In this document: one piece after another, positions 1 to 44,958 of the stretch | Position numbering within the stretch: the first letter of the stretch is position 1 | Layout of the letters: the number at the start of each line of letters is the position of its first letter | Source of the DNA: Thermoanaerobaculia bacterium | Lineage (GTDB): Bacteria; Acidobacteriota; Thermoanaerobaculia; Multivoradales; UBA5704 | Assembly: GCA_044226625.1 (NCBI GenBank) | Contig: JBGAGQ010000056.1 | Span: 1-44,958, forward strand | Direction: 5' to 3' | Length of the DNA: 44,958 bases | The notes under the pieces: generated by a model | The model's database searches: none | The model's input: only the letters and a program-made list of their open reading frames with translations | What the model was told of the DNA's origin: nothing | Program-made: the position numbers and the translations under genes

Positions 1-609
1 GAACCGGCGTCTCCGAGCGCGCCCGCCGCGCCACCGCCGCCCGCCGTGGCCCAACTCGAAGGTTGGGCGCGCCTCGCTTACGGCTTCGATCTTGCCTGGT
101 TCCGTTCGCCCTGGACGCTCGGCTTCGCCTTGCTTGCCACCATCTCTTGGGCGGCGCTGCTGCTCAAAGCGTGGGGCCCCTTGCGGCGAGCCTTCCCCGC
201 GAGCGTCGCCGCCTGGGAGCTCGCGTTCTCGACCCGGCGGGTGCGTCGGCTCTGGACCGGCTGGACCGCGGGTCTGGCGGAGGAGCGTGCGCGCCGGCTC
301 CTCCGTTTGCAGCTGGGGCTCGATCTCCTGTTCGTCCCCTTCTATGCGCTGCTCGCGTCTGGCCTCTGCTGGTGGACCGCGTTCCGTTTCTCGAACGAAG
401 GGATCGCGGTCGATCTCGCCGCCCTCGCGACGCTCCCTCTGCTCGCCGGGTTCCTGGACCTCGCCGAAGATCTCTTCCTGTTCGCGACCGTCCGCCGAAG
501 CGGTCCGGCCCAGCCCTGACAGGCGCTCGCCGGAGCGGCCGCTTCGCTCAAGTTCGCACTGCTCGCGGTCGTGGCGCTGGGGCTCCTGGGCGCTTGGTTC
601 GTCGCCTGA
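1..609 (+). pseudogene. Membrane protein (possibly 5'-partial) interrupted by an in-frame TGA at 517-519
   Basis: Frame 1 is open from base 1 and has several hydrophobic segments (LGLDLLFVPFYALL, LPLLAGFLDLAED). After TGA 517-519 the same frame continues QALAGAAASLKFALLAVVALGLLGAWFVA to TGA 607-609, which reads as a final TM helix. Confidence 0.6.
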
Positions 610-803
610 GAGGACCCTGACTTTCGTCGGGTTCGCCCACCCCGCTTTCGGCTCCGAAGATCCGTACCCGCGGGGGAGGCGGTCGCCCGGGCCGGATCTC
701 TATCTTTCCCTCGTCGAAAACGAGCTCGTCGAGCCGACGTGGCGACGTGCTTACCCGTTCGCCTTCGGGCGATCCCACTGACGAAGGATTGGAGCTTTTA
801 CCG

Positions 804-2159
804 ATGACATCTCACCGTATTTCCCGGGGCGTGTGGGCCCTGATCGCCGTCCTGCTGCCGTCGCTCGCCGTGCCGTGCTCGGCGGTGAGCCTTCCGTTCG
901 AGCTGAACCTCTTTCCCGAGAGCCTGACCCTGGGCCCAGGAGAGGTCAACGCCGTTCCCCTGTTCATCACCCGCGACCTGTCGAACTGCAGCGTATGCCA
1001 GGACCCCAGTCCGGCCGACCCGCCGATTAGCAGCTGCTGCACCGGCGCGATCACCATCTCGGCGGAAGGTTTCCCTCCCGGTGTCTTCGGCTGCCTCTCG
1101 GACGGGGGGCTCTGCCTGCCGTCCGTCGTTTCCGATCAACCGGACCTGGTGCTCGACGCCGGTTTCGACATCGTGCCTGGCACCTACGAGCTGCTCGTCA
1201 AGGCCACCGCTCAAGACGGTCCGCGGCCCCGCTCTCAAAGCGCCACCGTGAGCCTTACGTTGGTGCCGTTTTCGGTCGCCGTCGCCCGCCAGGTGGAGTT
1301 GCTCGCCGGGGCCGGCGTGGTGCTGCCGCTGTCCGTGGTGCGTATGCAGGGCTTCGACGATCCGGTCGATTTTTCTTTCCACTCGGAGCACGTCGGGCTC
1401 ACGGGCGAGTTCGCGCTGGACCCCGAAACCGGAGATCCGGTCTCCTTGAGCTTGGCGTCGTCCGCGTCGCTTGCCGATGGCATCTACGACGTCACGCTCG
1501 ATGCCGTGTCGGGTGGCCTGAGCCGGTCGATCCGGATCCAGGTCTTCGTCCGCTCGGCGTTCCGGCTCTCGGTCTCCCCGGGCTCGTCGGATACGGTCCC
1601 GGGCAAGTCGGTCACCATCGGGATCGGCGTCCAGCGGGATCCGGAGTTCGTCGCCCCGGTCGCCTTCACGTTCACGACCGGGCATCCGGGAATCTCCGGA
1701 ACCCTGGTGAGCGCCGGAACCGACAAGAAGAACTTGGTCCTCACCGTCCAGCCGAACGTTCCGCCGGGCAGCTACCTGATCGGGATCGCCGCGAGCGGCG
1801 CCGGGATCGCCAAGAGCACCGCAGTGGTCCTGAAGGTTCACCGCTTCCTCCTCCAGCTCGGAGACACGTCCGCCTTGCTCTTTCCTGGGGACGGGCAGGT
1901 CTCGATTCCCGTCACCCTGGTACGGGGAACCGGGTTTACCGATGGGGTGACCTTTTCGCTGACCGGCTTGCCCACGGGAACCGGAATCGGCCGTTCGTTC
2001 GTTCCGGCGTCGACGACCGGTAGCACGTCCTCGTTGCGCCTCTCCGCCAGCCGGCTCGCTCCCGCCGGGGAGTACGTGGCGACGGTTCGCGCGACGTCGG
2101 GCTCGACGGTCGAATCGGCCGTGATCGGAATCGAGGTCCTTCCGGGATTGCTGCCGTAA
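804..2159 (+). CDS. Secreted protein with about four tandem Ig-like beta-sandwich repeats
   Basis: GGAG RBS before ATG 804. Signal peptide (WALIAVLLPSLAVPCSA). Repeats of ~95 aa with the pattern R..F...V.F....G..G...L.L......G.Y...A.SG. Confidence 0.75.
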   Translation: MTSHRISRGVWALIAVLLPSLAVPCSAVSLPFELNLFPESLTLGPGEVNAVPLFITRDLSNCSVCQDPSPADPPISSCCTGAITISAEGFPPGVFGCLSDGGLCLPSVVSDQPDLVLDAGFDIVPGTYELLVKATAQDGPRPRSQSATVSLTLVPFSVAVARQVELLAGAGVVLPLSVVRMQGFDDPVDFSFHSEHVGLTGEFALDPETGDPVSLSLASSASLADGIYDVTLDAVSGGLSRSIRIQVFVRSAFRLSVSPGSSDTVPGKSVTIGIGVQRDPEFVAPVAFTFTTGHPGISGTLVSAGTDKKNLVLTVQPNVPPGSYLIGIAASGAGIAKSTAVVLKVHRFLLQLGDTSALLFPGDGQVSIPVTLVRGTGFTDGVTFSLTGLPTGTGIGRSFVPASTTGSTSSLRLSASRLAPAGEYVATVRATSGSTVESAVIGIEVLPGLLP

Positions 2160-2179
2160 CCGGGAGAACCGAACCCACC

Positions 2180-2210
2180 CGGCGCCCGGACCGCGACGGT
2201 CCGGGCGTCG
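2180..2210 (+). terminator. GC-rich hairpin after the Ig-repeat gene
   Basis: cggcgcccggaccg-cga-cggtccgggcgtcg. No clear U tract. Confidence 0.4.
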
Positions 2211-2344
2211 GGCGCGCCGTGTCGATTCGCCGCTCGAATTCCCGCGGCGAGAAGGGCTTTCCGGGGCCGTGATACGCTTCGCGGCCAGACGCCGCGGTGC
2301 GCGTCCCCATCCCAGGTCCCTTCGAAGAGGCAGGTTTTCTCCAG

Positions 2345-3367
2345 ATGAGTCAAACGATTACCGTTCTCCCCGGCGACGGCATCGGGCCGGAGGTCACGAA
2401 AGCGACGCTGCGGGTGCTCGATGCCGCCAGCGCCGATCTCGAGTACGAATTCCATTCGGCGGGAGCCGAGGCGGTGGCGTCCGACGGCGAGCCGCTTCCC
2501 GAGCGCGTGCTCGAGTCGATCCGCCGCACGCGCGTGGCGCTCAAGGGGCCGATCACCACCCAGGTGGGCAAGGGCTTCCAGTCGGTCAACGTGCAGCTGC
2601 GCCAGAAGCTCGACCTCTACGCGAACCTCCGGCCGACCCGCTCGCTCGAGAGCATCCCGAGCCGGTTCGAGAACGTCGACATCATCGTCGTGCGCGAAAA
2701 CACCGAGGACCTCTATGCCGGCCTCGAGCACACGGTGGTCCCCGGGGTGGTCGAGAGCCTGAAGATCATCACCGAAGTCGCCTCGACCCGGATCGCGCGA
2801 TTCGCCTTCGATTACGCCCGCCGCCACGGCCGCAAGCGCGTGACCGCGGTGCACAAGGCGAACATCATGAAGCTATCGGACGGCCTGTTCCTCTCTTGCT
2901 TCCGCAAGGTGGCGGCCGAGTATCCGGAGATCGCCGCCGACGACAAGATCGTCGACAACATGTGCATGCAGCTGGTGATCCGCCCCGAGGAGCAGGACGT
3001 CCTGCTGCTGCCGAACCTCTACGGCGACATCGTTTCGGACCTTTGCGCCGGTCTGGTCGGTGGCCTGGGGGTCGTTCCGGGCGCGAACCTGGGCCTGGAA
3101 GTGGGCGTGTTCGAGGCGGTGCACGGCAGCGCGCCCGACATCGCGGGCCAGAACCTCGCGAACCCGCTCGCGATGATCCGCTCCGCGATCCTGATGCTCT
3201 GGCACCTGAACAAGGACGAGGCGGCGGCCCGCGTGCGCGGCGCGCTGCGCGACGTGATCGTGCGCCAGAAGATCCGCACCCGCGACCTCGGCGGCGACGC
3301 CTCGACGAGCGAATTCACCGACGCGGTGGTCGCGGCGATCGAGGCGGGATCGCCCACGGCGGCCTGA
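2345..3367 (+). CDS. icd: Isocitrate/isopropylmalate dehydrogenase family, most like NAD-dependent isocitrate dehydrogenase
   Basis: Motifs PGDGIGPEV, ALKGPITT, LRQKLDLYANLRP, VRENTEDLY, VHKANIMK, PNLYGDI and FEAVHGSAPDIAG. Confidence 0.85.
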   Translation: MSQTITVLPGDGIGPEVTKATLRVLDAASADLEYEFHSAGAEAVASDGEPLPERVLESIRRTRVALKGPITTQVGKGFQSVNVQLRQKLDLYANLRPTRSLESIPSRFENVDIIVVRENTEDLYAGLEHTVVPGVVESLKIITEVASTRIARFAFDYARRHGRKRVTAVHKANIMKLSDGLFLSCFRKVAAEYPEIAADDKIVDNMCMQLVIRPEEQDVLLLPNLYGDIVSDLCAGLVGGLGVVPGANLGLEVGVFEAVHGSAPDIAGQNLANPLAMIRSAILMLWHLNKDEAAARVRGALRDVIVRQKIRTRDLGGDASTSEFTDAVVAAIEAGSPTAA

Positions 3368-3407
3368 TCGCCCGGATCGAACCGCAACCGATCGAGAGAG
3401 AGATGCC

Positions 3408-5495
3408 ATGACCGAGCCGGTCTCCTCTTCCCCCATCGTCTCGACGCTCGCCACGGCCTGCCCGTTCGACTGCCCCGACGCCTGCAGCCTGGAGGCGCGG
3501 GTCGAGGACGGCCGGGTGACGAAGCTCGACGGCACCCATCGCAACCCGCTCACCGACGGCTACATCTGCTCCAAGGTGCGCCGTTTCCCCCAGGCGATGT
3601 ACGGGCCCGACCGCCTGCTCTATCCGCTGCGGCGCGTGGGCAAAAAAGGCGAGGGGCGGTTCGAGCGGATCTCGTGGGACGAGGCGCTCCGCGAGATCGT
3701 GAGCCGGGTCGAGACGATCCGCGACCGAGGGGTTCCCGAGGCGATCCTGCCGCTCTGCTACGGCGGCTCGAACGGTCTGCTCACGCACGACGCGGTCGAC
3801 TCGCGCTTCTTTCGCCGGATCGGCGCTTCGCGCCTGGCCCGTACCGTGTGCGCCGCGCCGACCCGTCGGGTCGCGACGGCTCTCTACGGCCGGATGGCCG
3901 GCGTGGCGCCGCAGGATTTCCGTTGCTCTCGGTTGATCATCGTCTGGGGGACCAATCCGTCGGCCTCCGGCATCCACCTCGTGCCGCAGATCCGCGACGC
4001 GCGGGCGGCCGGCGCGAAGCTGGTGGTCATCGATCCTCGGCGGACGCCGCTCGCCAAGCAAGCCGATCTTCATTTGCAGGTTCGGCCGGGCACCGATCTC
4101 GCCGTGGCGCTCGCGATCCATCGCCATCTGTTCACGACGGGGGCGGCCGATCTCGACTTCTTGCGATCCGCCACCGACGGCTGGGAAGAGCTCGAGCGCC
4201 GGTCGAGCGGTTGGACCTTCGAGCGGGCGGCGGAGGTCTCCGGCGTCGCGGCCTCGGACATCGAGCGCCTCGCCGTTTGGTATGCCGAGATCTCGCCCGC
4301 GGTCGTCCGCGTCGGTTGGGGGAGCGAGCGGAACCGTAACGGCGGCTCGGCGACCGCGGCCGTGATGGCGCTTCCCGCCGTGGGCGGAAAGTTCGGCGTC
4401 CGCGGCGGAGGCTATCTCCAGAGCAACTCGGGGATCTGGAACCAACAGCTGGACGGCGCGGGGACCATCGCCGAGCCCGAGGCCGCGACCCGGTTGATCA
4501 ACATGAATTTGATCGGCGAGACGCTGCTCGAGGCGAAGCCGGCGGTCGAGCTGCTGTTCGTCTACAACTGCAATCCGGCGATGACGCTACCGAACCAGGA
4601 GAAGGTGCTCGCCGGGTTCGCGCGGGAGGACCTGTTCACGGTCGTCTTCGATCCGTTCCTTACCGACTCCGCGCTCTGGGCGGATCTCGCGCTGCCCGCC
4701 ACGAGCTTCCTCGAGCATTCGGAGCTGGTTCGCGGGTACGGCGCCATGCTGCTCCAGGATGCCCCTCCGGTGGCCGACCGGGTGGGCGAGGCGCGGCCGA
4801 ACTACGAGGTGTTCGGCGAGCTGATCGAGCGGCTCGGCCTGACGAAGCCGGGCGACGCGGTCGAGGCCGGCGACGTACGACGGCGGCTGATCGGCTCGGG
4901 CAACGAGACCGCCGACGCGCTCGACCGCGACGGCGTCGCGTTCCCGGCGTTCGGGCAAGGCCCGATCCACGAAGGACCGACGCGGGTCGGGCCGATCCAC
5001 GAAGGACCGACGCAGGTCGGTCCGATCCAAATGCTCGACGAGCTGCCGCGCACCCCCGACCGGAAGATCCATCTCTGTCCCGCGGATCTCGACCAAGAGG
5101 CACCGGAGGGGCTGTACGCCTTCCGCGAGAATCCCTCGAACCCGGGCTTCCCGCTCACGCTCCTCTCGCCCGCGACCTCGAAGACGATCAGCGCAAGCCT
5201 CGGCCAGCTGGTCAAGCAGCCGGCCGCGGTCGACCTGCATCCGATCGACGCAGACGCTCGTGGATTGCGCCACGGCGATCCCGTCCGCGTCTGGAACGAG
5301 CTCGGGGAAGTTCACTGCCTCTTGCGCGTGACGGACGACGTACGGCCGGGCGTCGCCTCGCTCACCAAGGGCTTCTGGGCGCGCCACACGGCGAACGGCC
5401 GGACCGCCAACGCGCTCGCCCCCGATTCGCTCACCGACCTCGGGGCGGGCGCCTGTTTCAACGACGCGCGCGTGGAGGTCGCCGCGCGGGCCTGA
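3408..5495 (+). CDS. Molybdopterin-dependent oxidoreductase (DMSO reductase superfamily, N-terminal Fe-S cluster, no Tat signal)
   Basis: CPFDCPDAC...C, DRLLYPLRRVG, ISWDEAL, VIDPRRT, ADLALPA, and a C-terminal HPIDADARGL...GD.V.V.N molybdopterin dinucleotide-binding domain. Confidence 0.9.
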   Translation: MTEPVSSSPIVSTLATACPFDCPDACSLEARVEDGRVTKLDGTHRNPLTDGYICSKVRRFPQAMYGPDRLLYPLRRVGKKGEGRFERISWDEALREIVSRVETIRDRGVPEAILPLCYGGSNGLLTHDAVDSRFFRRIGASRLARTVCAAPTRRVATALYGRMAGVAPQDFRCSRLIIVWGTNPSASGIHLVPQIRDARAAGAKLVVIDPRRTPLAKQADLHLQVRPGTDLAVALAIHRHLFTTGAADLDFLRSATDGWEELERRSSGWTFERAAEVSGVAASDIERLAVWYAEISPAVVRVGWGSERNRNGGSATAAVMALPAVGGKFGVRGGGYLQSNSGIWNQQLDGAGTIAEPEAATRLINMNLIGETLLEAKPAVELLFVYNCNPAMTLPNQEKVLAGFAREDLFTVVFDPFLTDSALWADLALPATSFLEHSELVRGYGAMLLQDAPPVADRVGEARPNYEVFGELIERLGLTKPGDAVEAGDVRRRLIGSGNETADALDRDGVAFPAFGQGPIHEGPTRVGPIHEGPTQVGPIQMLDELPRTPDRKIHLCPADLDQEAPEGLYAFRENPSNPGFPLTLLSPATSKTISASLGQLVKQPAAVDLHPIDADARGLRHGDPVRVWNELGEVHCLLRVTDDVRPGVASLTKGFWARHTANGRTANALAPDSLTDLGAGACFNDARVEVAARA
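4959..5029 (+). repeat. In-frame 30-bp tandem repeat, about 2.3 copies
   Basis: ggcccgatccacgaaggaccgacgcgggtc / gggccgatccacgaaggaccgacgcaggtc / ggtccgatcca, encoding GPIHEGPTRV GPIHEGPTQV GPIQ. Confidence 0.95.
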
Positions 5496-5730
5496 GCTTT
5501 CGACCCTTGGGCCAGGAAGATGACTTCAGCGGGAGAAGCTCGTCAACCGCTTCGGCTGTCTTGGAATCTACCGCTTCGAGCCGATCGAAGAATCCCGGGG
5601 ACCACTCGGTCGACTGGACCTCTCGTTCTAGCGCTCTGACGATCAGGCGGTTGCGGCTGACTCGTAGGGCTCGCGAGCGATCGTCGATCTGGTCGAGCAG
5701 GGGCTTTGGAATGTGGATGCTGGTCGGCAT
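5458..5730 (-). CDS. CopG/ribbon-helix-helix antitoxin-like protein, C-terminus possibly truncated
   Basis: MPTSIHIPKPLLDQIDDRSRALRVSRNRLIVRALE fits the RHH pattern, followed by WSPGFFDRL. The 3' end overlaps the oxidoreductase stop. Confidence 0.7.
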   Translation of the reverse strand: MPTSIHIPKPLLDQIDDRSRALRVSRNRLIVRALEREVQSTEWSPGFFDRLEAVDSKTAEAVDELLPLKSSSWPKGRKLRPARRPPRARR

Positions 5731-5819
5731 ATTCGTTTGACGAGTGTAGGCGAGGTGACGGCCCGTTCCGCAACGAGCCCCAGGATGCCCCCCTCCGCCG
5801 CGGTAGACTCGCAATCGCC

Positions 5820-7202
5820 GTGGCCACCCTCTTCGACGACCAAGAACCCGTTCGCAGCCCTTCAAAGGCCGACGAGCCCGCGCCCGGGGCGCCGCTGCCC
5901 GAGCGGATGCGGCCGCGCACGCTCGACGAGATCGTGGGGCAGGAGGCGGTGGTGGGACCGGGCGGATTTCTGCGCCGGGCGATCGAGGCGGATCGGGTTC
6001 CGTCGCTCGTCTTCTGGGGGCCTCCGGGGTGCGGCAAGACGACGCTTGCGCGGGTGATCGCCGCCGCCACGTCGTCGCGCTTCGTGCCGTTTTCCGCCGT
6101 CACCTCCGGGATCAAAGAGGTCAAAGAGGTGATGGCCGAGGCGGCGGAGCACCGGCGCCGGACGGGCAAGCGCACGCTCCTGTTCGTCGACGAGATCCAT
6201 CGCTTCAACCGCGCGCAGCAGGACGCCTTCCTTCCTTACGTCGAGCGCGGCGACATCGTGCTGGTCGGCGCGACGACCGAGAATCCTTCGTTCGAAATCA
6301 ACGCCGCGCTTCTCTCCCGCTCGCGGGTCGTGGTGCTCGAGCCGCTCGGCGTGCCGGCGCTCGCCGGCCTTCTGCGCCGAGCGCTCGAGGATCCCGAGCG
6401 CGGGCTCGGCCATCTCGGTCTCGGCGCCGACGACGAGGCACTCGAAGGACTCGCCCAGCTCGCCTCGGGCGACGCGCGGAAAGCGCTCAACCTGCTCGAG
6501 CTCGCGGCGGCGGATGCGATGGACGAAGGGCTTCCGGCGCTCACCGCGGAATCGATCCGGCGCGTTGCCCAGCGCAAGGTGCTGCTGTACGACAAATCGG
6601 GTGAAGAGCACTTCAATCTGATCTCGGCGCTCCACAAGTCGCTCCGGGAGAGCGACCCGGATGCCGCGCTCTATTGGCTCTATCGGATGCTGGAGGCGGG
6701 GGAAGATCCGCTCTACGTCGCGCGGCGGATGATCCGTTTCGCGAGCGAAGACGTGGGGCTCGCCGATCCGAACGCCCTCGTCCAGACGCTCGCGGCGGCC
6801 GACGCCTACCACCGGCTCGGCAGCCCGGAAGGGGAGCTCGCGCTCGGCCAAGCCTGCCTCTACCTCGCGCTCGCGCCGAAGAGCAACGCGGCCTACGCCG
6901 CGGCCGGCCGGGTCCGCAAGACGATAGCGGACCGCCCCGCCGAGCCCGTTCCGCCGGTGATCCGCAACGCCCCAACCCGCCTGATGGCCGGGCTCGGCTA
7001 CGGCAAGGGATACGTCTATGCCCCCGAGACGGAAGAGGGCGTCGGTGGCATCGATTGCCTCCCCGAGGCGCTCCAGGGAACTCGCTTCTACCAACCGAAA
7101 GGCGACGGCTTCGAGGCCCGGTTGAAAGAGCGGCTGGAGAGGCTGAGGGCGCTCCGAGGGACGGTCAAAAAGAAACGCGGCACGAGAACGCCAGAGGCCT
7201 AG
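5820..7202 (+). CDS. rarA: Replication-associated recombination protein A (RarA/MgsA AAA+ ATPase)
   Basis: PLPERMRP, WGPPGCGKTT, LFVDEIHRFN, GATTENPSF, ISALHKSLR, ASEDVGLADP and APKSNA. GTG 5820 chosen as start. Confidence 0.95.
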   Translation: MATLFDDQEPVRSPSKADEPAPGAPLPERMRPRTLDEIVGQEAVVGPGGFLRRAIEADRVPSLVFWGPPGCGKTTLARVIAAATSSRFVPFSAVTSGIKEVKEVMAEAAEHRRRTGKRTLLFVDEIHRFNRAQQDAFLPYVERGDIVLVGATTENPSFEINAALLSRSRVVVLEPLGVPALAGLLRRALEDPERGLGHLGLGADDEALEGLAQLASGDARKALNLLELAAADAMDEGLPALTAESIRRVAQRKVLLYDKSGEEHFNLISALHKSLRESDPDAALYWLYRMLEAGEDPLYVARRMIRFASEDVGLADPNALVQTLAAADAYHRLGSPEGELALGQACLYLALAPKSNAAYAAAGRVRKTIADRPAEPVPPVIRNAPTRLMAGLGYGKGYVYAPETEEGVGGIDCLPEALQGTRFYQPKGDGFEARLKERLERLRALRGTVKKKRGTRTPEA

Positions 7203-7250
7203 CGGCGCGAGGAGCCGGAGAAGCATCGTTATCTGATTGGAGTTGGGACG

Positions 7251-7550
7251 ATGAGACAGACTAAGCCGCCGGTAAAACTCCTACCTTTCGATGCCGCGCG
7301 CTACCTCACCGACGACGCGGCCATCGCCGAGTACATGACCGCTGTTCTGGAATCGGGCGATCCCGACCTACTCGTCCTTGCCCTGGGTGACGTGGCGCGC
7401 GCGCGAGGGATGGCGCAGGTCGCCAAGGACTCCGGCCTTGGGCGGGAGAGCCTCTACAAGGCTTTGGCTCCCGGTGCCAAACCTCGCTTCGACACCATCC
7501 TCAAGGTCGCCCGCGCGCTCGGCATCCAGTTGACTGCCCGGGTGGCTTGA
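7251..7550 (+). CDS. Putative addiction-module antidote protein (HI1420-type HTH antitoxin)
   Basis: FDAARYL...IAEY...ALGDVARARGMAQVAKDSGLGRESLYKAL..GAKPRFDTILKV. Confidence 0.9.
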   Translation: MRQTKPPVKLLPFDAARYLTDDAAIAEYMTAVLESGDPDLLVLALGDVARARGMAQVAKDSGLGRESLYKALAPGAKPRFDTILKVARALGIQLTARVA

Positions 7551-7678
7551 ACGACACACCAATCTAGGCTTCCGGGTTTGGTCTCTCGCGCTCGCCTTTA
7601 GAGGCGCAGGAAGCTCCGGAAACCCCACCGAGCCGATGCCGGCCGTAGCGCCGAAGGGATCATCCGGCCCGGATCGGC

Positions 7679-7702
7679 TATCATTCGCCGCAGTGCGGCG
7701 AA
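7679..7702 (+). promoter_or_regulatory. -10-like box (TATCAT) abutting a perfect dyad, candidate PhaR operator upstream of the ATPase pair
   Basis: TATCAT at 7679-7684. TTCGCCGCA-G-TGCGGCGAA at 7684-7702, whose core resembles the two boxes upstream of phaR. Confidence 0.55.
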
Positions 7703-7754
7703 CGGGCCTCGCCCGAGCTGTGCTCTCCCATCCTTACCCTCAGCCAACCCGACC

Positions 7755-8675
7755 ATGCCGACCTCTCTCGCGTCTCGCCAACTGATCGTCGTCACCGGCA
7801 AAGGGGGCGTGGGGAAGACCTCCGTCTCCGCGTTGATCGGGAGCGCGCTCGCCGCGTCGGGGCGTCGGACGCTGGTCGCCGAGGTGGATCCGCGAGAGAA
7901 CCTGCACCGGATGCTCGGTGTGCCTCCTTCCGGTGGCGAGATCCTGCGGGCGGGCTCGAAGCTGTGGGTCCAGAATCTGAATCCTCAGCGGGTGATCGAT
8001 CAGCTCGTGCGCGAGCAGCTCAAGTTTGACCTGATCGCGAATCGCGTGCTGGAGAGTCCGATCTATCAGCACTTTACGGCCGGGGCGCCGGGCCTCAAAG
8101 AGATGGCGGTGCTCGGCCACGCGTTGCGCGTACTGCAAGGCGATGCGGGGGAGGCGGCCAAGGCCCCGCCAATCGATTCGGTGATTCTCGACGCGCCGGC
8201 GACCGGCCATGGCGTGGCGCTGCTTGCCGCGCCGCAGCTGGTCTCCGAGGCGGTGCGCTCGGGCCCGATCCACCGCATGTCGAAAGAGGTCGCCGAGCTG
8301 ATCGCCGATCCGGACCGCTCCGGCGTGGTCGCCGTGACGCTCGCCGAGGAGATGCCGGTGCAGGAGGTCTTGGAGCTGGCCGAGACCCTCCGCACGCGGG
8401 TCGGCCGGACGCCTGAGCTGCTGGTGACGAACGGGCTCTTCCCGCCCCTGCCGGAGGGTGAAGCCGCGTCGCCCGTTCCCGCCTCGGACCCCGCGGGTCA
8501 CCTCTGGCGCCACCGCCGGGCGAGCCAGGAGCGCGAGCTCGGGCGGCTCGCCGCCGATTGGCCGGGCCCGCGGCTGGATCTCTCGCTGCAGGCGCTGTCG
8601 GGAGGACCGGCCATGGTCTCCGAGCTGCGCGCCGAGGCGGAGGCGCAGAGCGCCTGGGAGACCTTGTGGAGTTGA
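7755..8675 (+). CDS. ArsA/Get3-related P-loop ATPase (first of pair)
   Basis: VTGKGGVGKT, GAPGLKE, ILDAPATGH and VTLAEEMPVQE. Resembles the first member of the Rv3679/Rv3680-type pair. Confidence 0.85.
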   Translation: MPTSLASRQLIVVTGKGGVGKTSVSALIGSALAASGRRTLVAEVDPRENLHRMLGVPPSGGEILRAGSKLWVQNLNPQRVIDQLVREQLKFDLIANRVLESPIYQHFTAGAPGLKEMAVLGHALRVLQGDAGEAAKAPPIDSVILDAPATGHGVALLAAPQLVSEAVRSGPIHRMSKEVAELIADPDRSGVVAVTLAEEMPVQEVLELAETLRTRVGRTPELLVTNGLFPPLPEGEAASPVPASDPAGHLWRHRRASQERELGRLAADWPGPRLDLSLQALSGGPAMVSELRAEAEAQSAWETLWS

Positions 8676-9745
8676 TCTCGAGCGAGGCGCCGCTCCTCGT
8701 CTTCGTCGGAGCCGGCGGAGTCGGCAAGACCACCCTGGCCGCCTCGACCGCCGTGCGCGCGGCGCGGGAAGGGAAGCGGACGCTGGTGATGACGTTCGAT
8801 CCCTCGCTCCGGCTCAAGGACGCCCTCGGTGTGGGCGAGGAAGCGCGCGACGCGGAGATCCCGGTGAGCCTTTCCGGCCTCGATCCGCTCCGCCCCGGCG
8901 GCTCGCTCGCGGCGAGCCTGCTCGACGCGCGGCGGACCTTCGACCGTCTGATCGAGCGCTACGCCCCAGACCCGGGGGCGCGCGACCGCATCCTCGACAA
9001 CTCCTTCTACGCCCAGCTCTCCGGCTCGCTCGGCGGGATCCTCGAATACATGGCGGTCGAACGGCTGTTCGAGGCGGCGCGCGACGGCCGCTACGATCAG
9101 GTGGTCCTCGACACGCCGCCCACGCGGCAGGCGCTCGACTTTCTGGAAGCGCCCGCGCGGATCGTCGGCTTCCTCGATAGCGGAGCGCTCAAGGTGGCGC
9201 TCAAGCCCTGGTTCGACGAGGCGGGCAGGCTCCGCTCTGCCGCCCGGTGGGGAGGGCTCGGCCGGCGCTTCGAGCGCTTCCTCGACGAAGTGGTCGGGCT
9301 CGACCTGTTGCGTGACATGGCCGAGTTCTTCCAGGCGTTCGCGCCGCTGTTCGCCGGCTTCCGCCAGCGCGCGAGCGAGGTCGAATCGCTGCTCCGCTCG
9401 CCGCGCACCCGCTTCGTTCTGGTCGCGGGCCCCGGGGAGGAGGCGATCCCCGACGCGCTGTTCTTCGCCCGCCGGCTCGGCCAGGCGGGGCTACATCTCG
9501 GCGTTCTGGTGGTGAATCGGGTTCACCCGCGGCTGCCGCAACTCTCGACCGGTGCCCCGCGGGACGGCCGCCACCTCCTGGCCTGGCTCGGGGAGCGCGA
9601 TCACCAAGGGCTCGCTCGGCTACAAGAGCTCGCCGGGACGCGGCAACCGCTTCTGCCGGTCCCCCTCTCGCCGGACGAGCCGACCGACCTTCCGGCGCTC
9701 GCCGCTCTCGGCGATTTCCTGGCCGAAGGGCTCGCGAAGGCGTGA
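8666..9745 (+). CDS. ArsA/Get3-related P-loop ATPase (second of pair)
   Basis: GAGGVGKTT, TFDPSLRL.DALG, EYMAVERL, VVLDTPPTRQALDFLEAP and VVNRVHP. GTG 8666 follows GGGAG and overlaps the upstream stop. Confidence 0.85.
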   Translation: MELISSEAPLLVFVGAGGVGKTTLAASTAVRAAREGKRTLVMTFDPSLRLKDALGVGEEARDAEIPVSLSGLDPLRPGGSLAASLLDARRTFDRLIERYAPDPGARDRILDNSFYAQLSGSLGGILEYMAVERLFEAARDGRYDQVVLDTPPTRQALDFLEAPARIVGFLDSGALKVALKPWFDEAGRLRSAARWGGLGRRFERFLDEVVGLDLLRDMAEFFQAFAPLFAGFRQRASEVESLLRSPRTRFVLVAGPGEEAIPDALFFARRLGQAGLHLGVLVVNRVHPRLPQLSTGAPRDGRHLLAWLGERDHQGLARLQELAGTRQPLLPVPLSPDEPTDLPALAALGDFLAEGLAKA

Positions 9746-9768
9746 TCGCGTGCCGGCCGCACGGGTTT

Positions 9769-9820
9769 TGACGCACCGCGGCAAAGACTCTTGACGAATC
9801 ATGCCGCAGCGCGGTAATTT
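9769..9820 (+). promoter_or_regulatory. phaR promoter with two 15-bp imperfect dyads (candidate PhaR operators)
   Basis: TGACGCACCGCGGCA at 9769-9783, TTGACG (-35-like) at 9791-9796, and TGCCGCAGCGCGGTA at 9802-9816 running into a TAATTT -10-like box. Confidence 0.6.
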
Positions 9821-9892
9821 TACTTCGCCGGGGCTCGGTTCCTACGAGCCGAGCCTCCTACCAGCAACAGACGAACCGAAAGAAGGTACCGA

Positions 9893-10336
9893 ATGGTCCG
9901 CCTGATCAAGCGTTACGAAAGCCGCAAGCTCTACGACACCGAGGAGAGCCGTTACGTCGGTCTCGACGAGATCGCCACCTGGGTCCGTGAGGGGCAGGAG
10001 ATCCGCGTGGTGGACAACGGCACCGGATCGGACGTGACGCCGCAGACCCTCACCCAGATCATCCTGGACGAGGGTCGCAAGGGCACCTCGTTCCTTCCGA
10101 GCGATCTGCTGCACGATCTCGTGCGGCTCGGCGAGCGGGCGGTGAACGCCGGCAAGGAGCAGCTGGCGCAGGGGGTCGACAAGCTGGTGCAGGCCTCGAT
10201 CGACCACCTGGGGCCGGTGCGCAAGGTGCGCGAAGAGATGGCGAGCCTGCGCAGCCGTCTGGAGGATCTCGAAGCTTCGCTCGCCGATCTCGAGCCCGCG
10301 GTCGGCGCGAAGAACGAAGGGGCCGAGCCGAGCTGA
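9893..10336 (+). CDS. phaR: Polyhydroxyalkanoate synthesis regulator PhaR-type DNA-binding protein
   Basis: IKRYESRKLYDTEESRYVGLDEI..WVREG.EI.VVD..TG.DVT..TL.QII is the PHB/PHA accumulation regulator N-terminal signature. C-terminal coiled coil. Confidence 0.9.
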   Translation: MVRLIKRYESRKLYDTEESRYVGLDEIATWVREGQEIRVVDNGTGSDVTPQTLTQIILDEGRKGTSFLPSDLLHDLVRLGERAVNAGKEQLAQGVDKLVQASIDHLGPVRKVREEMASLRSRLEDLEASLADLEPAVGAKNEGAEPS

Positions 10337-10397
10337 CCTTACGACGGTCGGGTTCATCACGAAGTGAGCATTGGGTCCGAAACCCAAGGAGAGTCAC

Positions 10398-10790
10398 ATG
10401 ATCCAAGAAATCGAGAACGCGACCGACAAGACCGGTGCCGCGCTTCAGAAGATGGGCCGCGAAATCGCGGCGACCGGCCGCAACGCCTGGCTCGCGAGCC
10501 TGGGCATCGTGGCGGAAGTGGATGAGCAGGGGCGCGACTGGTTCGACCGTCTGGTCGAGCGCGGTCGTCCGATCGCCCAGAAGCAGAAGGCGACGTTCGC
10601 CGACGCGACCGACAAGGTCGAGCGGTCGATGCGCGGGATCGGCAAGCTGGTCAATGACACCGTGGAATATGAGGTTCGCGGCGCCCTCGGGCGATTCGGC
10701 CTCGCGACGCGCGACGATCTGAAGGCGCTCGAGCGCCGGCTGGAAACCCTTTCGCGCGAGCTCGACGAGCTCACCGTCGTCGGCTCCTAG
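10398..10790 (+). CDS. Phasin / PHA granule-associated protein (PhaI-like)
   Basis: RNAWLASLG...FDRLVERG...ALGRFGLATRDDLKALERRLE. AAGGAG RBS. Confidence 0.85.
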   Translation: MIQEIENATDKTGAALQKMGREIAATGRNAWLASLGIVAEVDEQGRDWFDRLVERGRPIAQKQKATFADATDKVERSMRGIGKLVNDTVEYEVRGALGRFGLATRDDLKALERRLETLSRELDELTVVGS

Positions 10791-10834
10791 CCGTTTCAAC
10801 GCCGTACCCAACTTCAGATAAAAGGGACATTCCC

Positions 10835-11227
10835 ATGGCGACTCAAGACAAGAAGATCCAAGACGAGGTGAAGGACTCCGCCCACCGCATCTGGCTCGCG
10901 GGGCTCGGCGCTCTCGCGGCCGCCGAAGAGGAGGGCTCGAAGCTGTTCGCCCGCCTGGTCGAGCGGGGCAAGGATTTCGAGGCCGACGGCAAAGAGCAGT
11001 TCTCGAAGGCCAAGAAGAAGGCGGAGAAGGTCTACGAGGACGTGAGCGAGACGATCGACGACAAGGTGACCGCCGCGCTCCATCGCCTCGGCGTGCCGAC
11101 CCGCGACGAGATCAAGCGCCTGACCAAGAAGGTCGAGGAATTGACCGCCAAGGTCGAGCAGCTCAAGCCGAAGGCCGCCGTGGTCGACGACGAGAAAAAG
11201 ACGCCGGCCCGGAAGAAGGCCGAGTAA
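10835..11227 (+). CDS. Phasin / PHA granule-associated protein (PhaF-like, short Lys-rich tail)
   Basis: SAHRIWLAGLGAL...EGSKLFARLVERG...ALHRLGVPTRDEI..L..KVE.L, with tail KPKAA...PARKKAE. Confidence 0.9.
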   Translation: MATQDKKIQDEVKDSAHRIWLAGLGALAAAEEEGSKLFARLVERGKDFEADGKEQFSKAKKKAEKVYEDVSETIDDKVTAALHRLGVPTRDEIKRLTKKVEELTAKVEQLKPKAAVVDDEKKTPARKKAE

Positions 11228-11252
11228 CGAAGTTCGGTTTTCCCGGCATCCC

Positions 11253-11356
11253 AGCCCTCACCCCCGGCCCCTCTCCCGAAGGGAGAGGGGAGCCAAAGCG
11301 AGGATGCTCATGAGTTCTCCTCTCTCCCTTTGGGAGAGGGGCCGGGGGTGAGGGCT
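11253..11356. repeat. Inverted doublet of 40-bp REP-like palindromic elements
   Basis: agccctcacccccggcccctctcccgaagggagaggggag (11253-11292) is the reverse complement of 11317-11356 with 2 mismatches. Each arm has its own ctctccc-nnn-gggagag hairpin. The spacer is 24 nt. Confidence 0.9.
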
Positions 11357-11367
11357 AAGCCGGAGGG

Positions 11368-12630
11368 GTGTTGAGCGTGAGCAAGGCACGGGTGGCAGGG
11401 AGCAGGAAAGAGCCGTCGACAGGTTCGAAGATCGGCCTCGCCTTGGCGGGCGGTGGGCTCGAAGGGGCGATCTACGAGATCGGCGCGTTGCGCGCGCTCG
11501 ACGAGGTGCTCGACGGCTTCGACTTCAACGACGCCCACATCTACGTCGGCGTCTCCGCTGGAGCGTTTCTTTCCGCCTGCCTGGCGAACGATCTCACCAC
11601 CGCGCAGATGTGCAGGGCGATCGTCTCGTCCGAGCCCGGCGAGCACCCCTTCGTGGCGGAGACGTTTCTCACTCCCGCGTTTATTCGCGTCGCGGGCGCC
11701 GCCGGCACGCTGCCGCGGCTCCTCTTCGAAGCGATCCAGGATTACGTCGCGCGTCCGGCCGAGAAGTCGTTCCTCGGCTCGCTCACCCGGCTCGCGCGGT
11801 CGCTGCCGGTAGGCCTGTTCGACAACCAGCCGATCCGCCGCTATCTCGAGCGGATTTGGAGCATCAAGGGGCGGACCGACGACTTCCGAAAGTTGGGCAA
11901 GCGCCTTGTGGTGGTCGCGACGGACCTCGACTCCGGCCAGGCGGTGCGGTTCGGCGAACCGGGATTCGATCACGTGCCGATCTCGAAAGCGGTGCAGGCG
12001 AGCTCGGCGCTGCCGGGTATCTATCCGCCGGTCGAGATCGACGGCCGCCATCTCGTCGACGGCGTGTTGATCAAGACGCTCCACGCCTCGGTCGCCCTCG
12101 AAGCGGGCGCCGACCTCGTGCTCTGCGTCAATCCGATCGTCCCGGTCGACACCGCCCGCGCCCGCGGTGCCGGGTACGACGGGCATCTCAACCTGATGAA
12201 TCTCGGCCTGCCGACCATCCTGTCCCAGACCTTCCGGACGCTGATCCACTCGCGGCTGGAAATCGGTATGGCGGCCTATCAGACGAAGTTCCCCCAGTCC
12301 GACGTCGTCCTCTTCGAACCGGATTGCGACGACCACCGGATGTTCTTCACCAACATCTTCGGCTTCTCCGAGCGGCGCATGGTCGCCGACCACGCCTATC
12401 GGATGACCCGCCGCGACCTCGCGCGACGCGCGCCCGAGCTCGCTCCGCTGCTCGGGCGGCACGGCATCACGCTGCGCACCGACAAGCTCGAGGATCTCGA
12501 CCAGACCCTCTGGGAGAGCGTGGGACCGGGCGGCCGCGGCCAGTCCCGGCGCGAGTCGAAGAGCGACGTCGCCGACCGGCTCGACTCCGCCCTCGACCGG
12601 CTCGACGCCTGGATGGACGCGCAGAACTAG
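11368..12630 (+). CDS. Patatin-like phospholipase/esterase (candidate storage-polymer depolymerase)
   Basis: LALAGGGLEG oxyanion loop, GVSAG nucleophile motif, ASSALPG.YPPVEIDG and the DG catalytic Asp. Start is 11368 or 11377. Confidence 0.9.
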   Translation: MLSVSKARVAGSRKEPSTGSKIGLALAGGGLEGAIYEIGALRALDEVLDGFDFNDAHIYVGVSAGAFLSACLANDLTTAQMCRAIVSSEPGEHPFVAETFLTPAFIRVAGAAGTLPRLLFEAIQDYVARPAEKSFLGSLTRLARSLPVGLFDNQPIRRYLERIWSIKGRTDDFRKLGKRLVVVATDLDSGQAVRFGEPGFDHVPISKAVQASSALPGIYPPVEIDGRHLVDGVLIKTLHASVALEAGADLVLCVNPIVPVDTARARGAGYDGHLNLMNLGLPTILSQTFRTLIHSRLEIGMAAYQTKFPQSDVVLFEPDCDDHRMFFTNIFGFSERRMVADHAYRMTRRDLARRAPELAPLLGRHGITLRTDKLEDLDQTLWESVGPGGRGQSRRESKSDVADRLDSALDRLDAWMDAQN

Positions 12631-12650
12631 AAGCGCCGGAGGAGCGGGCC

Positions 12651-13277
12651 GTGAAGCTCTGCCCGAAGGTGATCCTCGAAGGCACGCGCCTCACCCACAA
12701 GACCGACCTCGCCTTCGCGCTCAACGAGCATCCGCGGGTCGTCGGCCCGCGCAAATACCGCTACCCCTCGCCACTCATCTCCGCCGAGTGGTGCGCCTTC
12801 ACGAACGTCCCCTGGGGCCGGGGGCTGATCAACTTCGCTCACGAAGAAGAGGCCCAGGCGCTCGAAACCTACGCCACCTGGGCACGCCTGTTCGAATTGC
12901 AGCGCTACTACTCGTGGATCGTCGACCGCTTTCACCTGTCGACGATTTCCCACCAGCTCGCCGCAACGGGCAAGCTCTACGACTTCCGTTGGCTCGAAGA
13001 GCGCCTGCTGCCGCTCAACTTCCGCATCGTCCTCTGCCGGCGCGCCCCCGAATCCTTCGCCGCCGCGCGCGAGGAGCGCCTGAAGATCTCGGGCAACCCG
13101 AGCCAGTACGACCGGCTCGAGCCCTTTCTCGAAGAGCAAGACCGCCTGGCCGACATCGCCGCTCGCTCGATCCTGCCGGTCTACACCCTCGACGTCACCC
13201 ACGACGACATCGCCCGCGCGGCGAACGAAGTGGCGGACTGGCTCGAAGCGACCGGCGGGCTCACGATGCCGGACTAA
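12651..13277 (+). CDS. Hypothetical protein with a divergent thymidylate-kinase-like P-loop fold
   Basis: GGAGGAG RBS before GTG 12651. VILEGTRLTHKT (Walker-A-like), WIVDRFHLS (DR motif) and a terminal LDVT. Codon usage looks gene-like. Confidence 0.7.
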   Translation: MKLCPKVILEGTRLTHKTDLAFALNEHPRVVGPRKYRYPSPLISAEWCAFTNVPWGRGLINFAHEEEAQALETYATWARLFELQRYYSWIVDRFHLSTISHQLAATGKLYDFRWLEERLLPLNFRIVLCRRAPESFAAAREERLKISGNPSQYDRLEPFLEEQDRLADIAARSILPVYTLDVTHDDIARAANEVADWLEATGGLTMPD

Positions 13278-13326
13278 GGAGCGGCGGTCCGACGGCGCGA
13301 AACCGGAGAATCCGTTTTTCGACCGT

Positions 13327-13648
13327 TTCGGGAGCTTCCCGAGCGATTCTTGATCCAGGAAAATGAATTCCCAACCGGGGAAATGATTTTTTAAGCCGAA
13401 AAATCGTTTTTTATCTCCGGGAATCGCTTTTCTAAGTCCAGGAGTCGTTTTTTGACCGTGAAAATCGATTCTCCACCGTAAAAGATCGATTTCTGACCCA
13501 GAAATTTGATTCCGGGAGCTGAAAATTCATTCTGCCGGACAGAAATTCAAAAATTAGTCTCGAAAAACGATTTTCGGAGTTAAAAAATCATTTCCCCGGT
13601 TGGGAATTCATTTTCCTGGATCAAGAATCGCGCGAGGAAGCTCCCGAA
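13327..13648. repeat. AT-rich element with ~68-bp terminal inverted repeats and an internal ~20-21-bp periodic array
   Basis: 13343-13394 is the exact reverse complement of 13580-13631 (52 bp), extending imperfectly to 13327 and 13648. About 14 units of A-tract/ATCG-like core/T-tract. Confidence 0.9.
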
Positions 13649-13779
13649 GCGATCTCGGCGTTGAGATTTCGATTTCTCGCGTCGTGCGGGGTTCAAGAGC
13701 AGGAAGGAGTCGGTCCGCGGCGAGTTCTGTCCCTTTTGCCTGCCGATCGAGGCGTGCCGAGTACGACTCACTGCGGGCC

Positions 13780-13979
13780 ATGCCGGCGAGTCTCGCATCG
13801 AGTTCCTCCAATGAGATCCCCTCTCCAACGCTCTGCGCTCCAGCTCTTCGGCAAGGGCGGCGAGCTCGTCTGGGTCTTCCTGCTCCGAGCTGGCGAGCCG
13901 ATTCGGCGCTCAATCTTGCCCTTCGCTTCCGGGCTATGGGGAGCACAAGAGTCGACGTGGAATCGTGCCGCCTACGCAT
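13780..13979 (-). pseudogene. Frameshifted remnant of a putative addiction-module component
   Basis: Joining two frames gives LVLPIARKRRARL / LASSEQEDPDELAALAEELERR / GEGISLEELDARL, resembling the LP..ERA.LA..L..S....E..RR...G..I..EE pattern of TIGR02574-type proteins. Confidence 0.4.
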
Positions 13980-14703
13980 AGCGCCCAGGTCAAAAAGCGA
14001 CTGACGGCGACCGCGTAGGCGCCGCGGGTGTTCGGGTCCGCACGATGCCGTTTTCGGTGTTCTCTGGCTCGTTCAAGCCTTCTCCTTGGATTCTGGTTTC
14101 AGGAACAAACGCTCGAAGGCCCCTGGCTTTGCGTAGGAAAGCCGCGATCTGCTTTTGTGGCCTTCTACGGGGCCGTGGATTTCGGCGTATGACTTTTCGG
14201 GCGCGAGGTCGGCCGGCGGTGTCGTGAGGGCGGGTGGCTCGGGCGCCTCAGGATCCGCCCCAACGCGCTCCAACTTTGGGATGTCAGCGGTGGGGATCTC
14301 GTTCATCGAAGTCTCCGGTTGGAACCCCCTTACAGGCCCAGGTACGTGGCCAGCTTGGGGACATAGGACTGCGCGGCCAATTGGGTGACGTTGAGGAAGA
14401 CGCCTAGCGACAGGAGAGGCGCGCATGGATGAGTCCGGGCTCTGGCTTCACCCGGTTCAGCCATCGCATTAAAAGAGGCGGCCGGTGAGAGAAAACTATA
14501 TCGGCTGCGATACTGTTTCTGGCTATGCGACATAAAAGACGTTATGTCTTGCATAAGAATTGATCGCGCAGGCTCGCCTTGAGGTTCCCCTGACGAAATG
14601 TAGTTGTGAAGATTGGCCCAACCTGGCGATCAGACGGTCTTGCGATCTCGAATTTCCCTTCGTCTTCACACTGCCCCTAGAAGCATGCGGCGGCCCGTGT
14701 CGC

Positions 14704-17145
14704 CTAGTTCGCCCGCAACGCGTCGCTCGGATCAATCCGGCTCGCTCGCGCGGCCGGTAACCAGCAGGCCGCCAGCCCGACCGTCGTCATCGTCGTTGCG
14801 ACCAGCACCAGTGTGAGTGGATCGCGCGAGGCGACGCCGAACAGTAGGCCTTCGATGAAGCGGGCGAGCGCGAGCGCGCCCGCTACGCCGGCCGCGAGTC
14901 CGAGGCCTACCAGCAGGCCGCCCTCCCGGACGATCATCGCCGTCACGCGCGACGGTGCGGCACCGAGCGCCATCCGAATGCCGATCTCGTTCGTGCGCGC
15001 GCTGACGTTGAACGCGAGCACGGCGGCGATCCCGATCGATGCGATCACCAGCGCGAGGAGGCCGAACCCCCCGAGCAGGATTGCATTCAGCCGGCGCGGC
15101 CCGACGCTTTCGTCGCGTACGGCTTCGAGCGGCATGACGTGCTCGATCGGTTGATCCGGCGCGACGGACCGGATGATCTCTCGCGCCGGCGTGGCCAGAT
15201 TCGTCGGATCGACGGTGCTGCGAATTACCAGCCCTCCCGGCGGGAATTCGGCTTGCGCCACCGGAAGGAACGCGACCGGCGACGGGGGGGCGTCGAGGCC
15301 GCCGTCCTTCGTGTCGTTCACGACGCCGACCACGGTGCGCCAATCGTCCGGGGTGATGCCGATGAAGCGCAGCACGTCGCCGGTCCATGCGACGCGACGG
15401 CCGATCGGATCGACGTCCGCGAACAGCCGGTTGGCCAGCGTCTGGTTGAGGATCACGACCTTGGCGGAGGAAGACCCGTCTCCCGAGGTGAATTCGCGGC
15501 CCTTGCGCAAGGGGATGCCGCCCGCGCGAAAGTAGCCCGGGTCTGCCGTGCGATATTCCGCCGTCGGCGTCGCGCCCTCGATCTTTCGCCCCTGCGCCTT
15601 GATCTCCAGCTGAACCTGGCTCGCGCGTAACGGGACCGTAAACCCCAGCCCAACGATCTCGACGCCCGGCAGCGTCTCCAGCTCGCGCCGCATCTCCTCG
15701 TAGCGCCGTCCGGCCTTTGCGAAGTCGGTGACGGCGGCGAAGTCGAGCGGCACCTCCATCGTGAGGACGTTCTTCGGATTGAGCCCCGGGTCGACCGCCG
15801 CGAGACGCTGCATCGAGCGCACCAGCAGGCCCGCGCCGGACAACAGCACCACCGACACGGCAACCTGCGTGATCACGAGCGCTTGCTGCAACCGCCTGCG
15901 GCGCGCGCTGCCGGTGGTCTTGACGCTGCCGGCAGCCAGGCTGGCGCCCAGCGAATGTTCTGCGCCGACTCGCGGGACGAACGACAACAGGACCGCGATC
16001 GTCACGGCGAGCAGCGCCGTAAACGCTAGCACCATCCAATCCACACGAATCTCGTCGGCGCGCGGAGAGAACCGCGCGACGAAACTCGACAACGTCCCGA
16101 CACCGCAGAAGGCAACGAGCAGGCCGAGCGCGGCGCCGGCGCCGGCGAGCACGAGGTTTTCCACCAGCAGCAGCTTCCGCAGTCGCGCCGCACCGGCACC
16201 GAGCGCCGCGCGCACCGTCATTTCGTGCTCGCGGCGCACGCCGCGCATCAGCGTCAGATTCGCCACGTTCGCGCACGCGATGACCAGCACGAGCGCCGCG
16301 ACTCCCATCAGCATCCACAGGGTGAGCCGCGCATCGCGTCCCAGGATTTCCTTGAACGGAATCAGCTCGACGGTATATCCCGCGGCCCTTTCGTAGGCCT
16401 CCGGATACTGCGCGTGAACGCGGCGCGTGATCACGCCGACTTCCTGGCGCGCCTGCTCGACCGTGGCACCCGGCGCCAAGCGCGCGATCATCTCCGTCAT
16501 CCGGTGGCTTCGCCCCTGCACCATCAGCGCGCTCACGTGATGCTCGCTGATCGACATGTTCATCAGCGCGTCGATCCGCCCAGGGAAGAACGGCGCCGGT
16601 TCGAGCACGCCGATCACCTCGACCTGGCGCTTGCTGACCTGCAGGAACTTGCCGACGATGCCGGGGTCGCCGGCGAAATGCGTCATCCAAAACGCGTGCG
16701 CGAGCAGGATCACCGGCGCCGCCCCCGCCCCGTCGTCCGACGACCGGAACCCGCGGCCCAGGATCGGAGAGAGGCCCATCACGCTCAGGTAGTTGCCCGT
16801 CACCAGCCCGACGTCGATCTGGGAGGCGTCGTCCGCCTCGATCAACGACAGCGTGAGAGGCGAGTACTCGGCGATCTGCTGCATCGTGCGCGACTGGGCA
16901 CGGAAGTCGTTGATCTCCGGCACCGAGAACGCAATGTTCGTCTGTCCCTGATTCGCCGTATGGTGCCGCAGGTACATCAGCCGATCGCCATCGGCGTGCG
17001 GTAATGGTCGCAGGAAGACGCCACGGACCGCGGAGAAGATCGCCGTATTGGCGCCGATCCCGAGGCCGAGGGTCATCACCACCGCGATCGCGAACCCTTT
17101 GGCGCCCAACAGCGAGCGGAGGACGTAGCGGAGGTCGAGAGACAT
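14704..17145 (-). CDS. ADOP-family duplicated ABC permease (two MacB-PCD/FtsX units)
   Basis: DLRY..RSL, LGLGIGANTAIFS, LVIACANVANL, R.HE..VRAALGAG, QVAVSVVLL.GAGL, RTNEIGIRMALGA and PAARASRIDP..ALR. Confidence 0.92.
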   Translation of the reverse strand: MSLDLRYVLRSLLGAKGFAIAVVMTLGLGIGANTAIFSAVRGVFLRPLPHADGDRLMYLRHHTANQGQTNIAFSVPEINDFRAQSRTMQQIAEYSPLTLSLIEADDASQIDVGLVTGNYLSVMGLSPILGRGFRSSDDGAGAAPVILLAHAFWMTHFAGDPGIVGKFLQVSKRQVEVIGVLEPAPFFPGRIDALMNMSISEHHVSALMVQGRSHRMTEMIARLAPGATVEQARQEVGVITRRVHAQYPEAYERAAGYTVELIPFKEILGRDARLTLWMLMGVAALVLVIACANVANLTLMRGVRREHEMTVRAALGAGAARLRKLLLVENLVLAGAGAALGLLVAFCGVGTLSSFVARFSPRADEIRVDWMVLAFTALLAVTIAVLLSFVPRVGAEHSLGASLAAGSVKTTGSARRRRLQQALVITQVAVSVVLLSGAGLLVRSMQRLAAVDPGLNPKNVLTMEVPLDFAAVTDFAKAGRRYEEMRRELETLPGVEIVGLGFTVPLRASQVQLEIKAQGRKIEGATPTAEYRTADPGYFRAGGIPLRKGREFTSGDGSSSAKVVILNQTLANRLFADVDPIGRRVAWTGDVLRFIGITPDDWRTVVGVVNDTKDGGLDAPPSPVAFLPVAQAEFPPGGLVIRSTVDPTNLATPAREIIRSVAPDQPIEHVMPLEAVRDESVGPRRLNAILLGGFGLLALVIASIGIAAVLAFNVSARTNEIGIRMALGAAPSRVTAMIVREGGLLVGLGLAAGVAGALALARFIEGLLFGVASRDPLTLVLVATTMTTVGLAACWLPAARASRIDPSDALRAN

Positions 17146-17292
17146 AGGGAAGCTCGGCAACGGTACGGCCCGCCGGGGGAGCGCGACGGTGCGCTCCCGG
17201 GTGGCAAACGTTGGCGGGTCGAAGCGTAACGGATCGGAGGGGTGTTTGAAACGCCGCGGAGAGGGCGATTTCCCCGCGGAGGTCCCTGCTCC

Positions 17293-18213
17293 CTACCGCC
17301 CGCTCCCAATCTCCGTCTCCACCCGCTGCCCCAGCTTGAGCGGCGTCTTTTCGTCGAGCGCGATTTTCACGCGGAGGACGCGGATGTCGGTCGGGCGGCC
17401 GGGGTCCGAGGGTTGGAGGCGGCGGGCGACGACGGCGTCGGGGATTTCTTCGACCCGGCCTCGCCAGCTTTGGCCGTCGTAGCCTTCGGCGGTGACTTTC
17501 ACCGGGGCGCCCAAGGTGACGCGGCCGGCGTCGAATTCGTCGACTTCGACCTCGATGCGCAGGCGGTCGAGGTTCGCGACGGTCGCGATCGGATCTCCGA
17601 TCTTGAGGCTCTCACCCCGGTCGGCCGTTCGGGTGATCACGACGCCGTCGATGGGGGAGACGATGCGGCTTTTGGCGACGACGGCGGAAAGGCGGGAGAC
17701 GGCGGCTTTCTGGGTCCCGAGCCGGGCCTCCGCCGCTTGGACGTCGCGGCGGCTCTTGTCGACCGCCTGGGCGGTGCCGACGCCGGCTTCGAGCAGGTGC
17801 TCTTGCCGTTGGTTTTCCGACTGGGCGAGGCGCAGGTCGGCCTCCGCCTCGCCGATGCGACCCTGGGCTTCGAGGGTTTCGGCGCGCAGGTCGTCCGCTC
17901 GGATCTCGGCGAGGGTCTGCCCCTTCTTCACCCGATCGAGCTCCTCCACCGCGAGGCGAACCAGCGTGCCGGCGAGATCGGTGCCCACGACGACCTCGGC
18001 TCCCGGGTAGGTGACCACCCGCCCCTCAGCGGTGACGCGCGGCGCGGGAGCGTAGGCCGCTGCCGTGCTCGCCTTCGCTTCGGCTTGCCGGGTGGCGGCC
18101 GACGTGCCGCGGCCCCGAACCTGGGCGGCGACGGCGACCGCAAGGGCGAGGCCGAGCAGGGGCAGCAGGAGGCGCTTCCAGAGCGGGGTGGGGTAGGAGG
18201 ACGAGGCGTTCAT
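17293..18213 (-). CDS. HlyD-family periplasmic adaptor (membrane fusion protein)
   Basis: N-terminal anchor, V.AEGRV, GTLVRLAVEE.DRVKKGQ.LA lipoyl-like half, coiled hairpin, ISPIDGVV and LKLGQRVE. Confidence 0.9.
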   Translation of the reverse strand: MNASSSYPTPLWKRLLLPLLGLALAVAVAAQVRGRGTSAATRQAEAKASTAAAYAPAPRVTAEGRVVTYPGAEVVVGTDLAGTLVRLAVEELDRVKKGQTLAEIRADDLRAETLEAQGRIGEAEADLRLAQSENQRQEHLLEAGVGTAQAVDKSRRDVQAAEARLGTQKAAVSRLSAVVAKSRIVSPIDGVVITRTADRGESLKIGDPIATVANLDRLRIEVEVDEFDAGRVTLGAPVKVTAEGYDGQSWRGRVEEIPDAVVARRLQPSDPGRPTDIRVLRVKIALDEKTPLKLGQRVETEIGSGR

Positions 18214-18235
18214 CGAAGGTTCTCCCGCGCGCGAT

Positions 18236-18910
18236 CTAGTTTTCGAGAATCCGTCCGTCGCGGATCGAGAGGACCCGATCGACGATCGTTCGGACTTTGG
18301 GGTCGTGGGTGACGATCAGCAGCGCGCGGTTGCCCGATTTCGCGGCGTCGCGAAACATCTGGAGCACCTGGCTCCCGACCTGGGAATCGAGGTTGGCGGT
18401 CGGCTCGTCGGCGAGCAGAACGGGAGGGTCTCCGGCGAGCGCGCGGGCGATCGCGATGCGCTGCTTCTGGCCGCCCGAGAGATCGCGAGGCAGGAAGCTC
18501 TTTCGCTCCGAGAGCCCCACCGCTTCGATCAGCCGCTCGGCCTCGCGCTTCGCGCCCTTGCCGCCGATACCTTTCAAGTTCAAGGCGTATTCGACGTTCT
18601 CCGTCGCGGTGAGCGCCGGGAACAGGTTGAACTGTTGGAAGACGAAGCCGATCGCCCGGCGGCGGAGGGCGGGCAACCGGTCCGGCCGGCGCGAATCGAC
18701 CTCTTCGCCCGCGAGTCGCACCCGGCCGGAGGTCGGGGTGAGGATGCAGCCGAGGATCGAGAGCAGCGTGGTCTTGCCGGACCCCGACGGGCCCTCGAGG
18801 GCGACGATCTCGCCCGGCTCGACCGCGAGCGAGACGCCGTGGAGGACGGCGACCGATTCCTTGCCTTCGCGGAACTCTTTGGTGACGTCGTGCGCTTCGA
18901 GGACGCTCAT
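18236..18910 (-). CDS. ABC transporter ATP-binding protein (LolD/DevA-like)
   Basis: GPSGSGKTT, GFVFQQFNL, LSGGQKQR, LLADEPTANLD and VTHD. Confidence 0.95.
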   Translation of the reverse strand: MSVLEAHDVTKEFREGKESVAVLHGVSLAVEPGEIVALEGPSGSGKTTLLSILGCILTPTSGRVRLAGEEVDSRRPDRLPALRRRAIGFVFQQFNLFPALTATENVEYALNLKGIGGKGAKREAERLIEAVGLSERKSFLPRDLSGGQKQRIAIARALAGDPPVLLADEPTANLDSQVGSQVLQMFRDAAKSGNRALLIVTHDPKVRTIVDRVLSIRDGRILEN

Positions 18911-18939
18911 CGTTTCGTCTTCTTTCGTGGAAGGCCGGC

Positions 18940-20067
18940 TCAGGTTCGAAAGACCAGCGCGGGATCGATCGTCGCGACCTTGCGGAACGAGATCATCGCG
19001 GCCGCCAGGCAGAGCACGATCGTGCCGGCGAAGACGATGGCCGCGAACCCGGGCGGCAGGATCAGGCGCAGATCGATCTTCGCGAGCAGGGGCGAGAGCG
19101 CCCAGGTCTGCGCCGCGCCGACCAGGAATCCGGCGACCGCGGCGATCGTCGCCTGCTGGCCGAGGATGCCGTAGATCTGCCGGTTGCCGCCGCCGATCGC
19201 CTTGACCGTGCCGAACTCCTTGAGATGCTCCATGGTCGAGGTGTAGAGCGTCTGCGCGACGATCAGCACGCCGACCAGGCAGCCGAGCAGCACGGTCATC
19301 GCGAGGTTCAGTCCAAGCCCGGTGCTCTCGATCCAGTAGTCGCGGGAGCGGGTCGCCCACTCGTCCCTGGTGTAGACGTCGTTGTAGGGCAGACGCTTCC
19401 GGATCTCGTCCTTCACCGCCTCGCGGTCGACGCCGGGGGCGAGCTTCACCAGCGTGTAGGTGGTGTTGCCCGCGAGGGTGTCGGGATTGAGCTCCTGCGC
19501 CTGGTGGTAGTCGAGGAAGATGATCGGCGTGGTGCTGAACGACAGCGCCTCGCGCGAGGCGCCGATCAGCTTCATCCGCCGGTGGCCGATCTCGCGGTAC
19601 TCGCCGATCGAAAACTTGCCGAAGCGCTTTTCGGCCGAGCGGTCGAGGAAGAAGTAGCGCCCGCGCTTCAGGTCTTCGAGATTGCCTGACTCGACGTTCC
19701 AGGGCAGTCCCCAGCGCCGGAAATCCTCGAGCGCGTAGAGGAGCGTTCCCTCTTGCGAGCCGCTCGGCAGCACCAGGGTGATGAACCAGACGATCAGGTT
19801 GTCGGCCCGCGCGACGCCGGGCACCGAGCGGACGCGCTGGAGATAGGTCTCGGGGAAGGTGTGCGCGAAGTCGACGTTCGGCGTGTTCCTCGACGTCACC
19901 CAGAGGTCGGCGTCGATGTGCCGGATCGTCACGGAGGCGTTGTCGAGCAACCCCATGAACAGGCCGACCTGCAGGAAGACGAGCGTGACGGCGAAGGCGA
20001 CGCCGATCACGGTGATCGCGAAGCGGAGCTTGTCGTAGAGCAGGTTTTTGAGCGCGAGGTTGACCAT
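18940..20067 (-). CDS. ABC transporter permease (DevC/FtsX-like)
   Basis: MVNLALKNLL.DKLRF, ADLWV, HLKEFGTVKAIG and IDPALVFR. Confidence 0.9.
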   Translation of the reverse strand: MVNLALKNLLYDKLRFAITVIGVAFAVTLVFLQVGLFMGLLDNASVTIRHIDADLWVTSRNTPNVDFAHTFPETYLQRVRSVPGVARADNLIVWFITLVLPSGSQEGTLLYALEDFRRWGLPWNVESGNLEDLKRGRYFFLDRSAEKRFGKFSIGEYREIGHRRMKLIGASREALSFSTTPIIFLDYHQAQELNPDTLAGNTTYTLVKLAPGVDREAVKDEIRKRLPYNDVYTRDEWATRSRDYWIESTGLGLNLAMTVLLGCLVGVLIVAQTLYTSTMEHLKEFGTVKAIGGGNRQIYGILGQQATIAAVAGFLVGAAQTWALSPLLAKIDLRLILPPGFAAIVFAGTIVLCLAAAMISFRKVATIDPALVFRT

Positions 20068-20084
20068 CGCCGTCTCCCGAAACC

Positions 20085-20729
20085 CTACGCCCGTCCCGCG
20101 GTGAGCCCGTCGAGCATCGAATCGATCAGCAGCTTCGCGGTCTTCTTCGCGGGCTTCCACGCGACCCATTCGTCGCCGCCGAGCGCGATGTGGAGCGAGG
20201 CGACGCCATGGACCGCTGCCCAGAGCGATTGGGCGATCAGGTCGGCATCGGAATGCTCGGAGCGGAGCGAGCCGCGCTCGATCGCCTCGGCGACCGTGCC
20301 GAGCAGGAACGCGTAGGCGTCCTCTTCGGGATTGCCCTTGCGGATCGCGCACTCCGTCTCGTCGCCTTCGGCCTCCCGCTCCGGATGCGACTGCATGAAC
20401 ATCAGCCGGTAGTGATTCGGGTGCTCCAGCGCGAACTCGACGTAGGCGAGACCGGCCGCGCGCAGCCGATCGAGAGGGTCTTCGATTCTCGCGATGCGCT
20501 GGAGCTTCTTGGCGAGAGCGAGGAAATCGTGGTCGCACAGCTCCTGCACGACCGCGCGTTTGTCCTTGAAGTGGAGATAGATCGCGGTCGGAGAGTACTC
20601 GATCCGCTCGGCGATCTTGCGCATCGTTACAGCCTCGTAGCCCTGCTCGACGAACAGCTCGCGCGCGGCGTCGAGGATCTTCGCCCGCAGCTCCTCGCGC
20701 TCCCGTTCTCTCCGTTCTTTGGTTCCCAT
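20085..20729 (-). CDS. TetR/AcrR family transcriptional regulator (WHG-type C-terminus)
   Basis: ILDAARELF..GYEAVTMRKIA.RIEYSPTAIYLHFKDK and WAAVHG. Confidence 0.95.
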   Translation of the reverse strand: MGTKERREREREELRAKILDAARELFVEQGYEAVTMRKIAERIEYSPTAIYLHFKDKRAVVQELCDHDFLALAKKLQRIARIEDPLDRLRAAGLAYVEFALEHPNHYRLMFMQSHPEREAEGDETECAIRKGNPEEDAYAFLLGTVAEAIERGSLRSEHSDADLIAQSLWAAVHGVASLHIALGGDEWVAWKPAKKTAKLLIDSMLDGLTAGRA

Positions 20730-20757
20730 GGGTCGGCCGTCCTGAACGCGACTCGGT

Positions 20758-20801
20758 TAGTTAACGGCGTTAATCTAGCGAGGCGCGTTTCGGCCTGTCA
20801 A
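20758..20801 (-). promoter_or_regulatory. Sigma70-type promoter with overlapping TetR operator
   Basis: On the minus strand TTGACA (20801-20796), 18 bp, TAGATT (20777-20772). Dyad TTAAC-GGC-GTTAA at 20761-20773 lies over the expected start site. Confidence 0.75.
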
Positions 20802-20814
20802 GGGGAGGGCAAAC

Positions 20815-20844
20815 AAAAAGGCGATCCTCGCGGATCGCCTTTTT
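20815..20844. terminator. Intrinsic terminator (bidirectional form)
   Basis: aaaaa-ggcgatcc-tcgc-ggatcgcc-ttttt. Confidence 0.9.
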
Positions 20845-20894
20845 CTGAAGCGGCACCCTTCAGGTTGCCGTTCGGGTCTCTGGGGCCGGCCGGT

Positions 20895-21584
20895 TCAGTT
20901 CGACGGAAACCCCGGCGGCAGCGGCGGCGAGAACGGCGGCGGCGCCACGTAGGTGTTGTGGTAGTACCAGGTGATCTTCCAGAACGGATGCTGTTGCTGG
21001 CCGTCGCCCGAGGGACGGGTCGGATCGTTGATGGTCTCCCGGCGGTCGGGCGAATAGCCGACGACGGCGCCCTGGAGGTAACCGACCCAGATCGGCGCGT
21101 CGTTGAGCGCCTGGACGTCGGTGATCTCGACCTCGGTCGGCTCTCCGTTGCGCCCGGAGGTCGAGCCGCCGAGATCGCCGGGGCGGTTGGCGAAGTACCA
21201 GATCAGCGCGTCGCGCAGCACCGAGCGGGCCTCGTTGCCCGGGCCGATCCAGCGCTTGAACCGGGTGCCCGTCGTATTCGGGCCCCAGCGGAGCTCGTAG
21301 GCCGCGCGCACCACGGGGTCGGAGAGGTTCAGGTAGTAGGGATCCGGATGGGCGCCGACCGCGCCGGGGTCGGCGGAGAAGACGGCGCTGTACCGTTGGA
21401 GAGGGCTGGTCAAGGTGTCGAGCTGGTAGATCGACACCGTATAGCCGCGGACCTGCGGGTTGTAGCCGACGCCGGGAATCGGCGCCGCCACCGCTTGGCC
21501 GGACTTCGAGGCCGCCGCACCGGCGGCCGGGAGGCACAGCGCGAGCAGGGCGGCCGATAGCGGGACGAGGCGGGTCAAACGCAT
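20895..21584 (-). CDS. Secreted hypothetical protein
   Basis: AGAAAGGA RBS, signal peptide MRLTRLVPLSAALLALCLPAAGA, aromatic-rich mature part, Pro-rich tail, and its own terminator. Confidence 0.8.
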   Translation of the reverse strand: MRLTRLVPLSAALLALCLPAAGAAASKSGQAVAAPIPGVGYNPQVRGYTVSIYQLDTLTSPLQRYSAVFSADPGAVGAHPDPYYLNLSDPVVRAAYELRWGPNTTGTRFKRWIGPGNEARSVLRDALIWYFANRPGDLGGSTSGRNGEPTEVEITDVQALNDAPIWVGYLQGAVVGYSPDRRETINDPTRPSGDGQQQHPFWKITWYYHNTYVAPPPFSPPLPPGFPSN

Positions 21585-22049
21585 CGAGGTTCCTTTCTGA
21601 CTTGGGTGAAACCACCCGATCATCTCACACCCGTCGCCCCTCTCCTCGCCGAGGAGCGATGCGCGCCGTGGAGGGTTTCGGGTCCGACGGAGCCGATCGG
21701 CCAGCTCCCGAGGCGCCGAGAGCGCGCGGCAAGGAGCCTTGAGGGCTCCGTCGGACCGATTCGCTGGGAAGTGGCCGAATCCGGACAATCGTTCGGGTCG
21801 ACCGAAACTTAGGGACGCTATACCGGTCATCTTCGGCGCAAGGTTGCCCGAAGGGGTGACGCGAGCGCTTTGTCCGCCTACGAAACGCTCCGCGCCATCG
21901 TCTAGGGGAAAGTGGATTCCTTCGGAAAAAGCGCGTTTGGGCATCCCATTTCGAGCCGGTTCCTGGCAGACTCTCCGTCATCTTTTGAGCGCTCGGGGCT
22001 GGGAGCTCATCTCGACCTTCCACTCGCCCCGCGCCGTATGGAGATCGAC

Positions 22050-22304
22050 ATGCCGCCGAGAGGATCCGTGGCCGCTCGCCCCCTCGCCTTCATCCTGTTG
22101 ACCCTTTTCCTGCTCACCTCGCCCGCGTTCGCCGCGCCACGGTTCGACGAGGTCGGATTCGGCCGCCTGGCGATCCTCTGGTCGCGCCTGGTCGACCGCG
22201 TCACCCACCTCTGGTCCAACGATTTGCTTCCCCCGCCCGGCTCGGGCGGTGGCGGATCGGGTACGAGCCTCGATCCGAGCGGTCTGCGTCGCCCGGTCGG
22301 TTAG
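22050..22304 (+). CDS. Small secreted peptide precursor (84 aa) ending ...GSGTSLDPSG...
   Basis: GGAG RBS, signal peptide ending SPAFA/A, Trp-containing amphipathic helix, Pro/Gly linker and DPSG motif. Alternative starts are 22038 and 22068. Confidence 0.7.
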   Translation: MPPRGSVAARPLAFILLTLFLLTSPAFAAPRFDEVGFGRLAILWSRLVDRVTHLWSNDLLPPPGSGGGGSGTSLDPSGLRRPVG

Positions 22305-22437
22305 CGGGCTTCGGTCCGCGGGGCGAGATTTCTAAAGAAGTCTCGTCACCGCGGGCCGAAATGTGCGAGAATTCTGTCGACGTCTTTACAACCAAGAGCG
22401 ATCCTTCTCCATGCCTTTCGCTAGAACCGGTTTCGCC

Positions 22438-23793
22438 ATGGCGCATCCAAAGCCTTCGGATCTGGGGGCCTTCGTCCGCGGTGAGCTGTCGGGAACCGAG
22501 CGACGGGACGTCCTTCGCCACCTCCTCGCGGGTTGTCGCCAGTGCCGCCAAAGGGCGAGCGAGCTCGCGGCGCCCCTGTTCGAAGTTTCGGCCCGCAAGG
22601 CGCCGGCCGGCGGGGTCGACGCCTACGACGCGGCGCTGCGGCGGGTCGCGCGGGCGTTCTCCGGCATGGCGCTCGAGCCCCGGGGCGCCTCGTCGGGCCG
22701 CGCCGCGGAGCTGCCGGCGAGCGGCGCACGGCGGATCCGGCGTCCCGAGGCGACTCCGGGTCGTTCGAAATCCCCCGGACCGGAGGAGCTCAAGGCGCGC
22801 GCCCAGAGCTGGCTCCAACGCGCCAGGATGCTGCGCTACGCCGATCCCGAGCGGATGCGCGCCGCCGCGGCGGTCGCCGTACTGCTCTCCGAGCGGATTC
22901 CGCAGCACGCGTTTCCGCCGGGCGTGGCGGCCGACCTCTGCGCGCTCTCCTGGGCGGAGCTCGCGAACGGTCGTCGATTGGTGGGCGATCATCGGGGCGC
23001 CGAGCGGGCCTTCTCGCGGGCCATCCATTGGATCGACCGCGGCTCGGGCGACCTACATCCACTCGCCGAGATCGCCGAGCTGGTGACCTCGCTGGAGATC
23101 GACACGCGCCGCTTCACCGCGGCCGAGAAGCTGCTCGACCGCATCGTCGTCGCCTACCGCGCCCTCGGCGAACCACATTGCGCCGGCCGGACGCTGATCC
23201 GGCGCGGCGTTCTGCTCGGCTATCGCGGCGAGGGCAACGCGGCGGTGCGCCAGATCGCCGAGGGGCACTCGCTGCTCGATCCGGGGCGGGATGCCCGCCT
23301 GGCGCTGGTCGTCGTGCACGGCCTCGTGAGCCGCCTGGCGGACGCCGGCCGCTTCGAGCTGGCCTCCGAGATCCTGCGCGACGGAGCGTCCCTGTACGAA
23401 ACCTACGCCGAGCCGATCGACCGGATCAAAGTCGCCTGGACCCGGGGGCGGATCGAGATCGGCATGGGACGTCTCGATAAGGGGGAGAAGTACCTTCGCG
23501 AGGGGAGTCGAGGCTTCCGCGACCGGGGCATGCCCTATTTCGCGGCGCTCGTCGCGCTCGACCTCGCGGCGCTCCATTTGAAGCAGGGAAGGACGAGTGA
23601 GGTCGCCCGCTCGATCGCCGATCTGCTCGCCGAGTTCCGCGCGTTGGGGATCCGACGCGAAGCGATCGCCTGCCTGATGATCCTCGAACGGGCGGTCGCA
23701 ACCGAACGGGCCACCGAACGCCTGGTGTCGCGGATCGCCTCGCGTTTGAGCCGGTTCACCGCGCCTTCGCCGGCGGCGGTGCCGGCCGCCTGA
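22438..23793 (+). CDS. TPR-like helical repeat protein with N-terminal zf-HC2-like motif
   Basis: HPKPSDL..F..GEL...ERR.V.RHLLAGCRQC, WAELANGRRL.G....AE.AF, and A..ALDLA.L.L.QGRT.E...F.ALGI.REA.A.L. Confidence 0.8.
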   Translation: MAHPKPSDLGAFVRGELSGTERRDVLRHLLAGCRQCRQRASELAAPLFEVSARKAPAGGVDAYDAALRRVARAFSGMALEPRGASSGRAAELPASGARRIRRPEATPGRSKSPGPEELKARAQSWLQRARMLRYADPERMRAAAAVAVLLSERIPQHAFPPGVAADLCALSWAELANGRRLVGDHRGAERAFSRAIHWIDRGSGDLHPLAEIAELVTSLEIDTRRFTAAEKLLDRIVVAYRALGEPHCAGRTLIRRGVLLGYRGEGNAAVRQIAEGHSLLDPGRDARLALVVVHGLVSRLADAGRFELASEILRDGASLYETYAEPIDRIKVAWTRGRIEIGMGRLDKGEKYLREGSRGFRDRGMPYFAALVALDLAALHLKQGRTSEVARSIADLLAEFRALGIRREAIACLMILERAVATERATERLVSRIASRLSRFTAPSPAAVPAA

Positions 23794-23811
23794 CGAGCGG
23801 CTCTCCAAACC

Positions 23812-23839
23812 CCACGACGGCGGGAGCCTGCCGTCGTGG
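23812..23839. terminator. Hairpin between convergent genes
   Basis: ccacgacggcggg-ag-cctgccgtcgtgg. Confidence 0.6.
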
Positions 23840-23875
23840 CCCCCGTTCCTGCTCTCCTTCGTGACGTTTCGACGG

Positions 23876-24280
23876 TTACGCGCCGCTCGGCTTCGTGCCG
23901 CGGCCGCCGCTCGGTTTGTTCGCTTGCCCGCCGGTCTTCTTCAGACGATCGACCTCTGAGCGGACGATCTCTCGCACCCTGCGATCGAGATCCGGCTCCT
24001 CGGGGGCGTCGGCGTACAGAGCGCCGGCGCCTCGATCGCTCTTGGCCGACTCCGCCAGGCGATCGAGCATCCCCTCGACGATCGGCAGGTGCTGCGTCCC
24101 CTCGCCTTCCCGCCCTTCGAAGGCGGCGACGAACTCCTCCGCCTCGAGGCCGAGCCCGGCCAGAAAACGCCTTGCCCGCCGGATCTCGACCGCGGTCGCT
24201 GGGGCCTCCCCCAGAGCGTCGGTTTCGCGGAGCAACCGAGCGAGGGAGGCCAGGGCCTCGTTTTTACTCTTTTTTGCCAT
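23876..24280 (-). CDS. Small protein, apparent degenerate paralog of the HTH protein at 42090-42581
   Basis: VEIRRARRFLAGLGLEAEEFVAAF parallels IDLKVRHVFEILEVAETYPEDFFGALF. Similar C-terminal helix and basic tail, and the same position convergent on a TPR gene. Confidence 0.6.
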   Translation of the reverse strand: MAKKSKNEALASLARLLRETDALGEAPATAVEIRRARRFLAGLGLEAEEFVAAFEGREGEGTQHLPIVEGMLDRLAESAKSDRGAGALYADAPEEPDLDRRVREIVRSEVDRLKKTGGQANKPSGGRGTKPSGA

Positions 24281-24339
24281 CGGCGAGCGCGAACTCTAGA
24301 CGATCCGTCCCGCCGATTCACCCCTCGCGCGAAACATGG

Positions 24340-25989
24340 TCAAGGGTCGGCGATCGGTGCGGTCCAGATCCCCTCGCGCTGGCCTGAGCGGCGATCGGTC
24401 CACGACGGAAAGAACTTGCCCATGAAGCCGGACAGGCTGTTGTAGTCGCCATACTGGTTGCCCAGGTCGGCTCCGCCGCCGGTCTCGTCGGTGCGCGCGG
24501 TGGTGACCTTGAGGGGCGCGCTCCAGGTTGTCCCGTCGTTGGCCGAGCCCTGGTACCAGAGGTTGGTGCTCTTCCGTGTCGCGTCGCCCACGGTGTCGTA
24601 ATAGATGACGCCGATCCTGCCGTTCGTCTCGTCGACCGCGAGCCACTGGTTGAACTGGTCGGTCTTGCCGGCGCGGTTGTTGATCATCCTCGGCGCCGAC
24701 CAGGTGGCGCCGCCGTCGGTCGAGCGGGCGAACCAGATCCGCGTCTTGCAGGCCGAGGCCGCGTTGTTGCCGGGCTCGTTCGCGGGCGAGCGGCAGCCGG
24801 AGGCTCCCGAGAGGTCGGTCCACGCAGCGTAGACGTTGTTCTTCGCGGCGGTGCGGTAGGCGCCGCCCGAGACGTAGATCAGCGCCCGGCGGTTGTTGAA
24901 CGAGGGAATCCCGATGTCGTAGCCGTCGAAGGTCGAGCCGATCTGCACCGGGCGGGCGAACGAAGCGCCGCCGTTCGTCGACTTGGCGACGAAGACCTTC
25001 CGGTTGTCGGTGGTTGGCCAGAACGCGAAGACGTGCCCCGCGGAGTTGGTCTTGACGTCGCCGCCGATCGCGGTGCCTCCGGTCTCCGAGCCGCTTACCC
25101 GGACCGGCGGCTTCCAGCCGGTCGAGGTCCGCCGGGCGACGAAGGCCGGATCGCCGTTGTGCCAGATGACGTAGACGTTGTTCTTGAACGGCGACGACGC
25201 GCTGTGGTCGACCCATTGGATCTGCTTGTCCGCCCCGGTGTGGTTGCCCGAGACCGTGCCGTCGAAGAGCCAGGTGGCGCCGCCGTCGGTCGAGCGGAAG
25301 GAGTGGATGCGGAGCATCGTGGCGCTGTTGTTGATTCCGATCGTCGTCGACCAGGCGACGCCGTCCGAGGTCCAGTCGACGGTGGGGTCGGAGTTGAACG
25401 CGTCGCCCGCGACCAGCGGCAGCGTCGTCTGGCCCCAGGTGGCGCCGCCGGTGGAGGAGTAGAACTGCGACTGGCGGCCGCTCCCTTCCAGATTGTTCGC
25501 CGCGGCGACGATCTGCTTCGGATTCTTGAAGTTGATCCGGATGTCGGACTCGCTGCGACGTCCCGAGGGGCCCGAGATCAAGACGTTCGCTCCGGTCGAA
25601 GCCCGGAGCGGCGGCTCCTGTCGGTCGGCTTCGCGACGGCCGCGCTCGAGATTCGGATGGTGGCGCATCCACTCGGCCGCCTCTTTGAGGACGAGAGGGT
25701 AGCCCCCGGTCGGATCGGTCGCGGAATAGCGCCCTTCCGGATGCGCCTCGCGCCAAGCCGCGCGCAGCCAGAGGGGGATCGGCAGGCGATCGTTCGCCTC
25801 CTCCCGGCGAAGGGCCGAGAAGTCCTGGTGCTTGCGGATGAAGCTCTCGAGCGCACTCCCTTTCGGGGCGCCGGCCGCGGCGAGCTGCGATTCGATCGTC
25901 GGCGGCGAGAGCGGGAGCGCCCCGGCCAGGGGCGCGGAGAGGGCGAAGAGAACGAGAGTCCGACGGAGGGTCTGAGACGATCGGCGCAT
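24340..25989 (-). CDS. Secreted sialidase-family / BNR Asp-box beta-propeller protein
   Basis: Signal peptide, repeated S.DGG.TW Asp boxes, and QYGDYN. Confidence 0.85.
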   Translation of the reverse strand: MRRSSQTLRRTLVLFALSAPLAGALPLSPPTIESQLAAAGAPKGSALESFIRKHQDFSALRREEANDRLPIPLWLRAAWREAHPEGRYSATDPTGGYPLVLKEAAEWMRHHPNLERGRREADRQEPPLRASTGANVLISGPSGRRSESDIRINFKNPKQIVAAANNLEGSGRQSQFYSSTGGATWGQTTLPLVAGDAFNSDPTVDWTSDGVAWSTTIGINNSATMLRIHSFRSTDGGATWLFDGTVSGNHTGADKQIQWVDHSASSPFKNNVYVIWHNGDPAFVARRTSTGWKPPVRVSGSETGGTAIGGDVKTNSAGHVFAFWPTTDNRKVFVAKSTNGGASFARPVQIGSTFDGYDIGIPSFNNRRALIYVSGGAYRTAAKNNVYAAWTDLSGASGCRSPANEPGNNAASACKTRIWFARSTDGGATWSAPRMINNRAGKTDQFNQWLAVDETNGRIGVIYYDTVGDATRKSTNLWYQGSANDGTTWSAPLKVTTARTDETGGGADLGNQYGDYNSLSGFMGKFFPSWTDRRSGQREGIWTAPIADP

Positions 25990-26097
25990 GGAGTGGGGTT
26001 CCTCCTTGGCTGGAACTTATCAAACCGGGGACGTCGGGGAAAACGCGCGAGCGAAAGCGTGGGAAACCCGGAACAACGCGGCCCCGAAAAGCCGAAA

Positions 26098-26127
26098 CGG
26101 CCGCGGACGCTCGCGCGTCCGCGGCCG
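26098..26127 (-). terminator. Hairpin downstream of the 964-aa gene
   Basis: cggccgcggacgc-tcgc-gcgtccgcggccg, with a short T run following on the minus strand. Confidence 0.65.
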
Positions 26128-26159
26128 CTCGGTGACGAGGGCTTACGGCCGGTGGAGCC

Positions 26160-29054
26160 CTACCGGAGGTCGAGCTCCCAGGAGTTGAGCGTCCCGGTGT
26201 CGGCCGAGGCGAGGTCGCGGACGCGGAGCTTCCAGGCGCCGTTCGTCGCCTTGCCGGTGAAGGCCGACAACGCCTGCGCCGGAGCGGTGAGGTCGGCGTA
26301 GACGGTGTTGATGTTGTCGGTGCCGGCGCCGGTACGGTTGTGGAGCAGGACCGTCGTGTTGTCCGGACCGATCAACGCCACCTCGAGATCGCCCTGATAG
26401 GTGTGGGTGATCGCCACCTTGACCGAGACGCTGGTCACGGTGCCGGTCGCCGGAACGGTGATCGTGTGGGTGATGCCGGTCGTGTTGTTGTCCGGGATCG
26501 CCGTGCCCACGGTCGCCTTGTAGTTGCCGTTGAAGGTGATCTTCCAGCTGTTGAGCGTCCCGGTGTCGGCCGAGGCCAGGTCGCGGACACGCAGCTTCCA
26601 CGCGCCCGAGGTGTTCTTGCCGTTGAACGCGGTGAGCGCCTGGGCGGCCGCTGTGGTGATGCTGTAGGTGGTGTTGATGTTGTCGGTGCCGGCGCCGGTC
26701 CGGTTGTGGAGCAGGACCGTCGTGTTGTCCGGGCCGATCAGCGCGACCTCGAGGTCGCCTTGGTAGGTGTGGGTGATCCCCACCGTGACCGAAACGCTGG
26801 TGATCGTCTGCGACGTCGCGACGTTGATCGTGCTGGTGATGCCGGTCGTGTTGTTGTCCGGAATCGCCAGCGCGGGGGTGGCCGAGGCGGTGATCACGGC
26901 GTTGCCGCCCACCGGGCAGGTGCTCGTGGTCGCCGTCGCCTGGGCCGAGTTACCCGAGGCGCAGGTGCCGTTCGACGCCTGGACGACGTAGAAGTACGGC
27001 GTGTTGCAGGTGAGGCCGGTGTTGCTGAACGAGGTCGTGGCCGAGGTCCCGACCAAGGTGTACGGTCCGCCGCTGGTCCCCGAGCGCAGGACGTTGTATG
27101 AGGTGGCCCCCGCCGAAGCGCTCCAGGACAGGTTGATCTGCGACGTGCTGATCGTCGTCGCGGTCACGCCCGTGGGCGCCGCCGGCGGCGTGCAGGTGTT
27201 GGTGCAGGCGGTGGTCACGAACGCGGTGCAGCCCGCGTTGCAGGAGAGGGTGCCGCCGGTGAAGCCCTGGCTGACGCAGGTCTGGCCGGCGAGGTCGGAG
27301 CCGTCGCAGACCTCCGGCACCTCGCGCAGGTTGTTGCCGCAGACCGGGCTCGTGCCGGCCGGCGCCGAGGTGGCGTAGACGTCGATCGAGTCGGCGGTGC
27401 CGGAGCTCTCGTTCCGGTTGTCGGTGAAGATGCCGAGCACCTGGCTGCCGAGCACGTCGAGACCGTTGTAGTCGCCCCACTGGAAGCTGTCCTCGATGTG
27501 CGGCGAGGTGGCCGTGGTGGCGCGGACCGGCGTGGACCAGGTGTTTCCGCCGTCGGTCGACTTGCTGTAGTAGATGTCGACGCTGGTGCGCGCCGCGTTC
27601 TGCCGCGTGTCGTAGAACATCACGTGCACGGTGCCGTCGGCGCCCACGCCGAGCCACTGGTGGAAGCGGTCGACGGTGCTGGCGTCGGCGGTCTCGTGCG
27701 GCGTGCGCAACGTCCAGGTCGCGCCGCCGTCGGAGGAGTAGGCGACGCGGATCCGCCCGTGGTTGTTCGCCGCGGTGGTCGACTCCGCCGCCGTCGTGTC
27801 GGTCCAGGCGACGTAGATGCGGTTGGCGAACGCCCCGTTCGTCAGGTCGGTGTCGGCCGACACGTACTGGAACGCGCGCCGGGTCTCCATCGCCGGGATG
27901 TTGAAGTCGTAGCCGTCCTGGTTGGTCGCGACCGTCACCGCGGCCGCGAAGGTGGCGCCGCCGTCGGTCGACTTGCGTACCAGGGTGGTCTTGCCCGTCA
28001 CCGTCGGCCAGAAGTAATAGACGTTGCCGTTCTTGTCGGTGGTGATGTCGCTGCCGATGCCTTCCTGGGCGGCACCCGACGACATCGAGACCGGCGCGCT
28101 CCAGGTGTTGCCGAAATCGGTCGAGCGCGAGAACTTGAGCACGTTGTTGTCGTGCCAAGTCATGTAGAGGTTGTCTTTGCGCGGCGAGGTCGCGAACTTG
28201 TCGACGTGGAGGAACTCCTTGTCCGAGATCGCGCCCGAGGTGAGCTCACGCCGGGGGTCGCCGGGGGTCACGGTCTGAAGATCGGTCCAGGTCGCGCCGC
28301 CGTCCGCCGAGCGATAGACCCACACGTCGCACGCCGAGGCGCCGCAACCGCCGAGCGTCGCCGCGTAGGCCTTGGTGCCGTCGGCCGAATACTCGATCGT
28401 CGGATCGCAGCAGGTGCTGCCGAGCGGCAAGGCCGCCGCCTGCGTCCAGGTGCTGCCGCCGTTGGTCGAGAAGTGCATCAGCTGGCCCGAGCCTGGGCCG
28501 TTCGAGCCGGCGATCACCTTGTTGGCGTCGAGCGGATGGATCTTGATCGACGACTCGGCGCCGCCGGTCGGCGAGGTGACCCGAACGTTGCCCGAGAGGG
28601 CGCGCAGCGGATCGTCCTCGTCGACGCCCTTCGGCCGGTTCGGCAACACGACGAAAGCGCCGTCGCGGATCGTCGCGCGCTCGTAGAATTTTCCGTCGAT
28701 CTGATAGCCGCGATGGAGGAGGTAGAACACCTGCAGCGCGCTCCTCGGATACTGCCCCTCTCCCGTGCGGCGAAGGCCCGGGTTCGCGCGGCGCATCTGG
28801 ACCCGGAAGAACGCCGGGATCGGATCCCGCTGCTCGATCTCGTTCGGCGCGAGCAGGGCCAGATCCTTGCGGGTCAGGGCGTAGTTGCGATCGTCCCACG
28901 GGCCGATCAGGGTGAGCTTGCCGTAGTCCACCCGAGGATCGACGCCTTTGGCGGCCTCGATGTGGAGCGGTACGACGGGTGACCTGGGCGTCGCGGCGAG
29001 CGCCGGCAGGGCGAGGGACAGAACTGCCATCGAAAACCAGAGGAGCTTCTTCAA
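26160..29054 (-). CDS. Secreted Asp-box propeller protein with Cys-rich repeat, FN3 and two proprotein-convertase P domains
   Basis: AAGGAG RBS and TTG start. Asp boxes, CGNNLREVPEVCDG, PAAPTG..A..S..QI.LSW...Y FN3, and two copies of IPDNNTTGI...ITHTYQGDL...GAWKLRVRD.ASADTGTLNSW. Confidence 0.88.
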   Translation of the reverse strand: MKKLLWFSMAVLSLALPALAATPRSPVVPLHIEAAKGVDPRVDYGKLTLIGPWDDRNYALTRKDLALLAPNEIEQRDPIPAFFRVQMRRANPGLRRTGEGQYPRSALQVFYLLHRGYQIDGKFYERATIRDGAFVVLPNRPKGVDEDDPLRALSGNVRVTSPTGGAESSIKIHPLDANKVIAGSNGPGSGQLMHFSTNGGSTWTQAAALPLGSTCCDPTIEYSADGTKAYAATLGGCGASACDVWVYRSADGGATWTDLQTVTPGDPRRELTSGAISDKEFLHVDKFATSPRKDNLYMTWHDNNVLKFSRSTDFGNTWSAPVSMSSGAAQEGIGSDITTDKNGNVYYFWPTVTGKTTLVRKSTDGGATFAAAVTVATNQDGYDFNIPAMETRRAFQYVSADTDLTNGAFANRIYVAWTDTTAAESTTAANNHGRIRVAYSSDGGATWTLRTPHETADASTVDRFHQWLGVGADGTVHVMFYDTRQNAARTSVDIYYSKSTDGGNTWSTPVRATTATSPHIEDSFQWGDYNGLDVLGSQVLGIFTDNRNESSGTADSIDVYATSAPAGTSPVCGNNLREVPEVCDGSDLAGQTCVSQGFTGGTLSCNAGCTAFVTTACTNTCTPPAAPTGVTATTISTSQINLSWSASAGATSYNVLRSGTSGGPYTLVGTSATTSFSNTGLTCNTPYFYVVQASNGTCASGNSAQATATTSTCPVGGNAVITASATPALAIPDNNTTGITSTINVATSQTITSVSVTVGITHTYQGDLEVALIGPDNTTVLLHNRTGAGTDNINTTYSITTAAAQALTAFNGKNTSGAWKLRVRDLASADTGTLNSWKITFNGNYKATVGTAIPDNNTTGITHTITVPATGTVTSVSVKVAITHTYQGDLEVALIGPDNTTVLLHNRTGAGTDNINTVYADLTAPAQALSAFTGKATNGAWKLRVRDLASADTGTLNSWELDLR
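26176..26870 (-). repeat. Intragenic duplication of the P domain (366-bp offset)
   Basis: For example ccaggagttgagcgtcccggtgtcggccgagg at 26178 versus ccagctgttgagcgtcccggtgtcggccgagg at 26544. Confidence 0.9.
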
Positions 29055-29291
29055 GAGCCTCTCCTTGAATGGGCCCGAAGGCCGAAGGGTAAAGGGCGCC
29101 GGACGCAGTCCTCACGCAAGGACCGACCGGCGGCCGTCAGAAGGCGCGGAGAAGGGGGACCTCTCCCAAAGTTGTAGGCCGGCTGCGGGCCGGCGAAAGC
29201 GATTGCTACTTGTGGGAGTGCACGAGCGAGGGCAAAGCGGGTCGCCTCGACGAAAAGAAGGCGAAAAGGGGAGCGAGGGAGCGCAAAAATG

Positions 29292-29321
29292 AAAAGGGCG
29301 GCCCCCCGAAGGGAGCCGCCC
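29292..29321 (-). terminator. Intrinsic terminator of the peptidase gene
   Basis: aaaa-gggcggccccc-cgaa-gggagccgccc on the plus strand, which is a hairpin followed by TTTT on the minus strand. Confidence 0.75.
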
Positions 29322-29351
29322 GGGCGAAACGGGCCTACGAAACGCCTTGAA

Positions 29352-31724
29352 TCAGGCGTTCACGTTCCGGCGCCGGAGCAGGAAGGCTCCGAGGCCGGCG
29401 AGGAGGGCGAAGAGGATGGCGAAGCCGACGCCCGACATCGTCGGGATGTCGATCGCCGAGCCGCCGACCAGGAAGGCCGTCGGGTTCGTCGAGCCGGTCG
29501 CCGCCGGATCGTCGGTGATCGCCGTGGCCTCGTTCGAGCCGTTGCCATCGGCGTCGTAGGAGACCGTGCCCTGGTTGCTGATCTGCGTGCCGTGGGTACC
29601 CGGTCGGATCGTCGCGGTGATCGTGATCGTCACCGAGCTGGAGGCGGCGATCGCGCCGTCCCATGTCACGGTGTTGGTTCCGATCGTGGCGACCGCCGAG
29701 CCCGAGGATGCCGTCGCCGAGACGAGCGCGAGGCTCGCCGGCAGGACGTCGGTAAACTCAGCGCCGGGGTTGTCGGCCTGCGCGCCCGGACCGCCGTTGG
29801 ACAGGGTGATGGTGTAGGTGACGGTGCCGCCCTCTTCGAAGGTACCGGCGACCGCCTTCGTCGCGCTGATGCCGGAGGGCGAGATGATCGTCGTCTGCTC
29901 GGCGACCGTGTTGTTGGCGCTGTCCGGATCGAGCATCGGGTTCGGTACGATGATCGCCGCGGTGTTGGTGACCACCCCGGGGGTGAATCCCGCGGTGACC
30001 GTGACGGTGATCGCCGGAGCCGCGCCGGTGGGGAAGTCCGGTCCGGCGACCGCGAGGCGGAAGCAGGTGACGACGCCCCCCGCCTCGGTGCAGTTCCAGC
30101 CGGTGCCGGTGGCGGAGACGTAGGTCGAGCCGGCCGGCAGCGTGCTGGTGACGGTGAGCGGGCGATCGGTGCCCGAACCGCCGTTGGTGGCGGTGATCGT
30201 GTAGGAGTAGTTGCTGCCGGCGAGCACCGGATCGGCCGAGTCGGTTTGCGTGACCGAACCGTCCAGCTTGAACCAGCCGATGTCCTGGAAATGCTCGAAG
30301 GTCAGGTCGACATCGTTCGTCGGCGGATTCAGGTCGGAGTTGATCGCCGGCTCCATCAGGCTGTTCGGGAAGTGCGAGGCATCCCAGTGCGAGATCGACG
30401 AGCCGGTGACGACCGGGTTGAGCGCCGCGAGCAGGGCGTGGTTCGAGTTGTCGGCGCCCGCGCGTTGGGTGAGGTCGAGGCGCAAGGTCGCATTCAGGGT
30501 GGCGATGTTCGCCTTGAGGGTGTTGCCGTCCATCAGGCTGATGCGCCCGGAGGGAATGGTGATGGTGGGGTCGGTGCCGCCGAGGCCGGCCGGCGGACAG
30601 CCGGCAGTGTTGTCCGCGACGATGACCGCCGTGGCGCCGGCGAGCTGCGCGTTCATCACCTTGATCGTGAAGCCACAGGTGCCACGATCGACGAGCGCGA
30701 TGTTGCCGGCGATCGCGGCGGCGTTGGTGAGCGCCGAGCAGGCGTCGTTGACGCTCGGTCCGGCGGCATCCGACGGATCGACTGCGAGAACGACGTTACC
30801 GGTGACGCCGCCCGCCGTGAGCGCCGGCCCGAACGCCGCCGCGCCGAGCTGGTAGTCACCCACGATCGCGCCCGGGGCGTTGACGTGAACGAACGGCGCC
30901 CCCTGCTGGAGCGCGCCGGCCGCCACCGCCGAGGTCACGTGCGAGCCGTTCCAGACGATCTTGCCGCAGCGGATCGCCGAAGCCTGGATCGCCGCGTCGT
31001 TGGCGTTGGTCGGGTTGATCTGCGCCCAGGTCTGGTTGAGCGTGTTGTCGAGCGTGAACTGCGAGTAGACGTCGGTCTGGAACGGCGGGCCGGCGTTGGC
31101 GCCGGTCGTCTCGGTGACGAAGTTCGCGAAACCGAGGCCGTGGCCGAACTCGTGGAGCAGCACGGTCACCAGGTCGATGTTCGTGCCGTGCATGGCGTCG
31201 AAGCCGTAGTACCAGCCGGTGCCGCCGAGGCAGGCCACGGAGCCGTTCAGGTTGCTGTTGAAGCGGGCGATGATGTCGTCGGCGTTCGAGTTGGTCGGCC
31301 CCGGCGCGAGGTCGGTGCCCGCGAGCTTGTTGGCGAGCGAGACCGCGTACCAGGTGGCAGGGAAGTCCGAGCCGGTGAAGTCGGAGAAGATCTGGATCGC
31401 GCCGGCCGAGCCGAGCGTCGCCGAGGTCGCCGTGCAGGTGAGGGGGTCGAACGTCGCTTGGATGAAGATCGTCTGATCGGAGTCGATCAGGCTGCCCCAC
31501 AGGTCGGCCGCGAACTGGAACGCGTTCAAGCGCTGCTGGCCGACGGTGGTGCCGGTATTGCCGCCCACCGGAGCGGCGGCGGTCGGGTCGTTGAACCCTT
31601 CGCCCGCGCCGTCGTTGTTGACGATCACGAACGTGGTGGCGCCGGCCGGAGCGAAGCTCGCCGCCAAGGTGACGAGGCCGAGGAGGGTGAGGAGGGAGAG
31701 CCCGCGAAGGAAGTTCGTGCGCAT
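29352..31724 (-). CDS. Secreted zinc metallopeptidase with PA domain, two DUF11-like domains and IPTL-CTERM-type anchor
   Basis: HEFGHGLG, GNIALVDRGTCGF..K..AQ.AGA.AVIV (PA domain), SISHWD...LMEP, Y.ITA.N.G and PD.ANNT, and terminal IPTMSGVG followed by a TM helix and RRR. Confidence 0.88.
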   Translation of the reverse strand: MRTNFLRGLSLLTLLGLVTLAASFAPAGATTFVIVNNDGAGEGFNDPTAAAPVGGNTGTTVGQQRLNAFQFAADLWGSLIDSDQTIFIQATFDPLTCTATSATLGSAGAIQIFSDFTGSDFPATWYAVSLANKLAGTDLAPGPTNSNADDIIARFNSNLNGSVACLGGTGWYYGFDAMHGTNIDLVTVLLHEFGHGLGFANFVTETTGANAGPPFQTDVYSQFTLDNTLNQTWAQINPTNANDAAIQASAIRCGKIVWNGSHVTSAVAAGALQQGAPFVHVNAPGAIVGDYQLGAAAFGPALTAGGVTGNVVLAVDPSDAAGPSVNDACSALTNAAAIAGNIALVDRGTCGFTIKVMNAQLAGATAVIVADNTAGCPPAGLGGTDPTITIPSGRISLMDGNTLKANIATLNATLRLDLTQRAGADNSNHALLAALNPVVTGSSISHWDASHFPNSLMEPAINSDLNPPTNDVDLTFEHFQDIGWFKLDGSVTQTDSADPVLAGSNYSYTITATNGGSGTDRPLTVTSTLPAGSTYVSATGTGWNCTEAGGVVTCFRLAVAGPDFPTGAAPAITVTVTAGFTPGVVTNTAAIIVPNPMLDPDSANNTVAEQTTIISPSGISATKAVAGTFEEGGTVTYTITLSNGGPGAQADNPGAEFTDVLPASLALVSATASSGSAVATIGTNTVTWDGAIAASSSVTITITATIRPGTHGTQISNQGTVSYDADGNGSNEATAITDDPAATGSTNPTAFLVGGSAIDIPTMSGVGFAILFALLAGLGAFLLRRRNVNA

Positions 31725-31728
31725 CGGG

Positions 31729-32229
31729 CTACTCCGTTTCCAGTCCGTTGAGCATCGGTACCTGGCGCGGCGCCTTGAACAGCGCGGAGGCCGCTTCGTC
31801 GGGCGTTTCGGCGCAGGTCATGTGCTGCTTGCCGTTGGCGTCCAAGGTCACGATCGAAACGCTCTGGAAGCGCCCCTGGAGATCGAGGCTCTTCATTCCG
31901 TTCGGGTAGGTCCGGCCAACCAGGCCGGCGGTCGATTCGACGACCAGCTGCGACATCTGGGCGCGGATCGCGGCCATCTGCTCGGGCGTCGGGCGGTCGG
32001 TGATCTTGCCGGTCTCGGGATCGAGGAAGACCCAGAGTCCGGGCGCGACCTCGCCCAGGGCGGAGTTCAACTCGGGCGTTGCGGCCGGAGCGGTGGCGGC
32101 GGCGTCGGCGGTCACGATCGTCGCGTCGGCGGCTCGGGCGCCGTGGGGAGCGAGCCCCAGGCACACCCAGGCCACCGCCGTGACGACGAGGATCGCTCGC
32201 CGCGACAGGGTGGAAAAATCTTGCATCAT
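31729..32229 (-). CDS. Small secreted protein, post-PEP-CTERM-1-like domain
   Basis: Signal peptide, GL.VFLDPETGK...PT, G.V....NG...LDLQGRFQS, and DANGK...TC. Stop lies 4 bp before the peptidase start. Confidence 0.75.
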   Translation of the reverse strand: MMQDFSTLSRRAILVVTAVAWVCLGLAPHGARAADATIVTADAAATAPAATPELNSALGEVAPGLWVFLDPETGKITDRPTPEQMAAIRAQMSQLVVESTAGLVGRTYPNGMKSLDLQGRFQSVSIVTLDANGKQHMTCAETPDEAASALFKAPRQVPMLNGLETE

Positions 32230-32425
32230 CGGCCTCCAAAGGCGGGAAGAAGTGGGACGGCTTAGCGGCTTTGAGGTATCGCCGCGAATTGAAGAAATGC
32301 GAGGTCTCGTTTCTACCCCATTCTCTTCCGCGGTTCAAGGGAGCTTTCGCCAAAGCGTCTTGGCCCCGTTCGCGTGCGGTCTGCGCCTCTCCTGCCGCTG
32401 GATCTTTCCGAGGAGAGGAGACGTC

Positions 32426-33826
32426 ATGAGTATTCGCTTTTCACCGGTTGCCGGGATCGCCGTCGCCGCCGCGCTCGCCGCGGCACAGCCCGGGGGGGCG
32501 CAGACGTGGGATCAGGCCTACGGCAACCTTGCCAACACCGGTTTCGTCAACGTCACGACCAACCTGCCCGTCGCGGCTCGCTGGGCCTATCTGCTCGACG
32601 GACCCGTTAGTGCCGGAGGGCCCGCGGTCGCTCCCGACGGCACGATCTACCTGGGCACGGCGAACGGTTCGCTTTGGGGTTTCCGGCCCGAAGGCTCGCC
32701 CCGTTGCACGATCAACTTCAAGGCCTCGCAGATCGTCTCGACGCCGGCGATCCTGCCGGGAGGTGACGTCGCGTTTCTCGTCCAACACCCGGACGGCGCC
32801 CAATGGCAGGGCGACCTGGTTCGGCTCACGGCCGACTGCGCGGTCGTTTGGCAGGTCCCCCTGCCGCGTTGGAAGCCGGACGTACCGAGCGTCTCGTCGT
32901 CCTCGGTAAAGGTCTGGAGCTTCCGCGGCGAGCCGTTCCTGTTCGTCCATGCCCGCTATTCGAATTCCGAGGTGAGCGTCATTCGCCCGGGTTACGACAC
33001 CTTCAACGAGCTGCTGGTCTTCGACCGGAACGGCGCGATCTTCGCCCGGCATCCCGTGGGCGCCGGTTGCATCCAGGTCCACGGCGGCGGCGGGTTGGCT
33101 TCGGACATCTGGGACTGGGTCACCAGCTGGTGGCCCACCGTGGGAACCGTGCCGCCTCTCTATGAGACCTACGGCTGGCCGGATTCGACGCCGGCGATCC
33201 TCGACTCGTTCCTGCGCGACTACGCGACCGCCGACAGCCCGTTGGTGGCGGTCACCGACGCTTCGAAGACGTGCTACGCGGAGCTGCGAGCCCTCCAGTT
33301 CTTTCCCACGGCTCCGAAACCCGAGGATCGACTCGTCGAGCGGTGGGCCAAGACCTTGAGCACGGAAGGTATTTTCCTCTCGAGCCCCGCGATCACCGCC
33401 GACGGCCGGGTCGCGATCGGTACCAGCAACCACCTCCTGAAGGTCCTCGATCTGCCGACCCGTACCCAGGCCTGGCAGAAAGACGTCAAGGAGGCGATGA
33501 TGCATCCTCCCGCGATCTCGCCCGACGTCTGGATCGCCGGCTCCGATTACCACATCCACCTGTTCAAGCCGTCGGGCGGGTTGATCGCGACCGGCCGGCC
33601 CAATCCCTCGACCGTCGACTCCCTGGCGAGCGCTCTCGCGACCAGCTTGAACGAGGTCGTCATCCCGAACCACGACGAGCTGTCGATCTGGAGCCACGAC
33701 CTGTACAGCCAGACGCACGCCTCGACCAACCAGGTCTTCCGCACCTCGCACACGGCCTTGAATGCCGACGGCACCCTCTATGCGATCGCCCAGACGGTCG
33801 AAAAGTCCGTCTTGATCGCCTATTAG
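32426..33826 (+). CDS. Secreted PQQ-like beta-propeller repeat protein
   Basis: GAGGAG RBS, signal peptide, W.Q..GN.ANTG, and repeated PAVAPDGTIYLGT / SSPAITADG. Confidence 0.8.
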   Translation: MSIRFSPVAGIAVAAALAAAQPGGAQTWDQAYGNLANTGFVNVTTNLPVAARWAYLLDGPVSAGGPAVAPDGTIYLGTANGSLWGFRPEGSPRCTINFKASQIVSTPAILPGGDVAFLVQHPDGAQWQGDLVRLTADCAVVWQVPLPRWKPDVPSVSSSSVKVWSFRGEPFLFVHARYSNSEVSVIRPGYDTFNELLVFDRNGAIFARHPVGAGCIQVHGGGGLASDIWDWVTSWWPTVGTVPPLYETYGWPDSTPAILDSFLRDYATADSPLVAVTDASKTCYAELRALQFFPTAPKPEDRLVERWAKTLSTEGIFLSSPAITADGRVAIGTSNHLLKVLDLPTRTQAWQKDVKEAMMHPPAISPDVWIAGSDYHIHLFKPSGGLIATGRPNPSTVDSLASALATSLNEVVIPNHDELSIWSHDLYSQTHASTNQVFRTSHTALNADGTLYAIAQTVEKSVLIAY

Positions 33827-33843
33827 GGATCGTCGACGAGGCC

Positions 33844-35223
33844 ATGAAAGACAACGTCATGAATTCCCGCAAGAAGCTCTCCGTCGGCCTTCCGGCGCTC
33901 GCCGTCCTCTGCCTCCTCGCTCTTTCCGTTTCGGCGGCCGAGGCGGCCACGTACACCGTCAAGAACCTTTTTGACAGCTTCGCCCTGGGCGACGGCTGCT
34001 CGCTCCGCGAGGCGATCGCGGCCCACAACGGCAACGGGGGCGGCAACAACGAATGCGGCGTCTTCGACCCCGCGGACGACAAGATCGTCTTCCTGTCGAG
34101 CCTCTCGGGCACCCTTCGGCTCAACCCGGCGCTCGGCGAGCTGGTGATCCGCCAGCCCTCGGTCGTGATCCAGGGGCCGGGAGCCGCCAAGGTCTCGATC
34201 AGCGCCTCCAAAGTGATGTCGGTCCTGGTGCTCGACCAGCTCGCGCCGCCGCCCTTATTTACCGTGCGCGGGCTGACGATCCGAGACGGGCTCGGCAAGG
34301 CGGCGCAGGGAGGCTTCAACGACCAAGGGGGCGGCATCCGCATGGAGGTCGGTGGGGCGGTCCCCGCGCAGCCTTCCTCGATCTTGCTGGAAGACGTGGT
34401 CCTGTTCGCCAACGCGGCGGCGTTCACCGGCAACTCGCGCGGCGCGGCGATCCAGTCCTACGGCGACCTGGTGATGCGCCGCTGCAAGGTCCTTTTCAAC
34501 CAGTCCGATCTCGGCGCGATTTGGCACGACGGCACCGCGTTGATCGAAAACTCCGAGCTCTCGGACAACGCGGCGAGCTTCGTCGCGGGCGCCGTCGTCT
34601 TCGCGAGCAACGGGCCCTGGACCGTGCGCGGCAGTCTGTTTCGTGGCAATTCGGCGGCCTCGAACGGCTTCACCGGAATCGTCTTCCTCTCGAACACCGG
34701 CAAGGGCTTGGTCGAGAACAGCACGTTCGTCGGCAACTTCTCCGACACGGGGGGAGTGATCAGCACCCAGAGCCCCGTAACGGTGCGCAATTCGACCTTC
34801 TACGGCAACTTTTTTACCGGTCCGGTTTCGGACGCGGTGATCGGCGCCAGCGCCTCGGTGCTCACCCTCTCCTCGAATCTGTTCGGCAAACACGAGATGC
34901 GCGACGTCTCGGCCTGGGTACCCGGCGGGGCGACGGTGATCGCGACGCGAAACCTGTTCGACACCGCGCAGGCGGCCTTGCCGGCCGGAGTGCTCTGCGC
35001 TCCTACCACGGCCGGAGGCAAGAACCTCTGCGGGGTCCTCGTGCCGGGCGTCGCCGGCCTCGCGAACAACGGCGGACCGACGATGACGATGGCGCTGCTG
35101 TCGGGCAGCCCGGCCCTCGACGCGGGGGAGAACCTGGGTGGCCTCCTCACCGATCAACGCGGAACCGGCTTCCCACGGGAGATCGGCGCGGCGGCCGACA
35201 TCGGGGCGTACGAGGCGCCGTAG
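33844..35223 (+). CDS. Secreted CSLREA-domain beta-helix protein with choice-of-anchor Q C-terminus
   Basis: GCSLREAI, GGGI / NSTF.GN repeats, and LANNGGPT.T.ALL.GSPALDAG...DQRG..R....DIGAYE. Confidence 0.88.
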   Translation: MKDNVMNSRKKLSVGLPALAVLCLLALSVSAAEAATYTVKNLFDSFALGDGCSLREAIAAHNGNGGGNNECGVFDPADDKIVFLSSLSGTLRLNPALGELVIRQPSVVIQGPGAAKVSISASKVMSVLVLDQLAPPPLFTVRGLTIRDGLGKAAQGGFNDQGGGIRMEVGGAVPAQPSSILLEDVVLFANAAAFTGNSRGAAIQSYGDLVMRRCKVLFNQSDLGAIWHDGTALIENSELSDNAASFVAGAVVFASNGPWTVRGSLFRGNSAASNGFTGIVFLSNTGKGLVENSTFVGNFSDTGGVISTQSPVTVRNSTFYGNFFTGPVSDAVIGASASVLTLSSNLFGKHEMRDVSAWVPGGATVIATRNLFDTAQAALPAGVLCAPTTAGGKNLCGVLVPGVAGLANNGGPTMTMALLSGSPALDAGENLGGLLTDQRGTGFPREIGAAADIGAYEAP

Positions 35224-35249
35224 GGCCTCTCGCTCCTTGGGGATCGGGC

Positions 35250-35275
35250 GGCGGGAGACGCCAGCGTCTCCCGCC
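35250..35275. terminator. Hairpin between convergent genes
   Basis: ggcgggagacgc-ca-gcgtctcccgcc. Confidence 0.6.
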
Positions 35276-35280
35276 GGCTT

Positions 35281-38200
35281 TCAGCCCACCTCGGCGGCGA
35301 TCTCCCGCCGGCGTTTGAGCTTGTAAACCGCCGGGTAGACCAGCAGCTCGAGCAGAAACGAGGTCGCCAGGCCGCCGATCATCGGCGCGGCGATTCGCTG
35401 GAGGACGTCCCCTCCGGCCGAGCGGGTCCAGAGGATCGGCAGTAGGCCGCAAAAGGCGGCTGCGACGGTCATCAGTTTCGGCCGCGCGCGCTTGACCGCG
35501 CCGTGGACGATCGCCTCGTCCAGGTCCGCCTCCGTACGGAGCCTCGAGGCGGCGCGCGCTTCGCGCCAGGAGAGGTCGAGGAACAGCAGCATGAAGACTC
35601 CGGTCTCGGCGTCGAGCCCGAGCAGGGCGATCATCCCCACCCAGGCCGCCACCGAGACGTGGTAGCCGAGCAGCCAGAAAAGCCAGACCGCACCGACGCA
35701 GGAGAACGGCACCGCGAGCATGACCAGCGTCGCCTTCCAGGCCGCGCCGGTGTTGGCGAGCAGCAGGACGTAGATCAGCGCGAGGGCGATCGGCACCAGC
35801 AGCGCGAGGCGGCGCCGCGCGGTGAGCAGGTGCTCGTACTGGCCGCTCCAGCCGAGGCTCACCCCGGCTGGGAGCTTCACCTCGCGCGCGACGGCCGCCT
35901 GCGCCGCTTCGACGAAGCCTCCCAGGTCGCGGCCCACAACGTCCACGTAGACGTACCCGACGAGGAAGCCGTTCTCGTCGCGAATCATCGACGGGCCGGA
36001 GACGACCGCGAGGTCGGCGACCTGGCCGAGCCGTACCGGCGTGCCCACCGGGGTGTCGATCGGCAATCGGGCCAGAGCGTCCGGCGTGTCGCGCAGCTCG
36101 CGGGGCAGGCGCACCGAGATGGGTATCCGCGCCCGGCCGTCGAGCAGCGTCGCGACCTGCTCGCCTCCCGCCGCGGTCGCGAGCAGCCGATCGAGATCGG
36201 CGACCGAGAGTCCGTAGCGCGCGAGCTCCTCCCGGCGCGGAATCACGTCGAGGAACAGGCCGCCCGCCGTCCGTTCGGCGAAGACGTGGGCCGCCCCGGA
36301 TACGCGCGCGACGACGCTCTCGAGCTCGGCGCCTACCCGCTCGATCTCGCTGAGGTCGGCGCCGTAGACCTTGATCCCGACCGGTGTGCGCAGTCCGGTC
36401 GAAAGCATCAGGATGCGCGTCTGGATCGGCTGGAGCCAGGAATTCGTCACCCCCGGCGCGCGGATCGCCGCGTCCATCTCCGCGATCAGCTCCTCGCGCG
36501 AGATCCGGTCCGGCCAGAGCGCGGCGAGCGGCGCGCGAGCCCAGGAGGGCATGTGCCCCGACCACCAGCGCCGCTTCTCGCGCCATGCGTCGCGAGGCTT
36601 GAGCACCACGGTGGTCTCGACCATCGAAAGCGGCGCGGGATCGGTGGCGCTCTCGGCGCGCCCGGCTTTGCCGAATACCCGCTCGACCTCCGGGAAGCTC
36701 TTGAGCACGCGGTCCTCCGCGGTGAGCAGCCGCTGCGCCTCGCCGATCGACAGGCCGGGCAGGGTGCTTGGCATGTAGAGGATCGTCCCCTCGTCGAGCG
36801 GCGGCATGAACTCGCTGCCGAGCGAGAGATAGGCCGGCACGCTCGCCGCGACGAGCAGGAGCGCGGCGGCGATCGTCGCCTGGGGATGGCGGAGGACGAA
36901 GCGGCATGCCGGCTCGTAGAGCTTCGCCACGCCGCGTTGGATGGGGTGGTCGCCCTCGGCGCGGTAGGTGCCGACCGCGAAAGCGTTCGTCACCCGGGCG
37001 AGCCAGCGCGGCTGGAACGCGAACGGCTCGGCGCGCGCGAACAGCATGCGCAGGGCGGGATCGAGCGTGATCGCGAGCAGCGCGGCGACCGCCATGGTCA
37101 AGTTCTTCGACGCCGCGAGCGGCCGGAACAGGCGACCTTCCTGACCCGCGAGGGCGAATACCGGCAGGAAGGCGACGGCGATCACCAGGAGCGAGAAGAA
37201 GACCGACGGTCCGACTTCCTCGAGCGCCCTCAGGCGCACCGCCGCGAACGGCTCCTTCTTGCCGCCCACCTGCCAGAGGTGGATGCGCTGATAGGCGTTC
37301 TCCACCTCGACGATCGCGCCGTCGACCAGCACGCCGATCGAGATCGCGATGCCGGCGATCGACATCAAATTGATCTCCAATCCAAGGGCGGAGAACGGCA
37401 GGAACGCCAGCAGCACGGCGACCGGCAGGGTCACGATCGGCACGATCGCCGACGGGAAATGCCAGAGGAACAGGAGGATCACCAGCGCCACCACGACCAT
37501 CTCGATCACCAGCTCGTGCCGGAGGGTGCGGATCGTCGCGCGGATCAGGCTGCCGCGGTCGTAGGTCGGGACGATCTCGACCCCGGGGGGGAGGCTCCGG
37601 GAGAGCTCGGCGAGTTTTGCCTTCACCCGATCGATCGCGGCGAGCGCGTTCTCTCCGTGCCGCAGGATGACGATCGCGCCGACCGCGTCGCCCGTGCCGT
37701 CCAGATCCGCGGCGCCTCGGCGGAGCGCGGGTCCCAGCGCCACCTCGGCCACGTCGCTCAGCCGCACCGGCGCGCGCCCCGGCTCGGCGCGCACGACGGC
37801 GCTTTCGAGATCCGCCTCGTTGCGCGCGAGGCCACGTCCGCGGACCATGATCTCGGCGCCCCCGGCCTCGATCAGGCGGCCCCCGCTCTCGACGTTCGCG
37901 TCGCGGGCGGCGGCGACCAGATCGCCGAGCGCGAGCCCGTAGGCCTGCAGACGGACGGGATCGGCGGTGATCTGCATTTCGGGGGGCAGCCCGCCGATCG
38001 TCGCCACCTCGGCGACACCGGGCACCGATTGGACGGCGAAGCGGAGCGTCCAGTCCTGGAGCTGCCGCAGGTCGGTCGACGAGAGGCGGCCGCTACGGTC
38101 GACCAGCGCGTATTGATAGACCCAGCCGACGCCCGAGGCGTCGGGGCCTAGCTCCGTCCGCACGCCCTCCGGAAGCTGGGCCTTGGCGAGCTGTTCGAGC

Positions 38201-38526
38201 ACGCGCGAGCGCGCCTGGCCGGTGTCGGTCCCCTCCTCGAAGATCGCGTACACGTAGGAGAAGCCGAAGTCGGAGAAGCCGCGCACGGCTTTCACCCCTG
38301 AGGCCCCGAGCAGCGCGGTCACCAGCGGATAAGTCACCTGCGCCTCGATCCGATCGGGCGGCCGGTCCCAGCGCGAGAAAACGATCACTTGCGGGTCCGA
38401 CAGGTCGGGGAGTGCGTCGAGAGGAATGCGGTCGAGCGTCGCCACGGCGAGCAGTACGAGCGCCCCGACCGCAAGCAGCACGAACAGGGGATGGAGCGCC
38501 GAGACGCGGATGATGCGGGCGATCAT
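35281..38526 (-). CDS. cusA: CusA-type Cu(I)/Ag(I) RND efflux permease
   Basis: LDALPDLSD.QVIV, LGPDASGVGWVYQY, and the Met triad contexts LYMPSTLPG, APLSMVETT and RILMLSTG. Also KRARPKLMT. Confidence 0.93.
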   Translation of the reverse strand: MIARIIRVSALHPLFVLLAVGALVLLAVATLDRIPLDALPDLSDPQVIVFSRWDRPPDRIEAQVTYPLVTALLGASGVKAVRGFSDFGFSYVYAIFEEGTDTGQARSRVLEQLAKAQLPEGVRTELGPDASGVGWVYQYALVDRSGRLSSTDLRQLQDWTLRFAVQSVPGVAEVATIGGLPPEMQITADPVRLQAYGLALGDLVAAARDANVESGGRLIEAGGAEIMVRGRGLARNEADLESAVVRAEPGRAPVRLSDVAEVALGPALRRGAADLDGTGDAVGAIVILRHGENALAAIDRVKAKLAELSRSLPPGVEIVPTYDRGSLIRATIRTLRHELVIEMVVVALVILLFLWHFPSAIVPIVTLPVAVLLAFLPFSALGLEINLMSIAGIAISIGVLVDGAIVEVENAYQRIHLWQVGGKKEPFAAVRLRALEEVGPSVFFSLLVIAVAFLPVFALAGQEGRLFRPLAASKNLTMAVAALLAITLDPALRMLFARAEPFAFQPRWLARVTNAFAVGTYRAEGDHPIQRGVAKLYEPACRFVLRHPQATIAAALLLVAASVPAYLSLGSEFMPPLDEGTILYMPSTLPGLSIGEAQRLLTAEDRVLKSFPEVERVFGKAGRAESATDPAPLSMVETTVVLKPRDAWREKRRWWSGHMPSWARAPLAALWPDRISREELIAEMDAAIRAPGVTNSWLQPIQTRILMLSTGLRTPVGIKVYGADLSEIERVGAELESVVARVSGAAHVFAERTAGGLFLDVIPRREELARYGLSVADLDRLLATAAGGEQVATLLDGRARIPISVRLPRELRDTPDALARLPIDTPVGTPVRLGQVADLAVVSGPSMIRDENGFLVGYVYVDVVGRDLGGFVEAAQAAVAREVKLPAGVSLGWSGQYEHLLTARRRLALLVPIALALIYVLLLANTGAAWKATLVMLAVPFSCVGAVWLFWLLGYHVSVAAWVGMIALLGLDAETGVFMLLFLDLSWREARAASRLRTEADLDEAIVHGAVKRARPKLMTVAAAFCGLLPILWTRSAGGDVLQRIAAPMIGGLATSFLLELLVYPAVYKLKRRREIAAEVG

Positions 38527-39854
38527 CGCGGTTCTCTCGGCTTCGGCGGGGTGGCCGCGGAGGGAGTCCGAGGGTTCGGCGAAGCGGGGAGCGCGCCGCG
38601 CAGCCGGCTCTCGGCATCGAGCAAGAACGCCGCTTGCGCCGCCACTTTCTCGCCTTCGCGGACGCCCGAGAGGATCTCCGCTCGGCCGTTCGCGCGCGCC
38701 CCGACCTCGACCTCCCGCGGCGAGAACCGCCCGGCGGCCGTCTCGACGAACGCGAGCGTCCGCTCCCCCGTGGGCAGCAGGCTCGCGTCGGGCAGCAGGA
38801 GGACCGCGCGCGGCGGCTCGGCGAGCTCGACGAACGCGGACATGCCGGGCTTGAGCGCCAGGTCGCCGTTCGGCACCGCGATCCGCACGGTGAGCGTCCG
38901 GTTCGCGGTGTCAAGCATCGGCAGCACTCCGACCAGGCGCCCCGTGCGGCTCGTTCCCGGTACGGCGGCGAAGGTGAGCGTCGCCTCCCTCCCCGCCACG
39001 CCGAGCGCCGCATCCTCCTCGGGGAGGCTCGCCTCGACGAACACGGTCGAAAGGTCGCTGATCTCGAACAGCGTCGCGCCCGCCTCGACCCGGGCCCCGC
39101 GCACCGCGGCGAGCCGGGTCACCCAGCCCGAGGTCGGCGCCGGGATCGCGAGCGTCCGCTCCGTCCGTCCGCTCTGCTCGATACGCCGGAGCGCCGCCTC
39201 GGGCAGGCCGAGCAGCGCGAGCCGTCGCCGCGCAGCCTCGGCGATCTCTCGGCCTCCTTCCACGACCTCCGGAATCGTCGAGGCGGCGAAGCGCGCGGCC
39301 GTCTCCCGGGCGCGGAGATACTCCTCCTGCCCCGCGACCAGCTCGGGCGAAAACAGCTCGGCGAGCGTCTGGCCGCGGCGGACCCGCTCGCCGGTGCGCC
39401 CCACCGACAACCCTTCGAGCCATCCCGCGAAACGCGCCACCACCTCGGTCCGGCGCGCCTCGTCGGCCGTCACCGTCCCGGGCAGGCGGACCGAGCGGGC
39501 GAACGGCTCGCGGACCACCGGAACGACCGCGACCCCGCCGAGCGCGAGACTCGCCGCCGAGAGCGCCGGGGCGGCGGCCGGCTTCGGTGGGGCCCCGGTC
39601 TGTTCCCCCGCCGCTGTCGATCCCGTGGCCTCGCTTCCCGGTTCGGCGTAGACCGGAATGTAGTCCATCCCCATGTCGTCCTTCGCCGGGACCGGCGAGG
39701 TGATGTCGGGCTGCATGGGATGGCGGTAGAAGAGGGGCTTCTGTCCGGCGGCTGCCGGCTCGTGCGCATGTTTCGAGCAGCCGAGCGGGAGCGCGAGGAG
39801 GACCACCAGCGAGAGCACGGCGGTGCGGATGCGGGGGAACGGCCGCGGGGTCAT
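38523..39854 (-). CDS. cusB: CusB-type periplasmic adaptor with N-terminal Met-rich metal-binding motif
   Basis: YRHPMQP...KDDMGMDYIPVY, FSPELV.GQEEYL, LKPGM and AFLLDAESRL. Overlaps cusA by 4 bp. Confidence 0.92.
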   Translation of the reverse strand: MTPRPFPRIRTAVLSLVVLLALPLGCSKHAHEPAAAGQKPLFYRHPMQPDITSPVPAKDDMGMDYIPVYAEPGSEATGSTAAGEQTGAPPKPAAAPALSAASLALGGVAVVPVVREPFARSVRLPGTVTADEARRTEVVARFAGWLEGLSVGRTGERVRRGQTLAELFSPELVAGQEEYLRARETAARFAASTIPEVVEGGREIAEAARRRLALLGLPEAALRRIEQSGRTERTLAIPAPTSGWVTRLAAVRGARVEAGATLFEISDLSTVFVEASLPEEDAALGVAGREATLTFAAVPGTSRTGRLVGVLPMLDTANRTLTVRIAVPNGDLALKPGMSAFVELAEPPRAVLLLPDASLLPTGERTLAFVETAAGRFSPREVEVGARANGRAEILSGVREGEKVAAQAAFLLDAESRLRGALPASPNPRTPSAATPPKPREPR

Positions 39855-41458
39855 CGGACGTCTCCTCTCGAGGGCGGGATTTCCAAGGGGGAAGGAGCTT
39901 GCGGCGAAGAGGGCAGCGGAGAAGGAGAAGGAGGAATCGCGTCGGGTTCGGCGAGCAGCTTCGAGGCGGTGGGCGGTCCGAGCAGCGCCGCGAGCTCCGC
40001 GGCGGCGACGTAGCGGGCTGCTTCGGCCCGTGCGAGATCGGCCCGTGCGTCGATCCAGGTTTGGAATGCGGCAAGCGCCCCCGAAAGGTCGCCTCGTCCG
40101 GCGAGGTAGTCGGAGCGCGAGGCGTCGAAAGCGAGCCGCGCCTGGGGCAGGAGCGCCTCGCGAAGGTGGAACGCGATCTCTCCGTACCGCGCGACGTCGG
40201 CGAGGAGCCGCTCGGACTCGGCCCGCGCGCCGAGCTCGGCCGCCCGGAGGTCCGCGCGCGCGGCTTCGACCTCGCGAGCCGCCGCGACGCGCAACGCCTC
40301 GGCCCGTCCTTTTTGGAGCGAGGGGAGCTGCACCCCGAAGCGGAGCGCGACCATGGGGTCGAGCGGGCCGCGGGTGCCGACGCCGACCCCCGCCGAGAAA
40401 TCCGGTTTCGCCGCAAGCCCCGCGAGGTCCGCGCGAAAGCGCGCCGCCGTCAGCTCGGCGTCGGCCAGCCGCACCTCGGGAGAGTTCGCGAACGCACGGG
40501 CCGGCCTCTCGGTCCGATCCCCCGGCTCCGCTTCGTGGCCGGCGGGGCGCTCGCTCGCCGGAGGTCTTTTCGCTTCGGGTTGATCCGCGGTGCCCGCGGT
40601 GGAAGGAACCGCGGCAGAAGCCGTCTCAGGGCCGGGGTCCGCGGTCGAAGGCGGAGCGGCCTCGGGCTCGAACCATTGCGGTGGCTGCGGCAAAGAGAGC
40701 ACAGGCCCGATCGTCAGGGGGCCGCTCCGGCCGAGCCAGCGTGCGAGCTCCGCCTCGGCGGAGCGCCGCTCGGAGGCGATCTCGATCCGCCGCTCCTCGG
40801 CGTGGAGGCGCTCAAGCTGTGCCCGCGCGACCTCCCCCTGCCCTCCCTGGCCCGCGCCGTAGGCGCTGGTGGCGGTCGCCGCCATCAGATCGAGCAACTC
40901 GCGCCCGGCGTTCCAGGCCGCGTCGGCTTGATCGAGCGCGTAGATCCGGGCGTAAACCGAGCGCACACCGGCGGCCACACGGCGGACCGCGAGCGCGGCG
41001 GCCTCCCGGGGAACCAGGGTCGCGCTGGCCGCGACCGCCCGCTCCGCCCGTCGCCGCGCGGGGTGCGGCAGCTCCTGCCGGACCTCGATCCCCAGAATTG
41101 AAAACTCGCTGGTGCCGACCGTGTAGCGAGGGAAGCTCTCGTCATCGAGATAGGTCTCGATCATCGGCCCCGGCAACGCGCCGGCAGGGCGCGCCGCGGC
41201 CTCCGCCGCCGCCGCGCGCGCTTCGGCCGCGCGGATCTCCGGGTTCGCGGCGAGCGCCTCGGCGATCAGCGTTTCGACGGGGGGCGCCGATTCCGGTGCG
41301 ACCGAAGGCGCTGGGGCGGGCGCGATTGGAGGCGCGGGGGGTGTGGAAACAGGCTGGGCGAGAGTTTGCGAGCCGCTCTGGGAGCCGCCCGGCCGCGCGA
41401 GGGCCGAGCCGATCCAGAGGGCGAGGACGATCGATCGTCGGGCTACGAAGAAGGGCAT
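39851..41458 (-). CDS. cusC: TolC/CusC-family outer membrane efflux protein
   Basis: GGAGG RBS before ATG 41458. ALAANPEI, AGALP.P, QELP.P, NSPEV, KPDF.. and Y.AG. Overlaps cusB by 4 bp. Confidence 0.85.
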   Translation of the reverse strand: MPFFVARRSIVLALWIGSALARPGGSQSGSQTLAQPVSTPPAPPIAPAPAPSVAPESAPPVETLIAEALAANPEIRAAEARAAAAEAAARPAGALPGPMIETYLDDESFPRYTVGTSEFSILGIEVRQELPHPARRRAERAVAASATLVPREAAALAVRRVAAGVRSVYARIYALDQADAAWNAGRELLDLMAATATSAYGAGQGGQGEVARAQLERLHAEERRIEIASERRSAEAELARWLGRSGPLTIGPVLSLPQPPQWFEPEAAPPSTADPGPETASAAVPSTAGTADQPEAKRPPASERPAGHEAEPGDRTERPARAFANSPEVRLADAELTAARFRADLAGLAAKPDFSAGVGVGTRGPLDPMVALRFGVQLPSLQKGRAEALRVAAAREVEAARADLRAAELGARAESERLLADVARYGEIAFHLREALLPQARLAFDASRSDYLAGRGDLSGALAAFQTWIDARADLARAEAARYVAAAELAALLGPPTASKLLAEPDAIPPSPSPLPSSPQAPSPLEIPPSRGDVR

Positions 41459-41533
41459 TGTTCCTCCGGAAAACGGGTCGTCGAGGAGCCCTTGCGGGGC
41501 TCCGAGCGGACACACTTCTCCTGAGGAAACCCC

Positions 41534-41881
41534 CTAGATCAGGAACGCGGCGTAGAGGGTGAAGCGGGCGATCTCCGGATGGAGCGCGGTGGCGTTCCTC
41601 GGCCGTCCGTCGGTCGGCGCGAGAGCGGGGAGACCCGGTGCGGGAGCCGGTGCCGCGGGCGCCGAGGGCAGCGCGGCAAGCGAGGAGACCGCGGACGTGG
41701 GCGCGCGGTCGGCGCGCACGGCCCCGGGGCAGCAGTCGCCCCCCATTCTCCGGCAGGCCTGGCGCGCCACCCGGTCCATCGGGCAACGCTCGGTCCCGCA
41801 GATGCCGCCCGGTGCGGCCCCGCCGATCAGACCGGCGAGGAGGGCAACGGCGGCGAGGCGACGAGGGAGCGCGAGAAACAT
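41534..41881 (-). CDS. Small Cys-rich ORF heading the cus operon (candidate metal-sensing leader peptide)
   Basis: Hydrophobic N-terminus, C....CPM......C...M..DCC, Pro/Ala-rich linker, and C-terminus ARFTLYAAFLI. A TAAGAT -10-like box lies 8 nt before the ATG. Confidence 0.7.
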   Translation of the reverse strand: MFLALPRRLAAVALLAGLIGGAAPGGICGTERCPMDRVARQACRRMGGDCCPGAVRADRAPTSAVSSLAALPSAPAAPAPAPGLPALAPTDGRPRNATALHPEIARFTLYAAFLI

Positions 41882-42089
41882 TCGGCGGTATCTTACGACC
41901 CGGCGAGCCGAAACGCGCCACCTCTTCGGGTAGAGTGCCAGGGTCCACGTCCGTCGCCCGCCGTCATTTTCTGACCTCGAAGACCTCGGAGACGGCGGGG
42001 TCGGCGCGCAGGTCGGCTCTTCTCGTCGAGAAATGTGCATTTCCAGGCAGAGACCCATTCGCCAGGGCCACTCAGGGAGGCGCTTCGGT

Positions 42090-42581
42090 ATGCGCGACGA
42101 AGAACAGAGGATCATCGAGCTACTGGAGATCGCTTTGCGCACTTCGGGCAAGTCGAAGAAGCAGGTGGATGAGAGCCGCGGCTGGTGCCGCGGCACGACC
42201 AGCCAACTGCTCAAAGGGCGAATCGATCTAAAAGTCCGCCACGTGTTCGAGATCTTGGAGGTCGCCGAGACCTACCCGGAGGATTTCTTCGGTGCCCTGT
42301 TCCCGCGCAAGAGCGTTTCTGAGCTGCCGCCTCCGGGGCTGGAGGAGATGATCCGCGCCGCCGCTCGTCGTCACGGACTCACCCCTGAGACGGCCGCTGC
42401 CGACATGGATCGCGTCCATGGCCTCGACCAGCCCCCGCCGTCGGTCGACCAGTTGGTGGCGATGGTCGAGGTCCGATTGAACGCGCTTCTCGCCAAGCAC
42501 GAGGAGAAGCTCGACAAGAAGCGCCCGGGCCGCCAGCCGTCCCGCAAGGGGACGCGTTCCAAGCCCGCCGAGGCGACCTGA
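42090..42581 (+). CDS. XRE-like helix-turn-helix protein
   Basis: GGGAGG RBS. LLEIALRTSGKSKKQVDESRGWCRGTTSQLLKGRIDLKVRHVFEIL...PEDFF. Confidence 0.8.
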   Translation: MRDEEQRIIELLEIALRTSGKSKKQVDESRGWCRGTTSQLLKGRIDLKVRHVFEILEVAETYPEDFFGALFPRKSVSELPPPGLEEMIRAAARRHGLTPETAAADMDRVHGLDQPPPSVDQLVAMVEVRLNALLAKHEEKLDKKRPGRQPSRKGTRSKPAEAT

Positions 42582-42591
42582 TCCTGCGAGA

Positions 42592-43956
42592 TCAAGTGGC
42601 CCCCGGGCGCTGCGGCCGTAGGTTTTCGGCCTCTTTGAGCGCCGCCTTCGCAAGCTCGACGGTGGCCTGCTGCTGGCGGACGGCTTCGTCGAGCAGGAGG
42701 AGCGAGGCGAACTCTTCGCGCTCGATGCCGAGGGCGAGAAAGGCCGCGATCGTTTCTTCGACGATCGTCTTGGCCTCTTCGGTCCGCCCTTCCTGAAGCC
42801 AGATCGCGCAGAGCTCCAGTCCCGCGACCGCGGCGTGCATCGGCAGCTTCAGCCGCGCAAACTCGCGGCGCACCGTGCGGAACGCCGCCTTCGCCTGGTG
42901 CAGCCGGCCGAGACCGGCGGCGATCTTCCCGGCGACGGCGCGCAGCTTCAACCTCTCGATCGGGCTGGCGAGCGCTTCGAGGACCGGGCGCGCGGAAAGG
43001 TGCAGCCGGTCGGCGCGGGCGAAATCTCCCAGATCGGCGAGCAAGAGAATCGCGTTCTTGAGCGCCGAGACCGCCAGATCGGGCGCCTTGTCGGCGTCGA
43101 TGAGATCGTAGGCGCGGCAGAAATGGTTGATCGCCGACTCGACCCTTCCGGCCTGGCCGACGGCGACGCCGCGGAGAAAGAGCGCCTTGCCCGCGCGGTG
43201 AAGCTGACCCTTCTCCAAATAAATCCGATGGGCGAGACCGAGCGCTTCGTCCGCCCGGTCGAACTGGTTTTGATCGATCCATAAGGAGGCGGAGAGATCA
43301 AACAAGCCGGCGAGCACGAGACGATCACCGTGTCCGCGGCCGACGAGGTCCATCGCCCGCCGAAACGACTCTTCGGCCATCCGATAGCGTCCGAGCAGGC
43401 GCTCCGCGTTGGCGAGCTCGGCCCAGAGCCTCGCCGCGAGCTCGGCATCACGCCAGGCCTCCTCTGAACGAGTTTCCCTCGAGGGAAGCAGACGAGTCAC
43501 CTCGGAGACCAGCAGGCGCGCGGCGGCCTCATACGCCTCCGGCGTACCCTGGCGGAGGGCGGGAAACGCCGCCAGCCAGACGCGGCAGCGATAGCGGATG
43601 CGGGCTTCCACCTCAGGACCTTCAGGGATCGGACCGGGTAGTTGTCTCGAAACGAGGAACCGACGGACTTCTTCGGCGACCTTTCGCTGCCGTTGGTCGA
43701 GTCGACGGACGAAACGGGTCATTCGAAGGAGAGCTCCATCGTAGGCCTCGAGCGTGTCCGCAGCGGAACGTGAGGCGCGTGGCGATGGCGAGTGCTCGGG
43801 ATGGAGAGCCAGTTCCATCCAGGGCTTCAGGCGCCGCTGGCAGATGGCGCACCCTCGCACGAGATGGAGCAGCGCGCTGCTTCTTGCCTGAGAATCGAGC
43901 CGATTGTGCAAAAGGTCGATCAACTCAGTGGAAGCGGGGTGCCAGGTCTTGGACAT
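42592..43956 (-). CDS. TPR-like helical repeat protein with N-terminal zf-HC2-like motif (paralog of 22438-23793)
   Basis: GGGAGG RBS. WHP...L.....L......LLHLVRGCAIC, YD.AL.R, WAELANAERL.G, and AAVAGLEL....LQEGRTEE...F.ALGIERE. Confidence 0.82.
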   Translation of the reverse strand: MSKTWHPASTELIDLLHNRLDSQARSSALLHLVRGCAICQRRLKPWMELALHPEHSPSPRASRSAADTLEAYDGALLRMTRFVRRLDQRQRKVAEEVRRFLVSRQLPGPIPEGPEVEARIRYRCRVWLAAFPALRQGTPEAYEAAARLLVSEVTRLLPSRETRSEEAWRDAELAARLWAELANAERLLGRYRMAEESFRRAMDLVGRGHGDRLVLAGLFDLSASLWIDQNQFDRADEALGLAHRIYLEKGQLHRAGKALFLRGVAVGQAGRVESAINHFCRAYDLIDADKAPDLAVSALKNAILLLADLGDFARADRLHLSARPVLEALASPIERLKLRAVAGKIAAGLGRLHQAKAAFRTVRREFARLKLPMHAAVAGLELCAIWLQEGRTEEAKTIVEETIAAFLALGIEREEFASLLLLDEAVRQQQATVELAKAALKEAENLRPQRPGAT

Positions 43957-44243
43957 CGAGACCTCCCAGGCGATGGAGACCAGACAATCAGCGACAGCTT
44001 CCGATCGGATCGTCGATTGTCGCACAACAGCAACGGCCCACCGCCCAGAAATTTCGGCTCTCCTCCTATGCTCTCCAAGGGGTTCGGGAGCCAAGCTGTG
44101 TTGCCGGAACTTCGTGGCGAGACGCTACGATGTGTTGCTTCGCGTCCCGGCCGCGAGTCTTCGCCTGCCGGGACACGCCCCGGCCGCGGAGGACCCTCTC
44201 CCTATTGGACAGCGAGCTGTACGGCGTCGCGCGGAGATTCAGA

Positions 44244-44640
44244 CGCAGCACCGGACAAGGTTGCCGCATCCTTCCAATCGAGCTCCGCAACACACAGACC
44301 TCGTTCCGCAACGCACGGACCTTGGTCCGCATCACACGGACTTTGGTCCGCATCACACGGATCTCGTTCCGCAACGCACGGCACCACGGAGGCAACACAA
44401 AGGGAAGCTTCCGGATCGTCGGGAACCGAGACGGGGCCGTCCGGACCGGGTTCTGTGCCGTCCGGAGCTTCTCCCCAACGTCGCGGGAGCGGGTCCCGCC
44501 GGCCGGGAGACGGAACTTTGTGATGCGACGAGAGGTGCGTGCTGCTTCATCTCCGATTTGTGCTGCCTGGAAGAGGGTTCATGTGTTGCATCGAAAGTGC
44601 CGAGCGTTGCGGTACGAGGTCCGAGTGTTGCGTCACCAAT
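44244..44640. repeat. Degenerate 21-bp tandem array that reverses orientation midway
   Basis: Forward units at 44244, 44265, 44286, 44307, 44328, 44349, 44370 and 44391 (consensus cgcaWcRcacggaYcTYgKtc). Reverse-complement units recur in 21-bp phase over about 44516-44632, for example tgcggtacgaggtccgagtgttgcg. Confidence 0.88.
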
Positions 44641-44753
44641 TCCGGTAGGGAGGTCGGAATCCCGTTCCGGGCCGGCCGCCAGCAGTTTCCATCCCTACTC
44701 CAGAGGGGGCCTGGGTGAGACCGCGATCAGCTGCACGTGCGTGAGGAGAACCC

Positions 44754-44790
44754 AAAAAAAAGACCCCCTCCCGTTTCCGGAAAGGGGCCT
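44754..44790 (-). terminator. Probable intrinsic terminator of the last gene
   Basis: An A8 run next to the imperfect hairpin cccctccc...ggaaagggg, which is a hairpin followed by a T tract on the minus strand. Confidence 0.55.
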
Positions 44791-44827
44791 TCGCTTTACA
44801 AGACGACTCGTACGGCTTCGGTCTGCG

Positions 44828-44958
44828 TTACGGCGTGCAGGCCGTGACCGTCACGTTGTCGAGGAACCAGCCGTCTCCAGTCGTCGAGCAGTCGGAGATC
44901 GTGGTGAACGCGATACGAACGCTCTGGCCGGCGCAGCCGCCGGTGCCGCCCGTGGCCG
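44828..44958 (-). CDS. C-terminal fragment of a probable secreted protein (beta-sandwich ending GWFLDNV)
   Basis: The minus strand reads ...GGCAGQSVRIAFTTISDCSTTGDGWFLDNVTVTACTP*, similar to the ends of immune-inhibitor-A/MAM-like domains. The gene runs off the window. Confidence 0.7.
   Translation of the reverse strand, partial: ATGGTGGCAGQSVRIAFTTISDCSTTGDGWFLDNVTVTACTP

Follow-up and report, generated by a model that had tools for sequence, protein, structure and literature searches.

In an uncultured member of the Thermoanaerobaculia, a tandem pair of ATPase genes of the BagA/BagB kind lies beside a unit encoding a PhaR-like regulator, two phasin-like proteins and a patatin-like lipase. 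This arrangement recurs in related genomes far beyond chance, and the linkage is old and widespread. The two units most likely form one regulon of the PhaR-like protein, and there are hints that BagAB works at fat-storage bodies.

Two Transcription Units within Six Co-Oriented Genes

The window (the whole stretch of 44,958 nucleotides analyzed here, contig JBGAGQ010000056.1) contains six co-oriented genes on the + strand between positions 7755 and 12630 (table 1), all with the codon-position GC typical of real genes; the original prediction of two overlapping ATPase genes, phaR, two phasin genes and a patatin gene is confirmed. Expression is indicated by RNA-library contigs from a near relative that cover parts of all six genes, including one that spans the bagA-like start region (7697–7874) and one that joins the 3′ end of phaR to both phasin genes (10176–11256); phasin 1, which is absent from a good part of related loci, is among the genes so covered. 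The PhaR-like protein (86 bits to TIGR01848, under the cutoff of 109) has a PHB_acc_N domain at its N-terminus and ends in a coiled-coil-like tail, phasin 2 has an invariant WLAGxGA near its N-terminus and an invariant LGVPxRxEI in its C-terminal helix, and 26 of the order's 28 linked loci have the patatin gene.

Table 1. Genes and putative operator boxes of the locus.
Feature	Position	Strand	Description
Palindromic 17-bp box TCGCCGCAGTGCGGCGA	7685-7701		54 nt upstream of bagA-like start; putative PhaR-like operator
BagA-like ArsA/Get3-fold ATPase (ATPase-1)	7755-8675	+	306 aa; Pfam ArsA_ATPase 82 bits
BagB-like ArsA/Get3-fold ATPase (ATPase-2)	8666-9745	+	359 aa; ArsA_ATPase 76.9 bits
Distal box TTGACGCACCGCGGCAA	9768-9784		upstream of phaR; PWM 20.8/22.9
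Proximal box ATGCCGCAGCGCGGTAA	9801-9817		upstream of phaR; invariant block in alignment
PhaR-like DNA-binding protein	9893-10336	+	147 aa; PHB_acc_N 88.2 bits
Phasin-like protein 1	10371-10790	+	139 aa; PF05597 68.7 bits
Phasin-like protein 2	10835-11227	+	130 aa; PF05597 103.1 bits
Patatin-like lipase	11368-12630	+	420 aa; Patatin 85.8 bits; GGG, GVSAG, DGV motifs

ATPase-2 starts at GTG 8666 or, alternatively, at TTG 8672, and the overlap with the stop of ATPase-1 is then 10 or 4 nt; the reading frames show the bagA-like and bagB-like genes to be one unit, translationally coupled as judged from the DNA. The ATPases had been described as directly upstream of phaR, and the adjacency stands; however, ATPase-2 and phaR are separated by a 147-nt gap (9746–9892), which in relatives is often filled by unrelated genes (1–6 kb), most of them in the opposite orientation. 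These inserts indicate two neighbouring transcription units, and the locus is hence not one operon but two, namely bagA–bagB and phaR–phasin–phasin–patatin.

The ATPases Are of the BagA/BagB Type

The BagA-like protein has the P-loop GKGGVGKT and switch II DAPATGH, and the BagB-like protein GAGGVGKT and DTPPTRQ. Their closest solved structures are 6bs3_A (Rv3679, 83.6 bits) and 6bs3_B (Rv3680, 190 bits), respectively, which upholds the predicted likeness to the Rv3679/Rv3680 tandem, and their top NCBIfam matches are BagA (97.2 bits, under the cutoff of 400) and BagB (239.4 bits, under the cutoff of 521). Like BagA/BagB of Mycobacterium tuberculosis (Rv3679/Rv3680; PDB 6bs3–6bs5), they are encoded by tandem single-domain ArsA-fold genes, A then B, with A matching Rv3679, B matching Rv3680 and the same P-loop asymmetry (GKGG in A, GAGG in B), and like them they are not an arsenic pump. 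The two pairs are nevertheless distant kin: the BagB-like protein has 37.7% identity to a Tsukamurella orthologue, the NCBIfam scores are far under the equivalog cutoffs, and actinobacterial bagAB genes neighbor crp, RidA, WhiB and PBP with no phasin, whereas the pair described here neighbors a PhaR-like protein, phasins and a patatin and shares a common box with them.

As also predicted, neither ATPase contains a single Cys, and no match to the ArsB, Acr3, ArsC or ArsD families was found among the scanned window ORFs (sets of 8, 19 and 4). The N-terminal nucleotide-binding half does match Pfam ArsA_ATPase; however, TIGR04291 scores reach 54–55 bits against a cutoff of 650, metalloid-binding Cys are lacking and two genes stand in place of one two-domain protein. 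These sequence features place the pair in the BagA/BagB type (the Rv3679/Rv3680 kind), devoid of arsenic features. With Get3/TRC40 it shares the P-loop family (TIGR00345 matches, and Get3 chains are among the PDB matches), a predicted dimeric ATPase organization and a helical subdomain after the switch regions, but it differs in the missing CxxC zinc motif, in being a predicted heterodimer of unlike halves, in BagB-like sequence that cannot be aligned to Get3 past approximately residue 181 and in the lack of a tail-anchored client in the module. Fused BagA–BagB proteins exist (666 aa in locus L176, and many representatives of 650–840 aa), which speaks for joint action of the two halves. Relative to the BagA profile, the BagB-like protein carries an insert of ~57 aa behind switch II with many invariant aromatics; W182, F183, F221, F222, F225 and F232 are invariant.

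Weak matches of the ATPases to the CbiA, ParA and MinD P-loop families, along with a short, Lys-rich tail on phasin 2, would fit a ParA/MinD-like pair that positions storage bodies, spacing or segregating them through PhaF-like phasin adaptors. We consider this most improbable: the closest relatives are ArsA, Get3 and BagAB and not ParA or MinD, the Lys-rich tail is not conserved, and neither a DNA-binding nor a membrane-binding element was seen.

Conservation of the Linkage

The bagAB and phaR units are linked in 28 of the 35 evaluable loci of the order, in 56 of the 70 evaluable loci among the best 80 of 353 class-level matches in Thermoanaerobaculia and in 12 of 21 loci of a wider phylum set that includes other acidobacterial classes; the tie to phaR, phasins and patatin is therefore a conserved one and not, as this neighborhood survey might have found, unique to one genome. 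Some loci are rearranged yet keep the units adjacent, with a divergent orientation in L070 and phaR–patatin upstream of the fused gene in L176 and L177. In a 125-row BagB tree, linked rows fall into one clade with a support of 100, which holds 36 linked rows, 9 unlinked rows and 1 from a short contig. PhaR-like genes also recur independently beside distant bagAB pairs, at three further points of the tree: PHB_acc_N genes abut the pair in L195 (where phaR, bagA and bagB lie end to end), L200 and L203. In L253, bagB is followed by a PHA_gran_rgn gene. Of 29 long metagenome loci, these 4, which are scattered over the BagB tree, have an adjacent PHB_acc_N or PHA_gran_rgn gene, and the other 25 show no PHA-type neighbor.

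These data bear on whether BagAB could be an ATPase of general housekeeping or stress function that sits beside the phaR unit without a common function, a reading that we regard as rather improbable. The linked rows share one clade, so that linkage in the Acidobacteriota may trace back to one ancient event, unrelated genes often separate the units in relatives, unlinked loci are common (7/35 in the order and 14/70 in the class, among the best 80 of 353 matches) and the actinobacterial context is unrelated; furthermore, one genome (G315) has a complete phaR–phasin–phasin–patatin unit and no BagB match, which counts against a strict dependence of the phaR unit on BagAB. However, conservation of flanking genes such as rarA stops at the genus whereas the pairing of the two units persists further, PhaR or PHA_gran_rgn adjacency recurs elsewhere on the tree, and phasin and BagB occur together in eight genomes in which the two are unlinked (G049, G084, G072, G139, G098, G311, G263 and G202). 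The common box and the position of WS/DGAT genes, considered below, also speak against mere synteny.

A Palindromic Box Common to Both Units

The same 17-bp palindrome is present once upstream of bagA and twice upstream of phaR. The bagA box directly follows a TATCAT hexamer, has a PWM score of 15.6 and is a conserved block in the same-genus alignment; the proximal phaR box has the top score of the genome (26.5) and sits between TTGACG (9791–9796) and TAATTT (9815–9820). A "terminator-like" hairpin at 9802–9816 was rejected, being the palindrome of this proximal box. Within 6.6 Mb, the exact core CCGCASTGCGG occurs 4 times, and the 3 occurrences besides the bagA site are inside ORFs.

Among 42 bagA upstream regions, a box (PWM ≥9.5) is found at −36 to −79 in 16, among them L054, L062, L065 and L074, which lack an adjacent phaR, and was not found in the other 26, which include all loci from other classes; a matching box precedes phaR in most loci, other classes included, and none lies upstream of WS/DGAT in this genome. 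With the same palindrome before both units, the bagAB unit and the phaR–phasin–patatin unit most likely belong to one regulon under the PhaR-like protein, for which the box is the putative operator, and this box is shared even where the units are apart.

The layout recalls the PhaR–PhaP circuit of PHA producers such as Cupriavidus necator, in which a PHB_acc_N regulator has operator-like repeats before its own gene and phasins follow, and in which PhaR is modeled as leaving the DNA for a nascent hydrophobic surface (PMC9049629). Unlike in this circuit, the unit here closes with a patatin lipase, a PHA synthase was not found and a further copy of the box stands before an ATPase pair.

Storage Bodies of Neutral Lipid or PHA

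According to the original prediction, a Get3-like chaperone loads phasins or the patatin onto storage granules, read here as PHA granules. The Pfam names (Phasin; PHB/PHA accumulation regulator) and the PHA_gran_rgn gene after the distant bagB of L253 would agree with this target, but the genomes do not: neither PhaC_N nor class III PhaC was found in the source genome (97.9% complete), and in a phylum sample of 301 genomes (29 BagB-positive and 272 BagB-negative) PhaC_N is present in 10 overall and in 0/29 of the BagB-positive ones, a non-overlap that is not significant alone (~1 expected). The sole PhaC-bearing family of the same order (g18) has phaR by phaC, with neither BagB nor patatin, and patatin-domain enzymes are lipid hydrolases and are not known as PHA depolymerases. 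A PHA-granule chaperone is thus very improbable.

PF05597 phasins are encoded in 28/29 BagB-positive and 13/272 BagB-negative genomes, and WS/DGAT in 16/29 and 17/272, respectively; WS/DGAT was not found in 13 of the 29. In 6 of the 16 genomes, from at least three families, WS/DGAT lies <10 kb from bagB, and bagAB neighbors also include acyl-CoA synthetase, PlsC-type acyltransferase, ABC1 kinase and HMG-CoA reductase. Gene content suggests that the putative storage bodies of these uncultured hosts are probably neutral-lipid bodies and not PHA granules, the lipid being wax ester or triacylglycerol or perhaps another apolar lipid.

Actinobacterial lipid-droplet systems offer parallels, although their coat and regulator families are unlike those here. 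BagA/BagB orthologues appear in supplementary lipid-inclusion proteome tables: the Rv3680 orthologue in Rhodococcus jostii and MSMEG_6193 and MSMEG_6195 in Mycobacterium smegmatis (PMC10699116). Proteomes of lipid inclusions run to hundreds of proteins (228, 180 and 480), contaminants included. Rhodococcus MLDS likewise coats lipid bodies and is encoded together with a DNA-binding regulator of its own (PMC5504291). In the literature searched, we found no report that ties BagAB to lipid droplets.

A Possible Role for BagAB at Lipid Bodies

We tentatively propose, as a possibility somewhat short of probable, that the BagAB/PhaR regulon serves neutral-lipid bodies and that the Get3-like heterodimer handles the helices of coat proteins. 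If the PhaR/PhaP circuit is taken as a guide, a newly forming hydrophobic surface would titrate the PhaR-like repressor away from DNA and would be coated by the phasin-like proteins, and the patatin-like lipase may mobilize stored lipid. In the least certain steps, BagAB would open and close with ATP in the manner of Get3, would hold and release short hydrophobic or amphipathic helices of the phasins, PhaR or the patatin, and might load coat proteins onto the lipid-body monolayer or strip them off, with the aromatic-rich BagB insert as a candidate binding surface. The module proteins have no transmembrane-like segment (the top 19-residue hydropathy, 1.62, is in the patatin core), so a classical tail-anchor client is absent.

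In the same lipid-body context, BagAB could instead handle a lipid or a reactive molecule of glycerolipid metabolism and not proteins; it might capture or pass on an apolar or toxic intermediate, as ArsA passes arsenite to ArsB, and thereby protect the cell during fat storage or mobilization. The absence of a tail anchor from all module proteins is compatible with such a role, mycobacterial bagAB has been linked to glycerol and nitric-oxide toxicity and to methylglyoxal (PMC10597346), distant bagAB pairs are found near glycerophosphodiester phosphodiesterase (L200, L206, L267 and L270) and diacylglycerol-kinase-domain genes (L206 and L260), and in L092 a glyoxalase-family gene lies between bagB and phaR. 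We judge this reading unlikely, if by no means negligible: no partner transporter or enzyme is conserved beside the pair, Cys ligands of the metalloid type are absent, and the pair's recurrent partner in different lineages is a hydrophobic-surface-sensing regulator, along with coat proteins. The proposed handling of coat proteins at neutral-lipid bodies would provide a new functional context for a known but poorly understood ATPase family.

A bagAB Pair beside phaR, Phasin, and Patatin Genes

The genome to which the window belongs, as contig C51, totals 6.6 Mb in 133 contigs and is 97.9% complete. All six genes described in the original prediction are present on the + strand between 7755 and 12630 and show a GC3 pattern typical of real genes, and the two ATPase genes do overlap, by 10 nt if the second starts at 8666 or by 4 nt if it starts at 8672. 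Against the TIGR01848 equivalog the PhaR-like protein scores 86 bits, under the cutoff of 109.45, and the two phasins, which are encoded by the genome's only two phasin genes, both score under the TIGR01837 cutoff of 94.7 (54.2 and 85.6 bits). The patatin translation contains GVSAG and DGV, which we take to be the motifs of the catalytic Ser–Asp dyad of patatin.

Features of the window, with the evidence for each (box: 17-bp palindrome)
Feature	Position	Strand	Evidence
HI1420-type antitoxin-like gene	7251–7550		131 bits; between rarA and bagA promoter
Box before bagA, just after TATCAT	7685–7701		Same-genus alignment; hexamer read by eye
ATPase-1 (bagA)	7755–8675	+	Top NCBIfam match BagA
ATPase-2 (bagB)	8666 or 8672 to 9745	+	Top NCBIfam match BagB
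Box before phaR	9768–9784		Same-genus alignment
Box before phaR, between TTGACG and TAATTT	9801–9817		Same-genus alignment; hexamers read by eye
PHB_acc_N protein (PhaR-like)	9893–10336	+	88.2 bits vs cutoff 25
Phasin 1, PF05597	10371–10790	+	68.7 bits vs Pfam gathering 28.8
Phasin 2, PF05597	10835–11227	+	103.1 bits vs Pfam gathering 28.8
Patatin-like lipase, PF01734	11368–12630	+	85.8 bits vs cutoff 27.7
ORF directly after patatin stop	12633–13277		~214 aa
Inverted repeat (arms)	13321–13411 and 13563–13654		Spacer 151 nt
Three large genes	24340–31724	−	BNR, proprotein-convertase P, fibronectin-III, PA, and DUF11 domains

Several other features of the window are recorded here in their own right. 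The ORF that follows patatin has a GC3 below that of its neighbours, escaped the GC3-based gene call and gave no Pfam match, and the inverted repeat beyond it (arms of 72 nt that are 93% complementary, with 19 nt more adjoining) sits where the GC content of the window is lowest (0.625); a tRNA search found none there. The antitoxin-like gene looks inserted, because in same-genus loci rarA ends ~100 nt before bagA; no toxin gene was seen beside it. The three large minus-strand genes have very high GC3 (0.91–0.94) and look like genes for secreted or surface proteins.

The ATPases Are Distant Members of the BagA/BagB Family

Judged by sequence, the ATPase pair belongs to the BagA/BagB family at sister-group distance: the top NCBIfam matches fall under the equivalog cutoffs for both ATPase-1 (BagA, NF053622; 97.2 bits, cutoff 400) and ATPase-2 (BagB, NF053621; 239.4 bits, cutoff 521). 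The best solved relatives are the two chains of 6bs3, Rv3679 (chain A) for ATPase-1 at 83.6 bits (31.7 to Rv3680) and Rv3680 (chain B) for ATPase-2 at 190 bits, and the genes run A then B as adjacent single-domain genes, each nearest its own mycobacterial counterpart. Both P-loops are intact (GKGGVGKT in ATPase-1, GAGGVGKT in ATPase-2) and share the asymmetry of the mycobacterial chains, in which an extra Lys is found in the A subunit only (GKGG vs GAGG); the P-loop Lys and Thr do not vary among 35 BagB rows, and BagA rows likewise conserve the P-loop. That such a pair serves as a positioning system is a very improbable reading.

The family is large, with 2129 representative BagB-like clusters at E ≤ 1e-30, many of them fused forms of 650–840 aa, one of which (666 aa; L176:7319-9319, a locus from a relative) was seen in its gene context. 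This BagA–BagB fusion is found in one family of the class (L176, also L175 and L177), in which phaR and patatin lie ~4–6 kb from the fused gene; the stretch between holds a small phasin-like ORF and genes for a protein of the NAD-dependent epimerase/dehydratase family and for a PlsC-type acyltransferase. The natural fusions and the overlap of the two ATPase genes lend indirect support to a putative BagA–BagB complex. Elsewhere, the gene that follows a distant acidobacterial bagAB is a third ArsA-family member whose product ends in an HSP20-like domain (L171:8781-9956; ArsA_ATPase 290 bits, ArsA_HSP20 71.6 bits), a bacterial Get3 homologue of the alpha-crystallin type.

Compared with BagA, BagB carries ~57 extra residues right after switch II, at about residues 172–236 (profile–profile alignment, probability 99.8), and this stretch includes Trp and Phe residues that are invariant in 35 sequences. 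The client-binding helices of Get3 also come after the switch regions, a possible likeness, and an insert of the TRC40 type and a hydrophobic client groove are Get3/TRC40 features (PMC6593721). Neither ATPase contains Cys, as originally claimed, whereas the dimer interface of fungal and animal Get3/TRC40 proteins carries a CxxC zinc motif. The ArsA arsenite pump, in turn, has metalloid-binding Cys and an arsB/acr3/arsD neighbourhood, both of which are lacking here: the scanned ORFs of the window gave 0 ars-family matches, in agreement with the original prediction, and the pump model TIGR04291 scores 54–55 bits against a cutoff of 650.

The explanation that we favour, tentatively and at somewhat less than even probability, is that BagAB acts on protein clients, namely the helices of coat proteins. 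The clients of Get3/TRC40 are tail-anchored, whereas no transmembrane-like segment was found in the four neighbouring proteins, and the lack of a tail-anchored protein in the module (phaR, both phasin genes, and patatin) counts against the protein-client reading. BagAB might instead handle a lipid or a metabolite, which we consider unlikely.

The Linkage Is Widespread in Acidobacteriota

Of 40 relatives within the order, 38 gave a BagB match, and bagAB lies with phaR and phasin in 28 of the 35 evaluable loci, 26 of these also with patatin. Across the class, 56 of 70 evaluable loci among the best 80 of 353 matches are linked in this way (two more at 6–6.6 kb), so that the linkage is not unique to this genome, and in other families and classes of the phylum 12 of 21 evaluable loci (22 loci in all) are linked. 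In a FastTree phylogeny built from 125 BagB rows, the linked ones fall within one clade with support 100 (36 linked, nine unlinked, and one short contig); the acidobacterial linkage may therefore be one old event followed by later separations.

Such separability of the bagAB and phaR units counts against the protein-client explanation, as does one genome that has the phaR–phasin–patatin module yet no BagB. Mere synteny of bagAB and the phaR unit, a quite unlikely reading to our minds, has to be set beside the rearrangements seen among relatives, in which the two units are divergently arranged (L070) or phaR–patatin lies upstream of the fused BagA–BagB gene (L176, L177), and beside flanks that are unconserved beyond the genus (rarA is found in same-genus loci only). 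These rearrangements and flanks are signs that the adjacency has been kept by selection.

Two Units Carry One Common Palindrome

The original prediction placed the ATPase genes directly upstream of phaR; they are indeed co-oriented neighbours of phaR, with a gap of 147 nt between bagB and phaR. The corresponding junction of relatives contains 1–6 kb of genes unrelated to either unit, most of them transcribed the other way (PIN, DinB, Ser/Thr kinase, DUFs), and we therefore treat the locus as two units. In one same-genus locus, a phospholipase-D-like gene (L046:4915-6210; PLDc_2, 141 bits) separates bagB from phaR and is co-oriented with them.

The bagAB and phaR units carry one common palindrome, which is invariant in the same-genus alignment and occurs twice before phaR and once before bagA. 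A matching box lies 5' of phaR in most loci, other classes included, and in 16 of the 42 regions upstream of bagA a PWM built from 45 phaR-upstream sites finds a box (≥9.5) between −36 and −79. Seven of these 16 regions are from the same genus and nine from other genera, and they include four loci where phaR is not adjacent (L054, L062, L065, and L074). A promoter scan returned no sigma-70-like site by its own rules. By analogy with the PhaR paradigm, as presented in PMC9049629, the PhaR-like protein would be the repressor that binds this box and may sense an apolar surface.

The exact core of the box before bagA has four copies in the genome, of which the other three lie within ORFs. A wider regulon is not definable with the PWM, because the reversed matrix yields as many genomic sites of at least 14 bits (19 vs 21); additional candidates (FadB-like, citrate synthase, aldehyde-dehydrogenase-like, and DUF4126 genes) were dropped as not above chance by this standard. 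The PWM found no box 5' of WS/DGAT in this genome and nothing 5' of phaR or bagA in three distant metagenome loci (L195, L200, and L203).

The PhaR–BagAB Tie Recurs outside the Acidobacterial Clade

The PhaR–BagAB tie is both widely conserved and recurrent. Our neighbourhood survey covered one phylum and 29 long metagenome loci, these being the loci long enough to read among 80 that a distant BagB alignment picked up in metagenomes. bagAB has a PHB_acc_N neighbour in L195 (53% GC; phaR–bagA–bagB end to end), L200, and L203, and PHA_gran_rgn directly follows bagB in L253. These four loci occupy separate places on the BagB tree, and for the three phaR-adjacent loci at least two origins are forced by starred branches, some of which are long. 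The other 25 of the 29 loci have no PHB_acc_N or PHA_gran_rgn neighbour, and many show an actinobacterial WhiB/PBP context; a Tsukamurella record exemplifies this arrangement (crp ... RidA–bagA–bagB–whiB–PBP), which differs from the present locus in being without phasins.

In L253, the PHA_gran_rgn gene (9048-9383; PF09650, 112 aa) begins 30 nt past the distant bagB, and two UbiA prenyltransferase genes lie upstream. Among the 29 loci, genes for glycerophosphodiester phosphodiesterase (L200, L206, L267, and L270) and genes with a diacylglycerol-kinase domain (L206 and L260) occur within a few kilobases of bagAB.

Neutral Lipid as the Candidate Inclusion

No known PHA synthase was found in the BagB-positive genomes, in which WS/DGAT is enriched and, in six, lies near bagB. 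In a sample of 301 phylum genomes (29 BagB-positive, 272 BagB-negative), the PF05597 phasin was found in 28 BagB-positive and 13 BagB-negative genomes, PhaC_N in 0 and 10, and WS/DGAT in 16 and 17; these counts are descriptive because kin are not independent, and the 0/29 for PhaC_N is not significant alone, since about one overlap is expected from 10/301. Five of the ten PhaC_N-positive genomes belong to a genus of the same order (g18), which has phaR beside phaC, a solitary phasin, and no BagB. The present genome encodes one WS/DGAT and gave no PhaC_N and no class III PhaC match. A PHA granule as the site of action is thus very improbable, given that no PHA synthase was matched in this genome; annotation of phasins and PhaR should not be taken as a sign of PHA storage.

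WS/DGAT lies 3–8 kb from bagB in six BagB-positive genomes (G033, G142, G154, G267, G277, and G263); in G263, bagAB is away from phaR, yet beside an acyl-CoA synthetase and WS/DGAT. Further neighbours in BagB loci are a PlsC-type acyltransferase, an ABC1 kinase, and HMG-CoA reductase. In the remaining 13 BagB-positive genomes no WS/DGAT was found, and the stored lipid may therefore differ among lineages. PF07993 proved uninformative as a marker of fatty acyl-CoA reductase, matching in 14 of 14 control genomes.

In loci of two other acidobacterial families (L166:10745-15270 and L164:4447-8897), patatin is followed downstream by WS/DGAT (or a PlsC-type acyltransferase), an ABC1 atypical kinase, and HMG-CoA reductase. 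This gene set recalls lipid droplets of the plastoglobule type; in cyanobacteria and plastids, ABC1 kinases belong to the proteins of lipid droplets (PMC12223511).

Transcript Coverage and Published Lipid-Inclusion Proteomes

Four metatranscriptome libraries from a single study yielded contigs, 95–99% alike to the window, that cover bagA (7697–7874), bagB (8883–9017), and, in pieces, patatin, and a single contig (10176–11256) spans the 3' end of phaR and both phasins. The bagB–phaR gap has no contig coverage in these libraries; such contigs show neither starts nor levels, cannot rank genes, and may include DNA carry-over.

The primary BagAB paper reportedly also describes lipid-synthesis interactors, and work on mycobacterial BagAB is said to have yielded stress phenotypes only. 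Our literature search found no text tying BagAB or ArsA-like ATPases to PhaR, phasins, or lipid droplets. Three lipid-inclusion proteomes (228, 180, and 480 proteins) are re-analysed in the supplementary tables of PMC10699116, which include the Rv3680 orthologue in the Rhodococcus jostii list and both MSMEG_6193 and MSMEG_6195 in the Mycobacterium smegmatis list, with Rv3680 among the proteins common to the two; such fractions carry contaminants. These actinobacterial tables agree independently with a lipid-body hypothesis for BagAB.

A Hypothesis for BagAB Function

The ATPase family, PhaR, phasins, and patatins are already known; what is new is their conserved combination, the common box, the non-PHA setting, and the resulting hypothesis for BagAB function. 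In the protein-client explanation, the PhaR-like protein would repress through the box and sense an apolar surface, the phasin-like proteins would coat neutral-lipid bodies, patatin would mobilise the lipid of these bodies, and BagAB would handle amphipathic or hydrophobic helices of the PhaR-like, phasin-like, and patatin proteins in an ATP cycle.

A broader proposal, which we hold to be rather unlikely as it stands, is that BagAB-type ATPases, among them the mycobacterial pair, form a conserved lipid-body machine, a Get3-like heterodimer for the ATP-driven placing or removal of amphipathic coat proteins on a lipid monolayer, and that PHB_acc_N "PhaR" proteins are general sensors of apolar storage surfaces, not of PHA alone. 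If this were true, the glycerol phenotype of bagAB mutants would reflect a failed lipid-storage sink.

Neutral-lipid accumulation in Acidobacteriota is called unexplored in one survey (PMC10351704). The acidobacterial context and the common regulator box lead to a testable hypothesis, in which BagAB would act on coat proteins at neutral-lipid bodies, and point to a hitherto unstudied system for storing fat in Acidobacteriota of soil and sludge.

Follow-up and report, generated by a model that had tools for sequence, protein, structure and literature searches.

Genes A and B, located on a 44,958-nucleotide stretch of DNA from a Thermoanaerobaculia bacterium (GCA_044226625.1 JBGAGQ010000056.1:1-44958; called the window below), are members of a large, lineage-restricted and hitherto uncharacterised family of soluble zinc-head/TPR regulators. 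The strongest link of this family is to a gene for a small, putatively exported pre-peptide, pep, and not to an HTH gene. In the typical cassette pep comes first and the regulator gene second; in some cassettes an ECF sigma gene lies between them, and in others a small convergent XRE-like gene, of a family named F3, is found at the 3′ end (Table 1). We found no published description of these cassettes. By analogy with the RRNPP systems, we tentatively propose, at somewhat less than an even chance, that A, B and their relatives are peptide-sensing switches of the anti-sigma type, to which, we infer, the peptide would bind.

Table 1. Features of the window, with positions counted from its first nucleotide
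Feature	Position	Strand	Description
pep	22050..22304	+	84-aa pre-peptide gene upstream of A; ORF and translation, conserved in orthologs
Gene A	22411..23793	+	Soluble zinc anti-sigma-domain/TPR regulator; 460 aa from 22411, 451 aa from 22438
P0003	23876..24280	-	134 aa, convergent with A; no recognisable domain; confined to the genus
P0004	42090..42581	+	Divergent XRE-type HTH protein (163 aa) of family F3, C-terminal tail basic; gene convergent with B
Gene B	42592..43956	-	454 aa, paralogous to A and likewise built of a zinc head and a TPR body

A family of soluble regulators with a zinc-binding head and a TPR body

An earlier note on this DNA had described a twice-occurring module, in which each of two diverged paralogs ends tail-to-tail with a small HTH-type gene and no sigma factor gene lies nearby. 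The paralogy, the shared motifs, the geometry and the absence of a sigma gene were confirmed, but not the alikeness of the two small genes, the count of two or the start that had been assigned to A. Judged by their sequences, A and B are true paralogs, with 142 of 444 residues identical (32%; E = 2e-51). The motifs noticed in the pair recur as conserved columns throughout the family (H3, H28, C33 and C36, together with YD, AWAELANARR and FRAxGIxREA, the last three of which are included in the family consensus), and the convergent genes are separated by gaps of 82 nt (23793 to 23876) and 10 nt (42581 to 42592). As to the start of A, 22411 is more likely than 22438, because the database copy has 460 aa and the orthologs open with MP.DEP about 10 residues before the HP motif.

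The AF2 model of A (pLDDT 86.8; residues numbered from 22438) consists of a four-helix zinc head (residues 6–75), a disordered linker (77–105) and a TPR superhelix (115–438); it has no hydrophobic segment, and the regulator is cytoplasmic. The head belongs to the zinc-binding anti-sigma domains of class I. Domains of this class, ZAS, are defined by the zinc motif H-x3-C-x2-C and a further upstream His or Cys ligand. An alignment of 24 heads shows no variation at the zinc ligands H3, H28, C33 and C36, and across 35 full-length sequences their conservation is at least 90%; the spacing is H-x4-C in most heads and H-x3-C in a few. Pfam zf-HC2 matched A with E = 1.1e-3 and 19.4 bits, below the curated cut-off of 22.2, and the paralog C132 with 22.3 bits, just over it. 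When the isolated head (residues 1–80) was modelled by AF2, four helices were obtained (pLDDT 86.8), and in a Foldseek search with this model the listed ranks 1 to 15 were all anti-sigma factors (ChrR, RslA, RsiW and DdvA), ranks 11, 13 and 14 being suppressed repeats. The identities were 28–43% for ranks 1–10 and 20–27% for RsiW and DdvA; ChrR superimposed on the head model with an rmsd of 2.5 over 56 columns, at 32% identity. The E-values of these matches were weak (0.13–0.95) because the domain is small.

The body of A, about 330 residues, was confidently modelled as a TPR superhelix. Pfam TPR families matched both A and B, TPR_8 reaching 28.8 bits in B, above the cut-off of 25.7, and the domain searches gave no RRNPP-specific family match. 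Fold matches of the body include peptide-binding TPR proteins, such as LGN/Pins (E = 4e-5) and the RapJ-PhrC complex (E = 3e-4); these matches are generic, LGN and engineered TPRs outscoring Rap in Foldseek. Similarly, a profile search of solved structures returned RapF with E = 3e-5, ranked under many generic TPR proteins. The assignment of the TPR domain as the sensor, made in the earlier note, is plausible in the light of the AF2 superhelix and of fold matches to peptide-binding TPRs, Rap-Phr complexes included.

The characterisation of the module as an expanded regulatory cassette is supported, but its description as occurring twice proved to be a large undercount: the genome has 26 matches at about 24 loci, 18 of which carry the H-x3-4-C-x2-C head. 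Relatives of the same taxonomic family have 12–28 copies per genome, and 4955 representative database proteins match at E<=1e-30. In four paralogs of the genome an XRE HTH head replaces the zinc finger, and the TPR body of these proteins is homologous to the body of A. Five database relatives have the same XRE-HTH and TPR architecture (HTH_3/HTH_31 with TPR_12). This fused arrangement is an RRNPP-like architecture, and the HTH-headed paralogs have pep adjacent to them and the same TPR body as the zinc-headed copies.

A gene for a small, putatively exported pre-peptide accompanies the family

The "DPxG peptide" mentioned in the earlier note is real and corresponds to the small, putatively exported ORF pep. 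Its product comprises a signal peptide, judged by eye, with an A-x-A site, an amphipathic Trp-rich helix, a Gly-rich linker, the C-terminal sequence G-T-S-L-D-P-S-G and a 6-residue tail; pep-type genes bear C-terminal G-x3-D-P-x-G units. The gene lies 106–133 nt upstream of A. It has no Pfam or NCBIfam family, and in the family alignment A2 the residues M1, A28, G71, D75 and P76 are invariant.

To the regulator family pep is linked far beyond chance. An HMM built from four seeds gave eight new genome-wide matches, six of them within 300 nt of a family member, in neighbourhoods that make up about 1% of the genome. A second round yielded 19 matches at E<1e-3, of which 16 lay 17–654 nt from a family member and one further match adjoined a family fragment at a contig end. 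By the same threshold, pep stands beside 16 of the 24 family copies and is absent from the other eight.

The association is kept across genera. In all six same-genus loci, pep is found upstream of the A-ortholog with its C-terminal unit unchanged; it is also present in all five of the best loci from other genera of the family and in a single locus from a different family of the order, which makes 12 of 19 non-own loci overall. Although no pep was detectable near B in the 1 kb upstream, up to the contig end, all four B-ortholog loci, from three same-genus genomes, have it upstream of the regulator. In another genus, five pep matches were found beside the 12 family genes examined, one of them in a pep, sigma, regulator operon. 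A search of 24 loci that belong to other families within the class and the phylum revealed no D-P-x-G peptide and only three weak matches to other small exported ORFs.

In two pep orthogroups, one of 17 and the other of 18 database proteins, conservation apart from the signal peptide is highest in the unit and the 5–8 residues that precede it, and the linker or the tail past the unit is variable; in the first orthogroup the protein ends exactly at D-P-N-G. Precursors with two or three units have near-identical units, which differ between cassettes. Adjacency and co-inheritance of this kind can equally arise if pep is a regulated target.

Sigma factor genes and convergent neighbours

None of the 43 Sigma70_r2 matches in the genome falls on the contig of A and B, in line with the earlier observation, and both genes lack the adjacent ECF sigma gene that is usual for ZAS anti-sigma factors. 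Elsewhere in the genome, ECF sigma genes at C76:153522 and C76:156689 lie immediately upstream of the paralogs C76:154048 and C76:157213, respectively, with overlapping stop and start codons, and a more divergent sigma homolog on contig C20, before the paralog C20:50334, is a probable further case. A sigma gene adjoins only about three of the 24 family copies. Since the head is a class I zinc domain and three paralogs are situated in sigma/anti-sigma operons, the default output partner of the family is probably a sigma factor and not the separate XRE protein that the earlier note had proposed; the lack of a detectable HTH in P0003 likewise speaks against that proposal.

The claim that a small HTH-type gene stands beside each regulator probably holds for P0004 but was not borne out for P0003. 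P0003 gave neither an HTH nor any other family match in domain searches, has no paralogs in the genome, and did not match P0004 by BLASTP (best E = 3.7); it is convergent with the A-ortholog in six of six same-genus loci, at 55–68% identity. A profile-profile comparison with the family of P0004 gave 57% probability over 53 columns, confined to the last HTH helices and the linker. P0004 alone matched Pfam HTH_31 with E = 0.16, and its paralogs did so with E = 3e-3 and 1.7e-5. The F3 family profile matched solved XRE regulators (C.BclI, E = 0.0044; HipB, E = 0.046), and P0004 probably has a five-helix Cro/C1-type HTH domain.

Of the two neighbour types, only F3 recurs. The genome has six F3 homologs, counting P0004, and five of them are found within 5 kb of a regulator of the family, which amounts to five of the approximately 24 regulator copies; in three loci the F3 gene is 2.6–4.7 kb away, behind other genes. 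F3 is convergent with the regulator in four other genera and with the B-ortholog in two of four loci. Distances among 11 regulator/F3 pairs are correlated (Mantel r 0.945, p 2e-4), a signal of linkage and not of binding, which co-inheritance alone would give; as far as these distances tell, F3 is inherited together with its TPR gene. No cassette among those examined has a sigma gene and an F3 gene together.

A possible peptide-sensing switch and its alternatives

The cassette has the five operational features of RRNPP systems given in the available text of PMC10075063, namely a small propeptide, a Sec signal, a receptor of 250–500 aa, TPRs and direct neighbourhood of the two genes. The size range and the TPRs are found in A (451–460 aa) and B (454 aa); an adjacent Sec pro-peptide of 10–100 aa is present for A and in four of four B-ortholog loci, but not for B in this assembly. 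In the mechanism that we propose, the pre-peptide would leave the cell and be processed to a short peptide with the G-x3-D-P-x-G unit at its end or within it; this peptide would re-enter the cell and bind the TPR groove of its cognate regulator. Binding would alter the hold of the zinc head on its partner. This partner would be the ECF sigma factor where one is co-encoded, and in cassettes of the A and B type either the small protein encoded next door or a sigma factor whose gene lies elsewhere. In the four HTH-headed paralogs, the same type of signal would act on DNA binding directly. An import route is possible, since the genome has one gene for an OppA-type peptide-binding protein. The organism is diderm and therefore the peptide would have to cross two membranes, for which we found no precedent in the literature searched. 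As regards the earlier view of the module as an RRNPP-like switch, the expanded cassettes, the plausible TPR sensor, the pep linkage and the fused-HTH paralogs support it, but the separate XRE output is not supported.

The same proteins might instead be ordinary soluble anti-sigma factors, in which the TPR body senses an intracellular cue or protein and pep is a co-transcribed regulon member or target and not a ligand. This we regard as possible but doubtful. The anti-sigma head, the three copies within sigma/anti-sigma operons, the third of the copies without pep and the failure to find the D-P-x-G peptide in more distant members of the class all agree with it, and ECF operons are commonly autoregulated. 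It leaves unexplained, however, why pep has a conserved short C-terminal unit, why this unit is duplicated in precursors and flanked by cassette-specific sequences, and why the same peptide family occurs beside HTH-headed paralogs that have no anti-sigma domain. A split RRNPP-like switch, in which the zinc-finger/TPR sensor holds or releases the convergent small XRE protein as the output, was the model of the earlier note and seems improbable to us. F3 does belong to the XRE type, is mostly close to family members, keeps its convergent orientation in other genera and among B-orthologs, and co-varies with its regulator; moreover, the mutual exclusion of sigma and F3 genes in the cassettes examined would fit alternative partners. 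But F3 accompanies only a minority of the copies and is separated by other genes in three loci, P0003 has no detectable HTH and a profile link to F3 of 57% probability, the Mantel signal is expected from co-inheritance, and the known partners of anti-sigma domains are sigma factors, not XRE proteins.

Still less probable is a secretion-coupled feedback, in which the TPR body would chaperone unexported pre-peptide and the hold of the head on its partner would report the progress of export, following the logic of FlgM and of the TPR chaperone/activator pairs of type III secretion. The side-by-side coding of a TPR protein and an exported small protein would suit it, as would a cytoplasmic regulator whose model lacks a hydrophobic segment. 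However, pep has an ordinary, cleavable signal peptide, and export by such a signal normally needs no dedicated chaperone. Moreover, the cassettes are not linked to any secretion system, and conservation in pep is highest in the short C-terminal unit and not over a long chaperone-binding region. That there is no cassette at all, only generic TPR paralogs with accidental neighbours, we consider very improbable: the Pfam matches are weak and generic and the two convergent neighbours are unrelated by BLAST, but the pep linkage, conserved across genera, already contradicts this, and the zinc ligands of the head are invariant.

Under the proposed peptide-sensing mechanism, the family may be a Gram-negative counterpart of the Gram-positive peptide quorum-sensing switches. 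Cytoplasmic peptide-receptor quorum sensing is presented in the available text of PMC10075063, and in the literature searched, as a trait of Gram-positive Bacillota and of phages and plasmids, and Gram-negative signalling as small-molecule based. If true, peptide/TPR-receptor logic would extend to a diderm phylum abundant in soils, sludge and bioreactors and would be coupled to ECF sigma control. In the most far-reaching version, which we think rather unlikely, Thermoanaerobaculia would run many parallel, orthogonal channels, each leading from an exported and re-imported D-P-x-G peptide through a soluble anti-sigma/TPR receptor to an ECF sigma factor, or through HTH-headed paralogs to DNA binding; this would be a Gram-negative counterpart of RRNPP that evolved independently, and no sigma/anti-sigma pair would have been known before to be gated by a peptide pheromone that a gene encodes. 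The cassettes give access to a large number of "orphan" anti-sigma-like genes and to an unnamed peptide family, and they provide pairs of peptide and regulator that are possibly orthogonal. Even if pep is only a regulated product, the family has a new architecture of soluble anti-sigma factor.

Comparison with known systems

In the RRNPP(A) systems of Bacillota (Rap-Phr, NprR-NprX, PlcR-PapR, PrgX, Rgg-SHP and AimR-AimP), as far as the available text of PMC10075063 describes them, a cytoplasmic TPR receptor of 250–500 aa is encoded beside a Sec-exported pro-peptide gene, as here. Further likenesses are a conserved unit at the C-terminal end of the pro-peptide, tandem duplication of units in some precursors (tandem pro-peptides are known in RRNPP, according to the available text of PMC11343458), many paralogous cassettes per genome, heads that bind DNA (HTH) or protein (as in Rap), and a TPR body whose fold matches Rap-Phr complexes. 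The present cassettes differ in their host, a diderm acidobacterium (class Thermoanaerobaculia by database names), RRNPP being described for Bacillota and mobile elements in the literature searched. They also differ in their zinc anti-sigma head and in the position of the peptide gene, mostly upstream of the receptor; the detectable sequence relationship is limited to generic TPR, and the cassettes are known from sequence and models.

With the class I ZAS proteins (ChrR, RslA, RsiW and RsrA), which include the best fold matches, the family shares an N-terminal helical domain with the H...H-x3-C-x2-C zinc motif and, in three paralogs, a position next to an ECF sigma gene, whose stop codon overlaps the start codon of the regulator gene that follows it. 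In contrast to these proteins, most members have H-x4-C-x2-C, the C-terminal part is a soluble TPR superhelix and not a membrane span or cupin, most copies, A and B included, have no nearby sigma gene, and the family is linked to an exported peptide gene. The ECF42-type sigma factors, which have a C-terminal TPR extension, resemble the family in that a TPR module regulates an ECF sigma circuit, as described in the available text of PMC7826278; in ECF42 the sigma factor itself carries the TPR and an anti-sigma factor is absent, whereas here the TPR is fused to the anti-sigma domain. The XRE-HTH and TPR one-component regulators have exactly the architecture of the four genome paralogs and five database relatives, A and B differing from them in carrying the zinc anti-sigma head instead of the HTH.

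Genes A and B and their convergent neighbours

We analysed the two zinc-finger/TPR genes of the window, A and B, in the context of their 6.6-Mb genome (133 contigs, 68% G+C, estimated contamination 5.5%), in which the window is contig C51. The two proteins aligned over 444 residues with 32% identity (E 2e-51), and the head residues H3, H28, C33 and C36 were kept in a 35-member family alignment and invariant in 24 aligned heads. The earlier note on this DNA had taken A and B to be paralogs with shared head motifs, and both points are borne out. The tail-to-tail geometry that it described also stands, the convergent genes P0003 and P0004 lying 82 nt from A and 10 nt from B, respectively, as does the absence of a nearby sigma factor (no sigma-region-2 match on the contig). 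Its claim of the same arrangement at two sites is not borne out, in that P0003 and P0004 have no detectable similarity to each other (best E 3.7).

Gene A probably starts at 22411 rather than 22438, because the database copy has 460 aa and the orthologous sequences begin about 10 residues ahead of the HP motif. Contigs from an RNA library (run X4) cover 23328-23481 within A, and 23842-24050 and 24254-24400, which fall over P0003 and its start; as RNA libraries can contain DNA, this cover points at most weakly to expression of A and P0003. These contigs have no cover over pep, the small, predicted exported pre-peptide gene upstream of A, and are uninformative on its expression. An Rfam search of the window found no RNA family, and a promoter/terminator scan of 21600-24400 found nothing exceeding the shuffled expectation.

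Elsewhere in the window, 24340-31817(-) encodes three large secreted-type proteins with BNR/sialidase-like repeats and proprotein-convertase P, fn3, PA and DUF11 domains; these genes have an unusual codon-position composition, with a GC3 of 0.91-0.94 and a GC1 of 0.55-0.58 compared with roughly 0.84 and 0.70 in genes nearby. The region 35281-41881(-), which directly adjoins the P0004/B pair, holds a CusCBA-like RND efflux operon (OEP, HlyD_D23, ACR_tran) and, ahead of it at 41534-41881, an exported Cys-rich ORF of 115 aa.

Coordinates and arrangement of the features (coordinates without a contig name refer to the window; C and L numbers are contigs and loci of the same genome)
Feature	Location	Arrangement or basis
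Gene A	22438-23793(+)	
Gene B	42592-43956(-)	
P0003	23876-24280(-)	convergent with A
P0004	42090-42581(+)	convergent with B
pep, window copy	22050-22304(+)	
Four-helix head of A	residues 6-75	AF2 model, pLDDT 86.8
Disordered linker of A	residues 77-105	AF2 model
TPR superhelix of A	residues 115-438	AF2 model
HTH-headed paralogs	C13:9042, C46:17965, C57:597, C5:43431	XRE-type HTH head on homologous TPR body
HTH-headed loci with convergent pep	C13:9042-11000, C46:17965-20072, C57:2-2078, C5:43103-44906	
pep upstream, same strand (n=10)		A among them; one has an intervening sigma gene
pep downstream, same strand (n=1)		
pep convergent with regulator (n=4)		the four HTH-headed copies; Cys-bracketed units, 1-3 per precursor
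pep divergent from regulator (n=1)		
pep beside family fragment at contig end	C69:32290-33454	four units in precursor
F3 (P0004 family) at B	10 nt away	convergent
F3 at C124	0.9 kb away	convergent
F3 at C76, C125, C109	2.6-4.7 kb away	divergent side
Pterin_4a-like pair loci	L013:4579-5831, L014:5898-7217, L015:2655-3928, L017:835-2023, L018:5718-6550	same genome, other contigs

Predicted architecture and spread of the family

The isolated head of A (80 residues) was modelled with a pLDDT of 86.8. Its fold matches at listed ranks 1-15 were solely anti-sigma factors (ChrR, RslA, RsiW and DdvA; ranks 11, 13 and 14 are suppressed repeats), with identities of 28-43% at ranks 1-10 and 20-27% for RsiW and DdvA. 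Their E-values were weak (0.13-0.95), as expected for 80 residues. The TPR body matched LGN/Pins (E 4e-5), MalT domain III, RapJ-PhrC (E 3e-4) and a phage Rap with its pheromone; as modelled, it resembles peptide-binding TPRs, although such matches are generic for TPR proteins. Given the conserved zinc ligands and the fold matches of head and body, A is, on these models, a soluble protein that joins a zinc anti-sigma domain to a sensor-like TPR body.

The genome has 26 matches to A, representing about 24 loci by our own gene calls, which outside the window came from a custom codon-usage caller. The H-x3-4-C-x2-C head is present in 18 of these loci. HTH-headed paralogs are listed in the table, and an HTH head on a TPR body also occurs in five distant database relatives. 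At C101:4261-5592, the genome search read through an in-frame TGA in one paralog, which may simply reflect a neighbouring frame or a broken copy.

Among 21 related genomes, which include this one and are not independent, 19 had a match at E<=1e-30. At this threshold, 12 other genomes of the same family carry 12-28 copies each; six further families of the order have 1-10 per genome, and two have none. Of 150 other genomes sampled evenly across the phylum, with at most 11 candidates scored per genome, ten had a match at E<=1e-20 (the unpublished genome G044 being one of them), nine of these in the same order or class. When 1.84 billion representative proteins were searched with a profile, 4955 matched at E<=1e-30, and the best 150 of them are mostly full-length, at about 450 aa. 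Database names of family members are only 'hypothetical', 'TPR repeat' or 'zf-HC2 domain-containing'; A, B, P0003, pep and F1 had no match in NCBIfam, and A retrieved only unnamed TPR clusters, from Acidobacteriota, in the ESM Atlas.

A family of genes for predicted exported peptides adjoins most of the regulator genes

The ORF upstream of A (88 aa; 84 aa at the coordinates in the table) resembles small ORFs adjoining three other family copies. These four seed ORFs share a signal peptide with an A-x-A site (assigned by eye), a Trp-rich amphipathic helix, a linker and a C-terminal G-x3-D-P-[NDSH]-G unit. The four were used to train an HMM, which, run on all 85,574 six-frame ORFs of the genome, gave eight further matches at E<0.03, six of them within 300 nt of a family member; as about 1% of the genome lies in the neighbourhoods of the 24 copies, about 0.1 match would be expected by chance. 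A second-round HMM gave 19 matches at E<1e-3. Sixteen of them are 17-654 nt from a family member, one more adjoins a family fragment at a contig end, and two (C60:15866 and C125:105900) lie away from the family. Eight copies in this genome, including B, had no second-round match at that threshold.

The units are near-identical within a precursor and differ between cassettes (pep plus regulator gene, with or without a sigma or F3 gene). The HTH-headed siblings are accompanied by the same peptide family as the zinc-headed copies. Their precursors carry a Cys-bracketed form of the unit, C-x-[LIV]-D-P-x-G-x-C, 1-4 times each (C69 included), a pattern that suggests disulfide-closed loops and a distinct sub-class. 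Two pep orthogroups (17 and 18 proteins) are well conserved in the signal peptide, the helix, and the unit with its preceding 5-8 residues, and poorly in the linker or in the tail past the unit; in one orthogroup the protein ends exactly at D-P-N-G. Searching a database with the pep profile gave 61 clusters, every one unnamed or 'hypothetical', the named ones coming from Thermoanaerobaculia; one cluster has a locus tag adjacent to that of an A-ortholog. We set aside D-P-x-G as a sorting signal, since the motif, often at the very C-terminus, is followed by neither a hydrophobic segment nor a basic tail. A RiPP precursor was likewise set aside, given the Sec signal peptides and the lack of recurring modification enzymes in the neighbourhoods.

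The cassette is conserved in other genomes. All six same-genus A orthologs have pep upstream with its C-terminal unit unchanged, and pep was found at 5/5 best loci from other genera of the family and at one locus from another family of the order (12 of 19 non-own loci in total). No D-P-x-G peptide turned up at 24 loci from families further away, where three weak matches to other small exported ORFs were all that was seen. All four B-orthologous loci (three same-genus genomes) have pep upstream, with three G-W-x-x-D-P-[ND]-G units in three of them and degenerate units in the fourth (L054). A six-frame search found no pep upstream of the window's B; at the corresponding position there is unrelated sequence (43957-44958) that includes a 21-nt x5 tandem repeat (80% matches) at 44284-44389, and the contig ends 570 nt past the repeat. 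Loss of pep from the window's B, its replacement, or its omission from the assembly may account for this. In a genome of another genus (G009), nine regions with 12 family genes include five adjacent pep genes, two convergent F3 genes and one pep-sigma-regulator operon.

Partner genes differ between cassettes

Four genes on each side of every copy in this genome were clustered and Pfam-scanned. Most cassettes have a cognate exported-peptide gene, and the partner gene is a sigma factor, F3 or none, depending on the cassette. At C76:153522 and C76:156689 an ECF sigma gene directly precedes a regulator gene in the same direction, its stop codon overlapping the regulator's start codon, a sequence-divergent ECF sigma homolog (C20:51343) lies beside another copy, and classic HTH_3 genes are found divergently at C11 and C58. 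The dense C76 cluster (152499-158601, L020) comprises a sigma-54-activator-like AAA+/HTH_8 gene, three ECF sigma genes and two zinc-finger/TPR genes, with a pep-like ORF upstream of the second sigma gene; it is syntenic in another genus (G009, L090), where the peptide ends in D-P-N-G.

The F3 profile matched the solved XRE regulators C.BclI (E 0.0044) and HipB (E 0.046), and two F3 paralogs match HTH_31 or HTH_3 (E 3e-3 and 1.7e-5). On these matches, P0004, which has a basic tail, is probably a diverged XRE-type HTH protein. Of the six F3 homologs encoded in the genome, counting P0004, five are no more than 5 kb from a family member. At 2/4 B-orthologous loci and at four of five loci from other genera, F3 and the regulator gene are convergent; at the fifth of the latter they are divergent. 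For 11 regulator/F3 pairs, the pairwise distances of the two genes are correlated (Mantel r 0.945, permutation p 2e-4), indicating that the two genes duplicate and travel together; the correlation says nothing on binding. P0003 is convergent with A at all six same-genus loci (55-68% identity) and has no paralog in this genome, no family assignment and no usable ESM Atlas match. Compared profile to profile with F3, of which it might be a decayed form, it gave a probability of 57%, over the last HTH helices and linker only. A Pterin_4a-like gene and a 130-150-aa basic-tailed gene of unknown function form a pair at five family loci; the Pterin_4a-like matches (E 1e-5 to 1e-11) fall well short of the dehydratase's equivalog cut-offs in NCBIfam. 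At three of these loci F3 is next, directly or after one gene, and the operon is divergent from the pep-regulator pair.

Possible mechanism and relation to known systems

By a logic like that of RRNPP, the Gram-positive peptide quorum-sensing receptors with TPRs, the pep product would be exported and processed to a short peptide with its end at or near the D-P-x-G unit, then re-imported and bound in the TPR groove, and binding would switch the hold of the zinc head on its partner. We propose this sequence of steps tentatively and judge it to fall somewhat short of probable. The genome has one OppA-type gene as a candidate peptide-uptake component. A complex prediction for the TPR body of A (106-445) with mature pep (29-84) scored 0.01 against a mark of 0.32 and is uninformative on binding.

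The main rival is that the protein is an ordinary anti-sigma factor and pep merely a member of its regulon, which we consider somewhat less likely; the anti-sigma folds of the head and the overlapping sigma genes have to be set beside the recurrence of pep at loci whose regulator carries an HTH head. The earlier note had proposed that the TPR protein senses the peptide and a separate XRE protein is the output. The probable XRE-type assignment of P0004 and the joint inheritance of F3 and regulator stand beside a P0003 unlike P0004, and this model, improbable for the family, may hold for F3-type cassettes such as B. A chaperone-feedback reading of the TPR protein is less likely still.

In full-text literature other than subscription journals, we found no account of a zinc anti-sigma/TPR protein with an exported peptide as its partner, nor of peptide-receptor signalling in Acidobacteria. 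The accessible text of the ECF reclassification (PMC7826278) mentions TPRs only as ECF42 sigma extensions and in one FecR-like anti-sigma factor, and states that soluble anti-sigma factors not yet known probably exist. The openly searchable literature reports RRNPP(A) systems from Bacillota and from their mobile elements. These systems are defined by five operational criteria in the accessible part of PMC10075063, to which the cassette logic here corresponds. We see the family as a variation on kinds already known, its head making it an anti-sigma factor and the logic of its cassettes resembling RRNPP, and place it outside RRNPP, since its TPR matches are generic ones that do not establish homology. 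The split of RRNPP receptors into protein-binding Rap and HTH types is paralleled here by the zinc-headed and HTH-headed members.
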